A stretch of 42,500 nt of DNA from an uncultured Syntrophales bacterium (GTDB taxonomy: Bacteria; Desulfobacterota; Syntrophia; Syntrophales; JACQWR01): contig CAZTLA010000002.1 in the NCBI GenBank assembly GCA_964614365.1, positions 1-42,500 on the forward strand, in the 5' to 3' direction. Position 1 is the stretch's first letter. The number at the start of each line of letters is the position of its first letter. Shown piece by piece: positions 1 through 42,500 of this stretch. The notes beneath the pieces are model-generated. The model was given only the letters and a program-made list of their open reading frames with translations. It did not search any database and was not told the DNA's origin. A program made the translations under genes and the position numbers.

Positions 1-165
1 AAGCATACCCTAAAGGGGTGCCCCAGAAAAGACGGGTTGGTCAGACGCTTACGTTTTCAGCGAGTTGGACCACGGAACCATCAGATTAATACGCCGTTGC
101 TTGAGGCGGGGATGGTTCATCATACCTTGTTTTGTCTTGGCAATGAGTATAGCTTTAACAATTAG
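1..165 (+). CDS. possible 3' end of an unidentified upstream gene (partial, runs off the window)
   Basis: Frame 1 is open from the window edge to TAG at 163-165 (54 codons). It is absent from the ORF track because it is truncated. No family is recognisable. Confidence 0.25.
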   Translation, partial: KHTLKGCPRKDGLVRRLRFQRVGPRNHQINTPLLEAGMVHHTLFCLGNEYSFNN

Positions 166-176
166 GAGGGAATTAT

Positions 177-965
177 ATGATTCCATTAAAACAAAGGCTT
201 AAAAGGGGCGAAGTTGTATTTGGCCCATGGTGTGTAATTCCTTCCGGAGTTGTTATGAACATAATTGCAGCTTCTGGTTTTGATTTCGTGATAATTGATT
301 TAGAACATAGTCCAGCCTCTTTTGAAACAGCTGAAGAAATGTGCCGGGCAGCTCAATCTGAAGGAGCAAGTCCTATCATTCGATTAGGGCAGATCAATGA
401 GGAACACATTTTAAAGTCATTAGATATAGGTTCGGAAGGGCTAATCGTCGCACATGTGGAAACAGCTAGTGCTGCGGCCAAAGTGATCACTCTTTCCAAA
501 TATCATCCCGTTGGGAAGCGTGGTTTTTCTCCTTTCACGAGAGCTGGGAAATATTCTGGAGGCGATATACTGGAACATGCTCACATACAGAACGAAATAA
601 CATTAGTAGGGGTGATTCTGGAGGGCAAAAAGGTGCTTGATAATATTGATGCTATTTTAAAAACACAGTTTTTGGATATTATCTATGTGGGCGCTTACGA
701 CCTTTCCCAGGCTTTGGGGATGCCCGGAGATGTGAATAATCCAGTAATAAAGAAGCAGATGGAAAAATGCGTACGAAAGATCAGAGACGCTAAAATAGCT
801 GCTGGTGGATACGTTGCAAGAGATACAGAAGATATGGCTTGGATGGTAGATATAGGGATGCAGTTTATTACATATCTGCCCGATTGTGCAGCCATAAGCG
901 AAAAGATGATAGGCGCGGTACAAAATTTTAACCGGGTGCTGAATAGAAAGGAACGAAAGCTATGA
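177..965 (+). CDS. HpcH/HpaI-family class II (pyruvate-dependent) aldolase
   Basis: 262-aa ORF. The N-terminal pattern G.W..IPS......IAASGFDFVIIDLEH and its length fit the HpcH/HpaI aldolase / citrate-lyase-beta-like fold. AGGAGG lies 6 nt upstream. The stop overlaps the next start (ATGA, 962-965). Confidence 0.8.
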   Translation: MIPLKQRLKRGEVVFGPWCVIPSGVVMNIIAASGFDFVIIDLEHSPASFETAEEMCRAAQSEGASPIIRLGQINEEHILKSLDIGSEGLIVAHVETASAAAKVITLSKYHPVGKRGFSPFTRAGKYSGGDILEHAHIQNEITLVGVILEGKKVLDNIDAILKTQFLDIIYVGAYDLSQALGMPGDVNNPVIKKQMEKCVRKIRDAKIAAGGYVARDTEDMAWMVDIGMQFITYLPDCAAISEKMIGAVQNFNRVLNRKERKL

Positions 966-1714
966 AAGTAGTTGGAATGATTCCGGCAAGGCTTCAGTCA
1001 AGTCGATTACCGGGAAAGGCTCTGGTGGACATCATGGGGTTGCCCATGGTGATACACACATGCAAGAGGGCTCAACTTGCTAAAAGCCTGGATGAGATAT
1101 ATCTCGCAACTGATAGTGAGCGTATCAGAGATGTGGCCGAGATGCATGGTATTAACGTCATCATGACCGGTTCACACCATATATCTGGCTCGGATAGGTT
1201 GGCAGAGGCCTGTCAGTATATAGATTGCGATGTCGTTGTGAATATTCAAGGCGACGAACCTCTCGTAGATCCTGCCCATATTAATGCCATAATAGAACCG
1301 CTTAGAAATGATCCATCAATCCAAATTACTGTTGGCATAACTCCATACGGAAAGAAAAACAGCGCCTCAGATATTAAGGCTGTGATAGATCTTTATAGTG
1401 ATATTATGTATTGTTCCAGGACGGACATACCATCAGATGCTCGTTCCCCAGTTAAGGAGCTGTTCAAAATGGTGTTCATCGTTCCTTTCAGAAAGAAATT
1501 TCTTCTTGAATATACGTCTTGGCAGTCTACTCCTCTGGAAAAAATAGAGTTCAATGAATATTTAAGGGTACTTGAACATGGGATAAAAATGCGTGCTGTA
1601 ATAGTGCACAATGCCAAAATTAGCGTCGATACGCATGAGGATCTGGAAGAAGTAAGAAAAATGATAGTAAAAGATGAATTAAAATATAAATATATGTGTA
1701 AAACGAATGGATAA
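962..1714 (+). CDS. CMP-ulosonic-acid-type cytidylyltransferase (KdsB / acylneuraminate cytidylyltransferase family)
   Basis: 250-aa ORF. The N-terminal IPAR..S.RLPGK.L motif and the internal NIQGDEPL motif are characteristic of the CTP_transf_3 (KdsB/NeuA) family. It is translationally coupled to the aldolase. Confidence 0.8.
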   Translation: MKVVGMIPARLQSSRLPGKALVDIMGLPMVIHTCKRAQLAKSLDEIYLATDSERIRDVAEMHGINVIMTGSHHISGSDRLAEACQYIDCDVVVNIQGDEPLVDPAHINAIIEPLRNDPSIQITVGITPYGKKNSASDIKAVIDLYSDIMYCSRTDIPSDARSPVKELFKMVFIVPFRKKFLLEYTSWQSTPLEKIEFNEYLRVLEHGIKMRAVIVHNAKISVDTHEDLEEVRKMIVKDELKYKYMCKTNG

Positions 1715-3461
1715 GTGTAAACTAAAAATAATTGATGCAGCCAATATACAAATAGGTGAGCAGTATGTAAATATTGAGAAATGGGAATGGGTTTTTTTGG
1801 GGACAGATACTTGTACGCGCGAGAAAATTATTGAGAGGCTGGGGACTGTTAATAGATTCTGTTATGCACGTGAGCTGCAAGAAATCAGTATTAACTATAG
1901 GGACACCTACCTTGATTGGTTGGCGCACATAAGCATGAAACAGGACCAGACGATCTGGTGGTCAACTAATATTGCGTATAAAAGCCCTTACACTTCCGAT
2001 CTTTTTTTGAATCATTGTTATCTGGGGCTTGTAAAGAAATGGATCGACACAGGAGTTAAAAATCGCATTGTTCTCGTTGAGAATCCATGGGTTTTGAAAT
2101 CGTGCTTATTAAGCTTTCGCGGTACTTCAGCAGATGTTATTGTAAATAAAGCTTATTTTCTGAAAGTCAAGGCGAGAAGATACCTAATGTCCTTTGCTCG
2201 CTTATTCTTTCAACTTTATAACTCCTTGAAGCTGTGGATAGGTAGCAGGGCATATTTGTTGTTGCAGAATGATTGCTTGATGGGGAAAGCATCAAGATAT
2301 GATGTTGATATTTTGAGCATTACATGGGTTGAAGATCGGTCATTTGATTGTGAAGGTAAATATTCCGATCCTTATATAGGAATATTGCATAAATATTACC
2401 AGATGAAGGGCTTAAAGGTTCTGACCACTACGCTGCCTATTTTCCCTTACAGACTTTTAAAAAAGGTTTATGCTTGCAGGCAAGTTGTCCCTCTAGTTGT
2501 TTTCATGAAATTTACGGATATTATGCGCGCTTGCTTACATTCATTGCTTTTCAAATGCAACAAAGAGAATGTTGAATATGACGGACTCGTCACTGCACCT
2601 CTTTTTCACTACGAGATGATATACGAGAAGGGGCAAGTTTTCTGTGCGGTCTTACATTACCTCACCTGTCTGAGGATTTTTAAGAGTAATGCGATATCTT
2701 TTCGCATACTACTTTACCCTTTTGAAAATCAGCCGTGGGACAAGATGATGGTACTTGCTCAAAAACATGCGAAAGCGAAATTTAAGTCAATCGGCTGTCA
2801 CAACATAGGCGTGCCTTATTTCTACTTGAATTTTTTTTTAGGACATAGAGAAAATGTGTTATGCCCTCAACCTGATATTATCGCTTCGAATGGTTCCTAT
2901 TGGGCGAAAGTACTGAGAGATGCAGGGTTTTCCTGCGATATAAGAAATGGGGGGTCTTTGCGCTTTGGGTCAGGAATTGGGAAAATAACCGGAAATACAA
3001 AGCCATTACAGAGTTATCATGTACTGGTTCTATTTTCAGCGTCGTTGAACTACTCTTTGGACCTCATGTTCTATATGCTGAGAACTTCAAGAAGTGAAAA
3101 CATGTACTATATAAAGCCACATCCGGATACTCCCGCTGAGATTATTCAAAAGTACACGGGTTTATTACCGAAGAATTTCAGGTTTGTTAGCGGGGCTATG
3201 GATGAGTGGATGGATAAGGTTGGTTATGCCATCCATGTGGGGACAAATGCTGCAATTGAGTGCATGATGAACGGAATCAAAGTGTTTAAATATTTGCCGG
3301 AAAGAATAGACCTCGATCCCCTCCTCGGTTTGGGTTTTGAACAGGACACAGTGAGTGATAAGGATATATTGGATTATAGTAATAATAATATAAGTAAAAT
3401 TCCGAATGATAAATTAATAGCAGAACCATTTAATAAAGAAATGTGGGATGGTATATTATAA
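1707..3461 (+). CDS. hypothetical 584-aa protein, possibly a capsule-type (KpsS/KpsC-like) glycosyl/ulosonate transferase
   Basis: Long ORF overlapping the upstream stop by 8 nt, in the same AT-rich operon. The C-terminal KPHPD...HVGTNAAIECMMNGIKV loosely recalls capsule-polysaccharide-synthesis transferases. The family assignment is weak. Confidence 0.55.
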   Translation: MDKCKLKIIDAANIQIGEQYVNIEKWEWVFLGTDTCTREKIIERLGTVNRFCYARELQEISINYRDTYLDWLAHISMKQDQTIWWSTNIAYKSPYTSDLFLNHCYLGLVKKWIDTGVKNRIVLVENPWVLKSCLLSFRGTSADVIVNKAYFLKVKARRYLMSFARLFFQLYNSLKLWIGSRAYLLLQNDCLMGKASRYDVDILSITWVEDRSFDCEGKYSDPYIGILHKYYQMKGLKVLTTTLPIFPYRLLKKVYACRQVVPLVVFMKFTDIMRACLHSLLFKCNKENVEYDGLVTAPLFHYEMIYEKGQVFCAVLHYLTCLRIFKSNAISFRILLYPFENQPWDKMMVLAQKHAKAKFKSIGCHNIGVPYFYLNFFLGHRENVLCPQPDIIASNGSYWAKVLRDAGFSCDIRNGGSLRFGSGIGKITGNTKPLQSYHVLVLFSASLNYSLDLMFYMLRTSRSENMYYIKPHPDTPAEIIQKYTGLLPKNFRFVSGAMDEWMDKVGYAIHVGTNAAIECMMNGIKVFKYLPERIDLDPLLGLGFEQDTVSDKDILDYSNNNISKIPNDKLIAEPFNKEMWDGIL

Positions 3462-3560
3462 TTTTTCAGTGACTTGAGTTATTGAATACACAATCTTTAT
3501 GGAGCACTATTTGATTTTAAAGGGTTCAAAGAGGTCGCTCGTAAGGGATTCGTAATTGCT

Positions 3561-5054
3561 ATGAAAAGAATCAATAAAGCACTTCTTGTTATCCCACCGG
3601 CATTCACGTTTAAAAATAGTTTGGATATTAATCCGCTTCCTCCCTTAGGGCTGGGTTATATTGCCGCTGTGCTGCAGAATCAGGGCGTGGAAGTGAAGAT
3701 TGTTGATGCTCTTATGATGGGTTGGCATAACAGGATCAAGGTTCATGATAATATCATTAGAATCGGTTTGAATTTTGAGGATATACAGAAAATCATAGAG
3801 GACTATGCGCCGGATATGGTCGGTGTAAATTCCCTATTCACCAAGCAGAGACAAAATGCCCATGAAATTTATCGGTTGGCGAAGAAGGTTGCTCCTAACA
3901 TAGTGACGGTGGCAGGCGGCGCTCATCCGACGGTTTTGCCTGAACTGGTTTTATCCGACGATAATGTTGATTTTGTCGTATTAGGTGAGGGCGAGAAGAC
4001 CATACTTGATATACTGAATATAGTTGAAGGAAGGAAAGAAAATCTTCAACTCGATGGAATTGGATTTAAAGAAAATGGGAAAAACATTCTGATTCCAAAG
4101 ACAAAATTTATTCATGATATTGATGGCATTTCGTTCCCTGCATGGGATGTCATGAATTTGGAAAATTACTTCGGCATGAAAGCCTCTCACGGCGAAAGAC
4201 ATCACGCTCGTTTCATGCCTATTATGACTTCCCGTGGTTGCAGCGCGGGATGCACCTTTTGTTCGGCTCATCGCGTGTGGGGGAGAAAATATCGAATGCG
4301 TTCCCCCGAAAATGTAATAGAGGAAATGCAGCAACTGAAAAACAAATATGGGATTGAGGAACTGATGTTCGAGGATGATAATCTAACCTTGAATATAAAA
4401 CGGGCAGAAAAAATATTTGATTCAATGATTGAGAAAAATCTTAATTTTGCCTGGGATACCCCAAACGGTGCGGCTGCGTTTGCTCTGACTGAATCCACGA
4501 TTATGAAGATGAAGAAAAGTGGTTGTTATCAAATGAATTTAGCGTTGGAGTCCGGAAGCCAATATGTTTTAGACAATATAATAAAAAAGCCCTTAAAATT
4601 ATCCAAAACGAAACCCTTGATAAAATATGCAAAAGAAATAGGGTTGAATACTTCAATATTTCTGGTAGTGGGAATGCCGGGTGAAACACTGGAGCAAATA
4701 AACGAATCCTTTCGTTTAGCCGAAGAATTGGAAACGTATAATCCTCACGTTTCCGTTGCTACTCCTTATCCGGGCACAGAACTCTATGATGTTTGTATTA
4801 AGAACGGCTACATTGACCCCGATTTCGATCTGGATGATCTATTTATCCGCAGTTTTTGTATCACTACTGAAGATTGGAACAGTGACGATTTGAAAAGAAT
4901 TCTGAGGCATGGACGAAGGTATCTACTGAAAGCTAAGTATCGGAAATATCCTCATATGTTGATAGTAGACGCAGTTAAAGGGCTGAAGATTCTTATGCGG
5001 GACCCATTTAGCCTTCCCCAGAAGTTCTTGAGGTTTGTAGGTGCAAAAACCTGA
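3561..5054 (+). CDS. B12-binding-domain radical SAM enzyme
   Basis: 497 aa. It has an N-terminal Rossmann-like cobalamin-binding region (LLVIPP...GLGYIAAVL...VGV) followed by the canonical CxxxCxxC motif (RGCSAGCTFC). Confidence 0.85.
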   Translation: MKRINKALLVIPPAFTFKNSLDINPLPPLGLGYIAAVLQNQGVEVKIVDALMMGWHNRIKVHDNIIRIGLNFEDIQKIIEDYAPDMVGVNSLFTKQRQNAHEIYRLAKKVAPNIVTVAGGAHPTVLPELVLSDDNVDFVVLGEGEKTILDILNIVEGRKENLQLDGIGFKENGKNILIPKTKFIHDIDGISFPAWDVMNLENYFGMKASHGERHHARFMPIMTSRGCSAGCTFCSAHRVWGRKYRMRSPENVIEEMQQLKNKYGIEELMFEDDNLTLNIKRAEKIFDSMIEKNLNFAWDTPNGAAAFALTESTIMKMKKSGCYQMNLALESGSQYVLDNIIKKPLKLSKTKPLIKYAKEIGLNTSIFLVVGMPGETLEQINESFRLAEELETYNPHVSVATPYPGTELYDVCIKNGYIDPDFDLDDLFIRSFCITTEDWNSDDLKRILRHGRRYLLKAKYRKYPHMLIVDAVKGLKILMRDPFSLPQKFLRFVGAKT

Positions 5055-5070
5055 CGATAAGAGTTCTACG

Positions 5071-6258
5071 ATGAAAAATAATATTCGCCTCTCACGTTCT
5101 ATCGTAGGGCAGGCAGAAGCTGAAGCCGTTTCCCGCGTTTTACTCGAGGATGGCTATTTGGGCATGGGCAAGGAGGTCCAAACTTTTGAGGAAGAGATAG
5201 CCAAATTTCTCGAGGTACCCAGAGATTGGGTGATTTGCGTCAATTCAGGAACGGCAGCACTGCACTTGGCCGTACAGACCTTAACTAGACCTGATGATGA
5301 AGTTCTGGTTCAGGCTCTGACGTATGTGGCGTCTTTTCAAGCCATAAAAGCAACAGGTGCGATACCTGTCGCTTGTGAGGTTATTCCTGAAAATATAACC
5401 CTTGACTTGGATGATGCCGCAAAGCGGTTATCGACACGCACAAAAATTGTTATGCCCGTGCATTATGCCAGCAACCCCGGAGATCTCGCTGCAATCTATG
5501 AATTTGCAAAACATCATGGTTTGCGAGTCATTGAAGATGCTGCCCATGCCTTTGGATGTTTATATCATGGCCATAAAATCGGGTCACAAGAACTACTAAA
5601 TCAACTATATGGTAATTCTCCATCAAGCGTAGTTTGTTTTAGTTTTGACGGCATCAAAAATATTACCAGCGGTGAAGGAGGAGTGGTCATTACTCAAGAC
5701 CCCTTTGTTGCCCAGAAGATTCGCGATGCCAGGTTACTAGGCGTGGAACAAGATACAGAGAAGCGTTACTCAGGACAGCGAAGCTGGGAATTTGATGTTC
5801 AGCAGCAGGGGTATCGTTATCATATGAGTAATATATTTGCTGCCATAGGGCGGGTTCAACTACAGCGCCTTTCTAATGAATTCGCGCCAAAACGGAGAGC
5901 ATGGGCCTGCCTATACCGTGCAAAATTGAAATCCATAGCCGGGATCAAATTTCTTCAAAGTGATTTGGATAGTATTATTCCCCATATCCAACCAATACTT
6001 GTTCCGGCAATTCATCGAGATAGCCTTCGACAATACCTTAGCGATAAAGGCATTGAAACAGGCATTCATTACATGCCAAATCATTTGTTGACTTTTTTTG
6101 GCGACCGGAATGATAGGCTCCCCGTGACTGAACAATTATATGAAGAGTTGCTGTCGTTGCCGTTGCATCCAGGCTTAACGGAATCGGATGTAAACTATGT
6201 AATTGATCGAGTATCAGAGTTTGGTGCAGCGACATTCCCTGTCGATGGCAATGACTGA
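5071..6258 (+). CDS. DegT/DnrJ/EryC1/StrS-family PLP-dependent sugar aminotransferase
   Basis: Typical family pattern (NSGTAALHLA, PVHYAS, IEDAAHAFG, SFDGIKNITSGEGG). I place the start at ATG 5071; the ORF-track start at 5041 is a GTG overlapping the upstream gene. Confidence 0.85.
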   Translation: MKNNIRLSRSIVGQAEAEAVSRVLLEDGYLGMGKEVQTFEEEIAKFLEVPRDWVICVNSGTAALHLAVQTLTRPDDEVLVQALTYVASFQAIKATGAIPVACEVIPENITLDLDDAAKRLSTRTKIVMPVHYASNPGDLAAIYEFAKHHGLRVIEDAAHAFGCLYHGHKIGSQELLNQLYGNSPSSVVCFSFDGIKNITSGEGGVVITQDPFVAQKIRDARLLGVEQDTEKRYSGQRSWEFDVQQQGYRYHMSNIFAAIGRVQLQRLSNEFAPKRRAWACLYRAKLKSIAGIKFLQSDLDSIIPHIQPILVPAIHRDSLRQYLSDKGIETGIHYMPNHLLTFFGDRNDRLPVTEQLYEELLSLPLHPGLTESDVNYVIDRVSEFGAATFPVDGND

Positions 6259-7231
6259 GACCAATACAAAAAATTCAGATCAGCCCTCTGCTCATTCATC
6301 ACATTGTCCCAAAGTCGGCATAGTCATGAATTGCTATAATGGGGAAGAATTTCTTCAGGAAGCAATTGATTCCATATATGCCCAAACCTTTATAGATTGG
6401 GAGATAATCTTCTGGGATAACGCATCCGCCGATAGATCGGCTGAGATAGCAAAGAGTTATAATGATGGGAGGATGCGTTACTTCCGATCAAAAAATACCG
6501 TGCCGCTTGGTGAAGCCAGAAATTATGCCATTGAACAACTACGCGGACAGTACATCGCTTTTTTGGATTGTGATGATATATGGCTGCCCGAAAAGCTGAA
6601 TAAGCAGGTTACAATTTTAGAAGAAAAGCCCGGTATTGATTTTATTTACAGCAATTACTTTAAGATAGTTATGCCGAGGGCCGATAAAAGAATTATTGGT
6701 TTGAAAGGAAAACAACCGGAAGGCGATGTGTTTGAAAAGTTCCTGTATCAATATCCCGTAAATCTGCAAACAGTGATTTTTAGAAAAGAGGTTTTGAATA
6801 AGCTCGATTATTTTTTTGATAAAAAGCTTAATTTATCTGAAGAATTTGATCTTTTTATGAGGATTTTCAAGAATTCAACTGTATCATATGAGAGCGAACC
6901 ATCGATTATTACTCGGATACATCGACACATGAGCAGCCTAAGATATGCCAGGGATTATTATGATGAATGCATGTATATAGCGGAGAAGTTTAAAACAGCC
7001 GATAATGATTTTGAGAACAAATATGGGGTGGCTTTACGGTACTTTTACGCGAAAGCAAATTATTATAGAGCACGATCCGAGATGTCGGAATCTAATTCAC
7101 GAAAAGCACGAGAGTGCTTGCGAACATATAAATTTTTGGACATAAAATTCTATGGACTCTATCTCATAACCTATTTGCCGAATATCATATGGCGAATGTT
7201 GCATCGCGCTAAAGACAGAGGTATCATTTAA
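6245..7231 (+). CDS. family-2 glycosyltransferase
   Basis: N-terminal GT2 signature (VGIVMNCYNGEEFLQEAIDSIYAQTF...DNASADRS...FLDCDD). ATG 6245/6251 is the likely start and overlaps the DegT stop. Confidence 0.8.
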   Translation: MAMTETNTKNSDQPSAHSSHCPKVGIVMNCYNGEEFLQEAIDSIYAQTFIDWEIIFWDNASADRSAEIAKSYNDGRMRYFRSKNTVPLGEARNYAIEQLRGQYIAFLDCDDIWLPEKLNKQVTILEEKPGIDFIYSNYFKIVMPRADKRIIGLKGKQPEGDVFEKFLYQYPVNLQTVIFRKEVLNKLDYFFDKKLNLSEEFDLFMRIFKNSTVSYESEPSIITRIHRHMSSLRYARDYYDECMYIAEKFKTADNDFENKYGVALRYFYAKANYYRARSEMSESNSRKARECLRTYKFLDIKFYGLYLITYLPNIIWRMLHRAKDRGII

Positions 7232-7269
7232 TGCAGATAATTAAGGCCGGGAATTGAGAAATTGAAAAG

Positions 7270-8796
7270 ATGATGTATGGGATGACCCCTGAGTTAACAA
7301 AGAAATATAAATGGGTAGTATTCGCTTTATTGGCCATAGTGACGCTATGGCTTATGTGGAATATGCCTGTGTTCCTAAAGTTTGTAGAATTCTTGGGGCA
7401 TAGGATCCCGCAAAAGGACTTACGGGTAGATTATCTTAAGGGGCTTGTATGGGCTATTTTATTGGGGGCAACGATATTTTTCTGGCCGATCCATTCCCAG
7501 GACAGGAAGGCTCTTTTATGGGTATGGTCAGTCAAATGCTTTGTCATGCTTTGCCTCATGCTCTTCTATGAGTACTATTATCAAACAGACGCTTTCGGGT
7601 ATTTTTCAGGGTCAAGGCACAATATCAGCGAGTGGGAAAGAATGGATTTAGCGGGACCATCTTTCGTGGTTGTTTTTATTGCCTGGCTGCATAATCATTC
7701 CTTTGTTGATTCATTCCATGCTACGAAGGTCAGCTTTGGGATGATAGGCTTGGTTGCGATATACATTTTCTATCGCTCTGCAGTGGCTTTTTTGCAACAA
7801 GAAAGGTTAAGCTTGCTATATATCTTTGCGTTCTTTCCTTCAATTCTATTTTGGTCTTCAATATTAGGCAAGGAGCCTATCGTGTTATTAGGTCTATCTG
7901 TTTATTCCTACGGAGTCATAAAATTGTTTAAACATGGCAATGTATCATATGCAGCAATTTTGTTGTTAGGTGTCATTGTTACGGCAACTATACGTATATG
8001 GATGGGATCTATCCTATTATTGCCCGTTTTGATAAGTATCTTTATTAATCTTAAAATAATAAAGCAAAAAGTAACAACTTTATTTATTTTAGTGTTGGCA
8101 TTTTTATTTTCTTTCTATTTGGTCATGCAAACTTTGAATATAAAGTCTAGTGAGGATTTGTCGAACCGGGCAACTCAAACATCGAATAATTTTGCTATAG
8201 GTGGCAGCACGATAAAAGAAACTGCGAGCCGGGAAGCTCAAACTTCAAATAATTTTGCTGGAGGTGGCAGTGAGGTAAAAGAGACTGCAAGCGGAAACAC
8301 GATAAAGGGAATGCCAGATAGGGCATCTGATAGTGAAAATTATTCTGCAAAGAAAGAAAACGCGGGTGAAACGAAAAAAATAAAATATAATAATCTGTGG
8401 GATATGCTGTTATTTGTTCCCTATGGGATGTTTACTGTTCTGTTTAGGCCATTGCCGGGCGAGGTCAATAATATATTTGGCTTCCTCGCAGGGATGGAAG
8501 ATTCATTTTTGTTGATACTGTTTGTTCTTGCGATCAAAAGGGCGCGATGGCAAGAATTGATCGAGCCCCTGTCTATATGGGCTATTTTGCTCATTGTGAT
8601 CTGGGCCGCTGCTTATGCGTTTGTTGGATTTAATCTAGGCACCGTGTGCCGTTATAGATTGCAGATTCTGCCTTTCTTTTTAGGATTATTAATGTATATG
8701 GCTCGGAACCGGGATAGTTCAATAACTTTCGTCCAAACAGAAATTGTACAACAATTTTCAGGTGAAAAAGGTATTGATCGTGAATCGGCTCCTTGA
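7270..8796 (+). CDS. polytopic membrane protein (O-antigen polymerase/ligase-like role inferred from context) with a hydrophilic tandem-repeat loop
   Basis: 508 aa with many hydrophobic segments and a central hydrophilic insert containing a 2 x 21-aa repeat. It sits between the GT2 and the initiating sugar transferase. No specific family motif is recognised. Confidence 0.55.
   Translation: MMYGMTPELTKKYKWVVFALLAIVTLWLMWNMPVFLKFVEFLGHRIPQKDLRVDYLKGLVWAILLGATIFFWPIHSQDRKALLWVWSVKCFVMLCLMLFYEYYYQTDAFGYFSGSRHNISEWERMDLAGPSFVVVFIAWLHNHSFVDSFHATKVSFGMIGLVAIYIFYRSAVAFLQQERLSLLYIFAFFPSILFWSSILGKEPIVLLGLSVYSYGVIKLFKHGNVSYAAILLLGVIVTATIRIWMGSILLLPVLISIFINLKIIKQKVTTLFILVLAFLFSFYLVMQTLNIKSSEDLSNRATQTSNNFAIGGSTIKETASREAQTSNNFAGGGSEVKETASGNTIKGMPDRASDSENYSAKKENAGETKKIKYNNLWDMLLFVPYGMFTVLFRPLPGEVNNIFGFLAGMEDSFLLILFVLAIKRARWQELIEPLSIWAILLIVIWAAAYAFVGFNLGTVCRYRLQILPFFLGLLMYMARNRDSSITFVQTEIVQQFSGEKGIDRESAP
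8166..8291 (+). repeat. 2 x 63-bp in-frame tandem repeat inside the membrane-protein gene
   Basis: Copy 1 is 8166-8228 and copy 2 is 8229-8291. They encode (R)ATQTSNNFAIGGSTIKETAS / REAQTSNNFAGGGSEVKETAS. Confidence 0.85.
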
Positions 8797-9340
8797 CGTT
8801 GTAATAGCACTAGTCCTTATCGTATCGTGCGGCATTCCCATGCTGGTCATTGCGGCTCTGATAAAATTGACTTCGCGTGGACCGGCTTTGTACTGGTCCG
8901 ATCGGGTTGGGAAAGACAACGTGATTTTCAAGATGCCCAAGTTCCGGACCATGCGCATCGATACCCCGCCGGTGGCGACCCATCTTCTGGAAAATCCCGG
9001 TGCCTACCTCACACGGGTAGGATCGTATCTCCGAAAGTTCAGTCTTGACGAGTTGCCGCAATTGTGGAGTATAGTAAAAGGCGACATGACCTTTGTCGGT
9101 CCCCGGCCCGCCCTCTACAACCAGGAGGACCTGATTCGTCTCCGCACCGGAAAGGGAATACAGAGCCTTACCCCGGGAGTCACCGGCTGGGCGCAGATAA
9201 ACGGCAGGGACACAATACCGATCCCGCTGAAAGTGGAGCTGGACGATTACTACCTGCGAAACAAATCGTTATTATTTGATATGAAGATACTCTGGATGAC
9301 GCTCATTAAAGTATTGAGAGCGGAAGATGTGAAGCACTGA
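8744..9340 (+). CDS. undecaprenyl-phosphate sugar phosphotransferase (small PglC/WbaP-C-type bacterial sugar transferase)
   Basis: RLLDVVIAL.L......P...I....KL.S.GP.LY...RVG.....F...KFRTM, DELPQL.N...G.M..VGPRP and the C-terminal KP.LTG.AQ pattern are all present. The real start may be GTG 8762. G+C content rises sharply at this gene. Confidence 0.85.
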   Translation: MYNNFQVKKVLIVNRLLDVVIALVLIVSCGIPMLVIAALIKLTSRGPALYWSDRVGKDNVIFKMPKFRTMRIDTPPVATHLLENPGAYLTRVGSYLRKFSLDELPQLWSIVKGDMTFVGPRPALYNQEDLIRLRTGKGIQSLTPGVTGWAQINGRDTIPIPLKVELDDYYLRNKSLLFDMKILWMTLIKVLRAEDVKH

Positions 9341-9347
9341 TGCCGGT

Positions 9348-11246
9348 ATGAACCCTCAATTAAGAAACCCTAAATTATACCTGATGCTCGTAAGTGATGC
9401 GCTGCTCTTTGCGCTTGCTCTCGGGGGGTCTTACCTCCTTCGGTTTGAGCTTGTCCTGGGGCATCCGGAGATCGTTCAGTTCGGCGCTGCGCTTATCTGG
9501 CTTGTGCCCATGAAGCTTGCCGTCTTTTTTTCCTTCGGTCTTTACCGGGGCATGTGGCGATATACGAGTGTGCGGGACTTCTGGCACCTGGCCCAGGCAT
9601 CGTTTTTCTCGATGTTTTTGGCTATGGCTGTTATCCTTTTTCTGTATCGATTCCAGGGATTTTCCCGCGCCGTATTCATGCTGGACGGGGTGCTTACGTT
9701 CCTCTTTACGGGAGCTTTGCGGATGGGTATCCGCTCCTATTTTTCTCTTAAAGACCAAAACAGAACGGACCATGCATTTATCGGTGCGGGGAAGAAGCGC
9801 AGACGAGTTTTGATTGTCGGTGCCGGCAACGCCGGCGAGAAGATCTTGCGGGAGATATTCGACAATTATCAACTCTGTTACGAGGTGGCGGGCTTTGTTG
9901 ATGACAACCCCCAGAAACAGGGACGATCGATGCATGGGGTTCCCGTCCTTGGACCTGTGCAGGCCCTGCCGCGTCTCACGGGGGATACGGGCGTCCAGGA
10001 GGTCCTTATCGCCATTCCCTCAGCCTCCGGCGACCAGATGCGCCGGATCGTTGACATCTGCAAGGAATGCAACGTTCCCTATAAGACGCTGCCCGGGATA
10101 GGCGAGATTATCAATGGCAGTGCGAGCGTAAAGATTCTGCGGGACGTGAGTTATCAGGACCTGCTGGGAAGGTCGCCGGTCCGGCTCGACGTTTTGGGGA
10201 TCAGGGAGTATATCGACGGCCGCACCGTTCTCATTACGGGTTGCGGCGGGTCCATCGGCTCCGAACTGTGCCGTCAGGTGGTGCGCTTTCAACCCCGCTC
10301 CATGGTTCTGCTGGATGCAAGCGAGGCCAATCTTTTCCAGATCCAGATGGAGCTGCAGCATGAGATGTACTACCTGAATCACCACGCCATCCTGGGACAG
10401 GTGCAGGACAGGACACTGATGCAGGACGTATTCAGAAAGTATCGCCCCCAGGTCGTGTTTCATGCTGCCGCGTATAAGCACGTCCCCATGCTGGAAAAAA
10501 ACCCCTGGGAGGCCGTTTCCAACAACATCGAGGGGAGCCGGGTCGCCATGGAGGTTGCCCTGGAAAACAAGGCGGAGCGCTTCGTTCTCGTTTCCACCGA
10601 CAAAGCGGTGCGTCCCACCAATGTCATGGGGGCGAGCAAGCGCATTACCGAGATCATGCTCCAGTCGTTCCAGGGCAATGGGACGCGGTTCATGGCGGTG
10701 CGCTTCGGCAATGTGATCGGTTCTTCGGGCTCCGTGATGCCGCTCTTTCGGCGGCAGATAGAACTGGGGGGTCCCGTGACGGTGACCCATCCCGATGTTA
10801 CCCGTTACTTTATGACCATTCCCGAAGCGGCCCAGCTGATCATCCAGGCCGGCGCCAGCAGGGGTGGGGATATATTCGTGCTTGAGATGGGGACGCCCGT
10901 CAGGATCGCCGATATGGCGAGGGATCTGATCCGGCTTTCGGGCAAGGAACCGGACAAGGATATCAGGATCGTGTTTATCGGTCTCAGGGAGGGAGAGAAA
11001 CTGCACGAGGAACTCATTACAAGCGGAGAAAGCATTGCCCAGACGGGACACGAAAAGATCATGGTGCTGAACTCTGAAGGTGCCGTCAACGGATTGAAAG
11101 ATCCGACGGCGCTGCGGGCTTGGCTGAAACCACGCCTGGAGCAGTTATCCGAAGCAGCGTTGCATCATGATGCGATAGCGGTGAAGATGAAAATGCGGGA
11201 CATCGCCCCTGAGTATATGCCTCAGGAGACGGAATATGTTCTCTAA
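9348..11246 (+). CDS. membrane-anchored polysaccharide biosynthesis protein CapD/PglF/WbpM type (UDP-sugar 4,6-dehydratase)
   Basis: 632 aa. Four N-terminal TM helices are followed by two Rossmann domains (VLIVGAGNAG; VLITGCGGSIGSEL; AAAYKHVP; STDKAV.P.N.MGASKR). Confidence 0.9.
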   Translation: MNPQLRNPKLYLMLVSDALLFALALGGSYLLRFELVLGHPEIVQFGAALIWLVPMKLAVFFSFGLYRGMWRYTSVRDFWHLAQASFFSMFLAMAVILFLYRFQGFSRAVFMLDGVLTFLFTGALRMGIRSYFSLKDQNRTDHAFIGAGKKRRRVLIVGAGNAGEKILREIFDNYQLCYEVAGFVDDNPQKQGRSMHGVPVLGPVQALPRLTGDTGVQEVLIAIPSASGDQMRRIVDICKECNVPYKTLPGIGEIINGSASVKILRDVSYQDLLGRSPVRLDVLGIREYIDGRTVLITGCGGSIGSELCRQVVRFQPRSMVLLDASEANLFQIQMELQHEMYYLNHHAILGQVQDRTLMQDVFRKYRPQVVFHAAAYKHVPMLEKNPWEAVSNNIEGSRVAMEVALENKAERFVLVSTDKAVRPTNVMGASKRITEIMLQSFQGNGTRFMAVRFGNVIGSSGSVMPLFRRQIELGGPVTVTHPDVTRYFMTIPEAAQLIIQAGASRGGDIFVLEMGTPVRIADMARDLIRLSGKEPDKDIRIVFIGLREGEKLHEELITSGESIAQTGHEKIMVLNSEGAVNGLKDPTALRAWLKPRLEQLSEAALHHDAIAVKMKMRDIAPEYMPQETEYVL

Positions 11247-11437
11247 CAGGCCAGATTCTTTGCCTCCTCAATCAGCATGACGGGGATGCCGTCTCGGATC
11301 TCGTAAAACAGTTTACACTGATCGCAGATCAATCCTTCTTCCTCCTGTCCAGCTTCTCCCCGGCCGAGTCTTAAGTTCCCTTTACACTTCGGACAAACCA
11401 AAATAGCCAGCAGTTCCTTACTTATCGTCAAGCACAT
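11243..11437 (-). CDS. Trm112-family small zinc-ribbon protein
   Basis: LLAILVCPKCKG.L........L.C..C...Y.I.DGIPVML..EA is the Trm112/UPF0434 signature. The start is set at internal Met 26 (11437), because the longer ORF would overlap the neighbouring gene. Confidence 0.75.
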   Translation of the reverse strand: MCLTISKELLAILVCPKCKGNLRLGRGEAGQEEEGLICDQCKLFYEIRDGIPVMLIEEAKNLAC

Positions 11438-11480
11438 CCCTCCTCGCGAAAATATCCGCACATCCTTATAATCTCCCGAA

Positions 11481-12071
11481 TCAGAAAAACAGCGAATAAC
11501 CGATAACGGCAAAATGACTATCGATGCCGCCGTTGGGGTTTTCTATGCCGGCATTCGACATATGGCGAAACCGGTATCCCAGGTTTACGGCGGAGTCCTT
11601 TGTCAGGAAGTAATAGAGGCCGACGCCTGCCGTATTGGAAAAGATGAATCCATTTGCCTGGTTCGCTGTTACTGCGGAAATGTAATGGGGGCCCACAGTT
11701 CCAAGAACGTATGCGGACACCTTCTCCGTCAGTGGGTACCGGTACTGAAGACCGATACCCACACCGATCTCGAAATCGGTTTGCGGATCGAAAACAGGGT
11801 TGAGCTGGGGTTCTATAATGAAGGAAAGGCTGCCCGCATGATCTTTTAGTTTGGGAATTTGTTTTTTCAAATCCATGCCAAAATGCCAGATCAGCAACAC
11901 CGGCTGGTAATGCCCTTCGGGGATGCTGCCGGTACCCATGCCGGCGATGAATGCCGATTCGCTGAAGGGCCTGTTGCCGGGGGCGTTGTCCGCTGTCGAA
12001 GCAGGACTACTGAAGAACAGGGTGAGGGCAATGAATAAGGCGGTCACGTACGAGAAATGACGTTGATTCAA
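11481..12071 (-). CDS. outer-membrane beta-barrel protein, lipid A deacylase (PagL)/acyloxyacyl-hydrolase-like
   Basis: Signal peptide (ALFIALTLFFSSPAST), alternating beta-strand pattern, C-terminal GYRFRHMSNAG...GYSLFF with a terminal Phe. The likely start is TTG at 12071, preceded by AAGGAGG. Confidence 0.55.
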   Translation of the reverse strand: MNQRHFSYVTALFIALTLFFSSPASTADNAPGNRPFSESAFIAGMGTGSIPEGHYQPVLLIWHFGMDLKKQIPKLKDHAGSLSFIIEPQLNPVFDPQTDFEIGVGIGLQYRYPLTEKVSAYVLGTVGPHYISAVTANQANGFIFSNTAGVGLYYFLTKDSAVNLGYRFRHMSNAGIENPNGGIDSHFAVIGYSLFF

Positions 12072-12190
12072 AGTGCCTCCTTTCCGGAACCGGTGAATTC
12101 GACGAACTCGTGTAATTTCCCATAAGCGCCGGGCCTTGCTTCCGGGACTAACTGCCACAAACGGGGACATTTGTCAAGAACATGGAATCA

Positions 12191-13231
12191 TCATGCCATC
12201 CCGCTTTCCCGGCCACTCAACTGGCCGCAGGCGGCGAGGATATCGCTGCCCTTGCTGGCGCGGAGTATGGCGGTGTAATGGTTCTTTATCAGTATGCCCT
12301 GGAAGGTTTTTATCGTTTCTGGGGACGGGGTCCTCAAGGGAGAGCCGGGGAATTCGTTTAAGGCGATCAGGTTTAATTTACAGCGTATTCCCTTGAGGAG
12401 GCGGGAGAGCTTTTCCGCCTGTTCCGGAGAGGCGTTGACGCCGTCGATCAGAATGTACTCGAAGGTAAGCATCCTGCGGCCCGGCATGGGGTAGTCTCGG
12501 CAGGCTGCAAGCAGCTCCTCCAGCGGGTATTTCCTGTTTATCGGCATGAGCCGGCTCCTCGTTTCATCATCCGGTGCGTTGAGCGATACGGCGAGGTTGA
12601 TGCAGATGTCCCGTCCCAGACGCCGGATCATGGGGGCGATGCCGCAGGTGGACAGCGTGATCTTCCGGTTGGAAAAACCGGGTCCCTCATCGGAGGTCAT
12701 GAGGCGAATCGCTTTTATCGTCTTGTCGTAGTTGGCCAGCGGCTCTCCCATGCCCATGAGGACGATGCTCCCGATGTTCCCTCCTTCCGGCGTGTGAAAC
12801 ATGAGCGAGACGAGCTGCCCCGTTATTTCCGAGGTTCGCAGATTTCTTTTCAGACCCCCCCGACCCGTGAGACAGAATGTGCACCCCATGCGGCAACCCG
12901 CCTGCGTGGAGATGCAGGCCGTCCGGTGATTTCTCCCGGGGATGAGGACGCTTTCAATAAAAATGCCGTCCTCCAGGCGGGAAAGCACCTTTTTGGTGCC
13001 GTCGGTCGAGGTCTGGGTTTTGACTTGTTCCGGAAGATCGATGCAGGCACGTTCGCCGATTTTCGTTCTGAAGTCCCGGGCCAGCGTGGTCATCTCATCG
13101 AAGGACGTGGCACCCGTCCGGTAGAGCCACTTCAAAATCTGTTTGGCCCGATACTTTTCCTTGCCCAGACTAAGGATGAATTCCTCGATCTCGGCAAGGG
13201 ACATGTCTCTTAAGTTGGGCTTGCCCATCAC
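12191..13231 (-). CDS. rlmN: 23S rRNA/tRNA (adenine-C2)-methyltransferase RlmN (radical SAM)
   Basis: N-terminal YRAKQI..W motif, CxxxCxxC (CRMGCTFC), GMGEPL, and the C-terminal GSDI.AACGQL motif typical of RlmN/Cfr. Confidence 0.9.
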
Positions 13232-14451
13232 CGTTTTGCTTGCAGCCGTAGCGCCACCGCGTCGATGAATGCTTCCGTCGTAACCCTCCGGTTATGGGGA
13301 TTCTCCTCTGCCACCGAGAGGAGATCGCCGGTCATGATGCCGGATTCCACGGTCTCAACGGCGGCCGCCTCCAGCCGGTTCGCAAAGGAAACCACATCGG
13401 GCGTGCCGTCGAGTTCGCCGCGCTTCCGCAGGCAGCCGGACCAGGCAAAGATCAGAGCCAGGGAATTCGTGGACGTCTCTTCCCCCTTCAGGTGCCGGTA
13501 GTAGTGCTTCTGCACCGTGCCGTGGGCGGCCTCGTACTCGAAGTAGCCCCGGGGCGAGACCAGAACGGAGGTCATCATGGCAAGGCTCCCGTTGGCCGAG
13601 GCGATCATATCGGACATCACGTCTCCGTCATAGTTCTTGAGGGCCCAGAGGATGCCTCCGGGCGTTTTCATGATGCGGGCGACGGCGTCGTCAATAAGCG
13701 TAAAGAAGTATTCAATCCCCGCTTTGCGAAATTTCTCCTTCCAGTTTTTTTCGTATTCCCGTGCAAAGATGTCGCGGAAACGGGTATCGTACGTTTTCGA
13801 AATGGTATCTTTCGTGCTGAACCACAGATCAATCTTCTCATCCATGGCAAAGGCAAAGCACGCCCGCGCGAAACTTTCTATGGAGGCATCGGTGTTATGG
13901 ATGCCCTGGATGACCCCCGGTTCCGTAAATTCCTTTATGGTCCGGCGGAGGGGCGGGCCGCCGTCGGCGGGGGTGAAGAGAAGCTCCGCCTTTCCTGCGG
14001 CAGGTATGCGCATCTCCGCGTTGCTGTAAACATCGCCGTAGGCGTGTCTGCCGATGATGATGGGTTTCTTCCAGGTGGAGACGGAAGGCTTTATGTTCTT
14101 TGCCAGGATGGGCTTCCGGAATACCGTGCCGTCCAGTATTCCCCGGATCGTTCCGTTCGGGCTCTTCCACTGCTTTTTCAGATCGTATTCCCGCACACGG
14201 TCCTCGTTCGGCGTGATGGTGGCGCACTTGACCCCCACGCCGTACTTCATAACGGCCGTTGCCGCTTCAACGGTGACCTGGTCATCGGTTTCGTCGCGGT
14301 GTTTGACGTGCAAGTCGTAGTAGGCGAGTTCCATATCCAAATAGGGGAGCAAGATCGTCTCTTTCACCATCTGCCACATGACCCTGGTCATCTCGTCCCC
14401 GTCCATTTCCACGATGGGCGTTTTAACGTTGATTTTAGCTTTTCCCGACAT
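13228..14451 (-). CDS. icd: NADP-dependent isocitrate dehydrogenase (eukaryote-like ~405-aa type)
   Basis: [30 protein letters not shown]-like, IIGRHA.GD and NYDGDV.SD motifs are present. The start is set at Met 15 (14451). A 4-nt overlap with the rlmN start (13228-13231) indicates an operon. Confidence 0.9.
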
Positions 14452-14532
14452 GTGTGTCTGTACAGTTCCCCTTTCGCTGCATCCCGTTTCCATCCACGAA
14501 ACGACGGCAGAAATATACTTCCAGGCGGGCCG

Positions 14533-15492
14533 TCAAGTGTCTCCGTCGAGGCCTTTCAGGCGAACCGCCTTGACGAAATGTCTGTCGTAGTAAGGTGCTT
14601 TGAGGCTGTCGATCCTTACCCCCTTATTCCGGGATGAAGCGTGGACAAATTCGTTATTTCCGATGTAGATTCCCACGTGTCCCAGCCATTTCCGTGTGTT
14701 GAAAAAAACAAGATCGCCCGCTTCCAGTTCTTCCCGCAGTACGCTTATGCCGATCCGGGCTTGTTCATGGGCAGTTCTGGGGAGGGTGATGCCGAAAAAA
14801 TCATAGATTTTTCTTACAAAGGCGGAACAGTCGAGTCCCTTCACGGAGGAGCCGCCCAGGCGATAGGGCGCACCGAGAAATCCCGTAGCTACTCTGATGA
14901 ACAATTGCCGTTCCTCGGTGTTTTTCCATGTTCCCAGAAGTTCCGCATTCCCGGAATCTTCTGGATCGTTTGCTGCCGTCACGTCTGCCGCGGCGTTTCC
15001 CACTTCGTTTTCCTCCCCGCGGTCCCCATCCGCAATCCGGTGACCGGCATCCTTCTTCCGCAAGATTTGTTCCGTGCTCCGCCCGGATAGGATGAGGACC
15101 GTCCCCGGTTTCAGAGATCGGGTGCGGAGGTGGTTGAGAGACATGATTTCGCCGGCGGGGACGCCCGTTTTATTTGCAATATGGGAGACGGTGTCGCCCT
15201 TCTTTATTACATATTGGGCTGAAGCGTTACGGGAGGGTGATTTGCGTACAAGCGTTCTTCCCGTTTCGCCCGTTAGGGGAACGACAAGTACCTGGCTTGG
15301 TTTGAGGGCGTTTCCCCTCAGGTTGTTGGCTTTTCTGAGGGCCTGGGCGCTTACGCCGAGTTGTTTCGCAATCCCGGAAAGCGTGTCGCCGCGTGCCACG
15401 GTGTAATTCTCACTTGCAAATCCTTCCGGGATGACGAACAACAGGAACAGGACAATGAGTCCCATCCATGGGAAAATCCGCCGTTGCATCAT
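14533..15492 (-). CDS. secreted peptidoglycan hydrolase with two LysM domains and a C-terminal NlpC/P60 domain
   Basis: Two LysM repeats (YTVARGDTLSGIA..., YVIKKGDTVSHIA...). NlpC/P60 catalytic pattern (GLDCSAFV...HVGIY...FVHAS). The start at ATGATG 15492 is preceded by AGGAGG. A signal peptide is present. Confidence 0.85.
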   Translation of the reverse strand: MMQRRIFPWMGLIVLFLLFVIPEGFASENYTVARGDTLSGIAKQLGVSAQALRKANNLRGNALKPSQVLVVPLTGETGRTLVRKSPSRNASAQYVIKKGDTVSHIANKTGVPAGEIMSLNHLRTRSLKPGTVLILSGRSTEQILRKKDAGHRIADGDRGEENEVGNAAADVTAANDPEDSGNAELLGTWKNTEERQLFIRVATGFLGAPYRLGGSSVKGLDCSAFVRKIYDFFGITLPRTAHEQARIGISVLREELEAGDLVFFNTRKWLGHVGIYIGNNEFVHASSRNKGVRIDSLKAPYYDRHFVKAVRLKGLDGDT

Positions 15493-15734
15493 GAAGTCCC
15501 TCCTCTTTAGTATTCGGGGTTTCCCCACTTCTGTAACGGTGCACAGATTTGGCGATGGATGACAAGCTGTACACGAAGCTGAGATCTCCCTTTACAAGAA
15601 TTATCCCTATGTGTCAAACACATTTTTATGGTATGTCCGGCCTGCAAGGAAGTGCGGATTGGCATCTTTTCAAAGGCACGGAAATGGAGTAAAGGGTGCA
15701 GCAGAAATAAGAAAAAGAGGGGGCAGGCATCGTC

Positions 15735-16499
15735 ATGTGGCTAAAGCGGTTTATCATGGTGATTGTTGCCGGCATTGTTTCATTCACGTTTTTCGACATC
15801 GGCTTCTCTTCATTTTATCCCGACGTTGCCGGACTGAAAAAGGGGCATCCCCGGAAAACGGCTTTCATGAAATACCGGGAGAAGGAGTGGCAGAGGCACG
15901 GGAAAAAGGGAAAAATACAACAGCAGTGGGTGCGACTGTCACAGGTATCTCCCTTCGTAATCAAGGCGGTGATCATTGCCGAAGACGACAAGTTCTGGTC
16001 TCACGGGGGATTCGATTTCGAGGCCATCCAGAAGGCCCTTGAGGAGGATATCAGGAAGAAGAAATTCCGCGTGGGGGGCAGCACCATCAGCCAGCAACTC
16101 GCGAAGAACCTGTATCTCTCGCCTTCCAAGAATCCCGTGCGGAAGATCAAGGAAGCGGTTCTCACCTGGCGGATCGAGAGAAATATCTCCAAAAAAAGGA
16201 TTATCGAACTCTATCTGAATGTGGCTGAGTGGGGGGAAGGTCTGTTCGGCATTGAGGCCGCCGCACGCCACTATTATGGGAAACCGGCTTTGGCCCTCAC
16301 GGCCGAGGAGGCGGCGAGGCTTGCCGCCGTGCTTCCCAATCCGCGAAAATACAGCCCCACCGGGGAAGGAAAATACGTGGAACGCCGTTCCGAGACCATC
16401 TACCATATTATGGTTAAGCGGGGCATTGTGATACCGGAATACGAGGCACTGATGAAAGAACCGGAAGATGCTGCCACGGAGGCAAGGGCGCGCCCGTGA
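15735..16499 (+). CDS. mtgA: monofunctional biosynthetic peptidoglycan transglycosylase
   Basis: GT51 motifs EDDKFWSHGGFD, GGSTISQQLAKN and RKIKE; a single N-terminal TM helix; about 250 aa with no transpeptidase domain. Confidence 0.9.
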   Translation: MWLKRFIMVIVAGIVSFTFFDIGFSSFYPDVAGLKKGHPRKTAFMKYREKEWQRHGKKGKIQQQWVRLSQVSPFVIKAVIIAEDDKFWSHGGFDFEAIQKALEEDIRKKKFRVGGSTISQQLAKNLYLSPSKNPVRKIKEAVLTWRIERNISKKRIIELYLNVAEWGEGLFGIEAAARHYYGKPALALTAEEAARLAAVLPNPRKYSPTGEGKYVERRSETIYHIMVKRGIVIPEYEALMKEPEDAATEARARP

Positions 16500-16521
16500 A
16501 CGGATGGAACATCGACAGGCA

Positions 16522-16549
16522 GCAGGGTGACTTGAACGAGTTGAAATGA
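16522..16549 (+). repeat. left copy of a 28-nt imperfect direct repeat bracketing the Ehr-like operon
   Basis: GCAGGGTGACTTGAACGAGTTGAAATGA here versus GCAGGGCGCCTTGAACGAGTTGAAGTCA at 23941-23968. They share an identical 15-mer, CTTGAACGAGTTGAA, and match at 24/28 positions overall. Confidence 0.8.
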
Positions 16550-16595
16550 ACGGGACTGATTACCTCTGTTTACCGCGTCACCAATTTGATTATTC

Positions 16596-17159
16596 ATGAA
16601 TATTGGTGTAAAGCAACATTCCTCAACTATGCACTATAAGATTTTTTCGACGAAAAGAACATTAATAGAACCCCGCCCGTTGCCGGAGAATGCAATATCG
16701 GTATCAGTCGGCCAGGACATCACCGCGCAGGTAAACAAACTGTTCTGTGGCTCTCTGGCAATCAGGGTGGTCACTGCAGGTTCAACCAATGCCTGCGAAC
16801 AGGAGTTGGTGGCGCTGGGGAATTCCTTCTACGATGTGGAACGGTTCGGCGTACACGTCGTCGCTTCCCCCCGACATGCCGATATGCTGATGGTGACGGG
16901 TCCCGTGACTCGCAACATGCGGGAAGCCCTTGCCAGAACATACGATGCCATGCCGGAGCCGAAAATAGTCGTCGCCGTGGGCGATGACGCCATCGATGGG
17001 GGAATTTTCAAGGGTTCGTACGCAGTGCTTGACGGCGCTCATGCCGTTGTGCCTGTTCACTACGAAATTTCCGGCGATCCTCCCTCTGCCGAGAAGATAC
17101 TCTGTTCGCTGCTCGAGATATTGAACGACCTGGACGACGGAGAAAGACGGTATGCTTGA
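16596..17159 (+). CDS. NuoB / hydrogenase small-subunit (HycG/EchC)-like protein lacking three of the four [4Fe-4S] cysteine ligands
   Basis: The NuoB-family core SPRHADMLMVTGPVT....A....YD.MPEPK.VVAVG is conserved. However, GSTNACEQE replaces G(C)CxxCE, AVGDDAIDGG replaces GACAxxGG, and ISGDPP replaces PGCPP. Confidence 0.8.
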   Translation: MNIGVKQHSSTMHYKIFSTKRTLIEPRPLPENAISVSVGQDITAQVNKLFCGSLAIRVVTAGSTNACEQELVALGNSFYDVERFGVHVVASPRHADMLMVTGPVTRNMREALARTYDAMPEPKIVVAVGDDAIDGGIFKGSYAVLDGAHAVVPVHYEISGDPPSAEKILCSLLEILNDLDDGERRYA

Positions 17160-19202
17160 GGGGTTCCTTTCGCCAGCCGGTTTTTTTGTTGTCATCCTGG
17201 CGTTCGCCATGGGGGCGGTCGGCGCTTTGCTTTTCGGCAAAAACGACCGCCTGGCCAATGCGTGGGGGAATGGCTTTGCCGTTTTCGGGTCGGTTTTGTG
17301 TCTGGTTTTTTCCAGCGCCATTTTGTCCACAGGGCTAACCCTGGCTTTCCGCATTTCTTCGTCGTTTCCCCTGCTTTCCCTTTCCTTCCGCATTGACCCG
17401 TTAGCGGCGTTCTTCATGCTGTTGATCTCGTTGATCTCGCTTTTCTGTTCCCTCTTTGCCCTGGGGTACGTGAAGCATTATTACACACAATACAGTGTCG
17501 GCGTCCTGGGTTTTTTTACAACCTCTTCATTATCAGCATGATTGCCGTCACCACGGCCAACCACACCCTGCTTTTCCTTATTGCCTGGGAAATAATGTCC
17601 CTGACGTCGTATTTTTTGGTGATTTTTGAACGCCAGGAAGAAAAGAACATCAGGGCCGGCACGCTCTATTTCATTATGACACATATGGGGACCGCCTTTA
17701 TTATTCTTTCATTCCTGCTCTTGTACCAGGCAACCGGTTCATTCGATTTCGAGACAATCAGAAGCGGCCTCGGTGCTCTTTCACCGCTTCTTAAAAACGC
17801 CATATTCATTTGTACGCTTATCGGTTTCGGCGCCAAGGCCGGCATCATTCCTTTCCACATCTGGCTTCCCCGTGCCCATCCGGCGGCGCCATCCCACGTT
17901 TCTGCGCTCATGTCCGGCGTCATGATCAAAACCGGCATATACATGCTTGTACGGATATACGGGGATATGTTGCCCGGCATACCCATTTGGTGGGGGCTGC
18001 TGCTGTTGGGCATCGGTTCGGTTTCCTCGCTGCTGGGTGTCTTGTACGCCCTCTCCGAGCATGACCTCAAAAGACTGCTTGCCTACCACAGTATCGAAAA
18101 TATCGGGATTATCTTTCTGGGTCTTGGCAGTTCGCTTACGTTCTTGGCGGCAGGCATGAAAGGTCCGGCGATGTTCGGTCTCGTGGCGGCCCTTTACCAT
18201 ACGCTCAATCACGCCACCTTCAAGGCGCTGCTATTTCTGGGAGCCGGTTCGGTGATTGCCGAGACCCATACCCGCAACATCGAGAAGTACGGAGGCCTTA
18301 TCAAAGTTATGCCCCAAACGGCGTTACTGTTTCTGATCGGCTCCATGGCCATCTCCGCCCTGCCGCCGCTCAACGGTTTCTTCAGCGAGTGGATGACCTT
18401 TCAATCCATGTTCCTGGGCGTAACGGCCTTTGCCCAGACGACGAAAATGGTTTTCTTTCTCTCCATAGGGGCGCTTGCCTTCACCGGAGGATTGGCGGCT
18501 GCCTGTTTCGTAAAGGCCTTCGGCGTTGCTTTTCTGGCCAGACCGCGCGGCCGGGAAGCGCAGCATGCGAAAGAGCCGGCCTTGCCGTTGAGACTGGGAA
18601 TGGCCGGCCTCGCCATACTCACCCTGGTTCTGGGTTTTTTTGCCGGCGCCGTTTCCCGCGCATCTGCGGAGCTTGTCACACACTTGGCGAATTTTCAGCA
18701 CGGGGAGGTGTCTTATCCCGTGGCCGGATCATTTGGATTCATGAGCGTCAGCACCGGACTTGCCTCAATTTCCATGCCGGCGATAGGAACGGTTATGGCG
18801 ATATTCACCACTGCACTTATCGCAGCAGTTGCCGCGCTTACCCGAAAACGGAAGATTAAAACCGGGGCAACCTGGGATTGCGGCGCCAACCTGACCCCGC
18901 GCATGGAAATTACGGCGACCGGTTTTTCCCGGTCCATTATCACTATTTTCAAGGGAGTATTGAAACCGACCAGGCAAACGGAAATTGAGTATCACGATGC
19001 CCGGCTGAGGTATTTTCCCAAAAGTGGTACGGTAACGATGGAATTACAAGACGTCTATGCGTCGTATTTCTACCGGCCGCTACAGAGATTAACGATCCGG
19101 CTTGCCGACCAGATCAAGAAAATTCAGGGCGGCAACATCAACGTTTACATCCTGTACATTTTTATAACCTTGACGGGGTTACTGCTGATGTTGGTGATTT
19201 GA
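17152..19202 (+). pseudogene. NuoL/HyfB/MnhA-like antiporter-type membrane subunit, split by a -1 frame change at a T7 run (17511-17517)
   Basis: ORFs 17152-17541 (frame 1) and 17538-19202 (frame 3) together give about 680 aa of an HyfB/NuoL-like protein (AWEIMSL.SYFLV, H.W LP.AH.AAPS.VSALMSG). Reading GGT TTT TTT then shifting -1 gives G F F Y N L F I I S M, a seamless join. This may be a sequencing error, a programmed frameshift or decay. Confidence 0.7.
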
Positions 19203-19212
19203 ACATACCCAT

Positions 19213-20142
19213 ATGAAGATATTTCTCCTGTGGACAATTCAACTGCTGCTGGTGCCGGTGCTTTCACCGTTTTGTATCGGTATCACCAGAAAAATCAAAG
19301 CCCTCTTGCAGAATCGGAGGGGCGCTTCTCCATTCCAGCCCTATAAAGACTTATGGAAGCTGTTCCAGAAAGACGAAGTAATCAGCCGCGATGCTTCCTG
19401 GGTATTTCGTTTTGCGCCGTACCTGATTTTTGCATCCACCCTCATCATCGGCATCAGCATCCCGCTGGTTTCGACGGCGCTGAAGAATGAGCTTACGGGT
19501 GATTTGCTGGTCGTCGTTTACCTGGTCGCTCTGGGTACGTTCTTTCTGGCCCTTGCCGGCATTGATACCGGCGGCGGATTCGGAGGGTTCGGTTCAAGCC
19601 GGGAAATGATGGTCGCCACATTGACCGAAGGGGGGCTGATTCTGTCATTGTTCACCCTGGCCCTGATCGGCCGTACGACCAATCTTTTCTCCATTTCGCA
19701 CGCCATCGCCTCTCTTTCCTTTTATGATTTGCCGCCGGTCATGCTTGCGTTCGTCGGTTTTTTCATCGCTTTGCTTGCCGAAACATGCCGATATCCCTTC
19801 GACAATCCCGCTACCCACCTGGAACTGACCATGATCCATGAGGCCATGATACTTGAATATTCAAGCAAAAGACTGGCGCTTGTCGAATGGGCATCCGCGA
19901 ACAAATTGATGATCTTCATTTCTCTTGGAACGAATCTCTTCCTCCCGTGGGGGGTCGCGCCTTCCCTTGCCATAACGGCGATCATCGTATCCCTGATACT
20001 GTGGATACTGAAGAGTTTGTTGTTTTGCACGGCCATAGCGCTCATCGAATCGAGCATGGCAAAATTCAGAATTTTCCGTTTGCCGGATTTATTATTTACG
20101 TCAGTGATTATCAGCATCATTGCGATAGGGTTGATTATATAA
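19213..20142 (+). CDS. NuoH/HycD/HyfC-like membrane subunit
   Basis: 309 aa. The N-terminal G..RK.KA..Q.R.G.SPFQPYKDL.KL..K and polytopic profile are typical of formate-hydrogenlyase subunit 4 / NuoH. Confidence 0.8.
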   Translation: MKIFLLWTIQLLLVPVLSPFCIGITRKIKALLQNRRGASPFQPYKDLWKLFQKDEVISRDASWVFRFAPYLIFASTLIIGISIPLVSTALKNELTGDLLVVVYLVALGTFFLALAGIDTGGGFGGFGSSREMMVATLTEGGLILSLFTLALIGRTTNLFSISHAIASLSFYDLPPVMLAFVGFFIALLAETCRYPFDNPATHLELTMIHEAMILEYSSKRLALVEWASANKLMIFISLGTNLFLPWGVAPSLAITAIIVSLILWILKSLLFCTAIALIESSMAKFRIFRLPDLLFTSVIISIIAIGLII

Positions 20143-20145
20143 ATT

Positions 20146-20802
20146 ATGTCCCGAACCATGCCTGAAATTCTCCTGTTTCTGGAAACCGTGATCTTTACTG
20201 CGGCGGTTTTCTTGCATTTGACGAAGAAGAACTTCACCGCTGTGCGCCTCTACATGGCGCAGTCCACGGCCATCGCCGCGCTGCTGGTGCTTTCCTCCTT
20301 CGACAAGACATCAACATTGCTGACGCTTGCAATCATTTCCACGATTGCGGTGAAAACAATCATTGCCCCCTATTTCTTTTTTGGTCTGATAAAAAAACAT
20401 CGGCTTAAATTTACCGTAAGCACGTATCTGAATACGCCCATAACCCTGCTCGTGATAGCCGCGCTGGTAGCGATCACCCAGATGAATTTCTTCAGACCCC
20501 TGGCGTTCCTGGCACCGGCGGGAAAGAACATGCTGCTGCTTTCCGTCGCCACCATATTGATATCGCTGTTTTTGACTATAAACAGAAAGGGTGCGCTTTC
20601 CCAAATGCTCGGCATCCTCTCGCTGGAGAACGGCATCGTCTCCTTTGCCCTGTTCGCAGGGTTGGAACAGAATGCGGGTCTGCAACTGGGAATAACCTTT
20701 AACATTCTCATCTGGGTCATCATCGCCACGGTCTTTGCCTCCATGATCTACCGGCAATTTGGGTCCCTCGATGTGACCACGATGAAAAAACTGACGGAGT
20801 GA
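20146..20802 (+). CDS. HyfE-like (hydrogenase-4 component E / NuoK-related) membrane subunit
   Basis: 218-aa polytopic protein with the GILSLENGI motif seen in HyfE/EhaH-type subunits. Its position between the NuoH-like and NuoN-like genes matches hyf/ech-type operons. Confidence 0.7.
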   Translation: MSRTMPEILLFLETVIFTAAVFLHLTKKNFTAVRLYMAQSTAIAALLVLSSFDKTSTLLTLAIISTIAVKTIIAPYFFFGLIKKHRLKFTVSTYLNTPITLLVIAALVAITQMNFFRPLAFLAPAGKNMLLLSVATILISLFLTINRKGALSQMLGILSLENGIVSFALFAGLEQNAGLQLGITFNILIWVIIATVFASMIYRQFGSLDVTTMKKLTE

Positions 20803-20806
20803 GCGG

Positions 20807-22248
20807 ATGGCGCTGCTTTTGCTGATCATAACCCCGCTTATTGCCGCACTCACGTCTCTGTCCGTGCGAAGAGCGGCCCGGCCTCTGGAGATTGCGGCGG
20901 CGGTTGCCGCCCCCGTGGAACTGCTCTCCGTACTTGCGATCGCGTCGGCGGTCTACCATAACGGCCGCTGCGAATTCGGCGCTTATTTTTCCGTCGATTC
21001 GACGGGAATGATTGTTCTGGCAACCGTCGCCCTGGTCGGGTTCGCAGCGTCTTACTACTCCATCGGCTACCTCTGCCAGGAGGTGGCGAAGCAGATTATC
21101 GGCTTCCATCGGGTAAAGCAGTATTTCGTGCTTTTCCACCTGTTTCTCATGGCCATGTTTTTTGCGATTATGACCGTCAATCCCATCATGATGTGGATCG
21201 CCATCGAAGCCACTACCCTTTCGACGGCCTTCCTGATCAGTTTTTATAACAAACCATCGGCGATGGAAGCGGCCTGGAAGTACCTGATAATCAATTCGGT
21301 GGGCTTGCTGCTGGGATTTTTCGGCACGCTGCTGTTCTCCTCTCCCGTCGTCCCCGCCGCAGATACGTTCCTCACCTGGCGGACGCTGCGAGCCTGAATC
21401 CCCTGCTGGTGAAGATGGCCTTCATCTTCGTGCTCATCGGCTACGGCACCAAGGCGGGCCTGGCGCCGATGCATACCTGGCTGCCGGATGCCCACAGCAA
21501 AGCTCCGTCGCCGATCAGCGCGCTGTTATCAGGAGCACTGCTCAACGTTGCCCTGCTCGCCATATTGAAATTCAAAATGATCACTGACGTCGCCTTGGGG
21601 GTGACTTTTTCGCAGGGGCTGCTGATTTTTTTCGGTACCCTGTCGATAGGTATCCCCGCGTTCATCATCATCGTACAGAGAAATTACAAACGCCTCTTTG
21701 CCTATTCCAGCATCGAGCACATCGGTATTGTGACACTGGGCTTCGGCTTCGGGGGTATCGGTTCCTTTGCGGCTCTGCTGCATATGATTTATCATTCGCT
21801 GGCAAAATCGGTCCTGTTTTTTTCCGCCGGAAACATCTTTCTGAAATACGGTTCTACAAAGATCGATAACGTGAAGGACGTCTTGCAGATGCTGCCGGTC
21901 ACCGGAAGGATTTTGCTGTTGGGCTTTCTCGCCATCGCCGGCGTGCCGCCCTTCGGCATTTTTATCACGGAGATATATATACTGGCCGCCGGTATCGCGG
22001 GCCACCCGGTCGTGGTCATTGCGGTGCTGGTATTTCTGGCGCTGATTTTTATCGGGTTCTTGAGGTACGTCAAGGGCATGGCGTTTAGCGGCCCTGCCCG
22101 GTCGCTTTCATTCGTTTCATCCGGGGAATCCAATTATTTGACCGTTGTTCCGCCCGTTGCCCTGCTTGCGGTTCTGATTACCCTTGGATTCTACCTGCCG
22201 CCACCGCTGAAGGCATCGCTGGACGCGGCGGCAGCGTTAATCCGCTAA
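20807..22248 (+). pseudogene. NuoN/NuoM/HyfF-like antiporter-type membrane subunit, split by a -1 frame change near 21385-21397
   Basis: ORFs 20807-21397 (frame 2) and 21409-22248 (frame 1). Frame 1 is already open upstream and reads ...ASLNPLLVKMAFIFVLIGYGTKAGLAPMHTWLPDAHSKAPSPISALLSG (Proton_antipo_M signature). One extra base in AGCCTG (for example AGCCCTG) would fuse the two parts. Confidence 0.7.
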
Positions 22249-22256
22249 CGGGAACT

Positions 22257-23837
22257 ATGACGAAGAAGAATCTCATAAAGAAATACCTTCCCGTGGGAAT
22301 ATCCGCCCGTGAACACGGCAACCTGATCGTCTATGAATTGCCGGCAGGGAAGATCGTTGCGGAGTGCGAAAAACTTTATCGCCGTTACCGTCTGCCGCTG
22401 AAGACCATTGCCGCATTCGATGAAAGGGACGCAGGGGGATTCTTCCGGATAATGTACCTCTTCGGCATGCCCACGGAAAACATTTTTCTGGCGCCGTACC
22501 TGTTGGTGGAAAATGATTTCCCCTCGCTGACGCCTTCGATTCACGAAGCATCTACCTATGAGAGGAAGATAAAGACCTTTTTCGGCCTGATCCCCCAAGG
22601 CCATCCGGATCCAAGGCCTTTGATCCTTCACGAAAACTGGCCGGACAATGTTTTCCCCCTGAGAAAAGATTTTCCCGCGAATCTAAGACCGAAAATCGCA
22701 GCGGGTGAGTTTCCTTTCCGGAAAATCGATGGTGAGGGGATATATGAAATACCCGTTGGGCCGGTCCATGCCGGCATTATCGAGCCCGGCCATTTCCGGT
22801 TCAGCGTTGCCGGGGAAGAAATACTCTTCCTTGAGCCGAGGCTCGGCTATTCCCACAAAGGCTGTGAAAAATTGTTCGAAACATTGGCGCCTCCGGATAA
22901 ACTCAGATTGGCGGAGCGCATCTCCGGCGACAGCTCCTACAGTCATTCGCTGGCTTTCTGCTTAGCGCTGGAATCCCTGAGCGGCACCGTTGCGGGGGAG
23001 AAAAGCAGCTACGTGAGGGTCATTTTTTTCGAACTGGAAAGACTTGCCAACCATCTGGGCGATATCGGCGCCATTATGACGGATACGGGCTTCAATTTTG
23101 GCGGAGCCCATGGCGCACGCTTACGGGAAATTGTCATGCGGATGAACGAACGCCTTACGGGCAGCCGGTTCCTGAGGGGAGTCAACAAGGTGGGCGGAGT
23201 TTCAAAAGACATGGCGTCCGATGCCGCGATGAGTTTGGACCGGGAACTGGACGGATTGGGCGTTGATTTTTCCGAGGTCATGGCCGTAACGGAGGAAAGT
23301 AATTCGCTTATAAACCGCCTCAAGAACACCGGGGTGCTGGCCTACGACATCGCGCGGGACCACGGGGTGATCGGTGTTGCCGGGAAAGCGCTTGGCCTTG
23401 CCGCCGACGCCAGAATCGATTATCCTTATGCCGCCTACGCAAGGCTCCCCTTTGACGTGGCAACGGAGAAGAGTGGTGACGTGCATGGCAGGTTTTATGT
23501 TCGCGTCAGGGAGACATTCTCTTCGATCGGACTTATGAAAAAAGCCTTGCAAACGCTCCGGCAGCTTGATGGCGGCTCCGTCTCAGATGGTCCCGTCTCA
23601 GACGTACCTGCTTTCAGGAAGAATTCTTATGCCGTTGGGATTGTTGAAGGGTGGCGGGATGATATCGTATACCTCGTCGCTACCGATTCCTCCGGCGCCG
23701 TAAGCCGTGTTGATGTGCGTGATCCCTCATTTCTGAACTGGACCGTCCTGGGGCATGCAGCCCGCGGCAACATGGTGCCCGATTTCCCTCTCATCAATAA
23801 AAGTTTCAACCTTTCCTACTCCGGGAATAACCTGTAG
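22257..23837 (+). CDS. fused NuoC-NuoD / HycE-like 'large subunit' lacking all four NiFe cysteine ligands
   Basis: 526 aa. It has a NuoC-like N-terminus and then PVGPVHAGIIEPGHFRF, typical of group-4 large subunits/NuoD. The N-terminal ligand motif reads ERISGDSSYSH (about 22914-22946) instead of ER.CG.C...H. The C-terminus reads SFNLSYSGNNL (23793-23834) instead of DPC..C..R. Confidence 0.8.
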   Translation: MTKKNLIKKYLPVGISAREHGNLIVYELPAGKIVAECEKLYRRYRLPLKTIAAFDERDAGGFFRIMYLFGMPTENIFLAPYLLVENDFPSLTPSIHEASTYERKIKTFFGLIPQGHPDPRPLILHENWPDNVFPLRKDFPANLRPKIAAGEFPFRKIDGEGIYEIPVGPVHAGIIEPGHFRFSVAGEEILFLEPRLGYSHKGCEKLFETLAPPDKLRLAERISGDSSYSHSLAFCLALESLSGTVAGEKSSYVRVIFFELERLANHLGDIGAIMTDTGFNFGGAHGARLREIVMRMNERLTGSRFLRGVNKVGGVSKDMASDAAMSLDRELDGLGVDFSEVMAVTEESNSLINRLKNTGVLAYDIARDHGVIGVAGKALGLAADARIDYPYAAYARLPFDVATEKSGDVHGRFYVRVRETFSSIGLMKKALQTLRQLDGGSVSDGPVSDVPAFRKNSYAVGIVEGWRDDIVYLVATDSSGAVSRVDVRDPSFLNWTVLGHAARGNMVPDFPLINKSFNLSYSGNNL

Positions 23838-23940
23838 ATTTCCGTATCTTTTGTCCTTCGTTTCAATCCTTCAAGATATCCCTGTTGCGTGATATTCATA
23901 TGGGTTTTTGCGCGGCGCTGAGCACTATACAGGTCATGCC

Positions 23941-23968
23941 GCAGGGCGCCTTGAACGAGTTGAAGTCA
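23941..23968 (+). repeat. right copy of the 28-nt direct repeat bracketing the Ehr-like operon
   Basis: See 16522-16549. This copy lies 104 nt downstream of the large-subunit stop. Confidence 0.8.
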
Positions 23969-24024
23969 TCTGAAATAATCATTGACAGATGATTTATTTT
24001 CGCCTAAGGAATTCCCTATTGTAA

Positions 24025-24036
24025 ATTGTATACAAT
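24025..24036. promoter_or_regulatory. perfect 12-bp palindrome ATTGTATACAAT, a candidate GntR-family operator upstream of tctB
   Basis: It lies in the 274-bp intergenic region before the TTT operon and contains the GT-N-AC core typical of GntR/FadR-type operators. A partial half-site ATTGTA sits immediately upstream (24019-24024), and TTGACA lies at 23983-23988. Confidence 0.4.
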
Positions 24037-24111
24037 CTACGATACCTCGTATGCTGATTTCGCCGGGGCTCATGGTTACGATGCACAAAGGGCCATTTCA
24101 AATGACAGGCG

Positions 24112-24612
24112 GTGGGCAATACCCTAAACAACATGGATATGAAAAAATTCAAACATCCGGCTTTTCTGTTTAATGCTTTTGTCCTGGCGAGTTTCATAAT
24201 TCTCAACTGCATAGCGGCCGGTTATTCCGAAGGAGCTCGGCGGTTTCCCCAGTTCGTTTTGGGGATCGGGATAGCAGTCAGCGTATTCTGGATGGCAATC
24301 TATTTTGTTTTTCCCAAGGCCCTGCATTTTATCGAAACCCAGGAAGAGTATGAAGAGACCGATGCGGCAAACCCCACGCGATTCTACCTGGCGTGTGCGT
24401 GCGTGATCTTTTCCGTTCTCGTCGGATACCTCCTGGGTTTTCTCTTTCTTGTCCCGGCCGTTTTCCTGGGTTACGGCCTTATGCTCGGCGACAGAAGGAA
24501 TCTTGGCATATTAATTATCGTGGCCATCATCACAACCGCGCTTTTTTATCTCGGATTTGATTACCTGCTGAACATCCCGCTGCTGAAAGGCGCGATTTTG
24601 GATCTGAGTTAG
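24112..24612 (+). CDS. tctB: tripartite tricarboxylate transporter small membrane subunit TctB
   Basis: About 160-aa four-TM protein immediately upstream of tctA. The start may be Met 8 (24133). Confidence 0.75.
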   Translation: MGNTLNNMDMKKFKHPAFLFNAFVLASFIILNCIAAGYSEGARRFPQFVLGIGIAVSVFWMAIYFVFPKALHFIETQEEYEETDAANPTRFYLACACVIFSVLVGYLLGFLFLVPAVFLGYGLMLGDRRNLGILIIVAIITTALFYLGFDYLLNIPLLKGAILDLS

Positions 24613-24641
24613 TAACCCATAGCGAAGATGGAGAACGCAAG

Positions 24642-26141
24642 ATGGTAAATTGGGATATTGTGCTTCAAGGCATAGAATTGACTCTTACCGTGCAAAACAT
24701 ACTTCTTCTCGTCGCCGGGTTTTTTCTGGGAGTGATCGTGGGGATCCTGCCCGGAATCGGCCCTGCTGCGGGGATGGCGCTTATTCTTCCCTTCAGTTTC
24801 AACCTGCCTGCCGGTAGCGCTCTCATTTTGATGAGCGGCGTTTATCTGGCCTCAAATTATGGAGGCTCCATCGCGGCAATCCTGGTGAATACTCCGGGGG
24901 AATCGGCCAGCGCCGCCACGCTCCTGGACGGCTATCCCATGACCCAGAAGGGGCGCGCCGCTGAGGCGCTGGGGATATCGGCCGCCGCTGGCTCTCTGGG
25001 AGGCATGCTGGGTCTTATCGCCCTGATCTTTACCGCCCCGCTCCTTGCCCGCATGGCGTTGCGATTTGGCCCGCCGGAGAACGCCCTGCTTGCCCTTTTT
25101 GCGCTTTCCGTTATTTCAGCCATCGTGAAACGGAATCCCATCAAGGGACTGATCTCTGCCTGCATTGGGCTGGCCCTGGCAACCGTGGGAATGGACATGG
25201 TGAGCGGCGATTACCGCTTCGTCTTCGGCCTGGATGATCTTCAGGACGGCGTACCATTCATTCAGACGATGGTGGGGCTGTTTGCCGTTGCCCAGGTTAT
25301 TATCCTGGCGGAGTATAACCGGGCTATCAGCAAGGTTGATCTGGCGGGATCGGGGTTGCTTGCCGGCGTCAGGACGACGTTCAAGCATCCCCTGACGCTA
25401 ATGCGTTCGTTCATCATCGGCATCTGGATAGGGGCGCTTCCCGCCGCCGGCAGAAGTACGGCCTCTTTCATGGCCTATGCTGAGGAGGTGCGGTCTGCCA
25501 AGGATAAATCCCAGTTCGGCAAGGGGAATCCCGTAGGGGTGATCGCAAGCGAGATGGCCAACAATTCATGCGCCATGGGGGACCTGATTCCAACCCTCTC
25601 CCTGGGCATTCCCGGCAGTGTGGGGGCCGCCGTCTTCCTCGGCATCATGATCATTTTCGGCGTGATACCCGGATACAAGGTTTTTGTTGATCACGGCAGA
25701 GAAGTCTACAGCCTCTTTACGGCCTTCTTCATTGAAAACCTGCTCATTCTGATCCTTGGGCTGACCTACGCGAAATATCTGGCCAAGATCACCGTCGTCC
25801 GGAACGATGTCATCGTTCCCCTGATCCTGGTCTTTTCCCTGCTCGGGAGTTACTCCATCAGGAATTCCTATTTCGATCTGGGCCTGACCTCGATTTTCGG
25901 GATACTGGGATACTTCATGGCCAAATACGGATACTCCCCGGTGCCGCTCGTTCTGGCCCTGGTACTGGGCCCCATGCTGGAAAAGAATTTCCAGCGGGCG
26001 ATGATCATCAGCGAAGGGTCGTACACAATTTTCCTTCAGTCGGGAATAAGCATTGCGCTCGTGGCGATGACCGTATTCTCGCTGTGTTATCCATACCTTT
26101 CGGTTCTTTTGGAAAAATTGAAGAATAGAGATAGTGCCTGA
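24642..26141 (+). CDS. tctA: tripartite tricarboxylate transporter large permease TctA
   Basis: 499-aa polytopic protein with the TctA-family motifs G...GILPGIGP, YGGSI.AIL.N.PGE and LPG.G...A.F..Y. Confidence 0.9.
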   Translation: MVNWDIVLQGIELTLTVQNILLLVAGFFLGVIVGILPGIGPAAGMALILPFSFNLPAGSALILMSGVYLASNYGGSIAAILVNTPGESASAATLLDGYPMTQKGRAAEALGISAAAGSLGGMLGLIALIFTAPLLARMALRFGPPENALLALFALSVISAIVKRNPIKGLISACIGLALATVGMDMVSGDYRFVFGLDDLQDGVPFIQTMVGLFAVAQVIILAEYNRAISKVDLAGSGLLAGVRTTFKHPLTLMRSFIIGIWIGALPAAGRSTASFMAYAEEVRSAKDKSQFGKGNPVGVIASEMANNSCAMGDLIPTLSLGIPGSVGAAVFLGIMIIFGVIPGYKVFVDHGREVYSLFTAFFIENLLILILGLTYAKYLAKITVVRNDVIVPLILVFSLLGSYSIRNSYFDLGLTSIFGILGYFMAKYGYSPVPLVLALVLGPMLEKNFQRAMIISEGSYTIFLQSGISIALVAMTVFSLCYPYLSVLLEKLKNRDSA

Positions 26142-26221
26142 TAAACCTTAATAAAGAAGCTGTTAGCCTGAACTTAACCGGCGGGAGAAAGGATTCCGCC
26201 ACTCTTGAAGGAGGGTCTGTT

Positions 26222-27187
26222 ATGAAAAGAATCGTTGTGGCCGCGTGTGTTATCGTGCTGTGCTTATCGTTCTTTACTCTTTCGGCTTTTTCCGAAGATA
26301 AATTCCCCTCGAAGCCGATCACTATCAACGTGGGACAGGCTGCGGGTGGAGGCACGGACATCATTGCCCGCACCCTGGAGTCTTTTCTTTCAAAAGAACT
26401 CAAGGTTCCCGTCATTGTTCAAAATCAGACCGGGGCGGGCGGCGACATGGTTAATAATTTCATCTGGAAAGCCAAACCGGACGGATACAATCTCGTTATG
26501 ACCGTTCTCCCCTCTTTCACCAACCGGGAATTGATCAGAAAGCAGCCCTTCAAGATTTTGGAGATGAGTTTTATTTATGGGATTGCCGGTGGAGACTTTA
26601 ATGCGATCATGGTTCCCTTCAACTCGCCCATAAAGAACTTTCAGGATCTGAAAAAAGCATCCGCCGAGAAGGCGCTTTCCTGCGGCGGCGTTACGCCCGG
26701 CTCCAATTCCTGGTACGCCTCCATCCTGCTTCGCGAGGCAACGGGCATCAAGTTTAAATATGTTCCCTATGACAGCGGCACGGAGGCGGCAACCGCCGCG
26801 GGCGGCGGGCATGTGGACCTGGCCATTACCTCCATCATTTCCGCAAAGCAGCCGGTCCAGAACAAGCTGGTCCGTTTAATCGCCACCTTCGGCGGAACGC
26901 GCGATACGGACTTTCCGGATGTGCCCACGATGGTTGACCTGGGCCACAAGGAGATTCACTTCGCCACCCGTCAAGGGTTGGCTGGTCCTCCGGGGATGCC
27001 CAAGGATATCGTCAATAGTATTGCTAAAGCCGCAGCAAAGGCCGTTCAGGAGCCGAAATTCAAGGAAATCGCGGACAGGCAGGGGTTCACCGTTGATCCC
27101 ATGATGGGACCGGAATTCCACGAATGGGCCATGGGCATGAGCGCACAGGCCAGAAAATTCCTCACGAAGGCCGGGGAAATAAAGTAA
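26222..27187 (+). CDS. tctC: TctC/Bug-family periplasmic substrate-binding protein
   Basis: 321 aa with a signal peptide. It has the P.KPIT..V...AGGG.D..AR, N..GAGG and VPY.G...A..A..GGHVD patterns of the Bug/TctC family. Confidence 0.85.
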   Translation: MKRIVVAACVIVLCLSFFTLSAFSEDKFPSKPITINVGQAAGGGTDIIARTLESFLSKELKVPVIVQNQTGAGGDMVNNFIWKAKPDGYNLVMTVLPSFTNRELIRKQPFKILEMSFIYGIAGGDFNAIMVPFNSPIKNFQDLKKASAEKALSCGGVTPGSNSWYASILLREATGIKFKYVPYDSGTEAATAAGGGHVDLAITSIISAKQPVQNKLVRLIATFGGTRDTDFPDVPTMVDLGHKEIHFATRQGLAGPPGMPKDIVNSIAKAAAKAVQEPKFKEIADRQGFTVDPMMGPEFHEWAMGMSAQARKFLTKAGEIK

Positions 27188-27200
27188 AGGAACGTCATCC

Positions 27201-27881
27201 ATGGGGAAAAACCTTTCTCTTCCCTCTTTGAACAATGTGGGAACCCTACCCCACCGGGTGTATCTGCTCCTGGAAGATGCAATCCTCCGGGGCAAAATAA
27301 AACAGGGCGACCGCCTGATTGAGGATGATCTGTCGACTGTCATGGGCGTCAGCCGCGCCCCCATCAGGGAGGCCTTCCGGCTGATGGAAAAGGAGGGCCT
27401 CATCAAGATCATCCCCCGCAAGGGGGCGATCGTCAGTTCCGTCTCCCGGGAGGATGTGGCGGAAATCTACGAGGTATCCTCTGTCCTGGAAGGTCTTGCA
27501 GCGCGCCTCTTCTGCGAACGGGCTACGGAAACCGAGCTTAAGAAGATGAAGAAAATCTGCCGGGATATGGAAACGCAGATCGAAAAAAAGAACCTGCTCA
27601 AATACCGGAAGCTGAACCGGGATTTCCACGAAGTGTTTATCAACGGCTGCGCAAATAAGAAAATAAAAGAGGTCTATGGCTCGTTTCAGAAACAGATCCA
27701 CTGGTTTCAGAATGTTTCCCTGTCCTCCCAGGGGCGACCGGAGATTTCTTTGAAAGAGCACAAAAGCATTCTCGATGCCTTTTTGAAAAAGGACTGTGAC
27801 GCCGCGGAACATGCGGCACAAGATCACGTTCGGCGTGCTGCAAGCTATTTTCTTAGTAAAACAGACAACAGAGGAGACTGA
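27201..27881 (+). CDS. GntR-family transcriptional regulator with FCD (FadR-C-terminal-like) domain
   Basis: N-terminal winged HTH (L.E..L....GVSR.PIREA...L..EGL....PRKGA.V) plus an alpha-helical C-terminal domain of about 150 aa. Confidence 0.85.
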   Translation: MGKNLSLPSLNNVGTLPHRVYLLLEDAILRGKIKQGDRLIEDDLSTVMGVSRAPIREAFRLMEKEGLIKIIPRKGAIVSSVSREDVAEIYEVSSVLEGLAARLFCERATETELKKMKKICRDMETQIEKKNLLKYRKLNRDFHEVFINGCANKKIKEVYGSFQKQIHWFQNVSLSSQGRPEISLKEHKSILDAFLKKDCDAAEHAAQDHVRRAASYFLSKTDNRGD

Positions 27882-27883
27882 AC

Positions 27884-28555
27884 ATGGCGCAGGCAATCAG
27901 AACCATTGAGCGCGTTCCGGCGGAACTGGCAACCAGGTACAAGGATTTGAGTTCCGCAACGGTGCACGAGGCATCCGGAGCCAAGGGGGCGCTTTCATCG
28001 CGGATAAAGCCCATCTCCCCGGAAATGAAGGTGTGCGGGCCTGCCGTGACTGTGAAGGTAAGGCCGGGAGATAACCTGATCCTCCACAAGGCGATCTACG
28101 TCGCCCGGGCGGGCGATGTCATTGTGGCCGATGCGGACGGTTGTACCGAAGCCGGCCCCTGGGGTGAGATCATGGCTGTGGCCGCTATGGCGCGGGGCAT
28201 TGCCGGACTGGTGATCAATGGATCGGTGCGCGATTCCCAGGCCATGAGCGATCTGGGATTCCCCGTGTTTTCCTGTGCTCTCTGCATCAAGGGCACGGAG
28301 AAGCTTTCCCTGGGGCTCATCAACCATCCCCTGAATCTGGATAATGTCACGATTGCCCCCGGCGACCTGATCCTGGGCGATCGCGACGGTGTGGTGGTGG
28401 TGAGGCGGGAAGAAGCGGTTCAGGTGCTCGAAAAGTCCCTGGCCCGCGAGGAAAAAGAAAAAACGATTAAGGAACGATTGCGAGCAGGCGAATCCACACT
28501 TGATATTTACGGTTTCGGCGAGATTTTGAAGACGCGAGGCCTTACCGAAGAATAG
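27884..28555 (+). CDS. RraA-like / 4-hydroxy-4-methyl-2-oxoglutarate (HMG/CHA) aldolase-family protein, paralog 1
   Basis: 223 aa with the RraA-fold pattern (GD.I.......A.WGE......A...G..G.VI.GSVRD......GFPVF). The conserved R-D pair is present. Confidence 0.75.
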   Translation: MAQAIRTIERVPAELATRYKDLSSATVHEASGAKGALSSRIKPISPEMKVCGPAVTVKVRPGDNLILHKAIYVARAGDVIVADADGCTEAGPWGEIMAVAAMARGIAGLVINGSVRDSQAMSDLGFPVFSCALCIKGTEKLSLGLINHPLNLDNVTIAPGDLILGDRDGVVVVRREEAVQVLEKSLAREEKEKTIKERLRAGESTLDIYGFGEILKTRGLTEE

Positions 28556-28566
28556 GAAGAAACGTT

Positions 28567-29238
28567 ATGGAAGCGAAAGAATTTGACGCAACGTATCGCA
28601 AGCGCCTGGAAAAGCTCGCCACCACCAATATCGCGGACGCCATGGACAAGGTGGGGATCCGCGGGGCGGTGATCGGCATCAAGCCCCAGTACGACTGCCC
28701 GAAGATCACGGGCCGGGCGGTGACGATCAAGATAACTGCCGCCGGAGCGGTGGCCTCGAAATATCACCTGGGTGTGAGGGCCATCGATGCGGCAAGCTCC
28801 GGGGACGTGATCATCATCGACAACCGCGGCGACTTGAACAACAACTGCTGGGGAGAAATACTTTCCATGGGTTCCAAGATGAAGGGAATATCCGGCGTTG
28901 TCGTGGACGGTGCGGCGCGCGACATCGATGCCTGCAAGGAATTCGGTTTCCCCGTCTATGCGCGGGGCACGGTTCCCATCACGGCGCGGGGCAGGATCAT
29001 GGAGGAATCGTTCAACGAGGTGATCCGGGTAGGCGATGTGCAGGTAAGCCCAGGGGATATCGTCATGGCCGACATAAACGGCGTGGTGATCATTCCCGTA
29101 GCAAGGCTTGATGAGGTGCTTACGGCGGCGGAGGGCCTTATGGAGAAGGAACTGGCCATGGTGGAGGAACTCAGAAGAGGCGTCTCCATGTTGGAGGTGG
29201 ATCAGAAGTTTGCTTATGAGGCGATGTTAAAAAAGTAG
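28567..29238 (+). CDS. RraA-like / HMG-CHA aldolase-family protein, paralog 2
   Basis: 223 aa with the same fold pattern (GDVIIID......CWGEILS...K..GISGVVVDGAARD......FGFPVYARG). Confidence 0.75.
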   Translation: MEAKEFDATYRKRLEKLATTNIADAMDKVGIRGAVIGIKPQYDCPKITGRAVTIKITAAGAVASKYHLGVRAIDAASSGDVIIIDNRGDLNNNCWGEILSMGSKMKGISGVVVDGAARDIDACKEFGFPVYARGTVPITARGRIMEESFNEVIRVGDVQVSPGDIVMADINGVVIIPVARLDEVLTAAEGLMEKELAMVEELRRGVSMLEVDQKFAYEAMLKK

Positions 29239-29249
29239 GGAGACATGCG

Positions 29250-29903
29250 ATGGGGACAAAAGAGATCATAGAGAAATTCAAAGGTATGGACACCACCTGC
29301 CTCTCCGACGCCATGGATCGGCTGGGCATCAAGTGCGGTTGCGCGGGGATACTACCTGTGGTTGCCGGCGTAAAGGCCGTGGGAGAGGCATTCACGGTGA
29401 AATACCGACCCTGTGGCACGGTCAAGGGAACGGTGGGCGATTTCCTGGACGATGTGGTCCCCGGACAGGTGGTGGTCCTCGATAACGGTGGCCGGACCTA
29501 CGGCACCGTCTGGGGCGACATCATGACGGTCTACGCGCAGAAACGGGGTGTTGCCGGCACGGTGATCGATGGGGTCTGCCGCGATCTGCCGCGCATTCTT
29601 GACGTCAGATACCCGATTTTCACGAGGGGAAGGTTCATGGTTACGGGGAAAGACAGAGTTGAACTGGATGGGCTGAACGTTCCCGTTGCCATAAGCGACG
29701 TCCCGGTGAGGCCCGGCGACATAATGGTTTGCGACGATACGGGAGTTGTGGTTGTCCCTGCCGACAGGGCCGGCGAGGTGCTGGAGGCGGCCTGCGAGAT
29801 CGACGAGGTGGAGCAGCGGATACTGGCACTCCTGGGTGAGGGGATGACCATGCGTGAGGCGCGGGCGAAGCTGGGGTATCACAAACTGCAAACGAAGAAA
29901 TAA
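29250..29903 (+). CDS. RraA-like / HMG-CHA aldolase-family protein, paralog 3
   Basis: 217 aa with the same fold pattern (GQVVVLDN......VWGDIM....Q.RGVAGTVIDGVCRD......YPIFTRG). Confidence 0.75.
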   Translation: MGTKEIIEKFKGMDTTCLSDAMDRLGIKCGCAGILPVVAGVKAVGEAFTVKYRPCGTVKGTVGDFLDDVVPGQVVVLDNGGRTYGTVWGDIMTVYAQKRGVAGTVIDGVCRDLPRILDVRYPIFTRGRFMVTGKDRVELDGLNVPVAISDVPVRPGDIMVCDDTGVVVVPADRAGEVLEAACEIDEVEQRILALLGEGMTMREARAKLGYHKLQTKK

Positions 29904-29921
29904 TTTTAACAAGGAGAACCG

Positions 29922-31289
29922 ATGGAACCGACAAAAGTGTTAGCTCGATTCTGCGAAAAAACGACCTTTGAAGATCTGCCCAAAGACGTGGTGAAAATCG
30001 CCAAGCAAACCATTCTGGACACGCTCGGTTGCGCCGTGGGGACCCACTCGGATGAGCCGGAGAAACCCCAGGTCATCAACAAGGTCGCAAAAAGTTTAGG
30101 AACGACCGCGCAAGAGGCCACCGTTATTTGCGGGAACATGAAGGTTTCTTCTCCCTTTGCCGCTCTCGCCAACGGGGTCATCTGCCACGGCATTGATTTT
30201 GACGACACCCACGGCGAGGCCCTTACCCATACCAGTTCCGTGATCGTTCCGGCGGCTCTGGCCACGGCGGAAGAAGCCGGGCAAAGCGGCAAGGACCTGA
30301 TCACCAGTTTTGTTCTCGGCTTTGAGACAGCGGTCCGGGTAGGCATGGCGGTCATGCCTACCCACTACGACTACTGGCACTCTACGGCAACGAACGGCAC
30401 GTTCGGCGCAGCGGCGGCGGCGGGGAAGAACTACGCGTTTACCGCGGAGCAATACGTAAACGCCTTCGGCTTCAGCGGCACGCAGGCGGCAGGGCTTTTG
30501 ACCTACCTGAAATTCGGCGATTATACCAAGAGCTTCAATCCCGGCAAGTCGGCCTTCAACGGCATCCTGTCCGCCCTGATGGTGAAGGCCGGAGGCACGG
30601 CGCCCCCGAATATGATCGAGAACCCCAAGGGCTATACGGGGGCTTACTCCAAGGAACCAAATCTGCAGAAGCTTACCCGCGGCCTTGACGGCGGCCCCAT
30701 GGTCTGGGAAATCCTGAACAATATGCTGAAGCCCTTCCCATCGCTTGCCGCCAGCCATCCGCCCATGGATGTCATCTTGCGGCTGGTGAATGAGAACGAC
30801 CTGAAGCCGGAAAACATCGTCAAGATCTTCAACAAGACCTACAACACGGTCGTGAGCCATTTCTCCAATTACGACCCGATCAACGTCATGGCCGCCCGCC
30901 TGAGCGTTCCCTACTGCATGGCCGTCTGCGCCGCCAAGAGGGACGGGGGATTGAACGCCTTCCATATGGAGACGGTCAAGGATCCGGTGGTGCAGGACAT
31001 GCTGAAAAAGGTCGAGATCGTGGCTGATCCGGAACTGCATAAACTCTATCCGGAAAAGTTTCCCACCAACATCGAGATCACCACGAAGGACGGCAAAGTG
31101 TATAAGGGAGAAATGTACTATGCCAAGGGAAGCGCCAAGAATCCTTTCAGCAATGAGGAGATCAATGAGAAGTTCAGGGGTCTCGCGCTGCCGATGATGG
31201 ACAAGAAGAAGGTGGACACCATCGTGCAGATGGCGGAGAACCTGGAAGACGTGAAAAACGTAGCCGAATTCGGCCGGCTCTTTGCGTAA
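29922..31289 (+). CDS. MmgE/PrpD-family protein (2-methylcitrate-dehydratase superfamily)
   Basis: 455 aa. The N-terminus (F....L...V....K...LD.LGCA.G) and overall length fit MmgE/PrpD. The specific reaction is unknown. Confidence 0.8.
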   Translation: MEPTKVLARFCEKTTFEDLPKDVVKIAKQTILDTLGCAVGTHSDEPEKPQVINKVAKSLGTTAQEATVICGNMKVSSPFAALANGVICHGIDFDDTHGEALTHTSSVIVPAALATAEEAGQSGKDLITSFVLGFETAVRVGMAVMPTHYDYWHSTATNGTFGAAAAAGKNYAFTAEQYVNAFGFSGTQAAGLLTYLKFGDYTKSFNPGKSAFNGILSALMVKAGGTAPPNMIENPKGYTGAYSKEPNLQKLTRGLDGGPMVWEILNNMLKPFPSLAASHPPMDVILRLVNENDLKPENIVKIFNKTYNTVVSHFSNYDPINVMAARLSVPYCMAVCAAKRDGGLNAFHMETVKDPVVQDMLKKVEIVADPELHKLYPEKFPTNIEITTKDGKVYKGEMYYAKGSAKNPFSNEEINEKFRGLALPMMDKKKVDTIVQMAENLEDVKNVAEFGRLFA

Positions 31290-31324
31290 GGTATAGTGTA
31301 CTCGAAAAAAAAGAGGAGGCTACA

Positions 31325-32641
31325 ATGACAGACCTGACCACAACCATCGGAAAATTGAAACTGAAAAATCCCCTGCTCCTGGGCGCAGGGCCCTTAAGCG
31401 GCACCGCCGGGCACATACGGAAATGCGCGGATGCGGGGTTCGGCGCCATCTGCGCCAAGACCGCAACGCTTTCCCCCTTTCTGCAGAAGTATCCCCGGCC
31501 CCTTTACCGTCTGAAGGATTACGCAGTAAGACCTGACGAACCATTCCACGTTCCCAGGGATTATATGTGGCTCCACCGGGAGCACAACTCCGTCTTTCCC
31601 GCCGACAAGTTTGTGGAGATCATCAGGGAAGTGGCCCCCTACTGCAAGGATCGCAGGACGGTCCTGATCGGCAGTTTCGCCGGGCGCAGCATACAGGAAT
31701 GGCAGAAAATCGTGACGGCCTATGCGGAGGCGGGCGCCAATGCCATGGAGCTCAACTTCTGCTGCCCCTTCCCCCCGGAAGGCCTGGTAAGCGATCCCAC
31801 CGAGGCCCACCTGGGCATCTACTTCTCCCAGAACCCCGACCGGGGCGCCGAGGTCATCCGCAAGCTCAAGGAAACCGTTGATATTCCCCTTTTCCCGAAG
31901 CTTGGACCGGGGGCGGGCGATTTCCTCCAGATCGCGCAGATATTCAAGCAGGCGGGTGCGGACGGCATTTCCCTGTTTGCCAACGACCGGCTGCTCCGGA
32001 TAGACATCGAAACGGGACGGCCCGTCAACCACGGCCCATGCGCCGGCACGTCGCCTCACATGATTGCATCCACCATGCGATGGGCTTCCGAGATCGTGCA
32101 GGAAACGAAGCTGCCCGTGCTTGCGGGACGGGGCGTGACCCAGTGGGAAGACGTCATCGAAATGCTCATGGCCGGCGCCGCCGGCGTCGAGATGTGCGCC
32201 GCCGTGATGGTGCATGGCCTGAAATACATCCGGCCCCTTCTCGCGGACGTGGAAGCCTTCATGGATCGCAAACGGTACAAGGGTGTGGACGAGCTTTACG
32301 GCCGGGCACTGAAGCACATCCTGAGCAACAAACAGTTGATTGACGATACCCGTGCCCTCTGTGCGGAGATCGACCTCAGGAAGTGCATCGGCTGCCGTCG
32401 CTGCACAGAGGTGTGCGTCTACGACGCCATCGAAGAGCTGCCGAAGAAGAACCGGACGATGGAAGAGAAATGCTCCGGCTGCACCCTCTGCAGCCAGGTG
32501 TGCCCCGTGTGCGCCATCAACATAAAGGAGCGGGACAACGACGACGACCATTTCCGCGCGCTTGCCTGGGAGCACCAAGCGCTGATGCCGGAGCTGTTTA
32601 AAAATATACCTCCAAGCAAGACGAAGTCGCATTCAAAATGA
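31325..32641 (+). CDS. dihydroorotate/dihydropyrimidine-dehydrogenase (PreA)-like TIM-barrel flavoenzyme with a C-terminal 2x[4Fe-4S] ferredoxin domain
   Basis: The L.NP...GAGP start and NFCCP(F)P motif fit the DHOD/DPD family. The C-terminus carries CIGCRRCTEVC and CSGCTLCSQVCP cluster motifs. Confidence 0.75.
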   Translation: MTDLTTTIGKLKLKNPLLLGAGPLSGTAGHIRKCADAGFGAICAKTATLSPFLQKYPRPLYRLKDYAVRPDEPFHVPRDYMWLHREHNSVFPADKFVEIIREVAPYCKDRRTVLIGSFAGRSIQEWQKIVTAYAEAGANAMELNFCCPFPPEGLVSDPTEAHLGIYFSQNPDRGAEVIRKLKETVDIPLFPKLGPGAGDFLQIAQIFKQAGADGISLFANDRLLRIDIETGRPVNHGPCAGTSPHMIASTMRWASEIVQETKLPVLAGRGVTQWEDVIEMLMAGAAGVEMCAAVMVHGLKYIRPLLADVEAFMDRKRYKGVDELYGRALKHILSNKQLIDDTRALCAEIDLRKCIGCRRCTEVCVYDAIEELPKKNRTMEEKCSGCTLCSQVCPVCAINIKERDNDDDHFRALAWEHQALMPELFKNIPPSKTKSHSK

Positions 32642-32656
32642 TAACAAGGCGGCAAC

Positions 32657-32705
32657 GAGGAGGCGACACAGGCGTACTCGAATAGTACGTCGAGGAGCTA
32701 ACGAT
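32657..32705 (-). repeat. fragment related to the internal part of the 33786-33911 MITE-like element, in the opposite orientation
   Basis: GAGGAGGCGACACAGGCGTACTCGAATAGTACGTCGAGGAGC resembles the reverse complement of 33827-33870 (hand alignment, several indels). Confidence 0.45.
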
Positions 32706-32756
32706 GCAGACAACACAGTTAGCGTTTGAAGGTGACTTCGTATAAAGGGAAGAAAA

Positions 32757-33785
32757 ATGAAAACATTCCAAATCGCACTGATCCCTGGAGACGGCGTCGG
32801 GACGGAAGTGGTGGGAGCTGCCAGGGAGGTCCTCGAAGCGCTGGCGAAGAAGGGCGGAGATTTCACGCCTGCGTTCACCGAATACCCGGCGGGTAAAACC
32901 GCTTACGAGAAGACCGGGGACAGTCTCCCCGCCGACACGCTCAAGGGTATTGGCGCTTCCGATGCAACGCTCATGGGCGCCATGGCCACGGGACTTGTTC
33001 CCCCGCCCAGCCCCATGGGAAAGCTGCGCCGGGAGATGGACCTCTACGCCGAGATCCGGCCCATCCAGTCCTATCCCGGCGTGTGGTGCCTCAGGGACAA
33101 TCTCGACATCATAATCGTCCGGGAGACGACGCAGGGGTTTCTGGCGGACAGAAACCTGTACAAGGGTAACGGAGAATTCATGCCGGACAAGGATACGGTC
33201 CTTTCCCTCAGGGTGCTCACGAGATATGCCTGCGAGAGGATCGCCCGCTTCGCCTGCGACTACGCTATGCGGCTCTCCCGGAAAAAAATCACCGTTGCCC
33301 ACAAGGCGAACGTCCTCAGGCTGGGGGATAACTTTTTTCTCGATATCTGCCGGGAGACGGCGAAAGACTATCCCAACCTCGCGATGAACGACGAATACAT
33401 AGACACCGTCGCCAACAAACTGATCAGTCATCCTGAAGACTACGACGTCATTCTTACGACAAACATGTATGGGGACGTCGTTTCCGACGAAGCGGCGGCA
33501 CTGGTGAGTTCCCTGGTTCCCACCGCCAATTTCGGGAAAAGCTGCGCAATCTTCCGCCCGATACACGAGTCGCTGATCGAGATTGCAGGCAAGAACATCG
33601 TCAATCCCATTCCCACGATTCTTTGCGGCGTGATGCTGCTGGATTACCTGGGTGCCGGCAAAGCGGCTGCCCGCCTCAGAAAGGCGGTGGGCGCGGTACT
33701 GGCGGAGGGCAGGGTAAAAACGGCGGACCTGGGTGGGAAGTCTTCCACGAGCGATGTGACGGCGGCCATAATAGCGGCCCTGTAA
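32757..33785 (+). CDS. isocitrate/3-isopropylmalate/homoisocitrate/tartrate dehydrogenase-family beta-decarboxylating dehydrogenase
   Basis: 342 aa with I..IPGDG.G.EV, RE.TEG-like VRETTQG, and NMYGDV.SDEAA motifs. Confidence 0.85.
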   Translation: MKTFQIALIPGDGVGTEVVGAAREVLEALAKKGGDFTPAFTEYPAGKTAYEKTGDSLPADTLKGIGASDATLMGAMATGLVPPPSPMGKLRREMDLYAEIRPIQSYPGVWCLRDNLDIIIVRETTQGFLADRNLYKGNGEFMPDKDTVLSLRVLTRYACERIARFACDYAMRLSRKKITVAHKANVLRLGDNFFLDICRETAKDYPNLAMNDEYIDTVANKLISHPEDYDVILTTNMYGDVVSDEAAALVSSLVPTANFGKSCAIFRPIHESLIEIAGKNIVNPIPTILCGVMLLDYLGAGKAAARLRKAVGAVLAEGRVKTADLGGKSSTSDVTAAIIAAL

Positions 33786-33911
33786 CAGGCTGCTGAAAAA
33801 TGCCCATCTGCGGCGTTTCCCTCGTCCTTCGTTGCTGCGACGTACGACTATTGTACGCCTCGCTCCTCAGAACTTCGGGGGCCTTGCATATGAACATTTT
33901 TGAGCAGCCTG
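33786..33911. mobile_element. 126-bp MITE-like insert with 17-bp terminal inverted repeats (CAGGCTGCTGAAAAATG / CATTTTTGAGCAGCCTG)
   Basis: It starts directly after the TAA of the dehydrogenase gene and has 16/17 complementary termini. A solo TAACAGGCTGCTGAA also follows the leuC-like stop at 35218-35233. Confidence 0.6.
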
Positions 33912-33951
33912 TAAAAACGACTATTTCAGCAACTTAATAAAGGAGAATGCC

Positions 33952-35220
33952 ATGGGCATGAACATAACGGAAAAAATACTTGCGCGGGCATCGGGGAAAA
34001 AGTCCTGCGCCCCCGGCGACATTGTGGAGGCGTCGATCGACGTGGCCATGCTCCATGACATCGGCACGCCGGGCATCCAGCGTCCCCTGAAGGAACTGGG
34101 AGTAGAAAAGTTGCCCCCCTCCGTGGAAGTGGTGATCATCCCAGACCACTTCGTTCCCGCGCCCACGGCGCAGGCGGCGGATAATCTGAAGCTTACCCGT
34201 GAATTTGCCCGCAAGCACCATATCGAGAATTACTACGAGATAGGTCGGGGCGGTATCTGCCATCAGGTCATGGCCGAAAAGGGGCATATCAGGCCGGGCG
34301 ACGTGATTATCGCTCCCGATTCCCACACGACCACGTACGGCGCTTTCGGGGCCTTCGCGGTCGGCCTCGGAGTTACCGACATGGCCATCGGACTGGGATT
34401 GGGGAAGCTGTGGTTCAAGGTTCCCCCCACCGTGAAAATCGTGCTCACGGGAAAACTGCGCCCCGCCACATCGGCGAAGGATATTTCTTTGTTCCTGCTC
34501 CGCGAGCTGGGTACGGAGGCCCTCTCCTATAAGGCGATAGAACTGGCAGGCAACGTCATCGAGGAGATGAGCATTGACGGCCGCATGTGCATCTGCGACA
34601 TCGCCGCGGAGATGGGGACGAAGAACTGCGTCATTGCGACCGATAAAACCACCATGGATTACCTGAAGACGCGCACGGATAAACCCCTGTCGCCGATTAT
34701 GAGCGATCCCGATGCGCGCTGCGAGGAAGTGAGGGAATTCGACGTTTCCACCCTCGAACCCCTGGTTGCCTCCCCCCACGTTCCCACCAATGTGCAGTCG
34801 GTGAGGGAAGCGGCCGGCGCAAAAATAGATCAGGCATTTCTCGGCTCCTGCACCAACGGCAGGATGGAAGACCTGCGGATCGCTGCCGGGATATTCAAAA
34901 AAGCCAATGCAAAGGTTCATCCCGACGTCCGCCTCATCATCACGCCCGCCTCCCAGGAGATTTATCTTGACGCCCTGAAGGAAGGGCTCTGGGAGATGTT
35001 CATCAAGGCGGGGGCCCTGGTCACCAACCCCTCCTGCGGCGCCTGTTTCGGAGGTCACATGGGCCTGCTGGGCGCGGGAGAAACGTGCATATCAACTTCC
35101 AACAGGAATTTTATCGGCAGGATGGGGAGCCCCAAGGCGGGAATCTATCTTGCCTCTCCCGCGACGGTTGCGGCATCGGCAATAGAGGGCAGGATCACGG
35201 ACCCGACGGGGAAAATATAA
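33952..35220 (+). CDS. aconitase-family dehydratase large subunit (LeuC/HacA type, about 420 aa)
   Basis: T..EKIL..., D....HD.T, PDSHT...GA.GAFA.G.G and GSCTNGR motifs are present, along with the C.AC cluster-ligand region (NPSCGACFGGHMG). Confidence 0.85.
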   Translation: MGMNITEKILARASGKKSCAPGDIVEASIDVAMLHDIGTPGIQRPLKELGVEKLPPSVEVVIIPDHFVPAPTAQAADNLKLTREFARKHHIENYYEIGRGGICHQVMAEKGHIRPGDVIIAPDSHTTTYGAFGAFAVGLGVTDMAIGLGLGKLWFKVPPTVKIVLTGKLRPATSAKDISLFLLRELGTEALSYKAIELAGNVIEEMSIDGRMCICDIAAEMGTKNCVIATDKTTMDYLKTRTDKPLSPIMSDPDARCEEVREFDVSTLEPLVASPHVPTNVQSVREAAGAKIDQAFLGSCTNGRMEDLRIAAGIFKKANAKVHPDVRLIITPASQEIYLDALKEGLWEMFIKAGALVTNPSCGACFGGHMGLLGAGETCISTSNRNFIGRMGSPKAGIYLASPATVAASAIEGRITDPTGKI

Positions 35221-35256
35221 CAGGCTGCTGAAGAAGTTATTTAAAGGGGATGTCAG

Positions 35257-35751
35257 ATGAACATGAGAGGAAAAGTATGGAAGTACGGAGACGACATCGA
35301 TACGGACGTCATCTATCCGGGCAAATATCTGGTTTCTTTTGATCCCGCGGAGGCCGCGAAGCACGCCATGGAGGGACTGGAACTGGATTTTCATAAGAAG
35401 ATAACGAAGGGAGATATCCTGGTCGTCGGAAGAAACTTCGGCAGCGGCTCCGCCCGCGAACAGGCTGCGGTGGCGCTGAGATCGGCGGGGATAAGCGCCG
35501 TGATCGCCGAATCCTTCGCCCGTTCCTTTTACCGCAATGCCATCAACGTCTGCCTGCCGGTGGTGGAACTCAAGGGCATCCACAGCTCAACGGATGAAGG
35601 CGACGAGGTGGAAATAGACATGGAGGAGGGGCTGATCCGGAATTTAACTCAAAAAAACGAATATCGTTTCCCCCCGCTTCCTCTTTTTCTCATGGAAATA
35701 TTGAAAATCGGCGGCGCCGTTGCCTACTACCGGCAGAAAGCGCAGCGGTGA
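35257..35751 (+). CDS. aconitase-family dehydratase small subunit (LeuD/HacB type)
   Basis: 164 aa with G.V.K.GD.IDTD.I.P..YL, GRNFG.GSSRE.A..AL...G...VIA.SFARIFYRNAIN-like motifs. Confidence 0.85.
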   Translation: MNMRGKVWKYGDDIDTDVIYPGKYLVSFDPAEAAKHAMEGLELDFHKKITKGDILVVGRNFGSGSAREQAAVALRSAGISAVIAESFARSFYRNAINVCLPVVELKGIHSSTDEGDEVEIDMEEGLIRNLTQKNEYRFPPLPLFLMEILKIGGAVAYYRQKAQR

Positions 35752-35810
35752 CGGAGCAGGAAAATAGTCGTTGCGGGGAGTGCCTCGCAAGCCGCGCCTT
35801 CAAAGGCGGG

Positions 35811-35840
35811 GAACCTGATTCCTCTCTGGAGGAATCAGGT
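35811..35840. other. perfect 13-bp stem / 4-nt loop hairpin between the leuD-like gene and the second tctC
   Basis: AACCTGATTCCTC-TCTG-GAGGAATCAGGTT, with no following T-tract. Confidence 0.6.
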
Positions 35841-35868
35841 TATGAATAACGAAATCAGGAGGTAGCTT

Positions 35869-36882
35869 ATGAAAAAATGCACCCTATTGCCTTTGATCGG
35901 GTTGTTTGTTCTGTCACTGTCATTGTATCCCTTTCGTCTCTTTGCGGCTGCGGCCCCCTTCTACGAAGGCAAGGTAATCAACATAGTTGTCGGTTATAAC
36001 CCCGGCGGAGGCTACGATCGCGTGGCCCGTCTGCTTGCCAAACATCTCTCCAAACACATCCCGGGGAAACCGGCCGTTATCGTTCAAAACATGCCCGGCG
36101 CCAGCAGCATGATCGCCACCAATCATGTGTATAATATTGCCAAGCCGAACGGTCTTACGATCGGCGCTATAGACCGGGGACTCGCTTTTGCCCAGTTGCT
36201 GAAGGCGGAGGGCGGCAAGTTTGATCTGAGAAAATTTGCCTGGATAGGGTCGGCGGCGGTAGAGAGCACGGTATTGATTGTGCGAAGCGAACTGCCGTAC
36301 AAGACCGTTGATGATCTTGCCAAGGCGAAATCGCCGGTCATGATCGGTAACTTGGGCCTTGCCAATAACAGCACCCATTTCCTTGTTTTCCAGAAGGAAT
36401 TTCTCGGTTACAATTATAAATTCATATCCTATCCTGCCGCCGCCGATGCCATGCTGGCTCTCGAAAGAAAAGAGATAGACGGCATGGGGGTCGCTTACAG
36501 CACGGCCAAACTGTTAATAGACAGAGGCACGGCGCGCCCCTTGATTCGAGGGCGCGTATCCGAGGCCGGAATTGAAAATTTGCCTGTGGACGAAGACCTT
36601 GCCAGGGACAGCAAGGCAAAAACGCTTATGGCCATGCGTTCCGCGCCCGACCGGATGGGACGGCCCTACGTGCTTCCCCCGGGAACGCCGGAGGCGGTGA
36701 TGAGCATATTACGAAACGCCTTTGCCAAGGTCATGAAAGACCCGGCCCTGCAGGAAGATGCCAAAAACAATAAAATGACACTGGAATACGTGCCTGACCG
36801 GGAAGTGCAAAAATTGCTGGAGTATATTCTCAACCAGCCGCCGGAGATGGTAAACGAATTTGCCAAATATATAAAACTTTAA
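35869..36882 (+). CDS. second TctC/Bug-family periplasmic substrate-binding protein
   Basis: 337 aa with a signal peptide and the same family architecture as 26222-27187, but clearly divergent in sequence. Confidence 0.75.
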   Translation: MKKCTLLPLIGLFVLSLSLYPFRLFAAAAPFYEGKVINIVVGYNPGGGYDRVARLLAKHLSKHIPGKPAVIVQNMPGASSMIATNHVYNIAKPNGLTIGAIDRGLAFAQLLKAEGGKFDLRKFAWIGSAAVESTVLIVRSELPYKTVDDLAKAKSPVMIGNLGLANNSTHFLVFQKEFLGYNYKFISYPAAADAMLALERKEIDGMGVAYSTAKLLIDRGTARPLIRGRVSEAGIENLPVDEDLARDSKAKTLMAMRSAPDRMGRPYVLPPGTPEAVMSILRNAFAKVMKDPALQEDAKNNKMTLEYVPDREVQKLLEYILNQPPEMVNEFAKYIKL

Positions 36883-36920
36883 GGGAGAGCTTCAACAGAC
36901 ATCATGGCAAAATCTCCCCT

Positions 36921-36970
36921 CCCTCTCTTTGCCAAAGAGGGACATGATTCCTCCCTTTGGAAAAGGGAGG
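36921..36970 (+). repeat. double-hairpin repeat (CCCTCTCTTTGCCAAAGAGGG ... CCTCCCTTTGGAAAAGGGAGG), left member of an inverted pair
   Basis: Its reverse complement aligns with 38536-38583 with about 6 mismatches by hand. It lies between tctC2 and the SDH-alpha-like gene. Confidence 0.7.
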
Positions 36971-36985
36971 GGGGGGAGGGATTTT

Positions 36986-38524
36986 ATGGATCACTACCGT
37001 CGTTATTATGAGCCTACTAAGGATCTGCTGTATAAAACCGAGTTCAACAGGTGGACAACACCCGGTGAGGACGAGACCATGAAAAAAGACGGTTATTTTG
37101 AAATTTTGATCGAAGGGATCAGGAAGGCGGCCCCGAAGGGGAAGAAGCTTACCCTGGGAGAGATCATAGCCCTGGCCCAACGGCTGGATGTCAGGGTAAG
37201 CGACATCGTGATCGCGGAAGCGATGGATGCGCATGCCCTTAGTTGCGATAAGGTGATTGAGGCCGTTCTCGGCGCCTTCAGTTCCAACCTGCTCGCGCTG
37301 GAGATCGGCCTTACGAAGGGCAACAGCTTTCTTTTGGGAACGATCGGTAGCGAACTGGCCGCGATACGGAAGAAGAAACCTGCCCTCATTGGAGATAGCT
37401 TCATAGATAAGGCCATGGTTTACACCCTCGCCACGGAAGTGGGAAACCACGAAGTGGGCTTGCAGCCCTGCGCGGGGACGGGCGATTCCTGCGTGTACAC
37501 GGGGCTTATGAAGGCGCTTAAGGAAACGAGGATTTCCCGGCGGAAGCTGGGGCAGATTGCCGCTCTGATCGTCAAGGTCGGCCTCTTCTTCAAGGAAGGG
37601 AAGAAAACCACCGGCTGCAACATGGAGGGTTTCGGTGCGGGTGCAGCCTGCACCGCCGCCGCCCTCACGGAGCTTCGGGGCGGCTCGCCCGAGCAGGTGG
37701 CGAAGGCCATCGTGCTTGCCATCTCCCCCACGGTTGCCGTACCCTGCACGCCGCGGGTCATCGTCTCCGGCCTCTGCGCCACCCACATCGGCGGGGCGAT
37801 ACTCATCGGGAACCTCGCCGCGAACCTCGCCCTCAAGACCTCCATCTCTGTCGCTATTGATGTGGACGTCATGCTTGCCATGACCGCCAAGATTCATGCG
37901 ACGGCGGCGCCCGTTATCACGGGCATCAATCTCGAGTACATGCGCCCCTATTTTAAAACGGAACCGGTCATTGACGGGTTCGTTTCCGGAGTAGTCTGCG
38001 ATGAAGAAAAGGAAAGCTCCGCGCGAATCGTTTCCCGCGCCCGCGAGGAGGTGCGGGCGTTTGCCGAGAGCGCCAATCCCCTCATCAGTCCTTTCGGGGA
38101 AGCGGTGGTGGGAGGAAGCAGTATCGCCGTCGGTTCTCCCACGAACATGGGGCGCGTCGCCCACGAACTGATAGCGGGCAAGATCAAGAAGATCACCATT
38201 GAACTAACCACCGACCTTTTTGCCCGGCGGGCCATCAACGTGCCCGGCATCCTGATGGGAGCGGTCCTCGGCGCATCCACCAAAGACATCAAGGCCTACC
38301 ACGGCATCCTCAAGGAAGTCGCCCGGCAGGGAATCATCGTCAAAATCAAACAGGTAAACGAACCGGAAGTCCAGCGGATAACCATCGAAGCCGCCGGCAA
38401 AAGCGCCTTTGTCGACGCCCTGAACCGGGGCGGGGGACGGTTGAAACTGGTAGATGCCCGTCCCTCTCTGGCGGAAGCCAAAAATGCTGCCGAACGACTG
38501 GGCATCAAGCTTGCCGAGGTTTAA
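36986..38524 (+). CDS. serine-dehydratase-alpha-like (SDH_alpha / UPF0597-type Fe-S hydro-lyase family) protein with extra N- and C-terminal regions
   Basis: VYTLATEVGNHEVGLQPCAGTGDS and GC.MEGFGAGAA.TAAAL.EL.GG.PEQ...A..LA......VPC.P......LC parallel the SdaAA patterns (E.NA..G.IV.APTAGS; GCQ.E.G.A..MAA.......G). The start is set at ATG 36986, because the longer track ORF begins inside the repeat. Confidence 0.55.
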   Translation: MDHYRRYYEPTKDLLYKTEFNRWTTPGEDETMKKDGYFEILIEGIRKAAPKGKKLTLGEIIALAQRLDVRVSDIVIAEAMDAHALSCDKVIEAVLGAFSSNLLALEIGLTKGNSFLLGTIGSELAAIRKKKPALIGDSFIDKAMVYTLATEVGNHEVGLQPCAGTGDSCVYTGLMKALKETRISRRKLGQIAALIVKVGLFFKEGKKTTGCNMEGFGAGAACTAAALTELRGGSPEQVAKAIVLAISPTVAVPCTPRVIVSGLCATHIGGAILIGNLAANLALKTSISVAIDVDVMLAMTAKIHATAAPVITGINLEYMRPYFKTEPVIDGFVSGVVCDEEKESSARIVSRAREEVRAFAESANPLISPFGEAVVGGSSIAVGSPTNMGRVAHELIAGKIKKITIELTTDLFARRAINVPGILMGAVLGASTKDIKAYHGILKEVARQGIIVKIKQVNEPEVQRITIEAAGKSAFVDALNRGGGRLKLVDARPSLAEAKNAAERLGIKLAEV

Positions 38525-38535
38525 GATTAAACATT

Positions 38536-38583
38536 TCCTTCCTTTTCCAAAGGGAAAAAATAATGCCCCTCTTTGGCAAAGAG
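38536..38583 (-). repeat. right member of the inverted double-hairpin repeat pair
   Basis: TCCTTCCTTTTCCAAAGGGAAAAAATAATGCCCCTCTTTGGCAAAGAG, the inverted counterpart of 36921-36970. Confidence 0.7.
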
Positions 38584-38601
38584 CAATGTCTTTACAAGAC
38601 T

Positions 38602-38674
38602 GTCATTTCGAGCAACGCGAGAAATCTTAATGATTATGCATGCTAAAAAGATATCTCCCGTTGGTCGATATGAC
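38602..38674. repeat. long imperfect palindrome (27-nt arms, 4 mismatches)
   Basis: GTCATTTCGAGCAACGCGAGAAATCTT (38602-38628) pairs with AAGATATCTCCCGTTGGTCGATATGAC (38648-38674). The loop contains ATGCAT. Confidence 0.75.
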
Positions 38675-38712
38675 ATGTTCTTGCTGAAACACCACACTAT
38701 GTTGCTGCTGTC

Positions 38713-38754
38713 ATACCCGCCCCCGCCTGCGCGGGGGTAAACTCCGGCGGGTAT
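38713..38754. repeat. nested GC-rich hairpin element
   Basis: The outer stem is ATACCCGCC / GGCGGGTAT and the inner stem is CCCCGC-CTGC-GCGGGG. Confidence 0.7.
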
Positions 38755-38806
38755 CCAGACGCTGTCCCCGCACCCTATCGCAGTTTTCCCTAAACCCATA
38801 AAATCT

Positions 38807-38835
38807 TTGACAAACAAAGTATGATGTGGTTTAGT
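38807..38835 (+). promoter_or_regulatory. sigma70-like promoter candidate (TTGACA-N17-TTTAGT) facing the gene-module array
   Basis: Perfect -35 hexamer at 38807-38812, 17-nt spacer, and a 4/6 -10 hexamer at 38830-38835. It lies about 270 nt upstream of the first module. Confidence 0.35.
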
Positions 38836-39102
38836 CATCCACCGATTCAGTTCCAAACCTTCACAACACTTTGAGGAGTATAGGAATGACCGAGTTGAAA
38901 ACACCACTCACCCCTGTTTTCAAAGATCGGACGCCCCTATCGTTCCTACCGACAGTCCCTGCCGTTCCGTCGTCTCAACGAACTCACATTCTATTAGGGG
39001 GACACCATATAGAAAATCCCTTTAACGAGGAGGGAAAAATGCTTTATCTCTTTTTGTAAGATGAAGAATTTCAGCTTCATTCTAAAATGAACAGGGGGTT
39101 TT

Positions 39103-39462
39103 ATGCCAGAACGAACAAAAGCCATGATAGAAGAGGCGGGTTTTACATGTACTCAGAAAGAGCACGAGTTTCTTGTCCGATCATCTAACAAGGACCCCGA
39201 CACTTTTTTCGTGGTTGCTTCCGGTCTATACTCTTCCAAAATTCTGGAACGTTCGTTGGCAAAACACGCAGAAGCTCTCGTGAAGTCGGCTGAAGCATCG
39301 GAGAAATATACGGTTGCTCTTGTAAGATCGGCTGAAGCCTCAGAAAAGCACACCGCCAACCTTACCCGCGCAACATGGATATTAGCCGCAGCAACTGTCG
39401 GCCTTCTTGTTGCAACAATAGTGCTGGTTTTTGTTACCGCAGCAAGCGGTTGCAGCGGGTAG
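39103..39462 (+). CDS. hypothetical tail-anchored membrane protein (module 1)
   Basis: 119 aa with an AGGGGG RBS, an internal 2 x 14-aa repeat and a C-terminal TM helix (WILAAATVGLLVATIVLVFV). The 3' end runs into repeat copy A. Confidence 0.55.
   Translation: MPERTKAMIEEAGFTCTQKEHEFLVRSSNKDPDTFFVVASGLYSSKILERSLAKHAEALVKSAEASEKYTVALVRSAEASEKHTANLTRATWILAAATVGLLVATIVLVFVTAASGCSG
39274..39357 (+). repeat. 2 x 42-bp in-frame tandem repeat (ALVKSAEASEKYTV / ALVRSAEASEKHTA)
   Basis: Copies at 39274-39315 and 39316-39357, aligned by hand. Confidence 0.75.
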
Positions 39463-39510
39463 CCGTTCCCATGAGCATACTTGCGCGTATGTCAGTCGCC
39501 GATCAGCGAC
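39443..39510 (+). repeat. GC-rich structured inter-module repeat, copy A (most diverged)
   Basis: CAAGCGGTTGCAGCGGGTAGCCGTTCCCATGAGCATACTTGCGCGTATGTCAGTCGCCGATCAGCGAC aligns with the 71-nt cores of copies B-D. Confidence 0.7.
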
Positions 39511-39526
39511 ATTGAGCTATTTTAAA

Positions 39527-40252
39527 ATGAACGATTACGTGATATTTAAATTTACAAAAATTGATAAAAACACCTTGAAGTCTCTGGTGAATAGCGAGCT
39601 TTATTTTGCTCGCCCTGATCACCTAAATGACCCATTCGATTGTCGAGTTGATATTCTCGCTTCTCTTGAAAATGCTATTTCGAGAGCCACTGGGCCAACG
39701 CGCAATACATTGGAACAACTTCGGGAAGACATTAATATAGAGAAGATTAAAACCGATCTTGAGAACTTTGGAGTATGTTCATTTTCTCTCGAACTCAAAA
39801 ATACATTGATGTGGTCTCATTACGCTGATGCTCACCACGGTGTCTGCCTTACGTATGCCTTACCAAAATCTTTCTTTGATGAAAATGTCAAAGAAATCAT
39901 TGGAATTGTCAAAGTCGATTACGGGCTTAATCCTTTATCCGATTGGTTTCTACAGGAAGCACTTAAACCTACCCCATTGAAGGACTTCATACTATTCTTA
40001 ATTAAAAAAGCTCTTACTGTCAAAGCCAAGTTATGGGAATATGAGGAAGAAGTTAGAATTGTGCGACAGAAGGAAGGTGTCCAAGTTATAGATAAGCAGT
40101 ATTTAAAACAAATTTGCTTTGGTCTTGCAACTCCTGATTCTGATATTACGTTACTGAAAAATATTATTAGGCAATGTGGCTATAAAGTTGACTTGTGCAG
40201 GATGATACGTAGCACGTCAAGTGATTTTGGACTTGAATCAATAGAAATATAA
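39527..40252 (+). CDS. DUF2971-family protein (module 2)
   Basis: The N-terminal pattern K....L.SL.N.ELYFARPD.LNDPFDC is the DUF2971 hallmark. The start is set at ATG 39527, because the track ORF start at 39431 lies inside repeat A. Confidence 0.75.
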   Translation: MNDYVIFKFTKIDKNTLKSLVNSELYFARPDHLNDPFDCRVDILASLENAISRATGPTRNTLEQLREDINIEKIKTDLENFGVCSFSLELKNTLMWSHYADAHHGVCLTYALPKSFFDENVKEIIGIVKVDYGLNPLSDWFLQEALKPTPLKDFILFLIKKALTVKAKLWEYEEEVRIVRQKEGVQVIDKQYLKQICFGLATPDSDITLLKNIIRQCGYKVDLCRMIRSTSSDFGLESIEI

Positions 40253-40329
40253 CATTATTCCTCACCTCGCTGACGTGCCGCTGTGCTCCATGCTGGGGAA
40301 GGGTCAGGTCTTGGGTCTTGAATAGAGAA

Positions 40330-40359
40330 GCCGACTATCTACAGCGTCGGCCGATTTTC
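40330..40359 (+). terminator. weak hairpin plus short T-tract downstream of the DUF2971 gene
   Basis: GCCGAC-N10-GTCGGC followed by CGATTTTCG. The 6-bp stem makes this only a marginal terminator. Confidence 0.25.
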
Positions 40360-40365
40360 GCTGTT

Positions 40366-40510
40366 GGCACGGACGTTGCGCGCCGCGCCATCGGGGCTGC
40401 GAATTGCCCCCACTTTCTGTCCGGCTCTTCGCGCCTGGTCATCAAGCGGTTGCAGCGGGCAGCCATCCCCGCAAGCACGCTCGCGTGTCCGCTATCCGCT
40501 GATCCGCAGC
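40366..40510 (+). repeat. GC-rich structured inter-module repeat, copy B (extended, with a partial left-arm duplication)
   Basis: 40366-40392 resembles the left arm of copy D. 40396-40439 resembles the left arm of copy C. The 71-nt core is 40440-40510 (CATCAAGCGGTTGCAGCGGGCAGCC...CCGCTGATCCGCAGC). Confidence 0.85.
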
Positions 40511-40541
40511 GTAGATCTGAAAAATGAAAAGATAACAGAAG

Positions 40542-40886
40542 ATGAAAAAGCGGCTTCGCAAAAAGAAACACCATGGTGAATTCACCGAGTGGGGACGGCA
40601 ACTCTTCGTTAGGAGAAATCGGAAGGACGGATTCGATGAGTTCCTTGACTCCTTCATCGAGCAAGCCATCGAGGCAAACGGATGCTACTGCGGCGGAGGC
40701 GGGAAGGAAGACAAACTGGACGTGCTACTGGAGCTCGGGCGTCGCTCGGACGATCCTGCTGCGAGGCTAAAGAAGATCGCGGCATGGCTCGATGCTCGTC
40801 CTGATGTGGAGAGCTGGAGGACGAGCGAAGAGTTCGACGTATGGCACGGGGTCTTCCAGGATATTGGCGACAAGATTGAACAATAG
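40542..40886 (+). CDS. YggL-like (DUF469) protein (module 3)
   Basis: 114 aa. The N-terminal KKRLRKKKHHGEFTEWG matches the RRLRKK.H..EF.E.G pattern of the YggL 50S-binding protein family. Confidence 0.65.
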   Translation: MKKRLRKKKHHGEFTEWGRQLFVRRNRKDGFDEFLDSFIEQAIEANGCYCGGGGKEDKLDVLLELGRRSDDPAARLKKIAAWLDARPDVESWRTSEEFDVWHGVFQDIGDKIEQ

Positions 40887-40934
40887 CGTAAATCCGAACG
40901 GTGAAAAATGCGTCTGTTTCCATTGGGCTTTGGT

Positions 40935-41050
40935 GCGGCGAATTGCCATCCGCTTTCTGTCCCGGCGCACCGCGCCGGTCCATCAAGCGGCTGCTGCGGT
41001 CAGCCACCCCCACGAGTACGCTCGCGTGTACGTCAGCCGCTGATCCGCGG
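40935..41050 (+). repeat. GC-rich structured inter-module repeat, copy C
   Basis: Left arm 40935-40980 (GCGGCGAATTGCC...CTTTCTGTCC...) plus core 40981-41050. It differs from copy D at about 8/71 core positions. Confidence 0.85.
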
Positions 41051-41115
41051 CCCCGCTATGTGCTCGCAAAAATTCATATTTTATGATACTCAAAAACATC
41101 AATGGAGGTATCATT

Positions 41116-41328
41116 ATGAGTTTAACAGAGACAATTATTAAGGATGTACAAGCATTGTCAGAATCGAAACAGATAGAAGTTCTTGATTTTGTACAATACC
41201 TTCGCTCAAAGGCAGAAAAACAGGAGATAAACTATTGGGCAGATTTTTCCTTATCTTCTGCGATACGAGGGATGGAGGACGAACAAGCTCCGTATTCACT
41301 CGATGATATTAAGGAATCATTTTCATGA
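41116..41328 (+). CDS. DUF2281-like type II antitoxin (module 4, first gene)
   Basis: The L.E..Q.EVLDFV.YL..K pattern is present. GGAGG lies 7 nt upstream of ATG 41116. An ATGA overlap with the toxin start (41325-41328) is typical of TA coupling. Confidence 0.65.
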   Translation: MSLTETIIKDVQALSESKQIEVLDFVQYLRSKAEKQEINYWADFSLSSAIRGMEDEQAPYSLDDIKESFS

Positions 41329-41677
41329 TTGCCGAGTCACAGATTGTACTTTTCAGATTACCTCAAACAGATCAAACAGAAGCAAAGCTTCGCCCTGCCC
41401 TCGTACTTCGTCGATTACCTGGCCAATATAACGATTGGATAATTTGCATGATATCGTCACACCTCCATCAAGAAATTCCTGACTTTGATGAAGTTATCAC
41501 TCCCACTGATTCAGATTTCCAACAGTCTGGTTTGAAGTTAAGTTAGCAAGCGTCATCAGAATTAGCAGACTTGCAGTAGTTAATAGCGATGTTCTCTTGG
41601 GGAAATTAGGCCAAATTGATACTCAGCGTCTGTCTCGCATACAACAAAGATTGGCAAATTGGATACAAGGCACATAA
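41325..41677 (+). pseudogene. PemK/MazF-family toxin gene disrupted by a 5-bp tandem duplication (AGTTA AGTTA, 41536-41545)
   Basis: The track ORF stops at 41546. The -1 frame continues as ASVIRISRLAVVNSDVLLGKLGQIDTQRLSRIQQRLANWIQGT* up to TAA 41675-41677. Removing one AGTTA restores a 115-aa MazF-sized protein (..PALVL....DWIICMISS..........SDFQQSGLKLASVIRISRL). Confidence 0.75.
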
Positions 41678-41727
41678 CCATTCGCTCCGGCGGACGGCGA
41701 GAAAAAGCGCTCCCCCTGAGCTTGGGC

Positions 41728-41825
41728 GATGGCGCGGACGCTTCGCGCCGCGCCATCAAGCGGCTGCAGCGGGCAGCCGTCCCCGCGAGCACGCTCGCGA
41801 GTACGTCAGCCGCTGATCCGCAGCC
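41728..41825 (+). repeat. GC-rich structured inter-module repeat, copy D
   Basis: Left-arm hairpin GATGGCGCGG-N10-CCGCGCCATC (41728-41757) plus core 41754-41825. Confidence 0.85.
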
Positions 41826-41857
41826 CCGTTCGCTTGTAATCAAAGGAGGATTGTCAA

Positions 41858-42500
41858 ATGTTTTGGATTGCATTGGCAATACTGATAATTGTTGGCTGGA
41901 TTATCTACTTAAGACGGAAAGGCAGCGTCACGCTTACTAAAGATCAAGCAGAAATGGTTGTGGGATTATGCCGCAAAGAGAAGACCGAAATAGAAAAGAA
42001 AATGCAAGACATGGTTGATGAGAGTGCGATTCAAGAGGGAACGGTAACAGTGGATAGCCTTTGCAAAGAAACCGCAGATATGTCTGAAGATGTGAAACAG
42101 GGGATCATAAGGTTCAAACAGGGGTTGCTTGATAAATATGGACCAGCCATTCCCGTCAATACTGCTCACAGAATTTCGTGGGAATTGGAAGGTAACGGTC
42201 AGATGTGGAGCGATGGTCCTGGATGTTTTGAGCGGCATCTCCAGAGAAGGGAAGGAAATCTCCTGTTCCCACCGGGACGTAGGATTGTGACCCGCAAAGA
42301 AATAGAGGAGGCGTGCGAAAAAGATAGGAAGGAACAAGAATATTTCTGCAAAAAAGTAGATGAGCTGGCAAGTCAAATGCAAAACTTAGGAAAAATACCA
42401 ATTGGTCAAGTGTCAACTCTTTTACAAAACATCCAATCTTTAATGGAAGAGGCTGCATCAATAGGTGGCGAGGCGTTACACAAAATATCTCATCTGGAAA
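41858..42500 (+). CDS. hypothetical N-terminally membrane-anchored protein (module 5, partial, runs off the window)
   Basis: AAGGAGG (41843-41849) lies 8 nt upstream of ATG 41858. Frame 2 is open for all 214 codons to the window end, which I translated by hand: MFWIALAILIIVGWIIYLRRKG.... It is missing from the ORF track because no stop is reached. Confidence 0.7.
   Translation, partial: MFWIALAILIIVGWIIYLRRKGSVTLTKDQAEMVVGLCRKEKTEIEKKMQDMVDESAIQEGTVTVDSLCKETADMSEDVKQGIIRFKQGLLDKYGPAIPVNTAHRISWELEGNGQMWSDGPGCFERHLQRREGNLLFPPGRRIVTRKEIEEACEKDRKEQEYFCKKVDELASQMQNLGKIPIGQVSTLLQNIQSLMEEAASIGGEALHKISHLE

Follow-up and report, generated by a model that had tools for sequence, protein, structure and literature searches.

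An Ehr-type operon split by two frameshifts

The window (the whole stretch of 42,500 nucleotides analysed here) carries at 16596-23837, on the + strand, an operon of the energy-converting-hydrogenase-related (Ehr) type, an assignment supported by profile matches, alignments to PDB sequences, and a fold model and fold search. The genes run S-A-B-C-D-L: NuoB/HycG-like, HyfB-like, NuoH/HycD-like, HyfE-like, HyfF-like and a fused NuoCD/HycE-like gene. Pfam and NCBIfam bear out the coordinates and gene order given in an earlier note on this DNA, but the HyfB-like and HyfF-like genes, which that note took as intact, are each frameshifted into two ORFs.

16596-17159, +: ehrS, NuoB/HycG-like small subunit, 187 aa; PF01058 (Oxidored_q6), 84.7 bits
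16779-17084, +: former [4Fe-4S] ligand positions of ehrS (GSTNACEQE 16779-16805, VGDDAIDGG 16977-17003, ISGDPP 17067-17084); alignment to HycG and PSST
17152-17541, +: HyfB/NuoL-like antiporter subunit, N-terminal fragment, 129 aa; NF005086, profile positions 9-122
17511-17517, +: frameshift 1, a T7 run (loss of one T, T8 to T7) in the HyfB-like gene; comparison with relatives
17538-19202, +: HyfB/NuoL-like C-terminal fragment, 554 aa from the first ATG; NF005086 positions 126-667, 600 bits
19213-20142, +: NuoH/HycD-like membrane subunit, 309 aa; PF00146 (NADHdh), 152 bits
20146-20802, +: HyfE-like membrane subunit, 218 aa; NF008556, E=4.4e-15, below the family cut-off
20807-21397, +: HyfF/NuoN-like antiporter subunit, N-terminal fragment, 196 aa; NF005044, profile positions 7-188
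21378-21397, +: frameshift 2, junction of a 16-nt deletion in the HyfF-like gene; comparison with 13 relatives
21409-22248, +: HyfF/NuoN-like C-terminal fragment, 279 aa from GTG (277 as called); NF005044 positions 218-493, 299 bits
22257-23837, +: ehrL, fused NuoC-NuoD/HycE-like large subunit, 526 aa; PF00329 and PF00346 (Complex1_30kDa and 49kDa)
22917-22949, +: former NiFe L1 motif RISGDSSYSHS, aa 221-231, Cys replaced by S223 and S226; alignments to HycE and Thermus thermophilus Nqo4
23802-23834, +: former NiFe L2 motif SFNLSYSGNNL, aa 516-526, at the C-terminus, Cys replaced by S520 and G523; HycE alignment

The NCBIfam profiles stand for hydrogenase 4 subunit B (NF005086), hydrogenase 4 subunit F (NF005044) and a hydrogenase 4 membrane subunit (NF008556), and a Proton_antipo domain lies in both antiporter-like genes (HyfB-type, 17152-19202; HyfF-type, 20807-22248). 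For ehrS, gene callers take Met12 (nt 16629) as the start, giving 176 aa, and this exact 176-aa protein already has a database record. The large, small and HyfB-like subunits have their best matches, in sequence and in fold, in E. coli hydrogenase-4 (Hyf)/formate hydrogenlyase (7Z0S), and homologues of HyfB, HyfC, HyfE, HyfF, HyfG and HyfI are all present in the operon. Unlike Hyf/formate hydrogenlyase, however, the window has no NiFe site, Fe-S clusters, HyfA/HyfH/HycF, HyfD, FdhF partner or hyp genes; a Pfam scan of its ~40 ORFs found no hyp maturation or endopeptidase gene. The operon comprises six gene families only and encodes no NuoA, J, K, I or E/F/G, the HyfE-like protein giving just a sub-threshold NuoK-type match (PF00420, 18.2 bits against a cut-off of 26.1). 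As the earlier note had stated, no HycF/NuoI-type 2x[4Fe-4S] subunit is encoded in the operon: by motif scan, the sole CxxCxxCxxxC pair in the 42.5 kb (32384-32503) belongs to an unrelated DHO_dh-Fer4 gene.

Both peripheral subunits have lost their cofactor ligands

A residue-by-residue alignment of ehrL with E. coli HycE (7z0s_E, E=1.5e-69) places RISGDSSYSHS opposite RVCGICGFAHS (L1) and NLSYSG opposite DPCYSC (L2), so that the four NiFe cysteine positions are now S223, S226, S520 and G523. The loss claimed in the earlier note is thus confirmed at the aligned positions, although the replacements are Ser, Ser, Ser and Gly, not the Ser/Leu it had given. R[IV]SGD[ST]S is the prevailing L1 form in 120 ehrL homologues, and INKSFNLSYSGNDL (L2 region) is present in 85 of the 120. 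S223 is kept in at least 90% of 78 Ehr sequences, whereas the seven true NiFe relatives from the same scan have Cys there and carry RICGxC / ELCYxCxDR. The pocket residues S223, D225, D276, S520, Y521 and D525 hardly vary across Ehr, whether an FeS cluster is present or not; D525N in ehrL is a window-only substitution at a site invariant elsewhere. In T. thermophilus Nqo4, the residue aligned with G224 of ehrL is the Tyr of RMDY, the complex I quinone-site Tyr, which we take to be Tyr87 in Nqo4 numbering. An AlphaFold model of ehrL (pTM 0.83) has 7z0s_E as its top fold match (TM 0.82).

The closest PDB match of ehrS is HycG (7z0s_G, E=1.4e-24). Relative to HycG and complex I PSST, CGGCNGCE has become AGSTNACE, GACG/GSCA has become GDDA and PGCPP has become SGDPP. 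The ligand positions are now T64, C67, D131 and D161, which agrees with the earlier note's count of one cluster cysteine kept out of four. Among the 120 closest ehrS homologues, GSTNACEQE recurs in 101, GDD in 104 and GDPP in 119; deeper clade members differ at these positions (T/D/S, C/E, D/G, D/N). For each peripheral subunit, 120 homologues show these substitutions with little variation, so the ligand loss is not due to chance. Having lost both the NiFe site and the final iron-sulfur cluster, and with no subunit of the NuoI/HycF type, the complex has no means of carrying electrons.

Two familiar identities were considered for the operon and rejected. A group 4 [NiFe]-hydrogenase is ruled out by the absence of all four NiFe cysteines, the small-subunit [4Fe-4S] and a HycF/HyfH subunit, and of Hyp genes from the window, and respiratory complex I (Nuo) by the change of the quinone-site Tyr to Gly224 and the absence of the N2 cysteines from the NuoB-like protein.

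In the sample, complete cofactor loss is confined to one Ehr subclade

The window shares its six subunit families with known Ehr complexes (ehrABCDLS; Geobacter GSU0739-45, Nitrospira, AOA, Sulfobacillus, Methylacidiphilum), and in both the RxCGxC / DPCxxC NiFe ligands are replaced by SGD[ST]x / [LQ]SY[SA]G; Mycobacterium tuberculosis Rv0082-87 has also been named Ehr (PMC6728331). Most Ehr operons have the order A-B-C-D-L-S, whereas the window places the small subunit first, and Rokubacteria and Acidobacteria loci have an upstream ArsR regulator that the window lacks.

Our sample of GTDB loci held 78 NiFe-less large subunits, 73 of them with a paired small subunit. All four [4Fe-4S] cysteines (CCCC) are retained in 60 of these 73 operons, 10 of which bear a fused 2x[4Fe-4S] NuoI-like domain (for cofactor-retaining Ehr, see PMC6349859, Suppl. 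Note 4). A proximal small-subunit cluster is thus typical of most Ehr, in contrast to the window. Twelve operons, the window included, have lost at least three small-subunit cysteines, and all 12 are small-subunit-first and lack a ferredoxin domain. This FeS-less subclade spans Syntrophales, Thermoleophilia, CPR/Patescibacteria and others at 50-82% identity, its small subunits keeping 0-1 of the four cluster cysteines. Total cofactor loss is therefore not a general Ehr trait and is confined to one subclade in the sample; the earlier note's assignment to Ehr holds (a NiFe-less group-4/NuoCD homologue with the Ehr subunit set), but the absence of redox cofactor sites that it reported for the operon does not extend to the class as a whole.

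The window large subunit is 57-63% identical to those of Daviesbacteria, Wildermuthbacteria, Magasanikibacteriota, Howlettbacteria and other Patescibacteria, with the motifs in common. It differs from the CPR-type Ehr clade (Jaffe et al. 2020, PMC7304191) in that its host is Syntrophales-like by closest named matches, not CPR, and its copy is frameshifted. The part of that paper at hand discusses the large-subunit cysteines and mentions neither small-subunit cluster loss nor adjacency to the atp operon.

Conserved ion-channel residues and ATP synthase neighbours

In the HyfB-like protein (once repaired, E=7.5e-81 to HycC, 7z0s_C), E147, K229, K260, H350, H354, K358 and E413, corresponding to the TM5 Glu, TM7 Lys, TM8 Lys, TM11 His/His/Lys and TM12 Glu, are 93-100% conserved across the family. 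The HyfF-like E134, K216, H330 and K334 (repaired protein) are invariant and as conserved as their HyfB-like equivalents, K70 and E161 of the HyfE-like protein are likewise invariant, and the acidic residues of the NuoH-like TM5-6 loop/E-channel (E131, E139, E190, D197, E204, E210, E215, E225) are at least 93% conserved. Judged from these Glu/Lys/His relay residues, the ion machinery of the family is intact. The cofactor-less peripheral subunits are strongly conserved within the FeS-less subclade, as are the key channel Lys/Glu/His; mean identity to the window over 10 loci of different phyla is 66% for B, 65% for H, 61% for CD, 60% for L, 60% for F and 59% for E. These identities and the near-invariant pocket motifs indicate that the FeS-less family is under selection, not vestigial.

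F-type ATP synthase genes adjoin the operon in seven loci, mostly CPR, which suggests a link to ion-motive force. In five (L005, L017, L077, L085, L086), atpG-atpD-atpC lies directly upstream, with a gap of 40 nt in L086, and in two (L004, L088) atpC flanks the operon, which in L004 is placed between atpC and atpD/G/A. Speaking against such a link, the adjacency is absent from the window and from L001, L002, L006, L010, L011, L012, L079 and L087.

The window copy is probably a recent pseudo-operon

The two ORFs of each antiporter-like gene lie in different frames (129 + 554 aa and 196 + 279 aa). Adding one T at the T7 run restores GVLGFFYNLFIISMIAV, in agreement with GFFYN[TL]FI of all relatives, and relative L017 reads GGTTTTTTTTAT (T8) at this position; the final 7 residues of the N-terminal HyfB-like fragment are out of frame, and the homologous frame resumes at about 17517. 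At the second lesion, GGCGGACGCTG (21378-21388) encodes WRTL in one frame and ADAA in the next, with a premature TGA at 21395-21397. All 13 relatives compared have W-x-x-L followed by 6-7 residues and [NDSH]P here, whereas in the window 5 residues are missing and the frame is lost. Relative L002 holds GGCGGGC twice, 16 nt apart, exactly at this spot, and the lesion is a 16-nt deletion between direct repeats, a classic product of replication slippage.

In all ~85 relatives examined both genes are unbroken, each forming a single ORF (about 680 and 480 aa), which makes the window copy probably a pseudo-operon of recent origin. Substitutions at invariant sites are not in excess (13 in the window against 4-19 in near relatives), so the inactivation, if real, is recent. 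We think it improbable that the operon is intact in the organism, through assembly or sequencing errors at one or both sites or through bypass of the T7 run by -1 ribosomal or transcriptional slippage. Frameshift 1 taken singly could be a sequencing error or be rescued by slippage: it sits in a homopolymer, and U_UUU_UUU, a -1 slippery heptamer of the textbook kind, would give exactly the conserved GFFYNLF. The coding quality of the operon is otherwise undecayed, and frameshifts abound in related long-read contigs, L085 among them. Frameshift 2, however, is not of the homopolymer-error type, and no relative has split genes or needs a slippery site. Moreover, both lesions fall inside a 7.2-kb operon while ~25 flanking genes have full-length profile coverage; two errors spread uniformly over 42.5 kb would be so placed with p of about 0.03.

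A candidate redox-inert ion translocator

Ehr function is still called unknown in literature up to 2025 (PMC10284858, PMC10432482, PMC12342949), and a role in pH homeostasis was proposed earlier (PMC6688271). The reading we prefer, which we hold with roughly even confidence, is that of an Ehr variant that translocates ions but is redox-inert, probably serving as an Mrp-like antiporter or as a converter of ion gradients; the copy in the window was probably inactivated recently. In intact relatives, a two-protein cap (NuoB-like and NuoCD-like) would sit on a NuoH-like channel joined to two antiporter-like subunits and would move ions without redox chemistry, most likely by Mrp-like cation/proton antiport or ion-gradient conversion. 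Via the NuoH loop, the polar pocket replacing the NiFe site (S223, D225, D276, S520, D525) would serve as a gate or as a sensor of ion or proton occupancy. Architecture and context point to the antiporter role. The Mrp antiporter (7QRU, 6Z16, 7D3U), a redox-free relative and the proposed functional analogue, shares with the window MrpA/MrpD-type subunits with conserved TM5 Glu, TM7 Lys and TM12 Lys/Glu; against this role, Mrp has MrpB/E/F/G and no NuoH/NuoB/NuoCD modules, the reverse of the window. Membrane-bound sulfane reductase (MBS/Mbx; 6U8Y), which is homologous to window B, CD, L and F, descends from group-4 hydrogenases, has lost the NiFe site and contains Mrp-like membrane subunits. 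It is reported in its structure paper to be still redox-active through Fe-S clusters, which are gone here.

It is not obvious why a cap with a structural role only should require so conserved a former active-site pocket, whose conservation agrees equally well with a site for a ligand or substrate. A rival, albeit an unlikely one, is the earlier note's suggestion of a non-redox chemistry tied to ion flow: the Ser/Asp pocket would bind and convert a small substrate (e.g. by hydration, decarboxylation or hydrolysis), the reaction driving ion pumping or being driven by the gradient, as in DAB (DabAB) or the cyanobacterial Cup/NDH-1MS CO2-hydration modules, where antiporter-like subunits are repurposed for non-redox chemistry. 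The near-invariance of the pocket regardless of FeS cluster speaks for it, as does the conservation of the peripheral subunits, at least as high as that of the membrane subunits, and proximity to ATP synthase in CPR would suit an ion-motive-force generator in organisms without respiratory chains. DAB and Cup depend, however, on a carbonic-anhydrase-like partner (DabA, CupA); the window has no such domain, and where the earlier note had suggested looking for co-occurring soluble partners, neither a carbonic-anhydrase-like nor any other recurrent partner gene emerged from the 15 FeS-less loci. Nor was a recognisable catalytic metal-binding triad found; in deeper members, different residues stand in for the cluster ligands of the small subunit, and a NuoD-like catalytic pocket free of metal or quinone is without precedent.

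We regard as very improbable indeed a complex that is still redox, passing electrons from a separate module (formate dehydrogenase/NuoEF, as for FDH-Ehr) to a cofactor with non-cysteine ligands. In certain ferredoxins Asp does serve as an Fe-S cluster ligand, but in this clade 0-1 of the four cluster cysteines are left and their substitutes do not recur as a consistent set of ligands. The NuoB-like and NuoCD-like proteins each contain only three Cys, without a CxxC; a NuoI domain is absent, and no fdh or nuoEF gene adjoins any FeS-less locus. Many FeS-less hosts are, moreover, CPR bacteria, which to our knowledge are generally held to be without quinones and respiratory chains. In favour of electron transfer are the FDH-Ehr hypothesis published for Margulisbacteria and Saganbacteria (PMC6349859) and the greater abundance of Geobacter Ehr subunits on formate (PMC7894505).

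Beyond the earlier note, the analysis brings out the double frameshift of this copy and the confinement of iron-sulfur loss, in our sample, to a single subclade of Ehr.

An Ehr operon stripped of its redox sites

Eight ORFs follow one another on the + strand of the window between 16596 and 23837 with hardly any intergenic space. Pfam and NCBIfam profiles identify them as the subunits of an energy-converting-hydrogenase-related (Ehr) complex.

Subunits of the Ehr operon in the window, identified with Pfam and NCBIfam
16596-17159, + strand: NuoB/HycG-like small subunit (B)
17152-17541 and 17538-19202, + strand: HyfB/NuoL-like antiporter subunit, in two pieces
19213-20142, + strand: NuoH/HycD-like subunit (H)
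20146-20802, + strand: HyfE-like subunit (E)
20807-21397 and 21409-22248, + strand: HyfF/NuoN-like antiporter subunit, in two pieces (F)
22257-23837, + strand: fused NuoC-NuoD/HycE-like large subunit (CD)

The top solved relative of the large (E = 1.5e-69), small (1.4e-24) and HyfB-like (7.5e-81) subunits is E. coli formate hydrogenlyase (PDB 7Z0S), and the 2026 PDB copy holds no closer structure. When the large subunit is modeled as a monomer with AlphaFold (pTM 0.83), its best superposition is on HycE (TM 0.82); confidence is low at the beta1-beta2 loop (residues 147-200) and the C-terminus (492-526). Scanning the window for promoters and terminators gave nothing over shuffled expectation at useful positions.

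HMMER alignment to HycE sets RISGDSSYSHS opposite RVCGICGFAHS and NLSYSG opposite DPCYSC, so that the positions of the NiFe cysteines are taken by Ser223, Ser226, Ser520 and Gly523. The earlier note had correctly called the loss of these cysteines, although its description of the replacements as Ser/Leu was slightly off, the actual residues being Ser/Ser/Ser/Gly. In alignment to T. thermophilus Nqo4, Gly224 stands opposite the quinone-site tyrosine of RMDY. Alignment of the small subunit to HycG (AGSTNACE for CGGCNGCE) leaves a single cluster cysteine, as the earlier note had read, and the other ligand motifs, GxC(G/A) and PGCPP, have become GDDA and SGDPP. The B and CD subunits contain three cysteines each and no CxxC, and the sole CxxCxxCxxxC pair in the window sits in an unrelated DHO_dh-Fer4 gene (31169-32641), in line with the claim that no NuoI/HycF-type subunit is encoded. 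With the ligands replaced, no CxxC in either subunit and the only ferredoxin-like pair elsewhere, the operon lacks a NiFe site, a proximal cluster and a HycF/NuoI subunit alike.

A cofactor-free subclade of a widespread family

Homologues of the large subunit number in the thousands. The best 120, at 57-82% identity, belong to Syntrophales, Thermoleophilia, Actinobacteria and many Patescibacteria/CPR lineages, and almost all of them carry R[IV]SGD[ST]S... and the C-terminal INKSFNLSYSGNDL. A GTDB scan with one genome per species returned at least 591 relatives, and we analyzed the loci of the best 80 of these together with eight contigs fetched by protein (loci L001-L088). The NiFe cysteines are missing from 78 of 85 large subunits, which we class as Ehr for that reason; the other seven are true NiFe enzymes (RICGxC / ELCYxCxDR).

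Among these best loci, 73 Ehr operons have a paired small subunit, and 60 of them retain all four cluster cysteines; ten of the 60 carry a fused 2x[4Fe-4S] NuoI-like domain, in agreement with PMC6349859 Suppl. Note 4. One operon has lost one cluster cysteine, and 12, the window included, have lost three or four. All operons of this last, FeS-less kind begin with the small subunit and are devoid of a ferredoxin domain. The FeS-less set includes the window's clade at 50% identity or above (L001-L012, L017) and two deeper Patescibacteria-type loci (L077 and L079). In the best 120 small subunits the altered motifs are nearly fixed (GSTNACEQE in 101, GDD in 104, GDPP in 119), but the deeper FeS-less members vary at all four former ligand positions (T/D/S; C/E; D/G; D/N). 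We therefore do not read the replacements as a new metal site, and a conserved one in the small subunit is ruled out.

In a Chloroflexota MAG (L080), the large subunit (~8657-11488) has the full set of NiFe cysteines, yet the small subunit that follows (from 11507) has lost three of the four cluster cysteines (E, C, E, D) and carries one ferredoxin motif; pairing a NiFe-complete large subunit with a cluster-poor small one is odd for a working hydrogenase. Two Nitrospirota loci (L023, L055) carry two complete Ehr operons in tandem, and their pocket motifs (SGTSS...SGTDM versus SGDTT...SGNDL) suggest functional divergence of the paralogues.

Throughout the literature of 2014-2025, Ehr is listed as "function unknown" (PMC4378227, PMC10284858, PMC10432482, PMC12342949), including in a 2025 survey that places it in about half of Nitrospirales genomes (PMC12342949). 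The family is widespread: beyond the hosts named in the literature (Nitrospira, ammonia-oxidising archaea, Geobacter and M. tuberculosis), the GTDB scan found it in Acidobacteria and CPR bacteria. A 2020 paper (PMC7304191) noted a monophyletic clade of CPR Ehr whose large subunits lack the cysteines. In the portions of the Ehr literature available to us, a comparison that stops short of Marreiros et al. 2013, we found no statement of the small-subunit cluster loss that makes the clade fully cofactor-free, of its presence, at 50-82% identity, in Syntrophales, Thermoleophilia and further phyla, or of its tie to the atp operon in CPR bacteria.

Two lesions in the window's copy

The earlier note treated the HyfB-like and HyfF-like genes as intact, but both change frame here. 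In the HyfB-like gene the change falls within a T7 run (17511-17517); with one more T the sequence becomes GVLGFFYNLFIISMIAV, collinear with the GFFYN[TLAI]F of every relative, and one relative (L017) has T8 at this site. In the HyfF-like gene the reading frame shifts at 21378-21397, where 13 of 13 clade relatives have W-x-x-L, six or seven further residues and [NDSH]P. The window's site is out of frame and five residues short, equal to a 16-nt deletion, and the junction, GGCGGACGCTG, can be read as WRTL, which is conserved, or, in the next frame, as ADAA. At the same place in the clade member L002, GGCGGGC occurs twice, exactly 16 nt apart, so the lesion has the look of a deletion by strand slippage between direct repeats. 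These comparisons were made without the closest large subunits, P0002 (82%) and P0003 (80%), whose contigs are too short to span either site.

Natural gene splits are ruled out, since the HyfB-like (~680 aa) and HyfF-like (~480 aa) genes are single ORFs in every relative examined (88 loci). A programmed -1 frameshift conserved at U_UUU_UUU is ruled out as well: in relatives GFFYN is read in frame from differing codons, and slippage could not rescue the HyfF-like lesion. Generalised assembly error fits poorly with the profile coverage of some 25 flanking genes, which is full-length and indicates that errors are not general in this contig. The Patescibacteria contig L085 (176 kb) looks quite different, with almost every gene shredded into short ORFs, atp and Ehr genes included, as is typical of uncorrected long-read assembly errors; in the window the Ehr operon alone is hit. 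The chance that two uniformly placed lesions would both fall inside the operon is ~0.03. Exact-sequence look-up of the four gene fragments in a collection of 15 billion proteins gave no match outside the contig of the window.

For the T-run lesion, a sequencing error or a bypass by slippage is conceivable, but the 16-nt deletion is hard to explain in either way, and this copy of the operon is probably dead. It carries 13 unique substitutions at otherwise invariant positions, one of them D525N in the C-terminal motif; near relatives carry 4-19, so any inactivation would be recent. The interest lies with the Ehr family more than with this copy.

ATP synthase genes recur beside FeS-less loci

The operon's neighbors in the window are unrelated to it. 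Upstream lie genes for an MtgA-type transglycosylase and an NlpC/P60 protein, and downstream is a TctBAC tricarboxylate uptake/catabolism cluster (24112-38524) with TctB, TctA, TctC, a GntR/FCD regulator, three full-length RraA-like paralogues in tandem (27884-29903), PrpD/MmgE, a DHO_dh-2x[4Fe-4S] protein, large and small aconitase subunits, a second TctC and an SDH_alpha-like protein. Positions 1-11246 form a low-GC block (39-47% versus 52-58% elsewhere), a surface-polysaccharide cluster (HpcH/HpaI aldolase, CMP-sugar cytidylyltransferase, B12-binding radical SAM enzyme, DegT aminotransferase, GT2, Bac_transf, Polysacc_synt_2) that is probably a horizontally acquired glycan island. Two long ORFs, 32598-33866 (-) and 13294-14637 (+), have no Pfam match, and the latter, which overlaps an opposite-strand isocitrate/isopropylmalate dehydrogenase gene, is probably spurious. 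No gene could be assigned to the interval 32.6-33.9 kb.

Across FeS-less loci, F-type ATP synthase is the one recurrent neighbor. The genes atpG-atpD-atpC lie directly upstream of the Ehr operon in L005, L017, L077, L085 and L086 (40 nt away in L086), while L004 and L088 have a divergently oriented atpC immediately upstream; in L004, from Daviesbacteria, the operon sits between atpC and atpD/G/A, apparently inserted, on the opposite strand. Named CPR lineages account for four of the seven atp-adjacent loci, and the adjacency is absent from L010, L079, L087 and the non-CPR members. No partner enzyme recurs beside FeS-less loci, where atp genes alone do so, in a subset; SulP/STAS transporters occur near 3 loci, a count too low to carry a conclusion.

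In Rokubacteria and some Acidobacteria (L026, L044, L046, L048, L049, L050, L057), FeS-containing operons that begin with the small subunit have an ArsR-family HTH gene immediately upstream, an arrangement presumably paralleled in M. tuberculosis, where Rv0081 (ArsR) lies upstream of Rv0082-87. Rv0081-Rv0087 have been named as Ehr (PMC6728331).

Pocket and ion relay outlast the cofactors

Mean identity to the window over ten loci from different phyla is 66% for B, 65% for H, 61% for CD, 60% for L, 60% for F and 59% for E; judged by sequence identity, the cofactor-less peripheral subunits are constrained no less than the membrane subunits. Five residues set Ehr apart from the nearest true hydrogenases (S223, D276, P490, S520 and G523), D225 is found in most Ehr, and the pocket residues are identical with or without the small-subunit cluster. 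Ion-relay residues are likewise 93-100% conserved in both groups: E147, K229, K260, H350, H354, K358 and E413 in the HyfB-like subunit; E134, K216, H330 and K334 in the HyfF-like; K70 and E161 in the HyfE-like; and, in the loop and E-channel of the NuoH-like, E131, E139, E190, D197, E204, E210, E215 and E225. Given this conservation and the loss of cofactor ligands, the proton- or ion-moving machine is intact and the electron-moving machine gone.

The FeS-less subclade is in effect a natural deletion experiment, in which strong purifying selection persists after all electron-carrying cofactors have been lost and the former active-site pocket and ion-relay residues stay unchanged. This speaks for a main function of Ehr that does not depend on electron transfer. 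A hidden redox function by way of an external module, of the FDH-Ehr kind (PMC6349859, PMC7894505), is unlikely for this clade.

Beyond the observed homology, ligand loss, conservation, intact relay residues and atp adjacency in some loci, we infer that FeS-less Ehr translocates ions without redox chemistry, and we favor an Mrp-like cation/proton antiporter or gradient converter. Ions would cross the membrane through the complex with no redox chemistry involved, and the NuoB/NuoCD cap with its conserved polar pocket would gate the NuoH-like channel. Such a model fits because Mrp offers a redox-free precedent and because ATP synthase is co-located in CPR bacteria, which are not known to have respiratory chains. 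It also fits the role in pH homeostasis proposed earlier for Ehr (PMC6688271). The main rival is that the pocket might itself carry out a non-redox chemistry coupled to ion flow, by analogy with DAB or Cup; strong conservation of the pocket speaks for this, but neither a partner gene nor a catalytic metal signature supports it.

The most far-reaching reading, which we put forward as a long shot, would make FeS-less Ehr a self-contained, redox-independent ion machine that shares one circuit with F-type ATP synthase. The complex would then fill the place of a missing generator, or H+/Na+ converter, of membrane potential in CPR bacteria. Its power or its gating may come from a non-redox reaction in the Ser/Asp pocket standing where the NiFe site used to be. 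The position of Ehr beside or inside the ATP synthase operon of CPR bacteria is a new contextual clue to how ion-motive force may be handled in minimal organisms.

Follow-up and report, generated by a model that had tools for sequence, protein, structure and literature searches.

Does the run of 14 genes at positions 24112-38524 form a catabolic unit in its own right, and which kind of acid would it degrade? The window (a 42,500-nucleotide stretch from an uncultured Syntrophales bacterium) carries all 14 ORFs on the plus strand with gaps of 2-196 nt, as an earlier note made from the letters alone had described. Pfam and NCBIfam recovered every enzyme family that the note had named: TctB, TctA, two TctC, a GntR regulator with an FCD domain, three RraA-like proteins (listed there without a number), MmgE/PrpD, DHO_dh with a 4Fe-4S dicluster, Iso_dh, Aconitase, Aconitase_C and SDH_alpha. 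We conclude that the locus is a real single-strand catabolic operon for an organic acid, equipped with its own transporter and regulator. A full-text literature search matched the enzyme combination to no described pathway and found no paper on the cluster, in agreement with the note's view of a pathway without a name.

Organization, regulation and conservation of the cluster

The operon opens with a TTT-type transporter composed of a small membrane subunit (tctB, 24112-24612; PF07331, 39 bits), a large one (tctA, 24642-26141; PF01970, 444 bits) and a periplasmic solute-binding protein (tctC1, 26222-27187; PF03401, 131 bits). The nearest solved structures of the latter are 2DVZ (105 bits) and BugD 2F5X (94 bits), which we take to bind glutamate and aspartate, respectively. 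A second, divergent binding protein is encoded further downstream (tctC2, 35869-36882; PF03401, 66 bits); the Treponema primitia cluster likewise has two TctC genes, side by side. The regulator (27201-27881; PF00392, PF07729) combines an HTH and an FCD domain and belongs to the GntR/FadR subfamily. Upstream of tctB, a consensus scan recorded a plus-strand promoter-like site (TTGAAC-17-AATAAT with a TG extension, 23951-23979), a pattern match only, the count of such sites in the region being not above shuffled expectation. The same upstream region holds a perfect palindrome, ATTGTATACAAT (24025-24036), and both predicted elements belong to the unit. The core TTGTATACAA recurs 5' of tctB in loci L001 and L010, between the GntR and AcnX genes in L023, and 5' of the L053 DHOD-like gene. 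With the window's own copy, these are five cluster sites, all in promoter regions, which account for 5 of the 10 matches to TNGTATACNA in 1.24 Mb, and the palindrome thus kept is likely the operator of the cluster's GntR/FadR-type regulator.

To assess conservation, 15 loci of at least 6 kb with an orthologous DHOD-like gene were compared with 34 that have only distant DHOD paralogues. Among the former, RraA1 and RraA3 are present in 13 each, RraA2 in 11, LeuC/D in 10, the IPMDH-like gene in 8, SDH-alpha-like or AcnX in 11 and TctC in 10; all of these are absent from the 34 control loci (0/34). The grouping is therefore more than chance. Its core, the RraA trio (1:1 orthologues) with the DHOD-like Fe-S enzyme and one Fe-S hydro-lyase, is found in anaerobes of several phyla (Deltaproteobacteria/Thermodesulfobacteriota and Bacillota MAGs, T. 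primitia and an Intestinimonas butyriciproducens-type contig), usually joined by LeuCD, the IPMDH-like gene, TTT and GntR. On the other hand, the exact 14-gene order was seen in none of the other loci compared. Even the nearest relative, L001 (91% identity in the DHOD-like protein), is devoid of LeuCD, TctC2 and this PrpD, having instead a carboxyltransferase together with another PrpD paralogue. Conservation as a unit thus holds for the core across phyla, not for the fixed gene set: the cluster is modular. L020-L025, L102 and L103 share the order DHOD-IPMDH-LeuC-LeuD-UbiD and a block AcnX-RraA-RraA-RraA. The UbiD of relatives is closest to PtHmfF, a furandicarboxylate decarboxylase (251 bits), and is accompanied by UbiX and an LpdD-type subunit; no UbiD is encoded in the window.

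Enzymes of the cluster and their predicted chemistry

The earlier note had left room for plain leuBCD genes that merely happen to be adjacent. The putative beta-decarboxylating dehydrogenase (32757-33785; PF00180, 269 bits) forms a distinct subfamily of the IPMDH/HICDH family, with homoisocitrate dehydrogenase of T. thermophilus as its best solved structure (231 bits), and stays under the cut-off of every equivalog model. A signature specific to the cluster, RE(T/N)TxGFLADRNLYKGxGEFMP, replaces the canonical EGLY motif in 8 loci, in each of which the gene adjoins the DHOD-like one, and both the insertion and the loss of the EGLY Tyr are kept in all 8. With the canonical catalytic Tyr position absent, the chemistry may differ from oxidative decarboxylation. 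The LeuC/HacA-like large subunit of an aconitase-family hydro-lyase (33952-35220; subfamily model NF001614, 561 bits) has the cluster-ligand cysteines (GSCTNG, SCGAC) and scores 492 bits against the LEU2 equivalog, under its cut-off of 611; its partner is a LeuD/DmdB-like small subunit (35257-35751; subfamily model TIGR02087, 201 bits). Since the cluster proteins fall below the cut-offs of all three leuB, leuC and leuD equivalog models and the IPMDH-like signature is cluster-specific, these genes are, as judged from their sequences, not housekeeping leuBCD copies. A separate housekeeping NADP-ICDH is also present in the window. The specificity check suggested for these homologs gave, besides the signature, a LeuD loop reading YLVS in the window gene and YLVS, YLVH or YLVY overall, with Arg absent. 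Arg-free loops reportedly mark the isopropylmalate/citramalate type as opposed to the aconitase/homoaconitase type, which makes the isomerisation of a tricarboxylate by LeuCD, as the note had it, doubtful.

The note's HMG/CHA-type aldolases are borne out for one of the three RraA-fold proteins. RraA1 (27884-28555), a LigK-like class II pyruvate aldolase/oxaloacetate decarboxylase, passes NF006731 (216 bits, cut-off 179) and fails TIGR02798 (190 bits, cut-off 304); against the HMG/CHA aldolase 3NOJ (156 bits), Arg123-Asp124 are conserved and Asp102 is conserved as Glu. RraA2 (28567-29238; PF03737, 125 bits) and RraA3 (29250-29903; PF03737, 124 bits) constitute separate orthogroups. Both retain the R-D motif; RraA2 has more than 1100 homologues, with 1:1 orthologues in Bacillota, clade-B clusters and Proteobacteria, and RraA3 matches an uncharacterised structure, 3K4I (187 bits). 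Orthologues of RraA3 (54-57% identical) adjoin an RraA2-like gene in Ralstonia, Burkholderia, Rhizobium and Diaphorobacter, and the pair occurs without RraA1 in L008, L013 and L019. It is directly adjoined by a DHOD-like reductase in L019, L034, L045 and L047, and by an OYE-type one in L008. RraA2 and RraA3 are likely partners, probably as a heteromer. In aerobic Proteobacteria the same trio lies beside a PLP aminotransferase or an amino-acid dehydrogenase, so in those organisms it acts on a 2-oxo acid. Three active-looking RraA paralogues exceed the strict need of the pathway model given below.

The MmgE/PrpD-family protein (29922-31289; PF03972, PF19305), a putative polycarboxylate dehydratase, decarboxylase or isomerase, has IDS epimerase 2HP3 (135 bits) and cis-aconitate decarboxylases as its nearest solved structures, and its gene is found in 5/15 orthologous loci. 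The DHOD/PreA-like FMN enzyme (31325-32641; PF01180 plus Fer4 domains) carries a C-terminal 2x[4Fe-4S] ferredoxin domain and scores 186 bits against the PreA model, under the cut-off of 335. It aligns with residues 531-845 and 910-999 of pig DPD and has equivalents of Cys671 and Asn668 (ELNFCCP), with His in place of Asn609. The Cys general acid is conserved and the eight cluster cysteines, in two CxxCxxCxxxC motifs, are invariant; the cluster lacks a gene for a PreT-like NAD(P)H subunit.

The last gene encodes a putative Fe-S hydro-lyase of the L-serine-dehydratase superfamily (37079-38524), an alpha domain followed by a beta/ACT-like one. The SDH_alpha assignment, weak by sequence (PF03313, 34 bits), is backed by fold and Cys motif: the AF2 model (pLDDT 77) matched L-serine dehydratase 4RQO in Foldseek (rmsd 4.2 A over 279 columns) as well as CyuA, and Cys131, Cys138, Cys180 and Cys223 show no variation, and Cys233 almost none (C180-x42-C223-x9-C233). 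Its start is most likely Met51 (37079) rather than the TTG at 36929, because homologues are 475-481 aa long and a plus-strand terminator-like hairpin from the consensus scan (36948-36977, in the interval after tctC2) would fall inside the 5' extension of the long ORF. SDH-alpha-like and AcnX occur together in no locus, and 11/15 clade-A loci carry one of them. The gene, which the note had mentioned in its title alone, is thus a core partner, swapped for AcnX in other lineages.

Proposed pathway and competing readings

We favor, with a probability of about 0.55, a GntR/FadR-controlled route that would convert a polycarboxylate to pyruvate without CoA thioesters. An anionic di- or tricarboxylate would be imported by the TTT transporter with its two binding proteins. 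The LeuCD-like enzyme would hydrate or isomerise a substituted cis-enedioate or malate, and the IPMDH-like enzyme would oxidatively decarboxylate the product to a 2-oxo-dicarboxylate; this first step is dispensable or replaceable, as L001 is devoid of LeuCD. The DHOD-like enzyme, swapping electrons with a ferredoxin-type carrier, might introduce or remove a double bond (C=C) within a unit -CH(COOH)-CH2-C(=O)-, a motif shared with dihydroorotate, interconverting a saturated 2-oxo acid or reduced ring with an oxalomesaconate- or oxalocrotonate-type 2-oxo-3-enoate. The enoate would be decarboxylated or rearranged by the PrpD-like protein, or by HmfF-like UbiD in most relatives; with no UbiD in the window and PrpD-like in so few loci, this step leans on the analogy to cis-aconitate decarboxylase. 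Water addition by the SDH-alpha-like hydro-lyase (AcnX in relatives) would yield a 4-hydroxy-2-oxo acid. Finally, RraA1 and RraA2/RraA3 would cleave 4-hydroxy-2-oxo acids or decarboxylate oxaloacetate, giving overall pyruvate, CO2 and a small second product. Catalytic or cofactor residues are conserved in the DHOD-like, RraA (Arg-Asp and acidic metal residues), LeuC and SDH-alpha-like proteins; the order of steps, and the direction in which the redox reaction would run, we infer solely from the chemistry of the families and from which genes adjoin. The substrate most likely belongs to the polycarboxylates of heteroaromatic, hydroxy-aromatic or cyclic type, or arises from one of these by ring opening; the HmfF-like UbiD, UbiX and LpdD of relatives hint at a dicarboxylate, either heteroaromatic or hydroxy-aromatic. 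Of the note's two guesses, a ring-cleavage-type intermediate fits this evidence better than a branched tricarboxylate. The window has no gene for a ring-opening hydrolase.

Perhaps one chance in four should be given to breakdown of a di- or tricarboxylate that is branched and acyclic, of the type of alkylsuccinate, tricarballylate, aconitate, citramalate or methylcitrate. Here the DHOD-like enzyme would work as a dehydrogenase of the succinate type (R-succinate to R-fumarate or R-maleate), LeuCD hydration and the IPMDH-like enzyme would lead to R-CH2-CO-COOH, and PrpD-like, SDH-alpha-like and RraA proteins would trim the remainder. TTT transport and the conserved DHOD-IPMDH-LeuC-LeuD adjacency are consistent with such a route, whose logic parallels the established sequence of TcuA, aconitase and ICDH. 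Moreover, on the TctC-rich contig L017, SDH-alpha-like homologues lie beside PrpF, two PrpD, a FAD_binding_2 flavoprotein and an AcnA-like aconitase, all tricarboxylate enzymes, and in clade-B clusters a TfrA/fumarate-reductase-like flavoprotein is paired with the DHOD-like gene. However, the Arg-free LeuD loop is not tricarboxylate-like, most relatives carry the (hetero)aromatic-acid decarboxylase with UbiX and LpdD, a nucleobase-type permease lies inside the L024 cluster, amidase-type hydrolases occur in some, and three pyruvate aldolases would be left without a role.

A nitrogen-bearing polycarboxylate (an amino or beta-hydroxy-amino dicarboxylate, or a reduced N-heterocycle from peptidoglycan or nucleotides) appears unlikely. 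The SDH-alpha-like enzyme or AcnX would then be a deaminating dehydratase making the 2-oxo acid for the RraA trio, in line with the L-serine dehydratase, cysteine desulfidase and cis-3-hydroxy-L-proline dehydratase known in the two hydro-lyase families, even though an N-free substrate, 2-(hydroxymethyl)glutarate in E. barkeri, is also known in the serine-dehydratase family. The presumed glutamate and aspartate ligands of TctC1's nearest structures point the same way, as do the links of the proteobacterial trio to aminotransferase, Glu/Leu/Phe/Val dehydrogenase, 5-oxoprolinase, amidase and asparagine permease. Accessories of related clusters also count in its favor, among them an M20 ArgE/DapE-type deacylase, hydrolases of the nitrilase and isochorismatase families, SBP_bac_5 binding proteins and Ldh_2; yet the N-related ones are in the minority (isochorismatase-like 3/15, nitrilase-like 1/15), the window has no amidase or aminotransferase, and the NicX annotation of L010 was not reproduced on re-examination. 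Incidental grouping of biosynthetic leuBCD-type genes with unrelated RraA, PrpD and DHOD beside a TTT transporter is highly improbable: LeuC and LeuD do pass subfamily-level NCBIfam models (LeuC/HacA, LeuD) and LeuCD are missing from the closest relative's cluster, but the equivalog scores, the IPMDH-like signature, the strong and specific co-localisation of the core over several phyla, the shared putative operator and the tight gaps all argue against it.

Overall, the favored CoA-independent route to pyruvate can be abbreviated as desaturation, decarboxylation, hydration and retro-aldol cleavage. No CoA ligase or transferase is encoded in any cluster examined, the sole CoA-dependent enzyme across them being DmpF, present with DmpG in two Bacillota loci; this pair forms the end of the meta-cleavage lower pathway. 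The proposed sequence would functionally resemble such a lower pathway of the meta-cleavage or PCA-4,5 type, carried out here by non-orthologous, oxygen-sensitive enzymes.

Operon layout, transport and regulation

The interval 24112–38524 holds 14 open reading frames, all on the + strand and separated by gaps of 2–196 nt. Both this layout and the families assigned by profile searches agree with the gene content, co-orientation and boundaries that the earlier note had proposed for the cluster. The first three genes encode the small membrane subunit (tctB, 24112–24612), the large membrane subunit (tctA, 24642–26141) and a binding protein (tctC1, 26222–27187) of a tripartite tricarboxylate transporter (TTT), and are followed by a gene for a GntR + FCD (FadR-type) regulator (gntR, 27201–27881). 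Downstream lie genes for three RraA-like paralogues (rraA1, 27884–28555; rraA2, 28567–29238; rraA3, 29250–29903), an MmgE/PrpD-family protein (PrpD-like, 29922–31289), a DHO_dh/PreA-like protein with two CxxCxxCxxxC motifs (DHOD-like, 31325–32641), an Iso_dh-family protein (IPMDH-like, 32757–33785), the large and small subunits of an aconitase-family enzyme (LeuC-like, 33952–35220; LeuD-like, 35257–35751), a second, divergent TTT binding protein (tctC2, 35869–36882) and an Fe-S serine-dehydratase-like protein (SDH-alpha-like, start placed at 37079, end at 38524). The transporter is complete within the cluster, with matches to PF01970 (444 bits), PF07331 (39 bits) and PF03401 (131 and 66 bits), all above gathering thresholds.

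The regulator combines a winged helix-turn-helix domain (PF00392) with an FCD domain (PF07729), which places it in the FadR subfamily of the GntR family. Closely following a promoter-like site, and 76 bases before tctB, is a perfect palindrome, ATTGTATACAAT. Its core, TTGTATACAA, recurs at the equivalent position in two related loci of other genomes (L001 and L010); in L023 it lies between the genes for GntR and AcnX (the alternative to the SDH-alpha-like protein in relatives), and in L053 it is upstream of the DHOD-like gene. These five cluster sites, including that of the window, are among only ten matches to TNGTATACNA in 1.24 Mb of fetched sequence. The palindrome ATTGTATACAAT is a candidate operator of the form expected for the FadR subfamily, which supports the view that the unit is controlled by the regulator it encodes. 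Searches of a plasmid collection returned unrelated contexts for the GntR query and, for the DHOD-like query, only PreA proteins of less than 30% identity.

The G+C content is 52–58% across the cluster and the genes upstream, and about 47% directly beyond 38.5 kb, a fall that may reflect either an island boundary or a junction in the assembly. Only small ORFs lie in the 38525–42500 segment; one, of 126 aa on the − strand, has no family, and the others encode a DUF2971 protein and a YggL-like protein. An Rfam scan of the whole window matched no RNA family. At the opposite end, positions 1–9340 have a G+C content of 39–42% (52–58% in the remainder of the window) and carry glycan-synthesis genes, among them those for an HpcH/HpaI-type aldolase, a KdsB-like cytidylyltransferase, a DegT-type aminotransferase, a GT2 glycosyltransferase and a sugar transferase, together with a B12-binding radical SAM enzyme nearest to a P-methyltransferase family (306 bits, under the cut-off) and two large ORFs, of 584 and 508 aa, for which Pfam gave no match. 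This segment may be a surface-polysaccharide island gained horizontally.

Between these segments, at 16596–23837, lies a membrane complex resembling complex I and group-4 hydrogenases (NuoB-like, HyfB-like, NuoH-like and fused NuoC/D, HycE-like, subunits). Its large subunit has no NiFe-binding cysteines, with 'RISGDSSYSH' and 'DPSFLNW' at the expected CxxC sites, so that by sequence the complex looks like an Ehr-type (hydrogenase-related) assembly rather than a hydrogenase. Each of its antiporter-like subunits (17152–19202 and 20807–22248) is divided between a short ORF for the N-terminal part (129 and 196 aa) and one for the rest (554 and 279 aa), and the HyfB profile match of the 554-aa ORF begins only at profile position 126; as the division is seen two times, a frameshift is less probable than a natural split. 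A link of the cluster to this complex was rejected, as the complex is not conserved beside the cluster in L001 or any other locus.

Enzymes encoded by the operon

Among the three RraA-fold paralogues, only RraA1 reaches a curated cut-off for 4-carboxy-4-hydroxy-2-oxoadipate aldolase / oxaloacetate decarboxylase (NF006731, 216 bits, cut-off 179); against TIGR02798 it scores 190 bits, below the cut-off of 304. When aligned with the HMG/CHA aldolase structure 3NOJ (156 bits), it keeps the Arg-Asp pair and has Asp102 replaced by Glu. RraA2 and RraA3 score 97 and 90 bits with NF006731 (cut-off 179), both retaining the R-D motif, and by score were filed as RraA-fold enzymes outside the LigK models. 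Because Arg123-Asp124 and an acidic residue at position 102 are kept in all three alignments to 3NOJ, RraA1–3 all look catalytically competent. The LigK/GalC-type partners of RraA1 (ligI, ligJ/galB, a ring dioxygenase) were found neither in the window nor in any related locus examined. For the trio, an identity as RraA, the RNase E regulator, was rejected on length (217–223 aa vs about 160 aa) and score (46–74 bits with the equivalog models, cut-off 136).

Each paralogue of the window is 45–64% identical to one gene of Bacillota or of clade-B clusters (those with the more divergent DHOD-like type) and about 28–37% identical to its own paralogues. The three orthogroups so defined make the trio, judging from sequence, an old unit. 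The same orthogroups share one operon on megaplasmids of Ralstonia, Burkholderia and Rhizobium, where their partners are a LysR regulator, a PLP aminotransferase, an alpha/beta hydrolase and sometimes a Glu/Leu/Phe/Val dehydrogenase; 5-oxoprolinase subunits are encoded near the trio in Burkholderia and Bosea, and in Bosea also an amidase. The megaplasmid partners imply that the trio acts on a 2-oxo acid. Genes for RraA2 and RraA3 also occur without that for RraA1, in Diaphorobacter, beside an OYE-type enoate reductase (L008) and beside a DHOD-like gene (L019), and such tight pairing suggests that their products may form a heteromer.

The DHOD-like protein can be aligned with pig dihydropyrimidine dehydrogenase (DPD) over the FMN and C-terminal Fe-S domains of the latter. 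The general-acid Cys ('ELNFCCP') and Asn668 are kept and the pyrimidine-binding Asn609 is replaced by His; in clade B the equivalent of Asn736 is Arg. Both cluster motifs of the C-terminal 2x[4Fe-4S] domain are present, and the score with the PreA model is 186 bits (cut-off 335). The protein thus shares with PreT/PreA and class 1 dihydroorotate dehydrogenases the FMN barrel, the active-site Cys, one substrate Asn and, as in PreA, the C-terminal 2x[4Fe-4S] domain; it probably works like DHOD or DPD, yet by its sequence features is not PreA proper. Pyrimidine (PreTA) catabolism was rejected because the substrate Asn residues are altered (Asn609 to His), the window has no gene for a PreT-like NAD(P)H subunit, and neither dihydropyrimidinase nor ureidopropionase is found in the genomic context. 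The neighboring PrpD-like protein has both the N- and C-terminal MmgE/PrpD domains (218 and 126 bits). Its sole NCBIfam match is the PrpD equivalog (65 bits vs a cut-off of 950), and its nearest structures are iminodisuccinate (IDS) epimerase and cis-aconitate decarboxylases (CAD), at 100–135 bits; these scores would place it at the family level only.

The IPMDH-like protein is nearest to the Thermus homoisocitrate dehydrogenase (231 bits) and stays below all equivalog cut-offs (leuB, 204 bits vs 353; AksF2, 329 bits vs 540). It keeps the Lys ('HKANV') and the Asp metal ligands ('GDxxSD') and has 'QGFLADRNLYKGNGEF' in place of 'EGLY', with an 8-residue insertion, 'QGFLADRNLYKGNGEFMP', where the canonical '...EGLY...' motif with the catalytic Tyr is expected; this signature is kept in eight loci from different lineages. 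By score and by the missing Tyr motif the protein appears to fall outside LeuB and homoisocitrate dehydrogenase proper. The LeuC-like and LeuD-like proteins pass their subfamily models (561 and 201 bits, respectively) and do not reach the equivalogs (492 vs 611 and 200 vs 246). LeuC has its three Fe-S Cys ligands, and the LeuD specificity loop reads YLVS in the window and YLVH or YLVY in relatives, reportedly the isopropylmalate/citramalate type and not the Arg-containing aconitase/homoaconitase type.

With LeuBCD/AksDEF these proteins have in common their families, the Fe-S ligands of LeuC and the Lys and Asp metal ligands of the IPMDH-like protein. They differ from those systems in their sub-cut-off scores and in the IPMDH-like insertion without the canonical Tyr position, and they are accompanied by no (homo)citrate or isopropylmalate synthase. 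A housekeeping NADP-dependent isocitrate dehydrogenase (ICDH; 634 bits vs a cut-off of 335) is encoded separately at 13228–14493 on the − strand, adjoining RlmN and an NlpC/P60-LysM hydrolase, so the IPMDH-like gene is not the ICDH of the cell. The reading as plain leuBCD or ICDH genes that happen to be adjacent was rejected on the equivalog scores, the signature insertion and this separate ICDH. Wherever found, the IPMDH-like/LeuCD pair lies beside a DHOD-like gene.

For the last gene, homologues of 475–481 aa cover only about 90% of the longest ORF, and a terminator-like hairpin (36948–36977) falls within its 5' extension; the start was therefore put at Met51 (37079). The protein has four invariant cysteines and one nearly invariant, and the spacing C180-x42-C223-x9-C233 resembles that of Fe-S L-serine dehydratases (C-x41-C-x10-C type). 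A Foldseek search with its AlphaFold model (pLDDT 77, pTM 0.74) matched the Legionella L-serine dehydratase 4RQO (rmsd 4.2 Å over 279 columns) and also the cysteine desulfidase CyuA; the C-terminal domain matched the ASB/ACT-like domain of PGDH, the counterpart of the beta domain in serine dehydratases. The order here is alpha then beta, the reverse of that in 4RQO. As modeled, the SDH-alpha-like protein is a member of the Fe-S L-serine dehydratase superfamily (SdaA / CyuA / Hmd). Foldseek matches of the model to PrpD-family structures, with rmsd values of 12–16 Å, were disregarded.

Conservation across anaerobic lineages

A genome scan with the DHOD-like protein as query gave three loci (L001–L003), and a metagenome scan with a DHOD alignment gave 79 more, whose genes were typed by BLASTP against a panel of already typed proteins. 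The closest relative in sequence, L001 (a groundwater Deltaproteobacteria MAG, 91% identity), has the order tctBAC-gntR-rraA1-2-3-DHOD-IPMDH, after which come genes for a biotin-less carboxyltransferase (HMGL+PYC_OADA), for a PrpD paralogue distinct from that of the window (28% identity) and for the SDH-alpha-like protein; this locus has neither LeuCD and TctC2 nor a PrpD of the window type. In two Bacillota MAGs (L002 and L003, 44% identity) gntR, tctA, tctC1, DHOD, IPMDH, DmpF, DmpG, LeuC and LeuD are followed by RraA1, RraA2, the large and small subunits of AcnX, and RraA3, with an extra nitrilase-family hydrolase in L002. Closest to the window in gene order is L010 (tctBAC, two extra genes, gntR, RraA1–3, PrpD, UbiD, DHOD, IPMDH, LeuC, LeuD). 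Contexts of RraA2 and SDH-alpha-like homologues added a locus with the RraA trio alone (L004); in another (L011) the trio is joined by PrpD. A second cluster type (L015, L016) combines GntR, a clade-B DHOD-like protein (31% identity), a TfrA/NadB-like flavoprotein, the SDH-alpha-like protein and the RraA trio, sometimes with UbiD, and has either a TAXI-TRAP or a TTT transporter.

A census compared 15 clade-A loci (at least 6 kb, with an orthologous DHOD-like gene) with 34 loci having only distant DHOD paralogues. RraA1 and RraA3 each occur in 13 of the 15, RraA2 in 11, LeuC/D and TctC in 10 each, TctA in nine, the IPMDH-like protein and GntR in eight each, UbiD in seven, AcnX in six, and the SDH-alpha-like protein and PrpD in five each. 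Only GntR is found in the distant set (2/34), all others being at 0/34. The SDH-alpha-like protein and AcnX never occurred together in a typed locus. The cluster extends to cultured organisms: the version of Treponema primitia is complete, with GntR, AcnX, three RraA, DHOD, Iso_dh, LeuC, LeuD, UbiD, two TctC, TctB and TctA, and UbiX upstream, and the set on a contig of the Intestinimonas butyriciproducens type is similar, with UbiX and an LpdD-type subunit in addition. On the latter contig (L102, 1898–3969) the LeuC-like protein is only 170 aa long, and the gene before it, of 455 aa and on the opposite strand, has no Pfam match; an insertion may therefore have disrupted the large subunit of the hydro-lyase.

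Overall, the earlier note would have been refuted by a cluster not conserved as a unit in relatives; against this condition the core stands, being kept across phyla, and the exact 14-gene set does not. The accessories (PrpD, UbiD, the flavoprotein, DmpFG and hydrolases) are interchangeable. The cluster is found in Deltaproteobacteria/Thermodesulfobacteriota, Bacillota and Spirochaetota, among anaerobes of sediment or groundwater, gut and termite gut.

Two further arrangements came up in these scans. At positions 1–7200 of L008/L009, a run of five genes of the MmgE/PrpD family, one of them in separate N- and C-terminal parts, is divergent from OYE-RraA2-RraA3 and accompanied by one gene each of the PEP-mutase/isocitrate-lyase family and the MR/MLE enolase superfamily; so many PrpD paralogues together are unusual. 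Distant DHOD-like Fe-S paralogues (26–31% identity) are flanked by aldehyde:ferredoxin oxidoreductase genes in 7/34 loci (L055, L062, L067, L077, L078, L081 and L082), a separate pairing unrelated to the RraA clusters.

Predicted pathway, candidate substrates and known counterparts

No CoA ligase or transferase was found in any cluster version examined, the only CoA enzyme being DmpF, which accompanies DmpG in two Bacillota loci. Three adjacencies are conserved: [DHOD - IPMDH - LeuC - LeuD - UbiD], [AcnX or SDH-alpha-like - RraA x3] and [reductase - RraA2 - RraA3]. The chemistry of the families is well defined: the reaction of DHOD and DPD takes place at a -CH(COOH)-CH2-C(=O)- unit; hydration or dehydration next to a carboxylate is catalysed by aconitase-type, serine-dehydratase-type and AcnX enzymes; IPMDH-type enzymes convert 3-substituted malates to 2-oxo acids and CO2; LigK-type RraA proteins release pyruvate from 4-hydroxy-2-oxo acids by cleavage and also decarboxylate oxaloacetate; UbiD and PrpD of the cis-aconitate-decarboxylase type decarboxylate (hetero)aromatic or alpha,beta-unsaturated acids. 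Given the missing CoA activation genes, the adjacencies and this chemistry, a CoA-independent scheme is the most economical, and we give somewhat better than even odds to the breakdown of a polycarboxylate to pyruvate. The enzymes are present, intact and conserved together; their order of action, which we infer at every step, would begin with formation of a 2-oxo-dicarboxylate, its desaturation or the reduction of a ring, and would proceed through decarboxylation and hydration to a retro-aldol cleavage.

As for the substrate, the accessories give hints in two directions. The cluster-type UbiD of relatives is nearest to PtHmfF (251 bits), the 2,5-furandicarboxylate decarboxylase of entry 6H6V (PMC8988006), and on the Intestinimonas-type contig UbiX and an LpdD-type subunit go with this HmfF-type UbiD. 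One cluster contains a nucleobase-type permease, others DASS, TAXI-TRAP, MFS or NMT1-ABC transporters, and isochorismatase-type, nitrilase-type and M20 hydrolases occur occasionally. UbiD/UbiX/LpdD, transporters and hydrolases hint at a cyclic, heteroaromatic or hydroxy-aromatic acid; the window has neither UbiD nor a hydrolase. On the other hand, SDH-alpha-like homologues occur with PrpF, PrpD and AcnA, and a TfrA-like flavoprotein accompanies the clade-B DHOD-like gene, contexts that hint at an aliphatic polycarboxylate.

A more specific and, in our estimate, rather unlikely proposal is that the cluster family serves anaerobic CoA-independent catabolism of an abundant heteroaromatic alpha-dicarboxylate, with dipicolinate (from endospores) as the prime candidate and furan- or pyrone-dicarboxylates as alternatives. 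The DHOD-like protein would then be a new dearomatising ring reductase acting on -N/O-C(COOH)=C-, as DHOD does on orotate, and RraA1 with RraA2/RraA3 a new, possibly heteromeric, aldolase system freeing pyruvate from the opened ring. Hints in this direction are the HmfF-type UbiD, UbiX and LpdD in versions from cultured organisms, the dicarboxylate- and nucleobase-type transporters, and the occurrence in sediment/groundwater, gut and termite gut. Operators of FadR-type regulators are commonly of GT-N-AC form. In Alcaligenes, DipR, a GntR/FadR repressor that responds to dipicolinate, binds a motif with a GTATAC core (PMC11472048). The palindrome of the cluster shares this core; since that form, and possibly the core itself, is common among FadR-type operators, we treat the resemblance as a weak hint. 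As a candidate dipicolinate is attractive, being abundant, and our literature search found no description of genes for its anaerobic degradation. Two other leads were dropped: a precomputed NicX (2,5-dihydroxypyridine dioxygenase) annotation in L010 was not reproduced by Pfam or NCBIfam scans, and a preprint on riboflavin degradation proved unrelated to the cluster.

Returning to polycarboxylate breakdown in general, the operon is a well-supported, experimentally tractable lead, a catabolic operon for an organic acid rather than a demonstrated new pathway, and the substrate question is directly testable because orthologous clusters occur in cultured species. All component families are known, and full-text literature searches returned no description of this gene combination, nor of the conserved RraA trio, the DHOD-like clade or the alternation of SDH-alpha-like protein and AcnX. 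If the model holds, strict anaerobes would possess a widespread route to pyruvate that starts from a polycarboxylic acid, probably a cyclic or heteroaromatic one, and needs neither oxygen nor CoA activation. It would also give a function to three large protein groups: to RraA-like proteins mis-annotated as 'RNase E regulator' or 'demethylmenaquinone methyltransferase', to PreA-like proteins mis-annotated as 'dihydroorotate dehydrogenase' and to proteins mis-annotated as 'L-serine dehydratase alpha', and the RraA trio would become a marker for genome mining.

Identity with a canonical PCA 4,5-cleavage, gallate or nicotinate cluster was rejected, as the defining enzymes are absent. The nicotinate fermentation of Eubacterium barkeri is reportedly CoA-independent and anaerobic, ends in pyruvate, and is said to employ a ring reductase that is an Fe-S flavoprotein, a [4Fe-4S] dehydratase resembling serine dehydratase and a LeuCD-type hydratase (DmdAB) whose substrate is an alkyl-substituted maleate. 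Compared with that route as reported, RraA-type aldolases would perform the C-C cleavage and an IPMDH-like step would be added; the window has no nicotinate dehydrogenase/molybdo-hydroxylase, enamidase, B12 mutase (2-methyleneglutarate mutase) or isocitrate-lyase-type dimethylmalate lyase. With the PCA 4,5-cleavage/gallate lower pathway (LigJ/GalB, LigK/GalC) the cluster shares RraA1 as a LigK-type enzyme and the same proposed O2- and CoA-independent end, in which a 2-oxo-3-enoate is hydrated to a 4-hydroxy-2-oxo acid and cleaved to pyruvate and oxaloacetate. It differs in lacking the LigI/LigJ amidohydrolases, the GalD/PrpF tautomerase and the ring dioxygenase, so that hydration would fall to Fe-S or PrpD-type hydro-lyases, whereas that pathway has no counterpart of the two further RraA orthogroups, the DHOD-like reductase or the LeuCD/IPMDH-like enzymes. 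The meta-cleavage lower pathway (4-oxalocrotonate decarboxylase, 2-oxopent-4-enoate hydratase, DmpG, DmpF) has the same proposed order of enoate decarboxylation, hydration and pyruvate-forming aldol cleavage, and two Bacillota cluster versions contain its DmpF and DmpG; the extradiol dioxygenase and hydrolase are absent, and the steps encoded in the window would use unrelated families (PrpD or UbiD, SDH-alpha-like or AcnX, RraA). By analogy, the scheme may be viewed as a functional counterpart of the meta-cleavage and PCA-4,5 lower pathways assembled from oxygen-sensitive Fe-S enzymes, a design it would have in common with nicotinate fermentation.

What the first reader, a model, noticed from the sequence alone, without database searches (positions are those of the whole stretch)
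39103..42500. Array of co-oriented small gene modules, each separated by the same GC-rich structured repeat: cassette-like architecture with no integrase in view
Five AT-rich modules all lie on the + strand: a tail-anchored TM protein, DUF2971, a YggL-like protein, a DUF2281/MazF TA pair, and an N-anchored TM protein. They are separated by four same-orientation copies of one GC-rich element (A 39443-39510, B 40366-40510, C 40935-41050, D 41728-41825). The 71-nt cores of B, C and D differ at about 8 positions in each of the two pairs I aligned by hand (B-D and C-D); A is more diverged. Each copy ends 17-65 nt before the next start codon. Promoterless orphan genes and TA pairs separated by a conserved structured repeat are how sedentary chromosomal integrons and integrase-less attC clusters (CALINs) are organised, and such cassettes are known reservoirs of accessory and anti-phage functions. 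No tyrosine recombinase is visible in the window. The left flank is instead a repeat mosaic with a sigma70-like promoter (38807-38835). If the repeat is not an attC, this is an undescribed kind of modular gene array.
Basis: partly seen in the sequence, partly recalled or inferred. Interest (0 to 1): 0.78.

Follow-up and report, generated by a model that had tools for sequence, protein, structure and literature searches.

The report
Decayed integron array with gene-less mini-cassettes
The region is a worn-out, integrase-less integron gene-cassette array, and its GC-rich "separator" repeat is a degraded copy of a tiny gene-less mobile cassette that integron integrases have spread through many environmental bacteria.

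Summary
Four same-strand copies of a GC-rich repeat separate five small + strand gene modules and occur nowhere else in the 42.5-kb window.

The integron reading is right in kind but wrong in detail. In about 230 related loci the repeat is a discrete 149-155-nt gene-less unit, always co-oriented and about 1.3 kb apart. It lies downstream of validated integron integrases (TIGR02249).

Its ends coincide with the integrase crossover point. On the left it reads G|ATGGC (rarely G|TTGGC), directly after attI or after an ordinary attC. On the right it reads ...GCGCCG|TTRRRY. The same neighbouring cassettes occur with or without it. It is therefore a separate non-coding cassette made almost entirely of its own recombination site, not the attC of the adjacent genes.

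In the window all four copies are eroded, the flanking R' boxes are mutated, the MazF gene is frameshifted, and no intI or attI is present. Close relatives lack the whole region. The window thus holds a decaying, chromosomal, integrase-less array (CALIN-like).

Paralogous non-coding cassette families are already known in Vibrio. This family is new, unusually small, and found in at least two phyla. Moderate interest.

The parts
38528..39102 (.). Lineage-specific non-coding left flank of the array; no attI or intI remnant detected
   Evidence: Homology to relatives L234, L235 and L236 stops at the stop codon of the serine-dehydratase-like gene (window 38524-38527). tblastn with IntI and blastn with attI find nothing here.
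39103..39462 (+). Module 1: 119-aa ORF with a C-terminal hydrophobic segment; its 3' end runs into repeat copy A
   Evidence: ORF list; no Pfam or NCBIfam hit.
39440..39514 (+). Copy A: remnant of the mini-cassette, 3' core only and strongly diverged
   Evidence: 45 bits against the full profile, where the family median is 188 and the minimum 144; 17-22 of 72 differences from B, C and D.
39527..40252 (+). Module 2: DUF2971 protein (241 aa)
   Evidence: PF11185, 35.6 bits; 36.8% GC.
40247..40363 (+). Probable degraded attC of the DUF2971 cassette: R''-like ATATAAC overlapping the stop codon, a weak hairpin region, then ...GGCCGATT-TTCGCT-G at the junction
   Evidence: Geometry read from the sequence. 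The stop-to-junction distance of 111 nt falls in the family's typical 60-120 nt range. It folds only weakly, -12 kcal/mol.
40364..40514 (+). Copy B: full-length mini-cassette. It starts G|TTGGCACGG and ends GCAGCGTAG|AT. It is 84% identical to the consensus, with mismatches in stems P1, P2 and P3
   Evidence: 136 bits, below every full-length copy elsewhere.
40542..40886 (+). Module 3: YggL-like protein (114 aa)
   Evidence: PF04320, 54.8 bits. An identical 1015-nt Logan contig, L001, covers window 40297-41311.
40942..41055 (+). Copy C: mini-cassette lacking the 5' hairpin P1; its right junction is mutated (CCCCG|CTATG)
   Evidence: 114 bits, aligned to 130 of 153 consensus positions.
41116..41328 (+). 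Module 4a: DUF2281/VapB-like antitoxin (70 aa)
   Evidence: PF10047, 25.4 bits (cutoff 26.5); NF050009 weak.
41325..41677 (+). Module 4b: MazF/PemK toxin pseudogene, frameshifted by a tandem AAGTT duplication (41535-41544) that creates a TAG at 41544-41546
   Evidence: Sequence. The repaired translation hits PF02452 at 50.7 bits over positions 4-108 of 109.
41672..41728 (+). attC-like site of the toxin-antitoxin cassette: R''-like ACATAAC overlapping the stop codon, a 5-nt spacer, an imperfect hairpin, the 6-nt spacer TTGGGC, then junction G41728
   Evidence: Sequence geometry; weak bottom-strand hairpin; same layout as the canonical attCs upstream of family copies.
41729..41828 (+). Copy D: mini-cassette with intact P1 (G|ATGGCGCGG...) and a canonical-position right junction (CCCCG|TTCGCT), but a 49-nt internal deletion between two GCCATC repeats
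   Evidence: 79 bits. The bottom strand folds with z = -4.4.
41858..42500 (+). Module 5: ORF with an N-terminal hydrophobic segment; runs off the window
   Evidence: Sequence; no Pfam hit.

Best explanation
Window 38.5-42.5 kb is the visible part of a chromosomal integron cassette array that has lost, or never had, its integrase (CALIN-like). It lies just downstream of a serine-dehydratase-like gene, probably in a Thermodesulfobacteriota-type genome (inferred from the names of homologous proteins). The five gene modules are gene cassettes. The four GC-rich repeats are not the recombination sites of those genes. They are eroded copies of a separate gene-less mini-cassette of about 154 nt. Shown in related loci: in intact integrons this unit sits exactly at the integrase crossover point, either directly after attI or after the ordinary attC of a gene cassette. 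The junctions read ...G|ATGGCKCGG (rarely G|TTGGC) on the left and ...GCAGCGCCG|TTRRRY on the right. Inferred: the unit is almost nothing but its own recombination site. It consists of the right half of an R' box (WTGGCK), about 16 nt of 'cargo', an R''-like box (MGCCATC), a 5-nt spacer, an L''-like arm, a branched interior of about 110 nt, an L'-like arm, a 5-nt spacer, and the final G. Circularised, its two ends would form one continuous 18-22-bp stem with the crossover point in the middle. Integron integrase would excise and re-insert it like any cassette. Because it carries no gene and multiplies within arrays, it most likely behaves as a selfish passenger of integrons, although a regulatory role is not excluded. 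In this window the system is decaying. Every copy is truncated or mutated, three of four right-hand R' boxes are no longer GTT, the MazF toxin is frameshifted, and no intI or attI is present. The array is probably no longer mobile, and the repeats mark former cassette boundaries.
For: (1) Family and arrays: nhmmer maps 204 copies in 144 loci. All 43 multi-copy loci have every copy on one strand, with median spacing 1334 nt. (2) Integrase linkage: IntI of L192 and L130 score 472 and 479 bits on TIGR02249 (cutoff 265). In 16 of 18 loci with an IntI-like hit, intI is upstream and co-oriented. In 10 of them the element starts 138-154 nt after the intI stop. (3) Exact junctions: the orthologous integrons L192 and L130 share attI up to ...GTCTAAACAWTG. 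L130 then continues G|TTAGCC plus an ORF cassette, while L192 continues G|ATGGCTCGG, the element. All 65 distinct full-length copies are preceded by G, 63 start AT and 2 start TT, and 57 are followed by TT. The 3' flank logo is G115 T125 T113 R G/T R Y of 144. (4) Independence from neighbours: the same 200-nt left flank (100% identical) is followed by the element in L168 and by TTAGAC in L225. Several attI flanks and several downstream cassettes occur with or without the element. (5) Gene cassettes keep their own attC: an R'' box plus hairpin is upstream of 66% of copies against 22% of controls (p = 1e-22). The stop-to-junction distance peaks at 60-120 nt, and no case was found of an ORF directly abutting the element. 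(6) Non-coding and structured: frames are broken by 1-nt indels. The consensus fold has 46 pairs, 6 with compensatory changes, in P1 and in the closing stem P2. (7) A second family of about 134 nt has the same design. One copy changes from G|AT...CCCATC to G|TT...CCCAAC, a compensatory change. (8) Window decay: copies score 45-136 bits against a family minimum of 144, MazF is frameshifted, and there is no intI or attI. (9) Variable region: relatives 88-95% identical in the flanking gene lose homology exactly at its stop codon and have no array. (10) Plausibility of G|AT: class 1 recombination tolerates mutation of the second or third base of GTT in one partner site (PMC2811028).
Against: No attC covariance model (IntegronFinder) could be run, so the attC calls rest on motifs, folding and homology. 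My own rule-based attC scanner did not discriminate between strands (34 vs 24 hits) and found nothing on the window's + strand. No precise both-flank 'empty site' was found (0 of 87), so mobility is inferred from one-sided flank sharing and exact junctions, not from a clean insertion polymorphism. The element departs from a canonical attC: it is 149-155 nt long, its R' half-site is GAT, its central spacers are fully paired, and it has no clear extrahelical bases. The wobble/mismatch asymmetry did not identify the bottom strand as the folded one (top-strand G.T 31 vs C.A 15). The window ends at 42500 and its contig could not be extended, so an integrase beyond the window or elsewhere in the genome is not excluded. 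The sample of loci was selected for containing the element, so first-position frequencies are biased. The selfish-versus-functional question is untested.
Confidence: 0.8

Rival explanations
1. The repeat is simply the attC site of each adjacent gene cassette, a species-type conserved attC like the Vibrio VCRs. Each module plus its repeat would then be one ordinary cassette.
For: Each copy lies 3' of a gene module, is co-oriented, GC-rich and structured. The family's right end is a canonical R' box. In the window, copies A and C abut their genes with no clearly recognisable separate attC.
Against: In related arrays a complete, variable attC (R'', hairpin, spacer, G) lies between the gene and the element. 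The element also occurs alone directly after attI, with homology breaking exactly at G|. The same gene cassette and attC occur with or without it.
Confidence: 0.08
2. The element is a cassette kept because it does something useful for the array or host: a structured RNA or DNA signal such as an insulator or attenuator after intI, an mRNA stabiliser, an sRNA, or a good attC that helps mobilise neighbouring cassettes. On this view it is not a purely selfish passenger.
For: Median identity is 90% across very different hosts, with compensatory changes that preserve the stems. It occupies the first position right after a co-oriented intI in 10 loci. Gene-less cassettes with promoter or sRNA functions are documented (PMC8876359; PMC11014356), and Boucher et al. 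raised the same alternative for Vibrio non-coding cassettes (PMC1382264). There is a sub-threshold architectural resemblance of the bottom strand to the orphan four-stem Clostridiales-1 RNA.
Against: No sigma-70-like promoter or intrinsic terminator is found in the window copies beyond chance. Stem conservation is equally expected for a recombination site. The first-position excess is also what frequent re-integration at attI would give, and the sample is biased. In the window the copies are decaying, so they are not under selection there.
Confidence: 0.25
3. The repeat is a miniature non-autonomous derivative of an attC-targeting insertion sequence (IS1111-attC group) or another MITE, moved by a transposase guided by a seekRNA/bridge RNA rather than by the integron integrase.
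For: IS1111-attC elements insert at a fixed position and orientation at one end of attC sites (PMC11187229). The element is about the size of such guide RNAs and is highly structured.
Against: Both ends coincide to the base with the IntI crossover (G| ... G|TT). The element is found at attI as well as at attC. No transposase-carrying version appeared among about 230 loci. A second family has the same R'-half/R''/L''-L'/G layout, with a compensatory change across the crossover. There are no hits in plasmids or phages.
Confidence: 0.04
4. The repeat is a generic REP/BIME-type intergenic repeat of this genome, and the co-orientation in the window is coincidental.
For: It is GC-rich, palindromic and intergenic. 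Other REP-like hairpins do occur just upstream, at 38720-38770.
Against: There are no copies in the other 39 kb of the window. All 43 multi-copy loci are strictly co-oriented. Copies are linked to intI and attI, and near-identical copies occur in other phyla.
Confidence: 0.02

Closest known systems
CALIN (cluster of attC sites lacking an integron-integrase), as defined for IntegronFinder (Cury et al. 2016, PMC4889954)
   Same: Co-oriented small promoterless genes and a toxin-antitoxin pair, separated by integron recombination units less than 4 kb apart on one strand. No intI nearby. Foreign composition and absent from close relatives.
   Different: The formal criterion (attC covariance-model hits) could not be run. 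The window's sites are degraded, and the most conspicuous repeat is a separate gene-less cassette rather than the genes' own attC.
Paralogous non-coding cassette families of Vibrio chromosomal integrons (Boucher et al. 2006, PMC1382264)
   Same: Gene-less cassettes present in many copies per array, with more than 80% nucleotide identity between hosts and no coding signal. They were proposed to be selfish or to carry promoter/RNA functions.
   Different: Those families have no homologues outside vibrios. This one is found in MAGs of several phyla, robustly in Chlorobiota and Deltaproteobacteria/Thermodesulfobacteriota on long contigs. It is linked to co-oriented ('inverted') integrases, is only about 154 nt with about 16 nt of non-attC sequence, and begins G|AT instead of G|TT.
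ORF-less / gene-less cassettes with promoter or sRNA activity (Treponema oral integrons, Vibrionaceae superintegrons, Xanthomonas; PMC6557892, PMC11014356, PMC8876359)
   Same: Non-coding cassettes bounded by normal cassette junctions, sometimes in first position, in integrons whose integrase can be co-oriented with the array (Treponema).
   Different: No promoter-like sequence was detected here. This element is GC-rich, much shorter, highly repeated and conserved across hosts.
Species-type conserved attC repeats (e.g. Vibrio cholerae repeats, about 120-nt VCRs with a branched variable terminal structure)
   Same: A long, sequence-conserved, branched recombination site repeated along an array.
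   Different: VCRs are the attC of each gene cassette. Here the gene cassettes keep their own diverse attCs, and the conserved unit is an extra, independent cassette.
IS1111-attC insertion sequences and group IIC-attC introns (mobile elements that target attC sites)
   Same: Elements found at a fixed position and orientation inside cassette arrays.
   Different: Those carry a transposase with seekRNA, or a reverse transcriptase with ribozyme, and do not insert at the G|TT crossover. This element has no ORF, and its ends are the crossover points.
Rfam RF01699 Clostridiales-1 RNA (orphan four-stem motif; Weinberg et al. 2010, PMC2864571)
   Same: The bottom strand aligns over the whole model, with a closing stem, a hairpin with a GCUUGC loop, and a second hairpin domain with shared junction bases. 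E = 8e-7 to 3e-5.
   Different: The score of 37.2 bits is below the gathering score of 48, and many pairs are non-canonical. Real members are AT-richer and sit after intrinsic terminators in gut Clostridiales, not at cassette junctions.

Membership tests
CALIN / integron cassette array | [quoted passage not shown] | not testable with these tools
   The IntegronFinder attC model is not available here, and my rule-based substitute was not discriminating. Surrogate: four same-strand homologues of a unit that is bounded by IntI junctions elsewhere, spaced 541-1000 nt.
CALIN / integron cassette array | No integron integrase in the neighbourhood | tested here: met
   tblastn with IntI1 (recalled from memory) and with the validated L192 IntI finds nothing in 42.5 kb. 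The 5' side, where intI lies in 16 of 18 related loci, is a conserved housekeeping gene. Beyond 42500 is unknown.
CALIN / integron cassette array | Cassette boundaries at G|TTRRRY (R' box) | tested here: inconclusive
   Family-wide this is met (G115, T125, T113 of 144). In the window only D has GTT (GTTCGCT). B has GAT (as in 16 of 144 family flanks), C has GCT, and A is unrecognisable. The left junctions of B (G|TTGGCA) and D (G|ATGGCG) fit.
CALIN / integron cassette array | Homologous units occur in complete integrons next to a bona fide IntI and attI | tested here: met
   TIGR02249 scores 472 and 479 bits. The attI junction comparison of L192 and L130. 16 of 18 loci.
Canonical attC site (applied to the repeat itself) | R''(RYYYAAC) - spacer - L'' ... 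L' - spacer - R'(GTTRRRY), 57-141 nt, with extrahelical bases and an unpaired central spacer | tested here: inconclusive
   An R''-like MGCCATC, 5-nt spacers and complementary L arms are present in the right geometry if the unit is circularised (inference). However, the length is 149-155 nt, the R' half-site is GAT in 63 of 65 copies, the spacers are fully paired, and there are no clear extrahelical bases in family 1.
Canonical attC site (applied to the repeat itself) | It is the recombination site belonging to the adjacent upstream gene | tested here: not met
   Gene cassettes have their own attC upstream of the element. The element also stands alone after attI.
Non-coding (gene-less) paralogous integron cassettes | Bounded by cassette junctions on both sides and independent of neighbours | tested here: met
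   Caveat: no both-flank empty site was found.
Non-coding (gene-less) paralogous integron cassettes | No conserved ORF | tested here: met
   Length mod 3 is mixed (37/19/9). 35 of 63 ATG-starting copies have internal stops, and no frame is open in all copies.
Non-coding (gene-less) paralogous integron cassettes | Multiple copies per array and high nucleotide conservation between hosts | tested here: met
   Up to 5 copies per 5 kb. Median identity is 97.4% within arrays and 90.9% between.
REP / MITE generic intergenic repeat | Dispersed through ordinary intergenic regions, both orientations | tested here: not met
   0 copies in the other 39 kb of the window; 43 of 43 multi-copy loci are co-oriented. 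The whole genome is not available.
IS1111-attC derived element | DEDD transposase, subterminal inverted repeats, seekRNA, or termini matching such an IS | not tested
   No profile search for DEDD transposases was run on the loci. Rejected on junction logic only.
Rfam RF01699 Clostridiales-1 RNA | Score at or above the gathering threshold (48 bits) | tested here: not met
   37.2 bits; nothing at gathering level in the window.

The most novel reading that the evidence does not exclude
The 154-nt unit and its 134-nt relative may represent a previously unrecognised class of 'attC-only' mini-cassettes: free-standing, portable recombination sites that parasitise integrons across phyla. By inserting next to genes or next to cassettes with poor attCs, they could supply a working attC. 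That would make them a candidate route for creating or re-mobilising gene cassettes, whose origin is a long-standing open question. The window gives a faint hint, since copies A and C abut their genes with no recognisable separate attC. In the wider sample, however, no ORF was found that uses the element as its only attC.
Probability: 0.1. Interest if true: 0.85.

Novelty: new variant of a known kind. Interest (0 to 1): 0.55.

Why it matters
For this window the result is mostly clarifying. A puzzling modular array is an ordinary, decaying integron cassette cluster. It is an accessory island carrying a DUF2971 protein, a YggL-like protein, a dead toxin-antitoxin pair and two membrane proteins.

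The wider point is the separator itself. A recombination site that has become its own cassette, with about 16 nt of non-site sequence and a GAT instead of GTT half-site, is abundant in environmental integrons whose integrase is co-oriented with the array. It is often the first unit after attI, and it occurs in at least two families.

If confirmed experimentally, it would be a minimal natural substrate for studying what an integron integrase needs in order to excise and insert DNA. It would also be a clean example of a selfish element that lives on integrons. And it is a practical caveat for annotation, because tandem attC calls and conserved 'attC' repeats in metagenomic arrays may be separate gene-less cassettes.

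Tried and rejected
- Extending the window's contig: exact-protein look-ups failed or returned only a 1015-nt Logan contig identical to 40297-41311. What lies beyond 42500 is unknown.
- Known RNA families: nothing at gathering level. The sub-threshold Clostridiales-1 match was examined against the original alignment and judged a resemblance, not membership.
- Coding potential of the element, prompted by its start on ATG: rejected.
- A rule-based attC scanner (R''/R' boxes plus bottom-strand folding): it did not separate the array strand from the opposite strand (34 vs 24), so I discarded it.
- G.T versus C.A asymmetry to identify the folded strand: it weakly favoured the top strand (31 vs 15) and is not decisive.
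- Precise empty sites with both flanks matching: none of 87.
- The element as the sole attC of a gene: all apparent cases were spurious ORFs reading through a real attC.
- intI or attI remnants in the window: none.
- Copies on sequenced plasmids or phages: none.
- My first length estimate of about 190 nt was wrong. The unit is 149-155 nt.

Full report
**Observation.**

The last 3.4 kb of the window contains five + strand gene modules separated by four same-strand copies of a GC-rich repeat. An 18-nt core pattern with up to 3 mismatches occurs 4 times, all between 39.4 and 41.8 kb, against 0.12 expected by chance. It does not occur in the other 39 kb.

B-D differ at 9 and C-D at 8 of 72 core positions, and A differs from the others at 17-22.

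Pfam confirms DUF2971 and YggL, with a DUF2281-like antitoxin just under the cutoff. The MazF/PemK toxin is recognisable over its full length only after removing a tandem AAGTT duplication at 41535-41544, so it is a frameshifted pseudogene.

The repeats are 61-75% GC. Four of the five modules are 37-48% GC and the YggL module is 55%, against 55% for the upstream chromosome.

**What the repeat is elsewhere.**

A degenerate core pattern was scanned against one genome per species and against JGI metagenomes. After filtering with nhmmer profiles there are 204 copies in 144 loci.

- Every one of the 43 multi-copy loci has all copies on one strand, with a median start-to-start spacing of 1334 nt.
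- Outside the window the repeat is a sharply bounded unit of 149-155 nt. There are 65 distinct full-length sequences with a median pairwise identity of 90%.
- All 65 distinct full-length units are preceded by G. 63 begin ATGGCKCGG and 2 begin TTGGC.
- The unit ends ...GATCCGCAGCGCCG. Conservation stops there, and the next bases form the attC R' consensus: G 115, T 125, T 113 of 144, then R, G/T, R, Y.

**Link to integrons.**

tblastn found integrase genes next to these arrays. The two I scanned, from L192 and L130, score 472 and 479 bits on NCBIfam TIGR02249 'integron integrase', whose cutoff is 265.

In 16 of 18 loci with an IntI-like hit, intI lies upstream of the copies in the same orientation. 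This matches the known 'inverted integron-integrase' arrangement (PMC4889954). In 10 of these loci the element starts 138-154 nt after the intI stop, which is the first cassette position.

**The junctions.**

L192 and L130 are orthologous integrons with the same upstream HEPN/MNT genes and 96% identical IntI. Their attI regions align up to ...GTCTAAACAWTG. L130 then continues G|TTAGCC plus an ORF cassette. L192 continues G|ATGGCTCGG..., which is the element, and the element ends ...GCAGCGCCG|TTCGAC. Homology therefore breaks exactly at the integrase crossover point.

Elsewhere the DNA just upstream of the element is a textbook attC, for example GCCTAAC-ATTGC-GCTCAAC...GGTTAGC-TTTAC-G|. An R'' box plus hairpin is present upstream of 66% of distinct copies against 22% of random controls (p = 1e-22). 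The distance from the preceding stop codon to the junction peaks at 60-120 nt, which is the length of an attC. No ORF abuts the element directly.

The same neighbours occur with or without the element:

- A 200-nt cassette end, 100% identical, is followed by the element in L168 and by TTAGAC in L225.
- Several attI flanks are followed either by the element or by ordinary TTRRRY cassettes.
- Several downstream cassettes are preceded either by the element or by an ordinary attC end.

No both-flank empty site was found (0 of 87). Mobility is therefore inferred from exact junctions and independent assortment, not from a clean insertion polymorphism.

**Anatomy of the unit.**

It is not coding. Lengths are mixed modulo 3, 35 of 63 ATG-starting copies have internal stops, and no frame is open in all copies.

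The consensus fold has 46 pairs:

- **P1:** a 5' hairpin, TGGCK.GG / CC.MGCCA.
- **P2:** a closing stem, GCGCTGC / GCAGCGC, that encloses two sub-hairpins.
- Compensatory changes occur in P1 (UA 43, GC 15, AU 4) and in two P2 pairs.

Read as a cassette, the order is as follows. This reading is my inference.

1. The right half of an R' box (WTGGCK).
2. About 16 nt of cargo.
3. An R''-like box (MGCCATC).
4. A 5-nt spacer.
5. An L''-like arm.
6. A branched interior of about 110 nt.
7. An L'-like arm.
8. A 5-nt spacer.
9. The final G.

In a circle the two ends would form one continuous 18-22-bp stem with the crossover point in the middle.

A second, distantly related family of about 134 nt has the same layout (L118 three times, L134, L066). 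In L134 the start changes from G|AT to G|TT while the partner box changes from CCCATC to CCCAAC, a compensatory change across the crossover.

A G|AT half-site is unusual. It is nevertheless compatible with the finding that class 1 recombination tolerates a mutation of the second or third base of GTT in one partner site (PMC2811028).

Copies within an array are more alike (97.4%) than copies between arrays (90.9%). That fits local multiplication or gene conversion.

**The window itself.**

All four copies score below every full-length copy found elsewhere: 45, 136, 114 and 79 bits, against a family minimum of 144 and a median of 188.

- **A** is only a diverged 3' core, and the upstream ORF reads into it.
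- **B** is full-length but 84% identical to the consensus, with mismatches in P1-P3 and a GAT right junction.
- **C** lacks P1 and has a GCT right junction.
- **D** has an intact P1 and a GTT right junction, but a 49-nt deletion between two GCCATC repeats.

Upstream of B and D are weak attC-like remnants with the right geometry. Each has an R''-like box overlapping the stop codon, and the junction G lies 111 nt and about 51 nt downstream of the stop respectively. They fold poorly.

There is no intI or attI remnant.

Relatives whose flanking serine-dehydratase-like gene is 88-95% identical lose homology with the window exactly at that gene's stop codon. The 88% relative (L234/L235) has a convergent HMGL-like gene there instead of an array. 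The region is therefore accessory and variable, and the array in this genome is decaying.

**Comparison with what is known.**

- Integrase-less attC clusters (CALIN) are common (PMC4889954).
- Gene-less cassettes are documented, some with promoter or sRNA activity (PMC8876359; PMC11014356).
- The closest precedent is Boucher et al. 2006. They described highly paralogous, conserved non-coding cassette families in Vibrio arrays, with up to 45 copies, and proposed either selfishness or a promoter/RNA role (PMC1382264).

The present family differs in several respects:

- It is associated with co-oriented integrases.
- It occurs outside one genus. It is on long contigs of a Chlorobiota MAG, of several Deltaproteobacteria/Thermodesulfobacteriota MAGs, and of a complete Thermodesulfobacteriota genome. 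Labels on short contigs from other phyla may reflect mis-binning.
- It is minimal in size and begins G|AT.

It is absent from sequenced plasmids and phages. The only Rfam signal is a sub-threshold, bottom-strand match to the orphan Clostridiales-1 motif. The contexts of that family's real members differ, so I treat the match as a resemblance only. The IS1111-attC alternative (PMC11187229) is disfavoured by the junction logic but was not tested with transposase profiles.

**Verdict.**

The integron/CALIN interpretation is supported in kind. The specific claim that the repeat is the attC of the modules is not supported, because the repeat is a separate gene-less mini-cassette that is degraded in this window.

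Confidence in this account is about 0.8. Whether the mini-cassette is purely selfish or has a regulatory or helper role is open. The speculative idea that such portable attC units help create or re-mobilise cassettes is not excluded, but the sample examined does not support it.

Noticed in passing
L118:1758-1891, 2891-3024 and 3803-3941; L134:623-755; L066:1554-1687: A second family of gene-less mini-cassettes of about 134 nt with the same design: G|ATGGGCCGCC-loop-GGCGGCCCATC, a long closing stem, then G|TT. The L134 copy has a compensatory AT-to-TT / CCCATC-to-CCCAAC change. The family shares GGCC(C)ATCAA(C/G)CGG with the family-1 core.
   Followed up: partly
window 41535-41546: A tandem AAGTT duplication frameshifts the MazF/PemK toxin gene and creates a TAG stop, while the upstream DUF2281/VapB-like antitoxin ORF is intact. 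This is a dead toxin with a surviving antitoxin.
   Followed up: yes
window 36925-36971 and 38537-38583: 47-nt inverted repeats (79% complementary) flank the serine-dehydratase-like gene. The right arm lies in the lineage-specific DNA just after the point where homology to relatives ends.
   Followed up: no
window 38720-38770; L236:1940-1978: A REP-like hairpin, GTCATWCCCGC...GCGGGWATCC, lies downstream of the serine-dehydratase-like gene both in the window and in a 95%-identical relative, although the surrounding sequences differ. It is probably a generic host repeat unrelated to the cassette repeat.
   Followed up: no
window 35752-36928 compared with L234:4446-9132 and L237:5396-10004: Relatives carry a five-gene branched-chain-type ABC transporter block between the aconitase small subunit and the serine-dehydratase-like gene. 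The window has instead a single 337-aa ORF (35869-36882) with no family hit, so this neighbourhood has been rearranged on both sides of that gene.
   Followed up: partly
window 1-9000: A low-GC (about 41%) block against about 55% for the rest of the window. It encodes a B12-binding radical SAM protein and several ORFs without family hits, next to a polysaccharide-biosynthesis gene at 9348-11246. It is probably a separate accessory (surface polysaccharide) island.
   Followed up: no
L192:4604-4729 (- strand); L168:1-123 (- strand): The bottom strand of the mini-cassette matches Rfam RF01699 Clostridiales-1 RNA over the full model at 37.2 bits (gathering 48; E = 8e-7 to 3e-5). A short sub-threshold match to Acido-Lenti-1 covers the CCCGGCGCUGACGCGCCAGG hairpin. 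Whether any orphan 'RNA motifs' are really single-stranded DNA recombination structures was not pursued.
   Followed up: partly
L049:4178-4249 (- strand), between copies at 3847-4000 and 5284-5356: Only a 24-aa fragment of the integrase C-terminus is detectable upstream of an attI-like junction in the Chlorobiota MAG contig. This suggests an intI pseudogene or remnant next to a still well-conserved array.
   Followed up: no
8 of 65 distinct full-length copies, e.g. L066:1554, L029 and L007: These copies are followed by AT (ATGGG, ATGGC, ATGCT) instead of TT. At L066 this is the start of a family-2 mini-cassette. The others may be further G|AT-type cassettes.
   Followed up: partly
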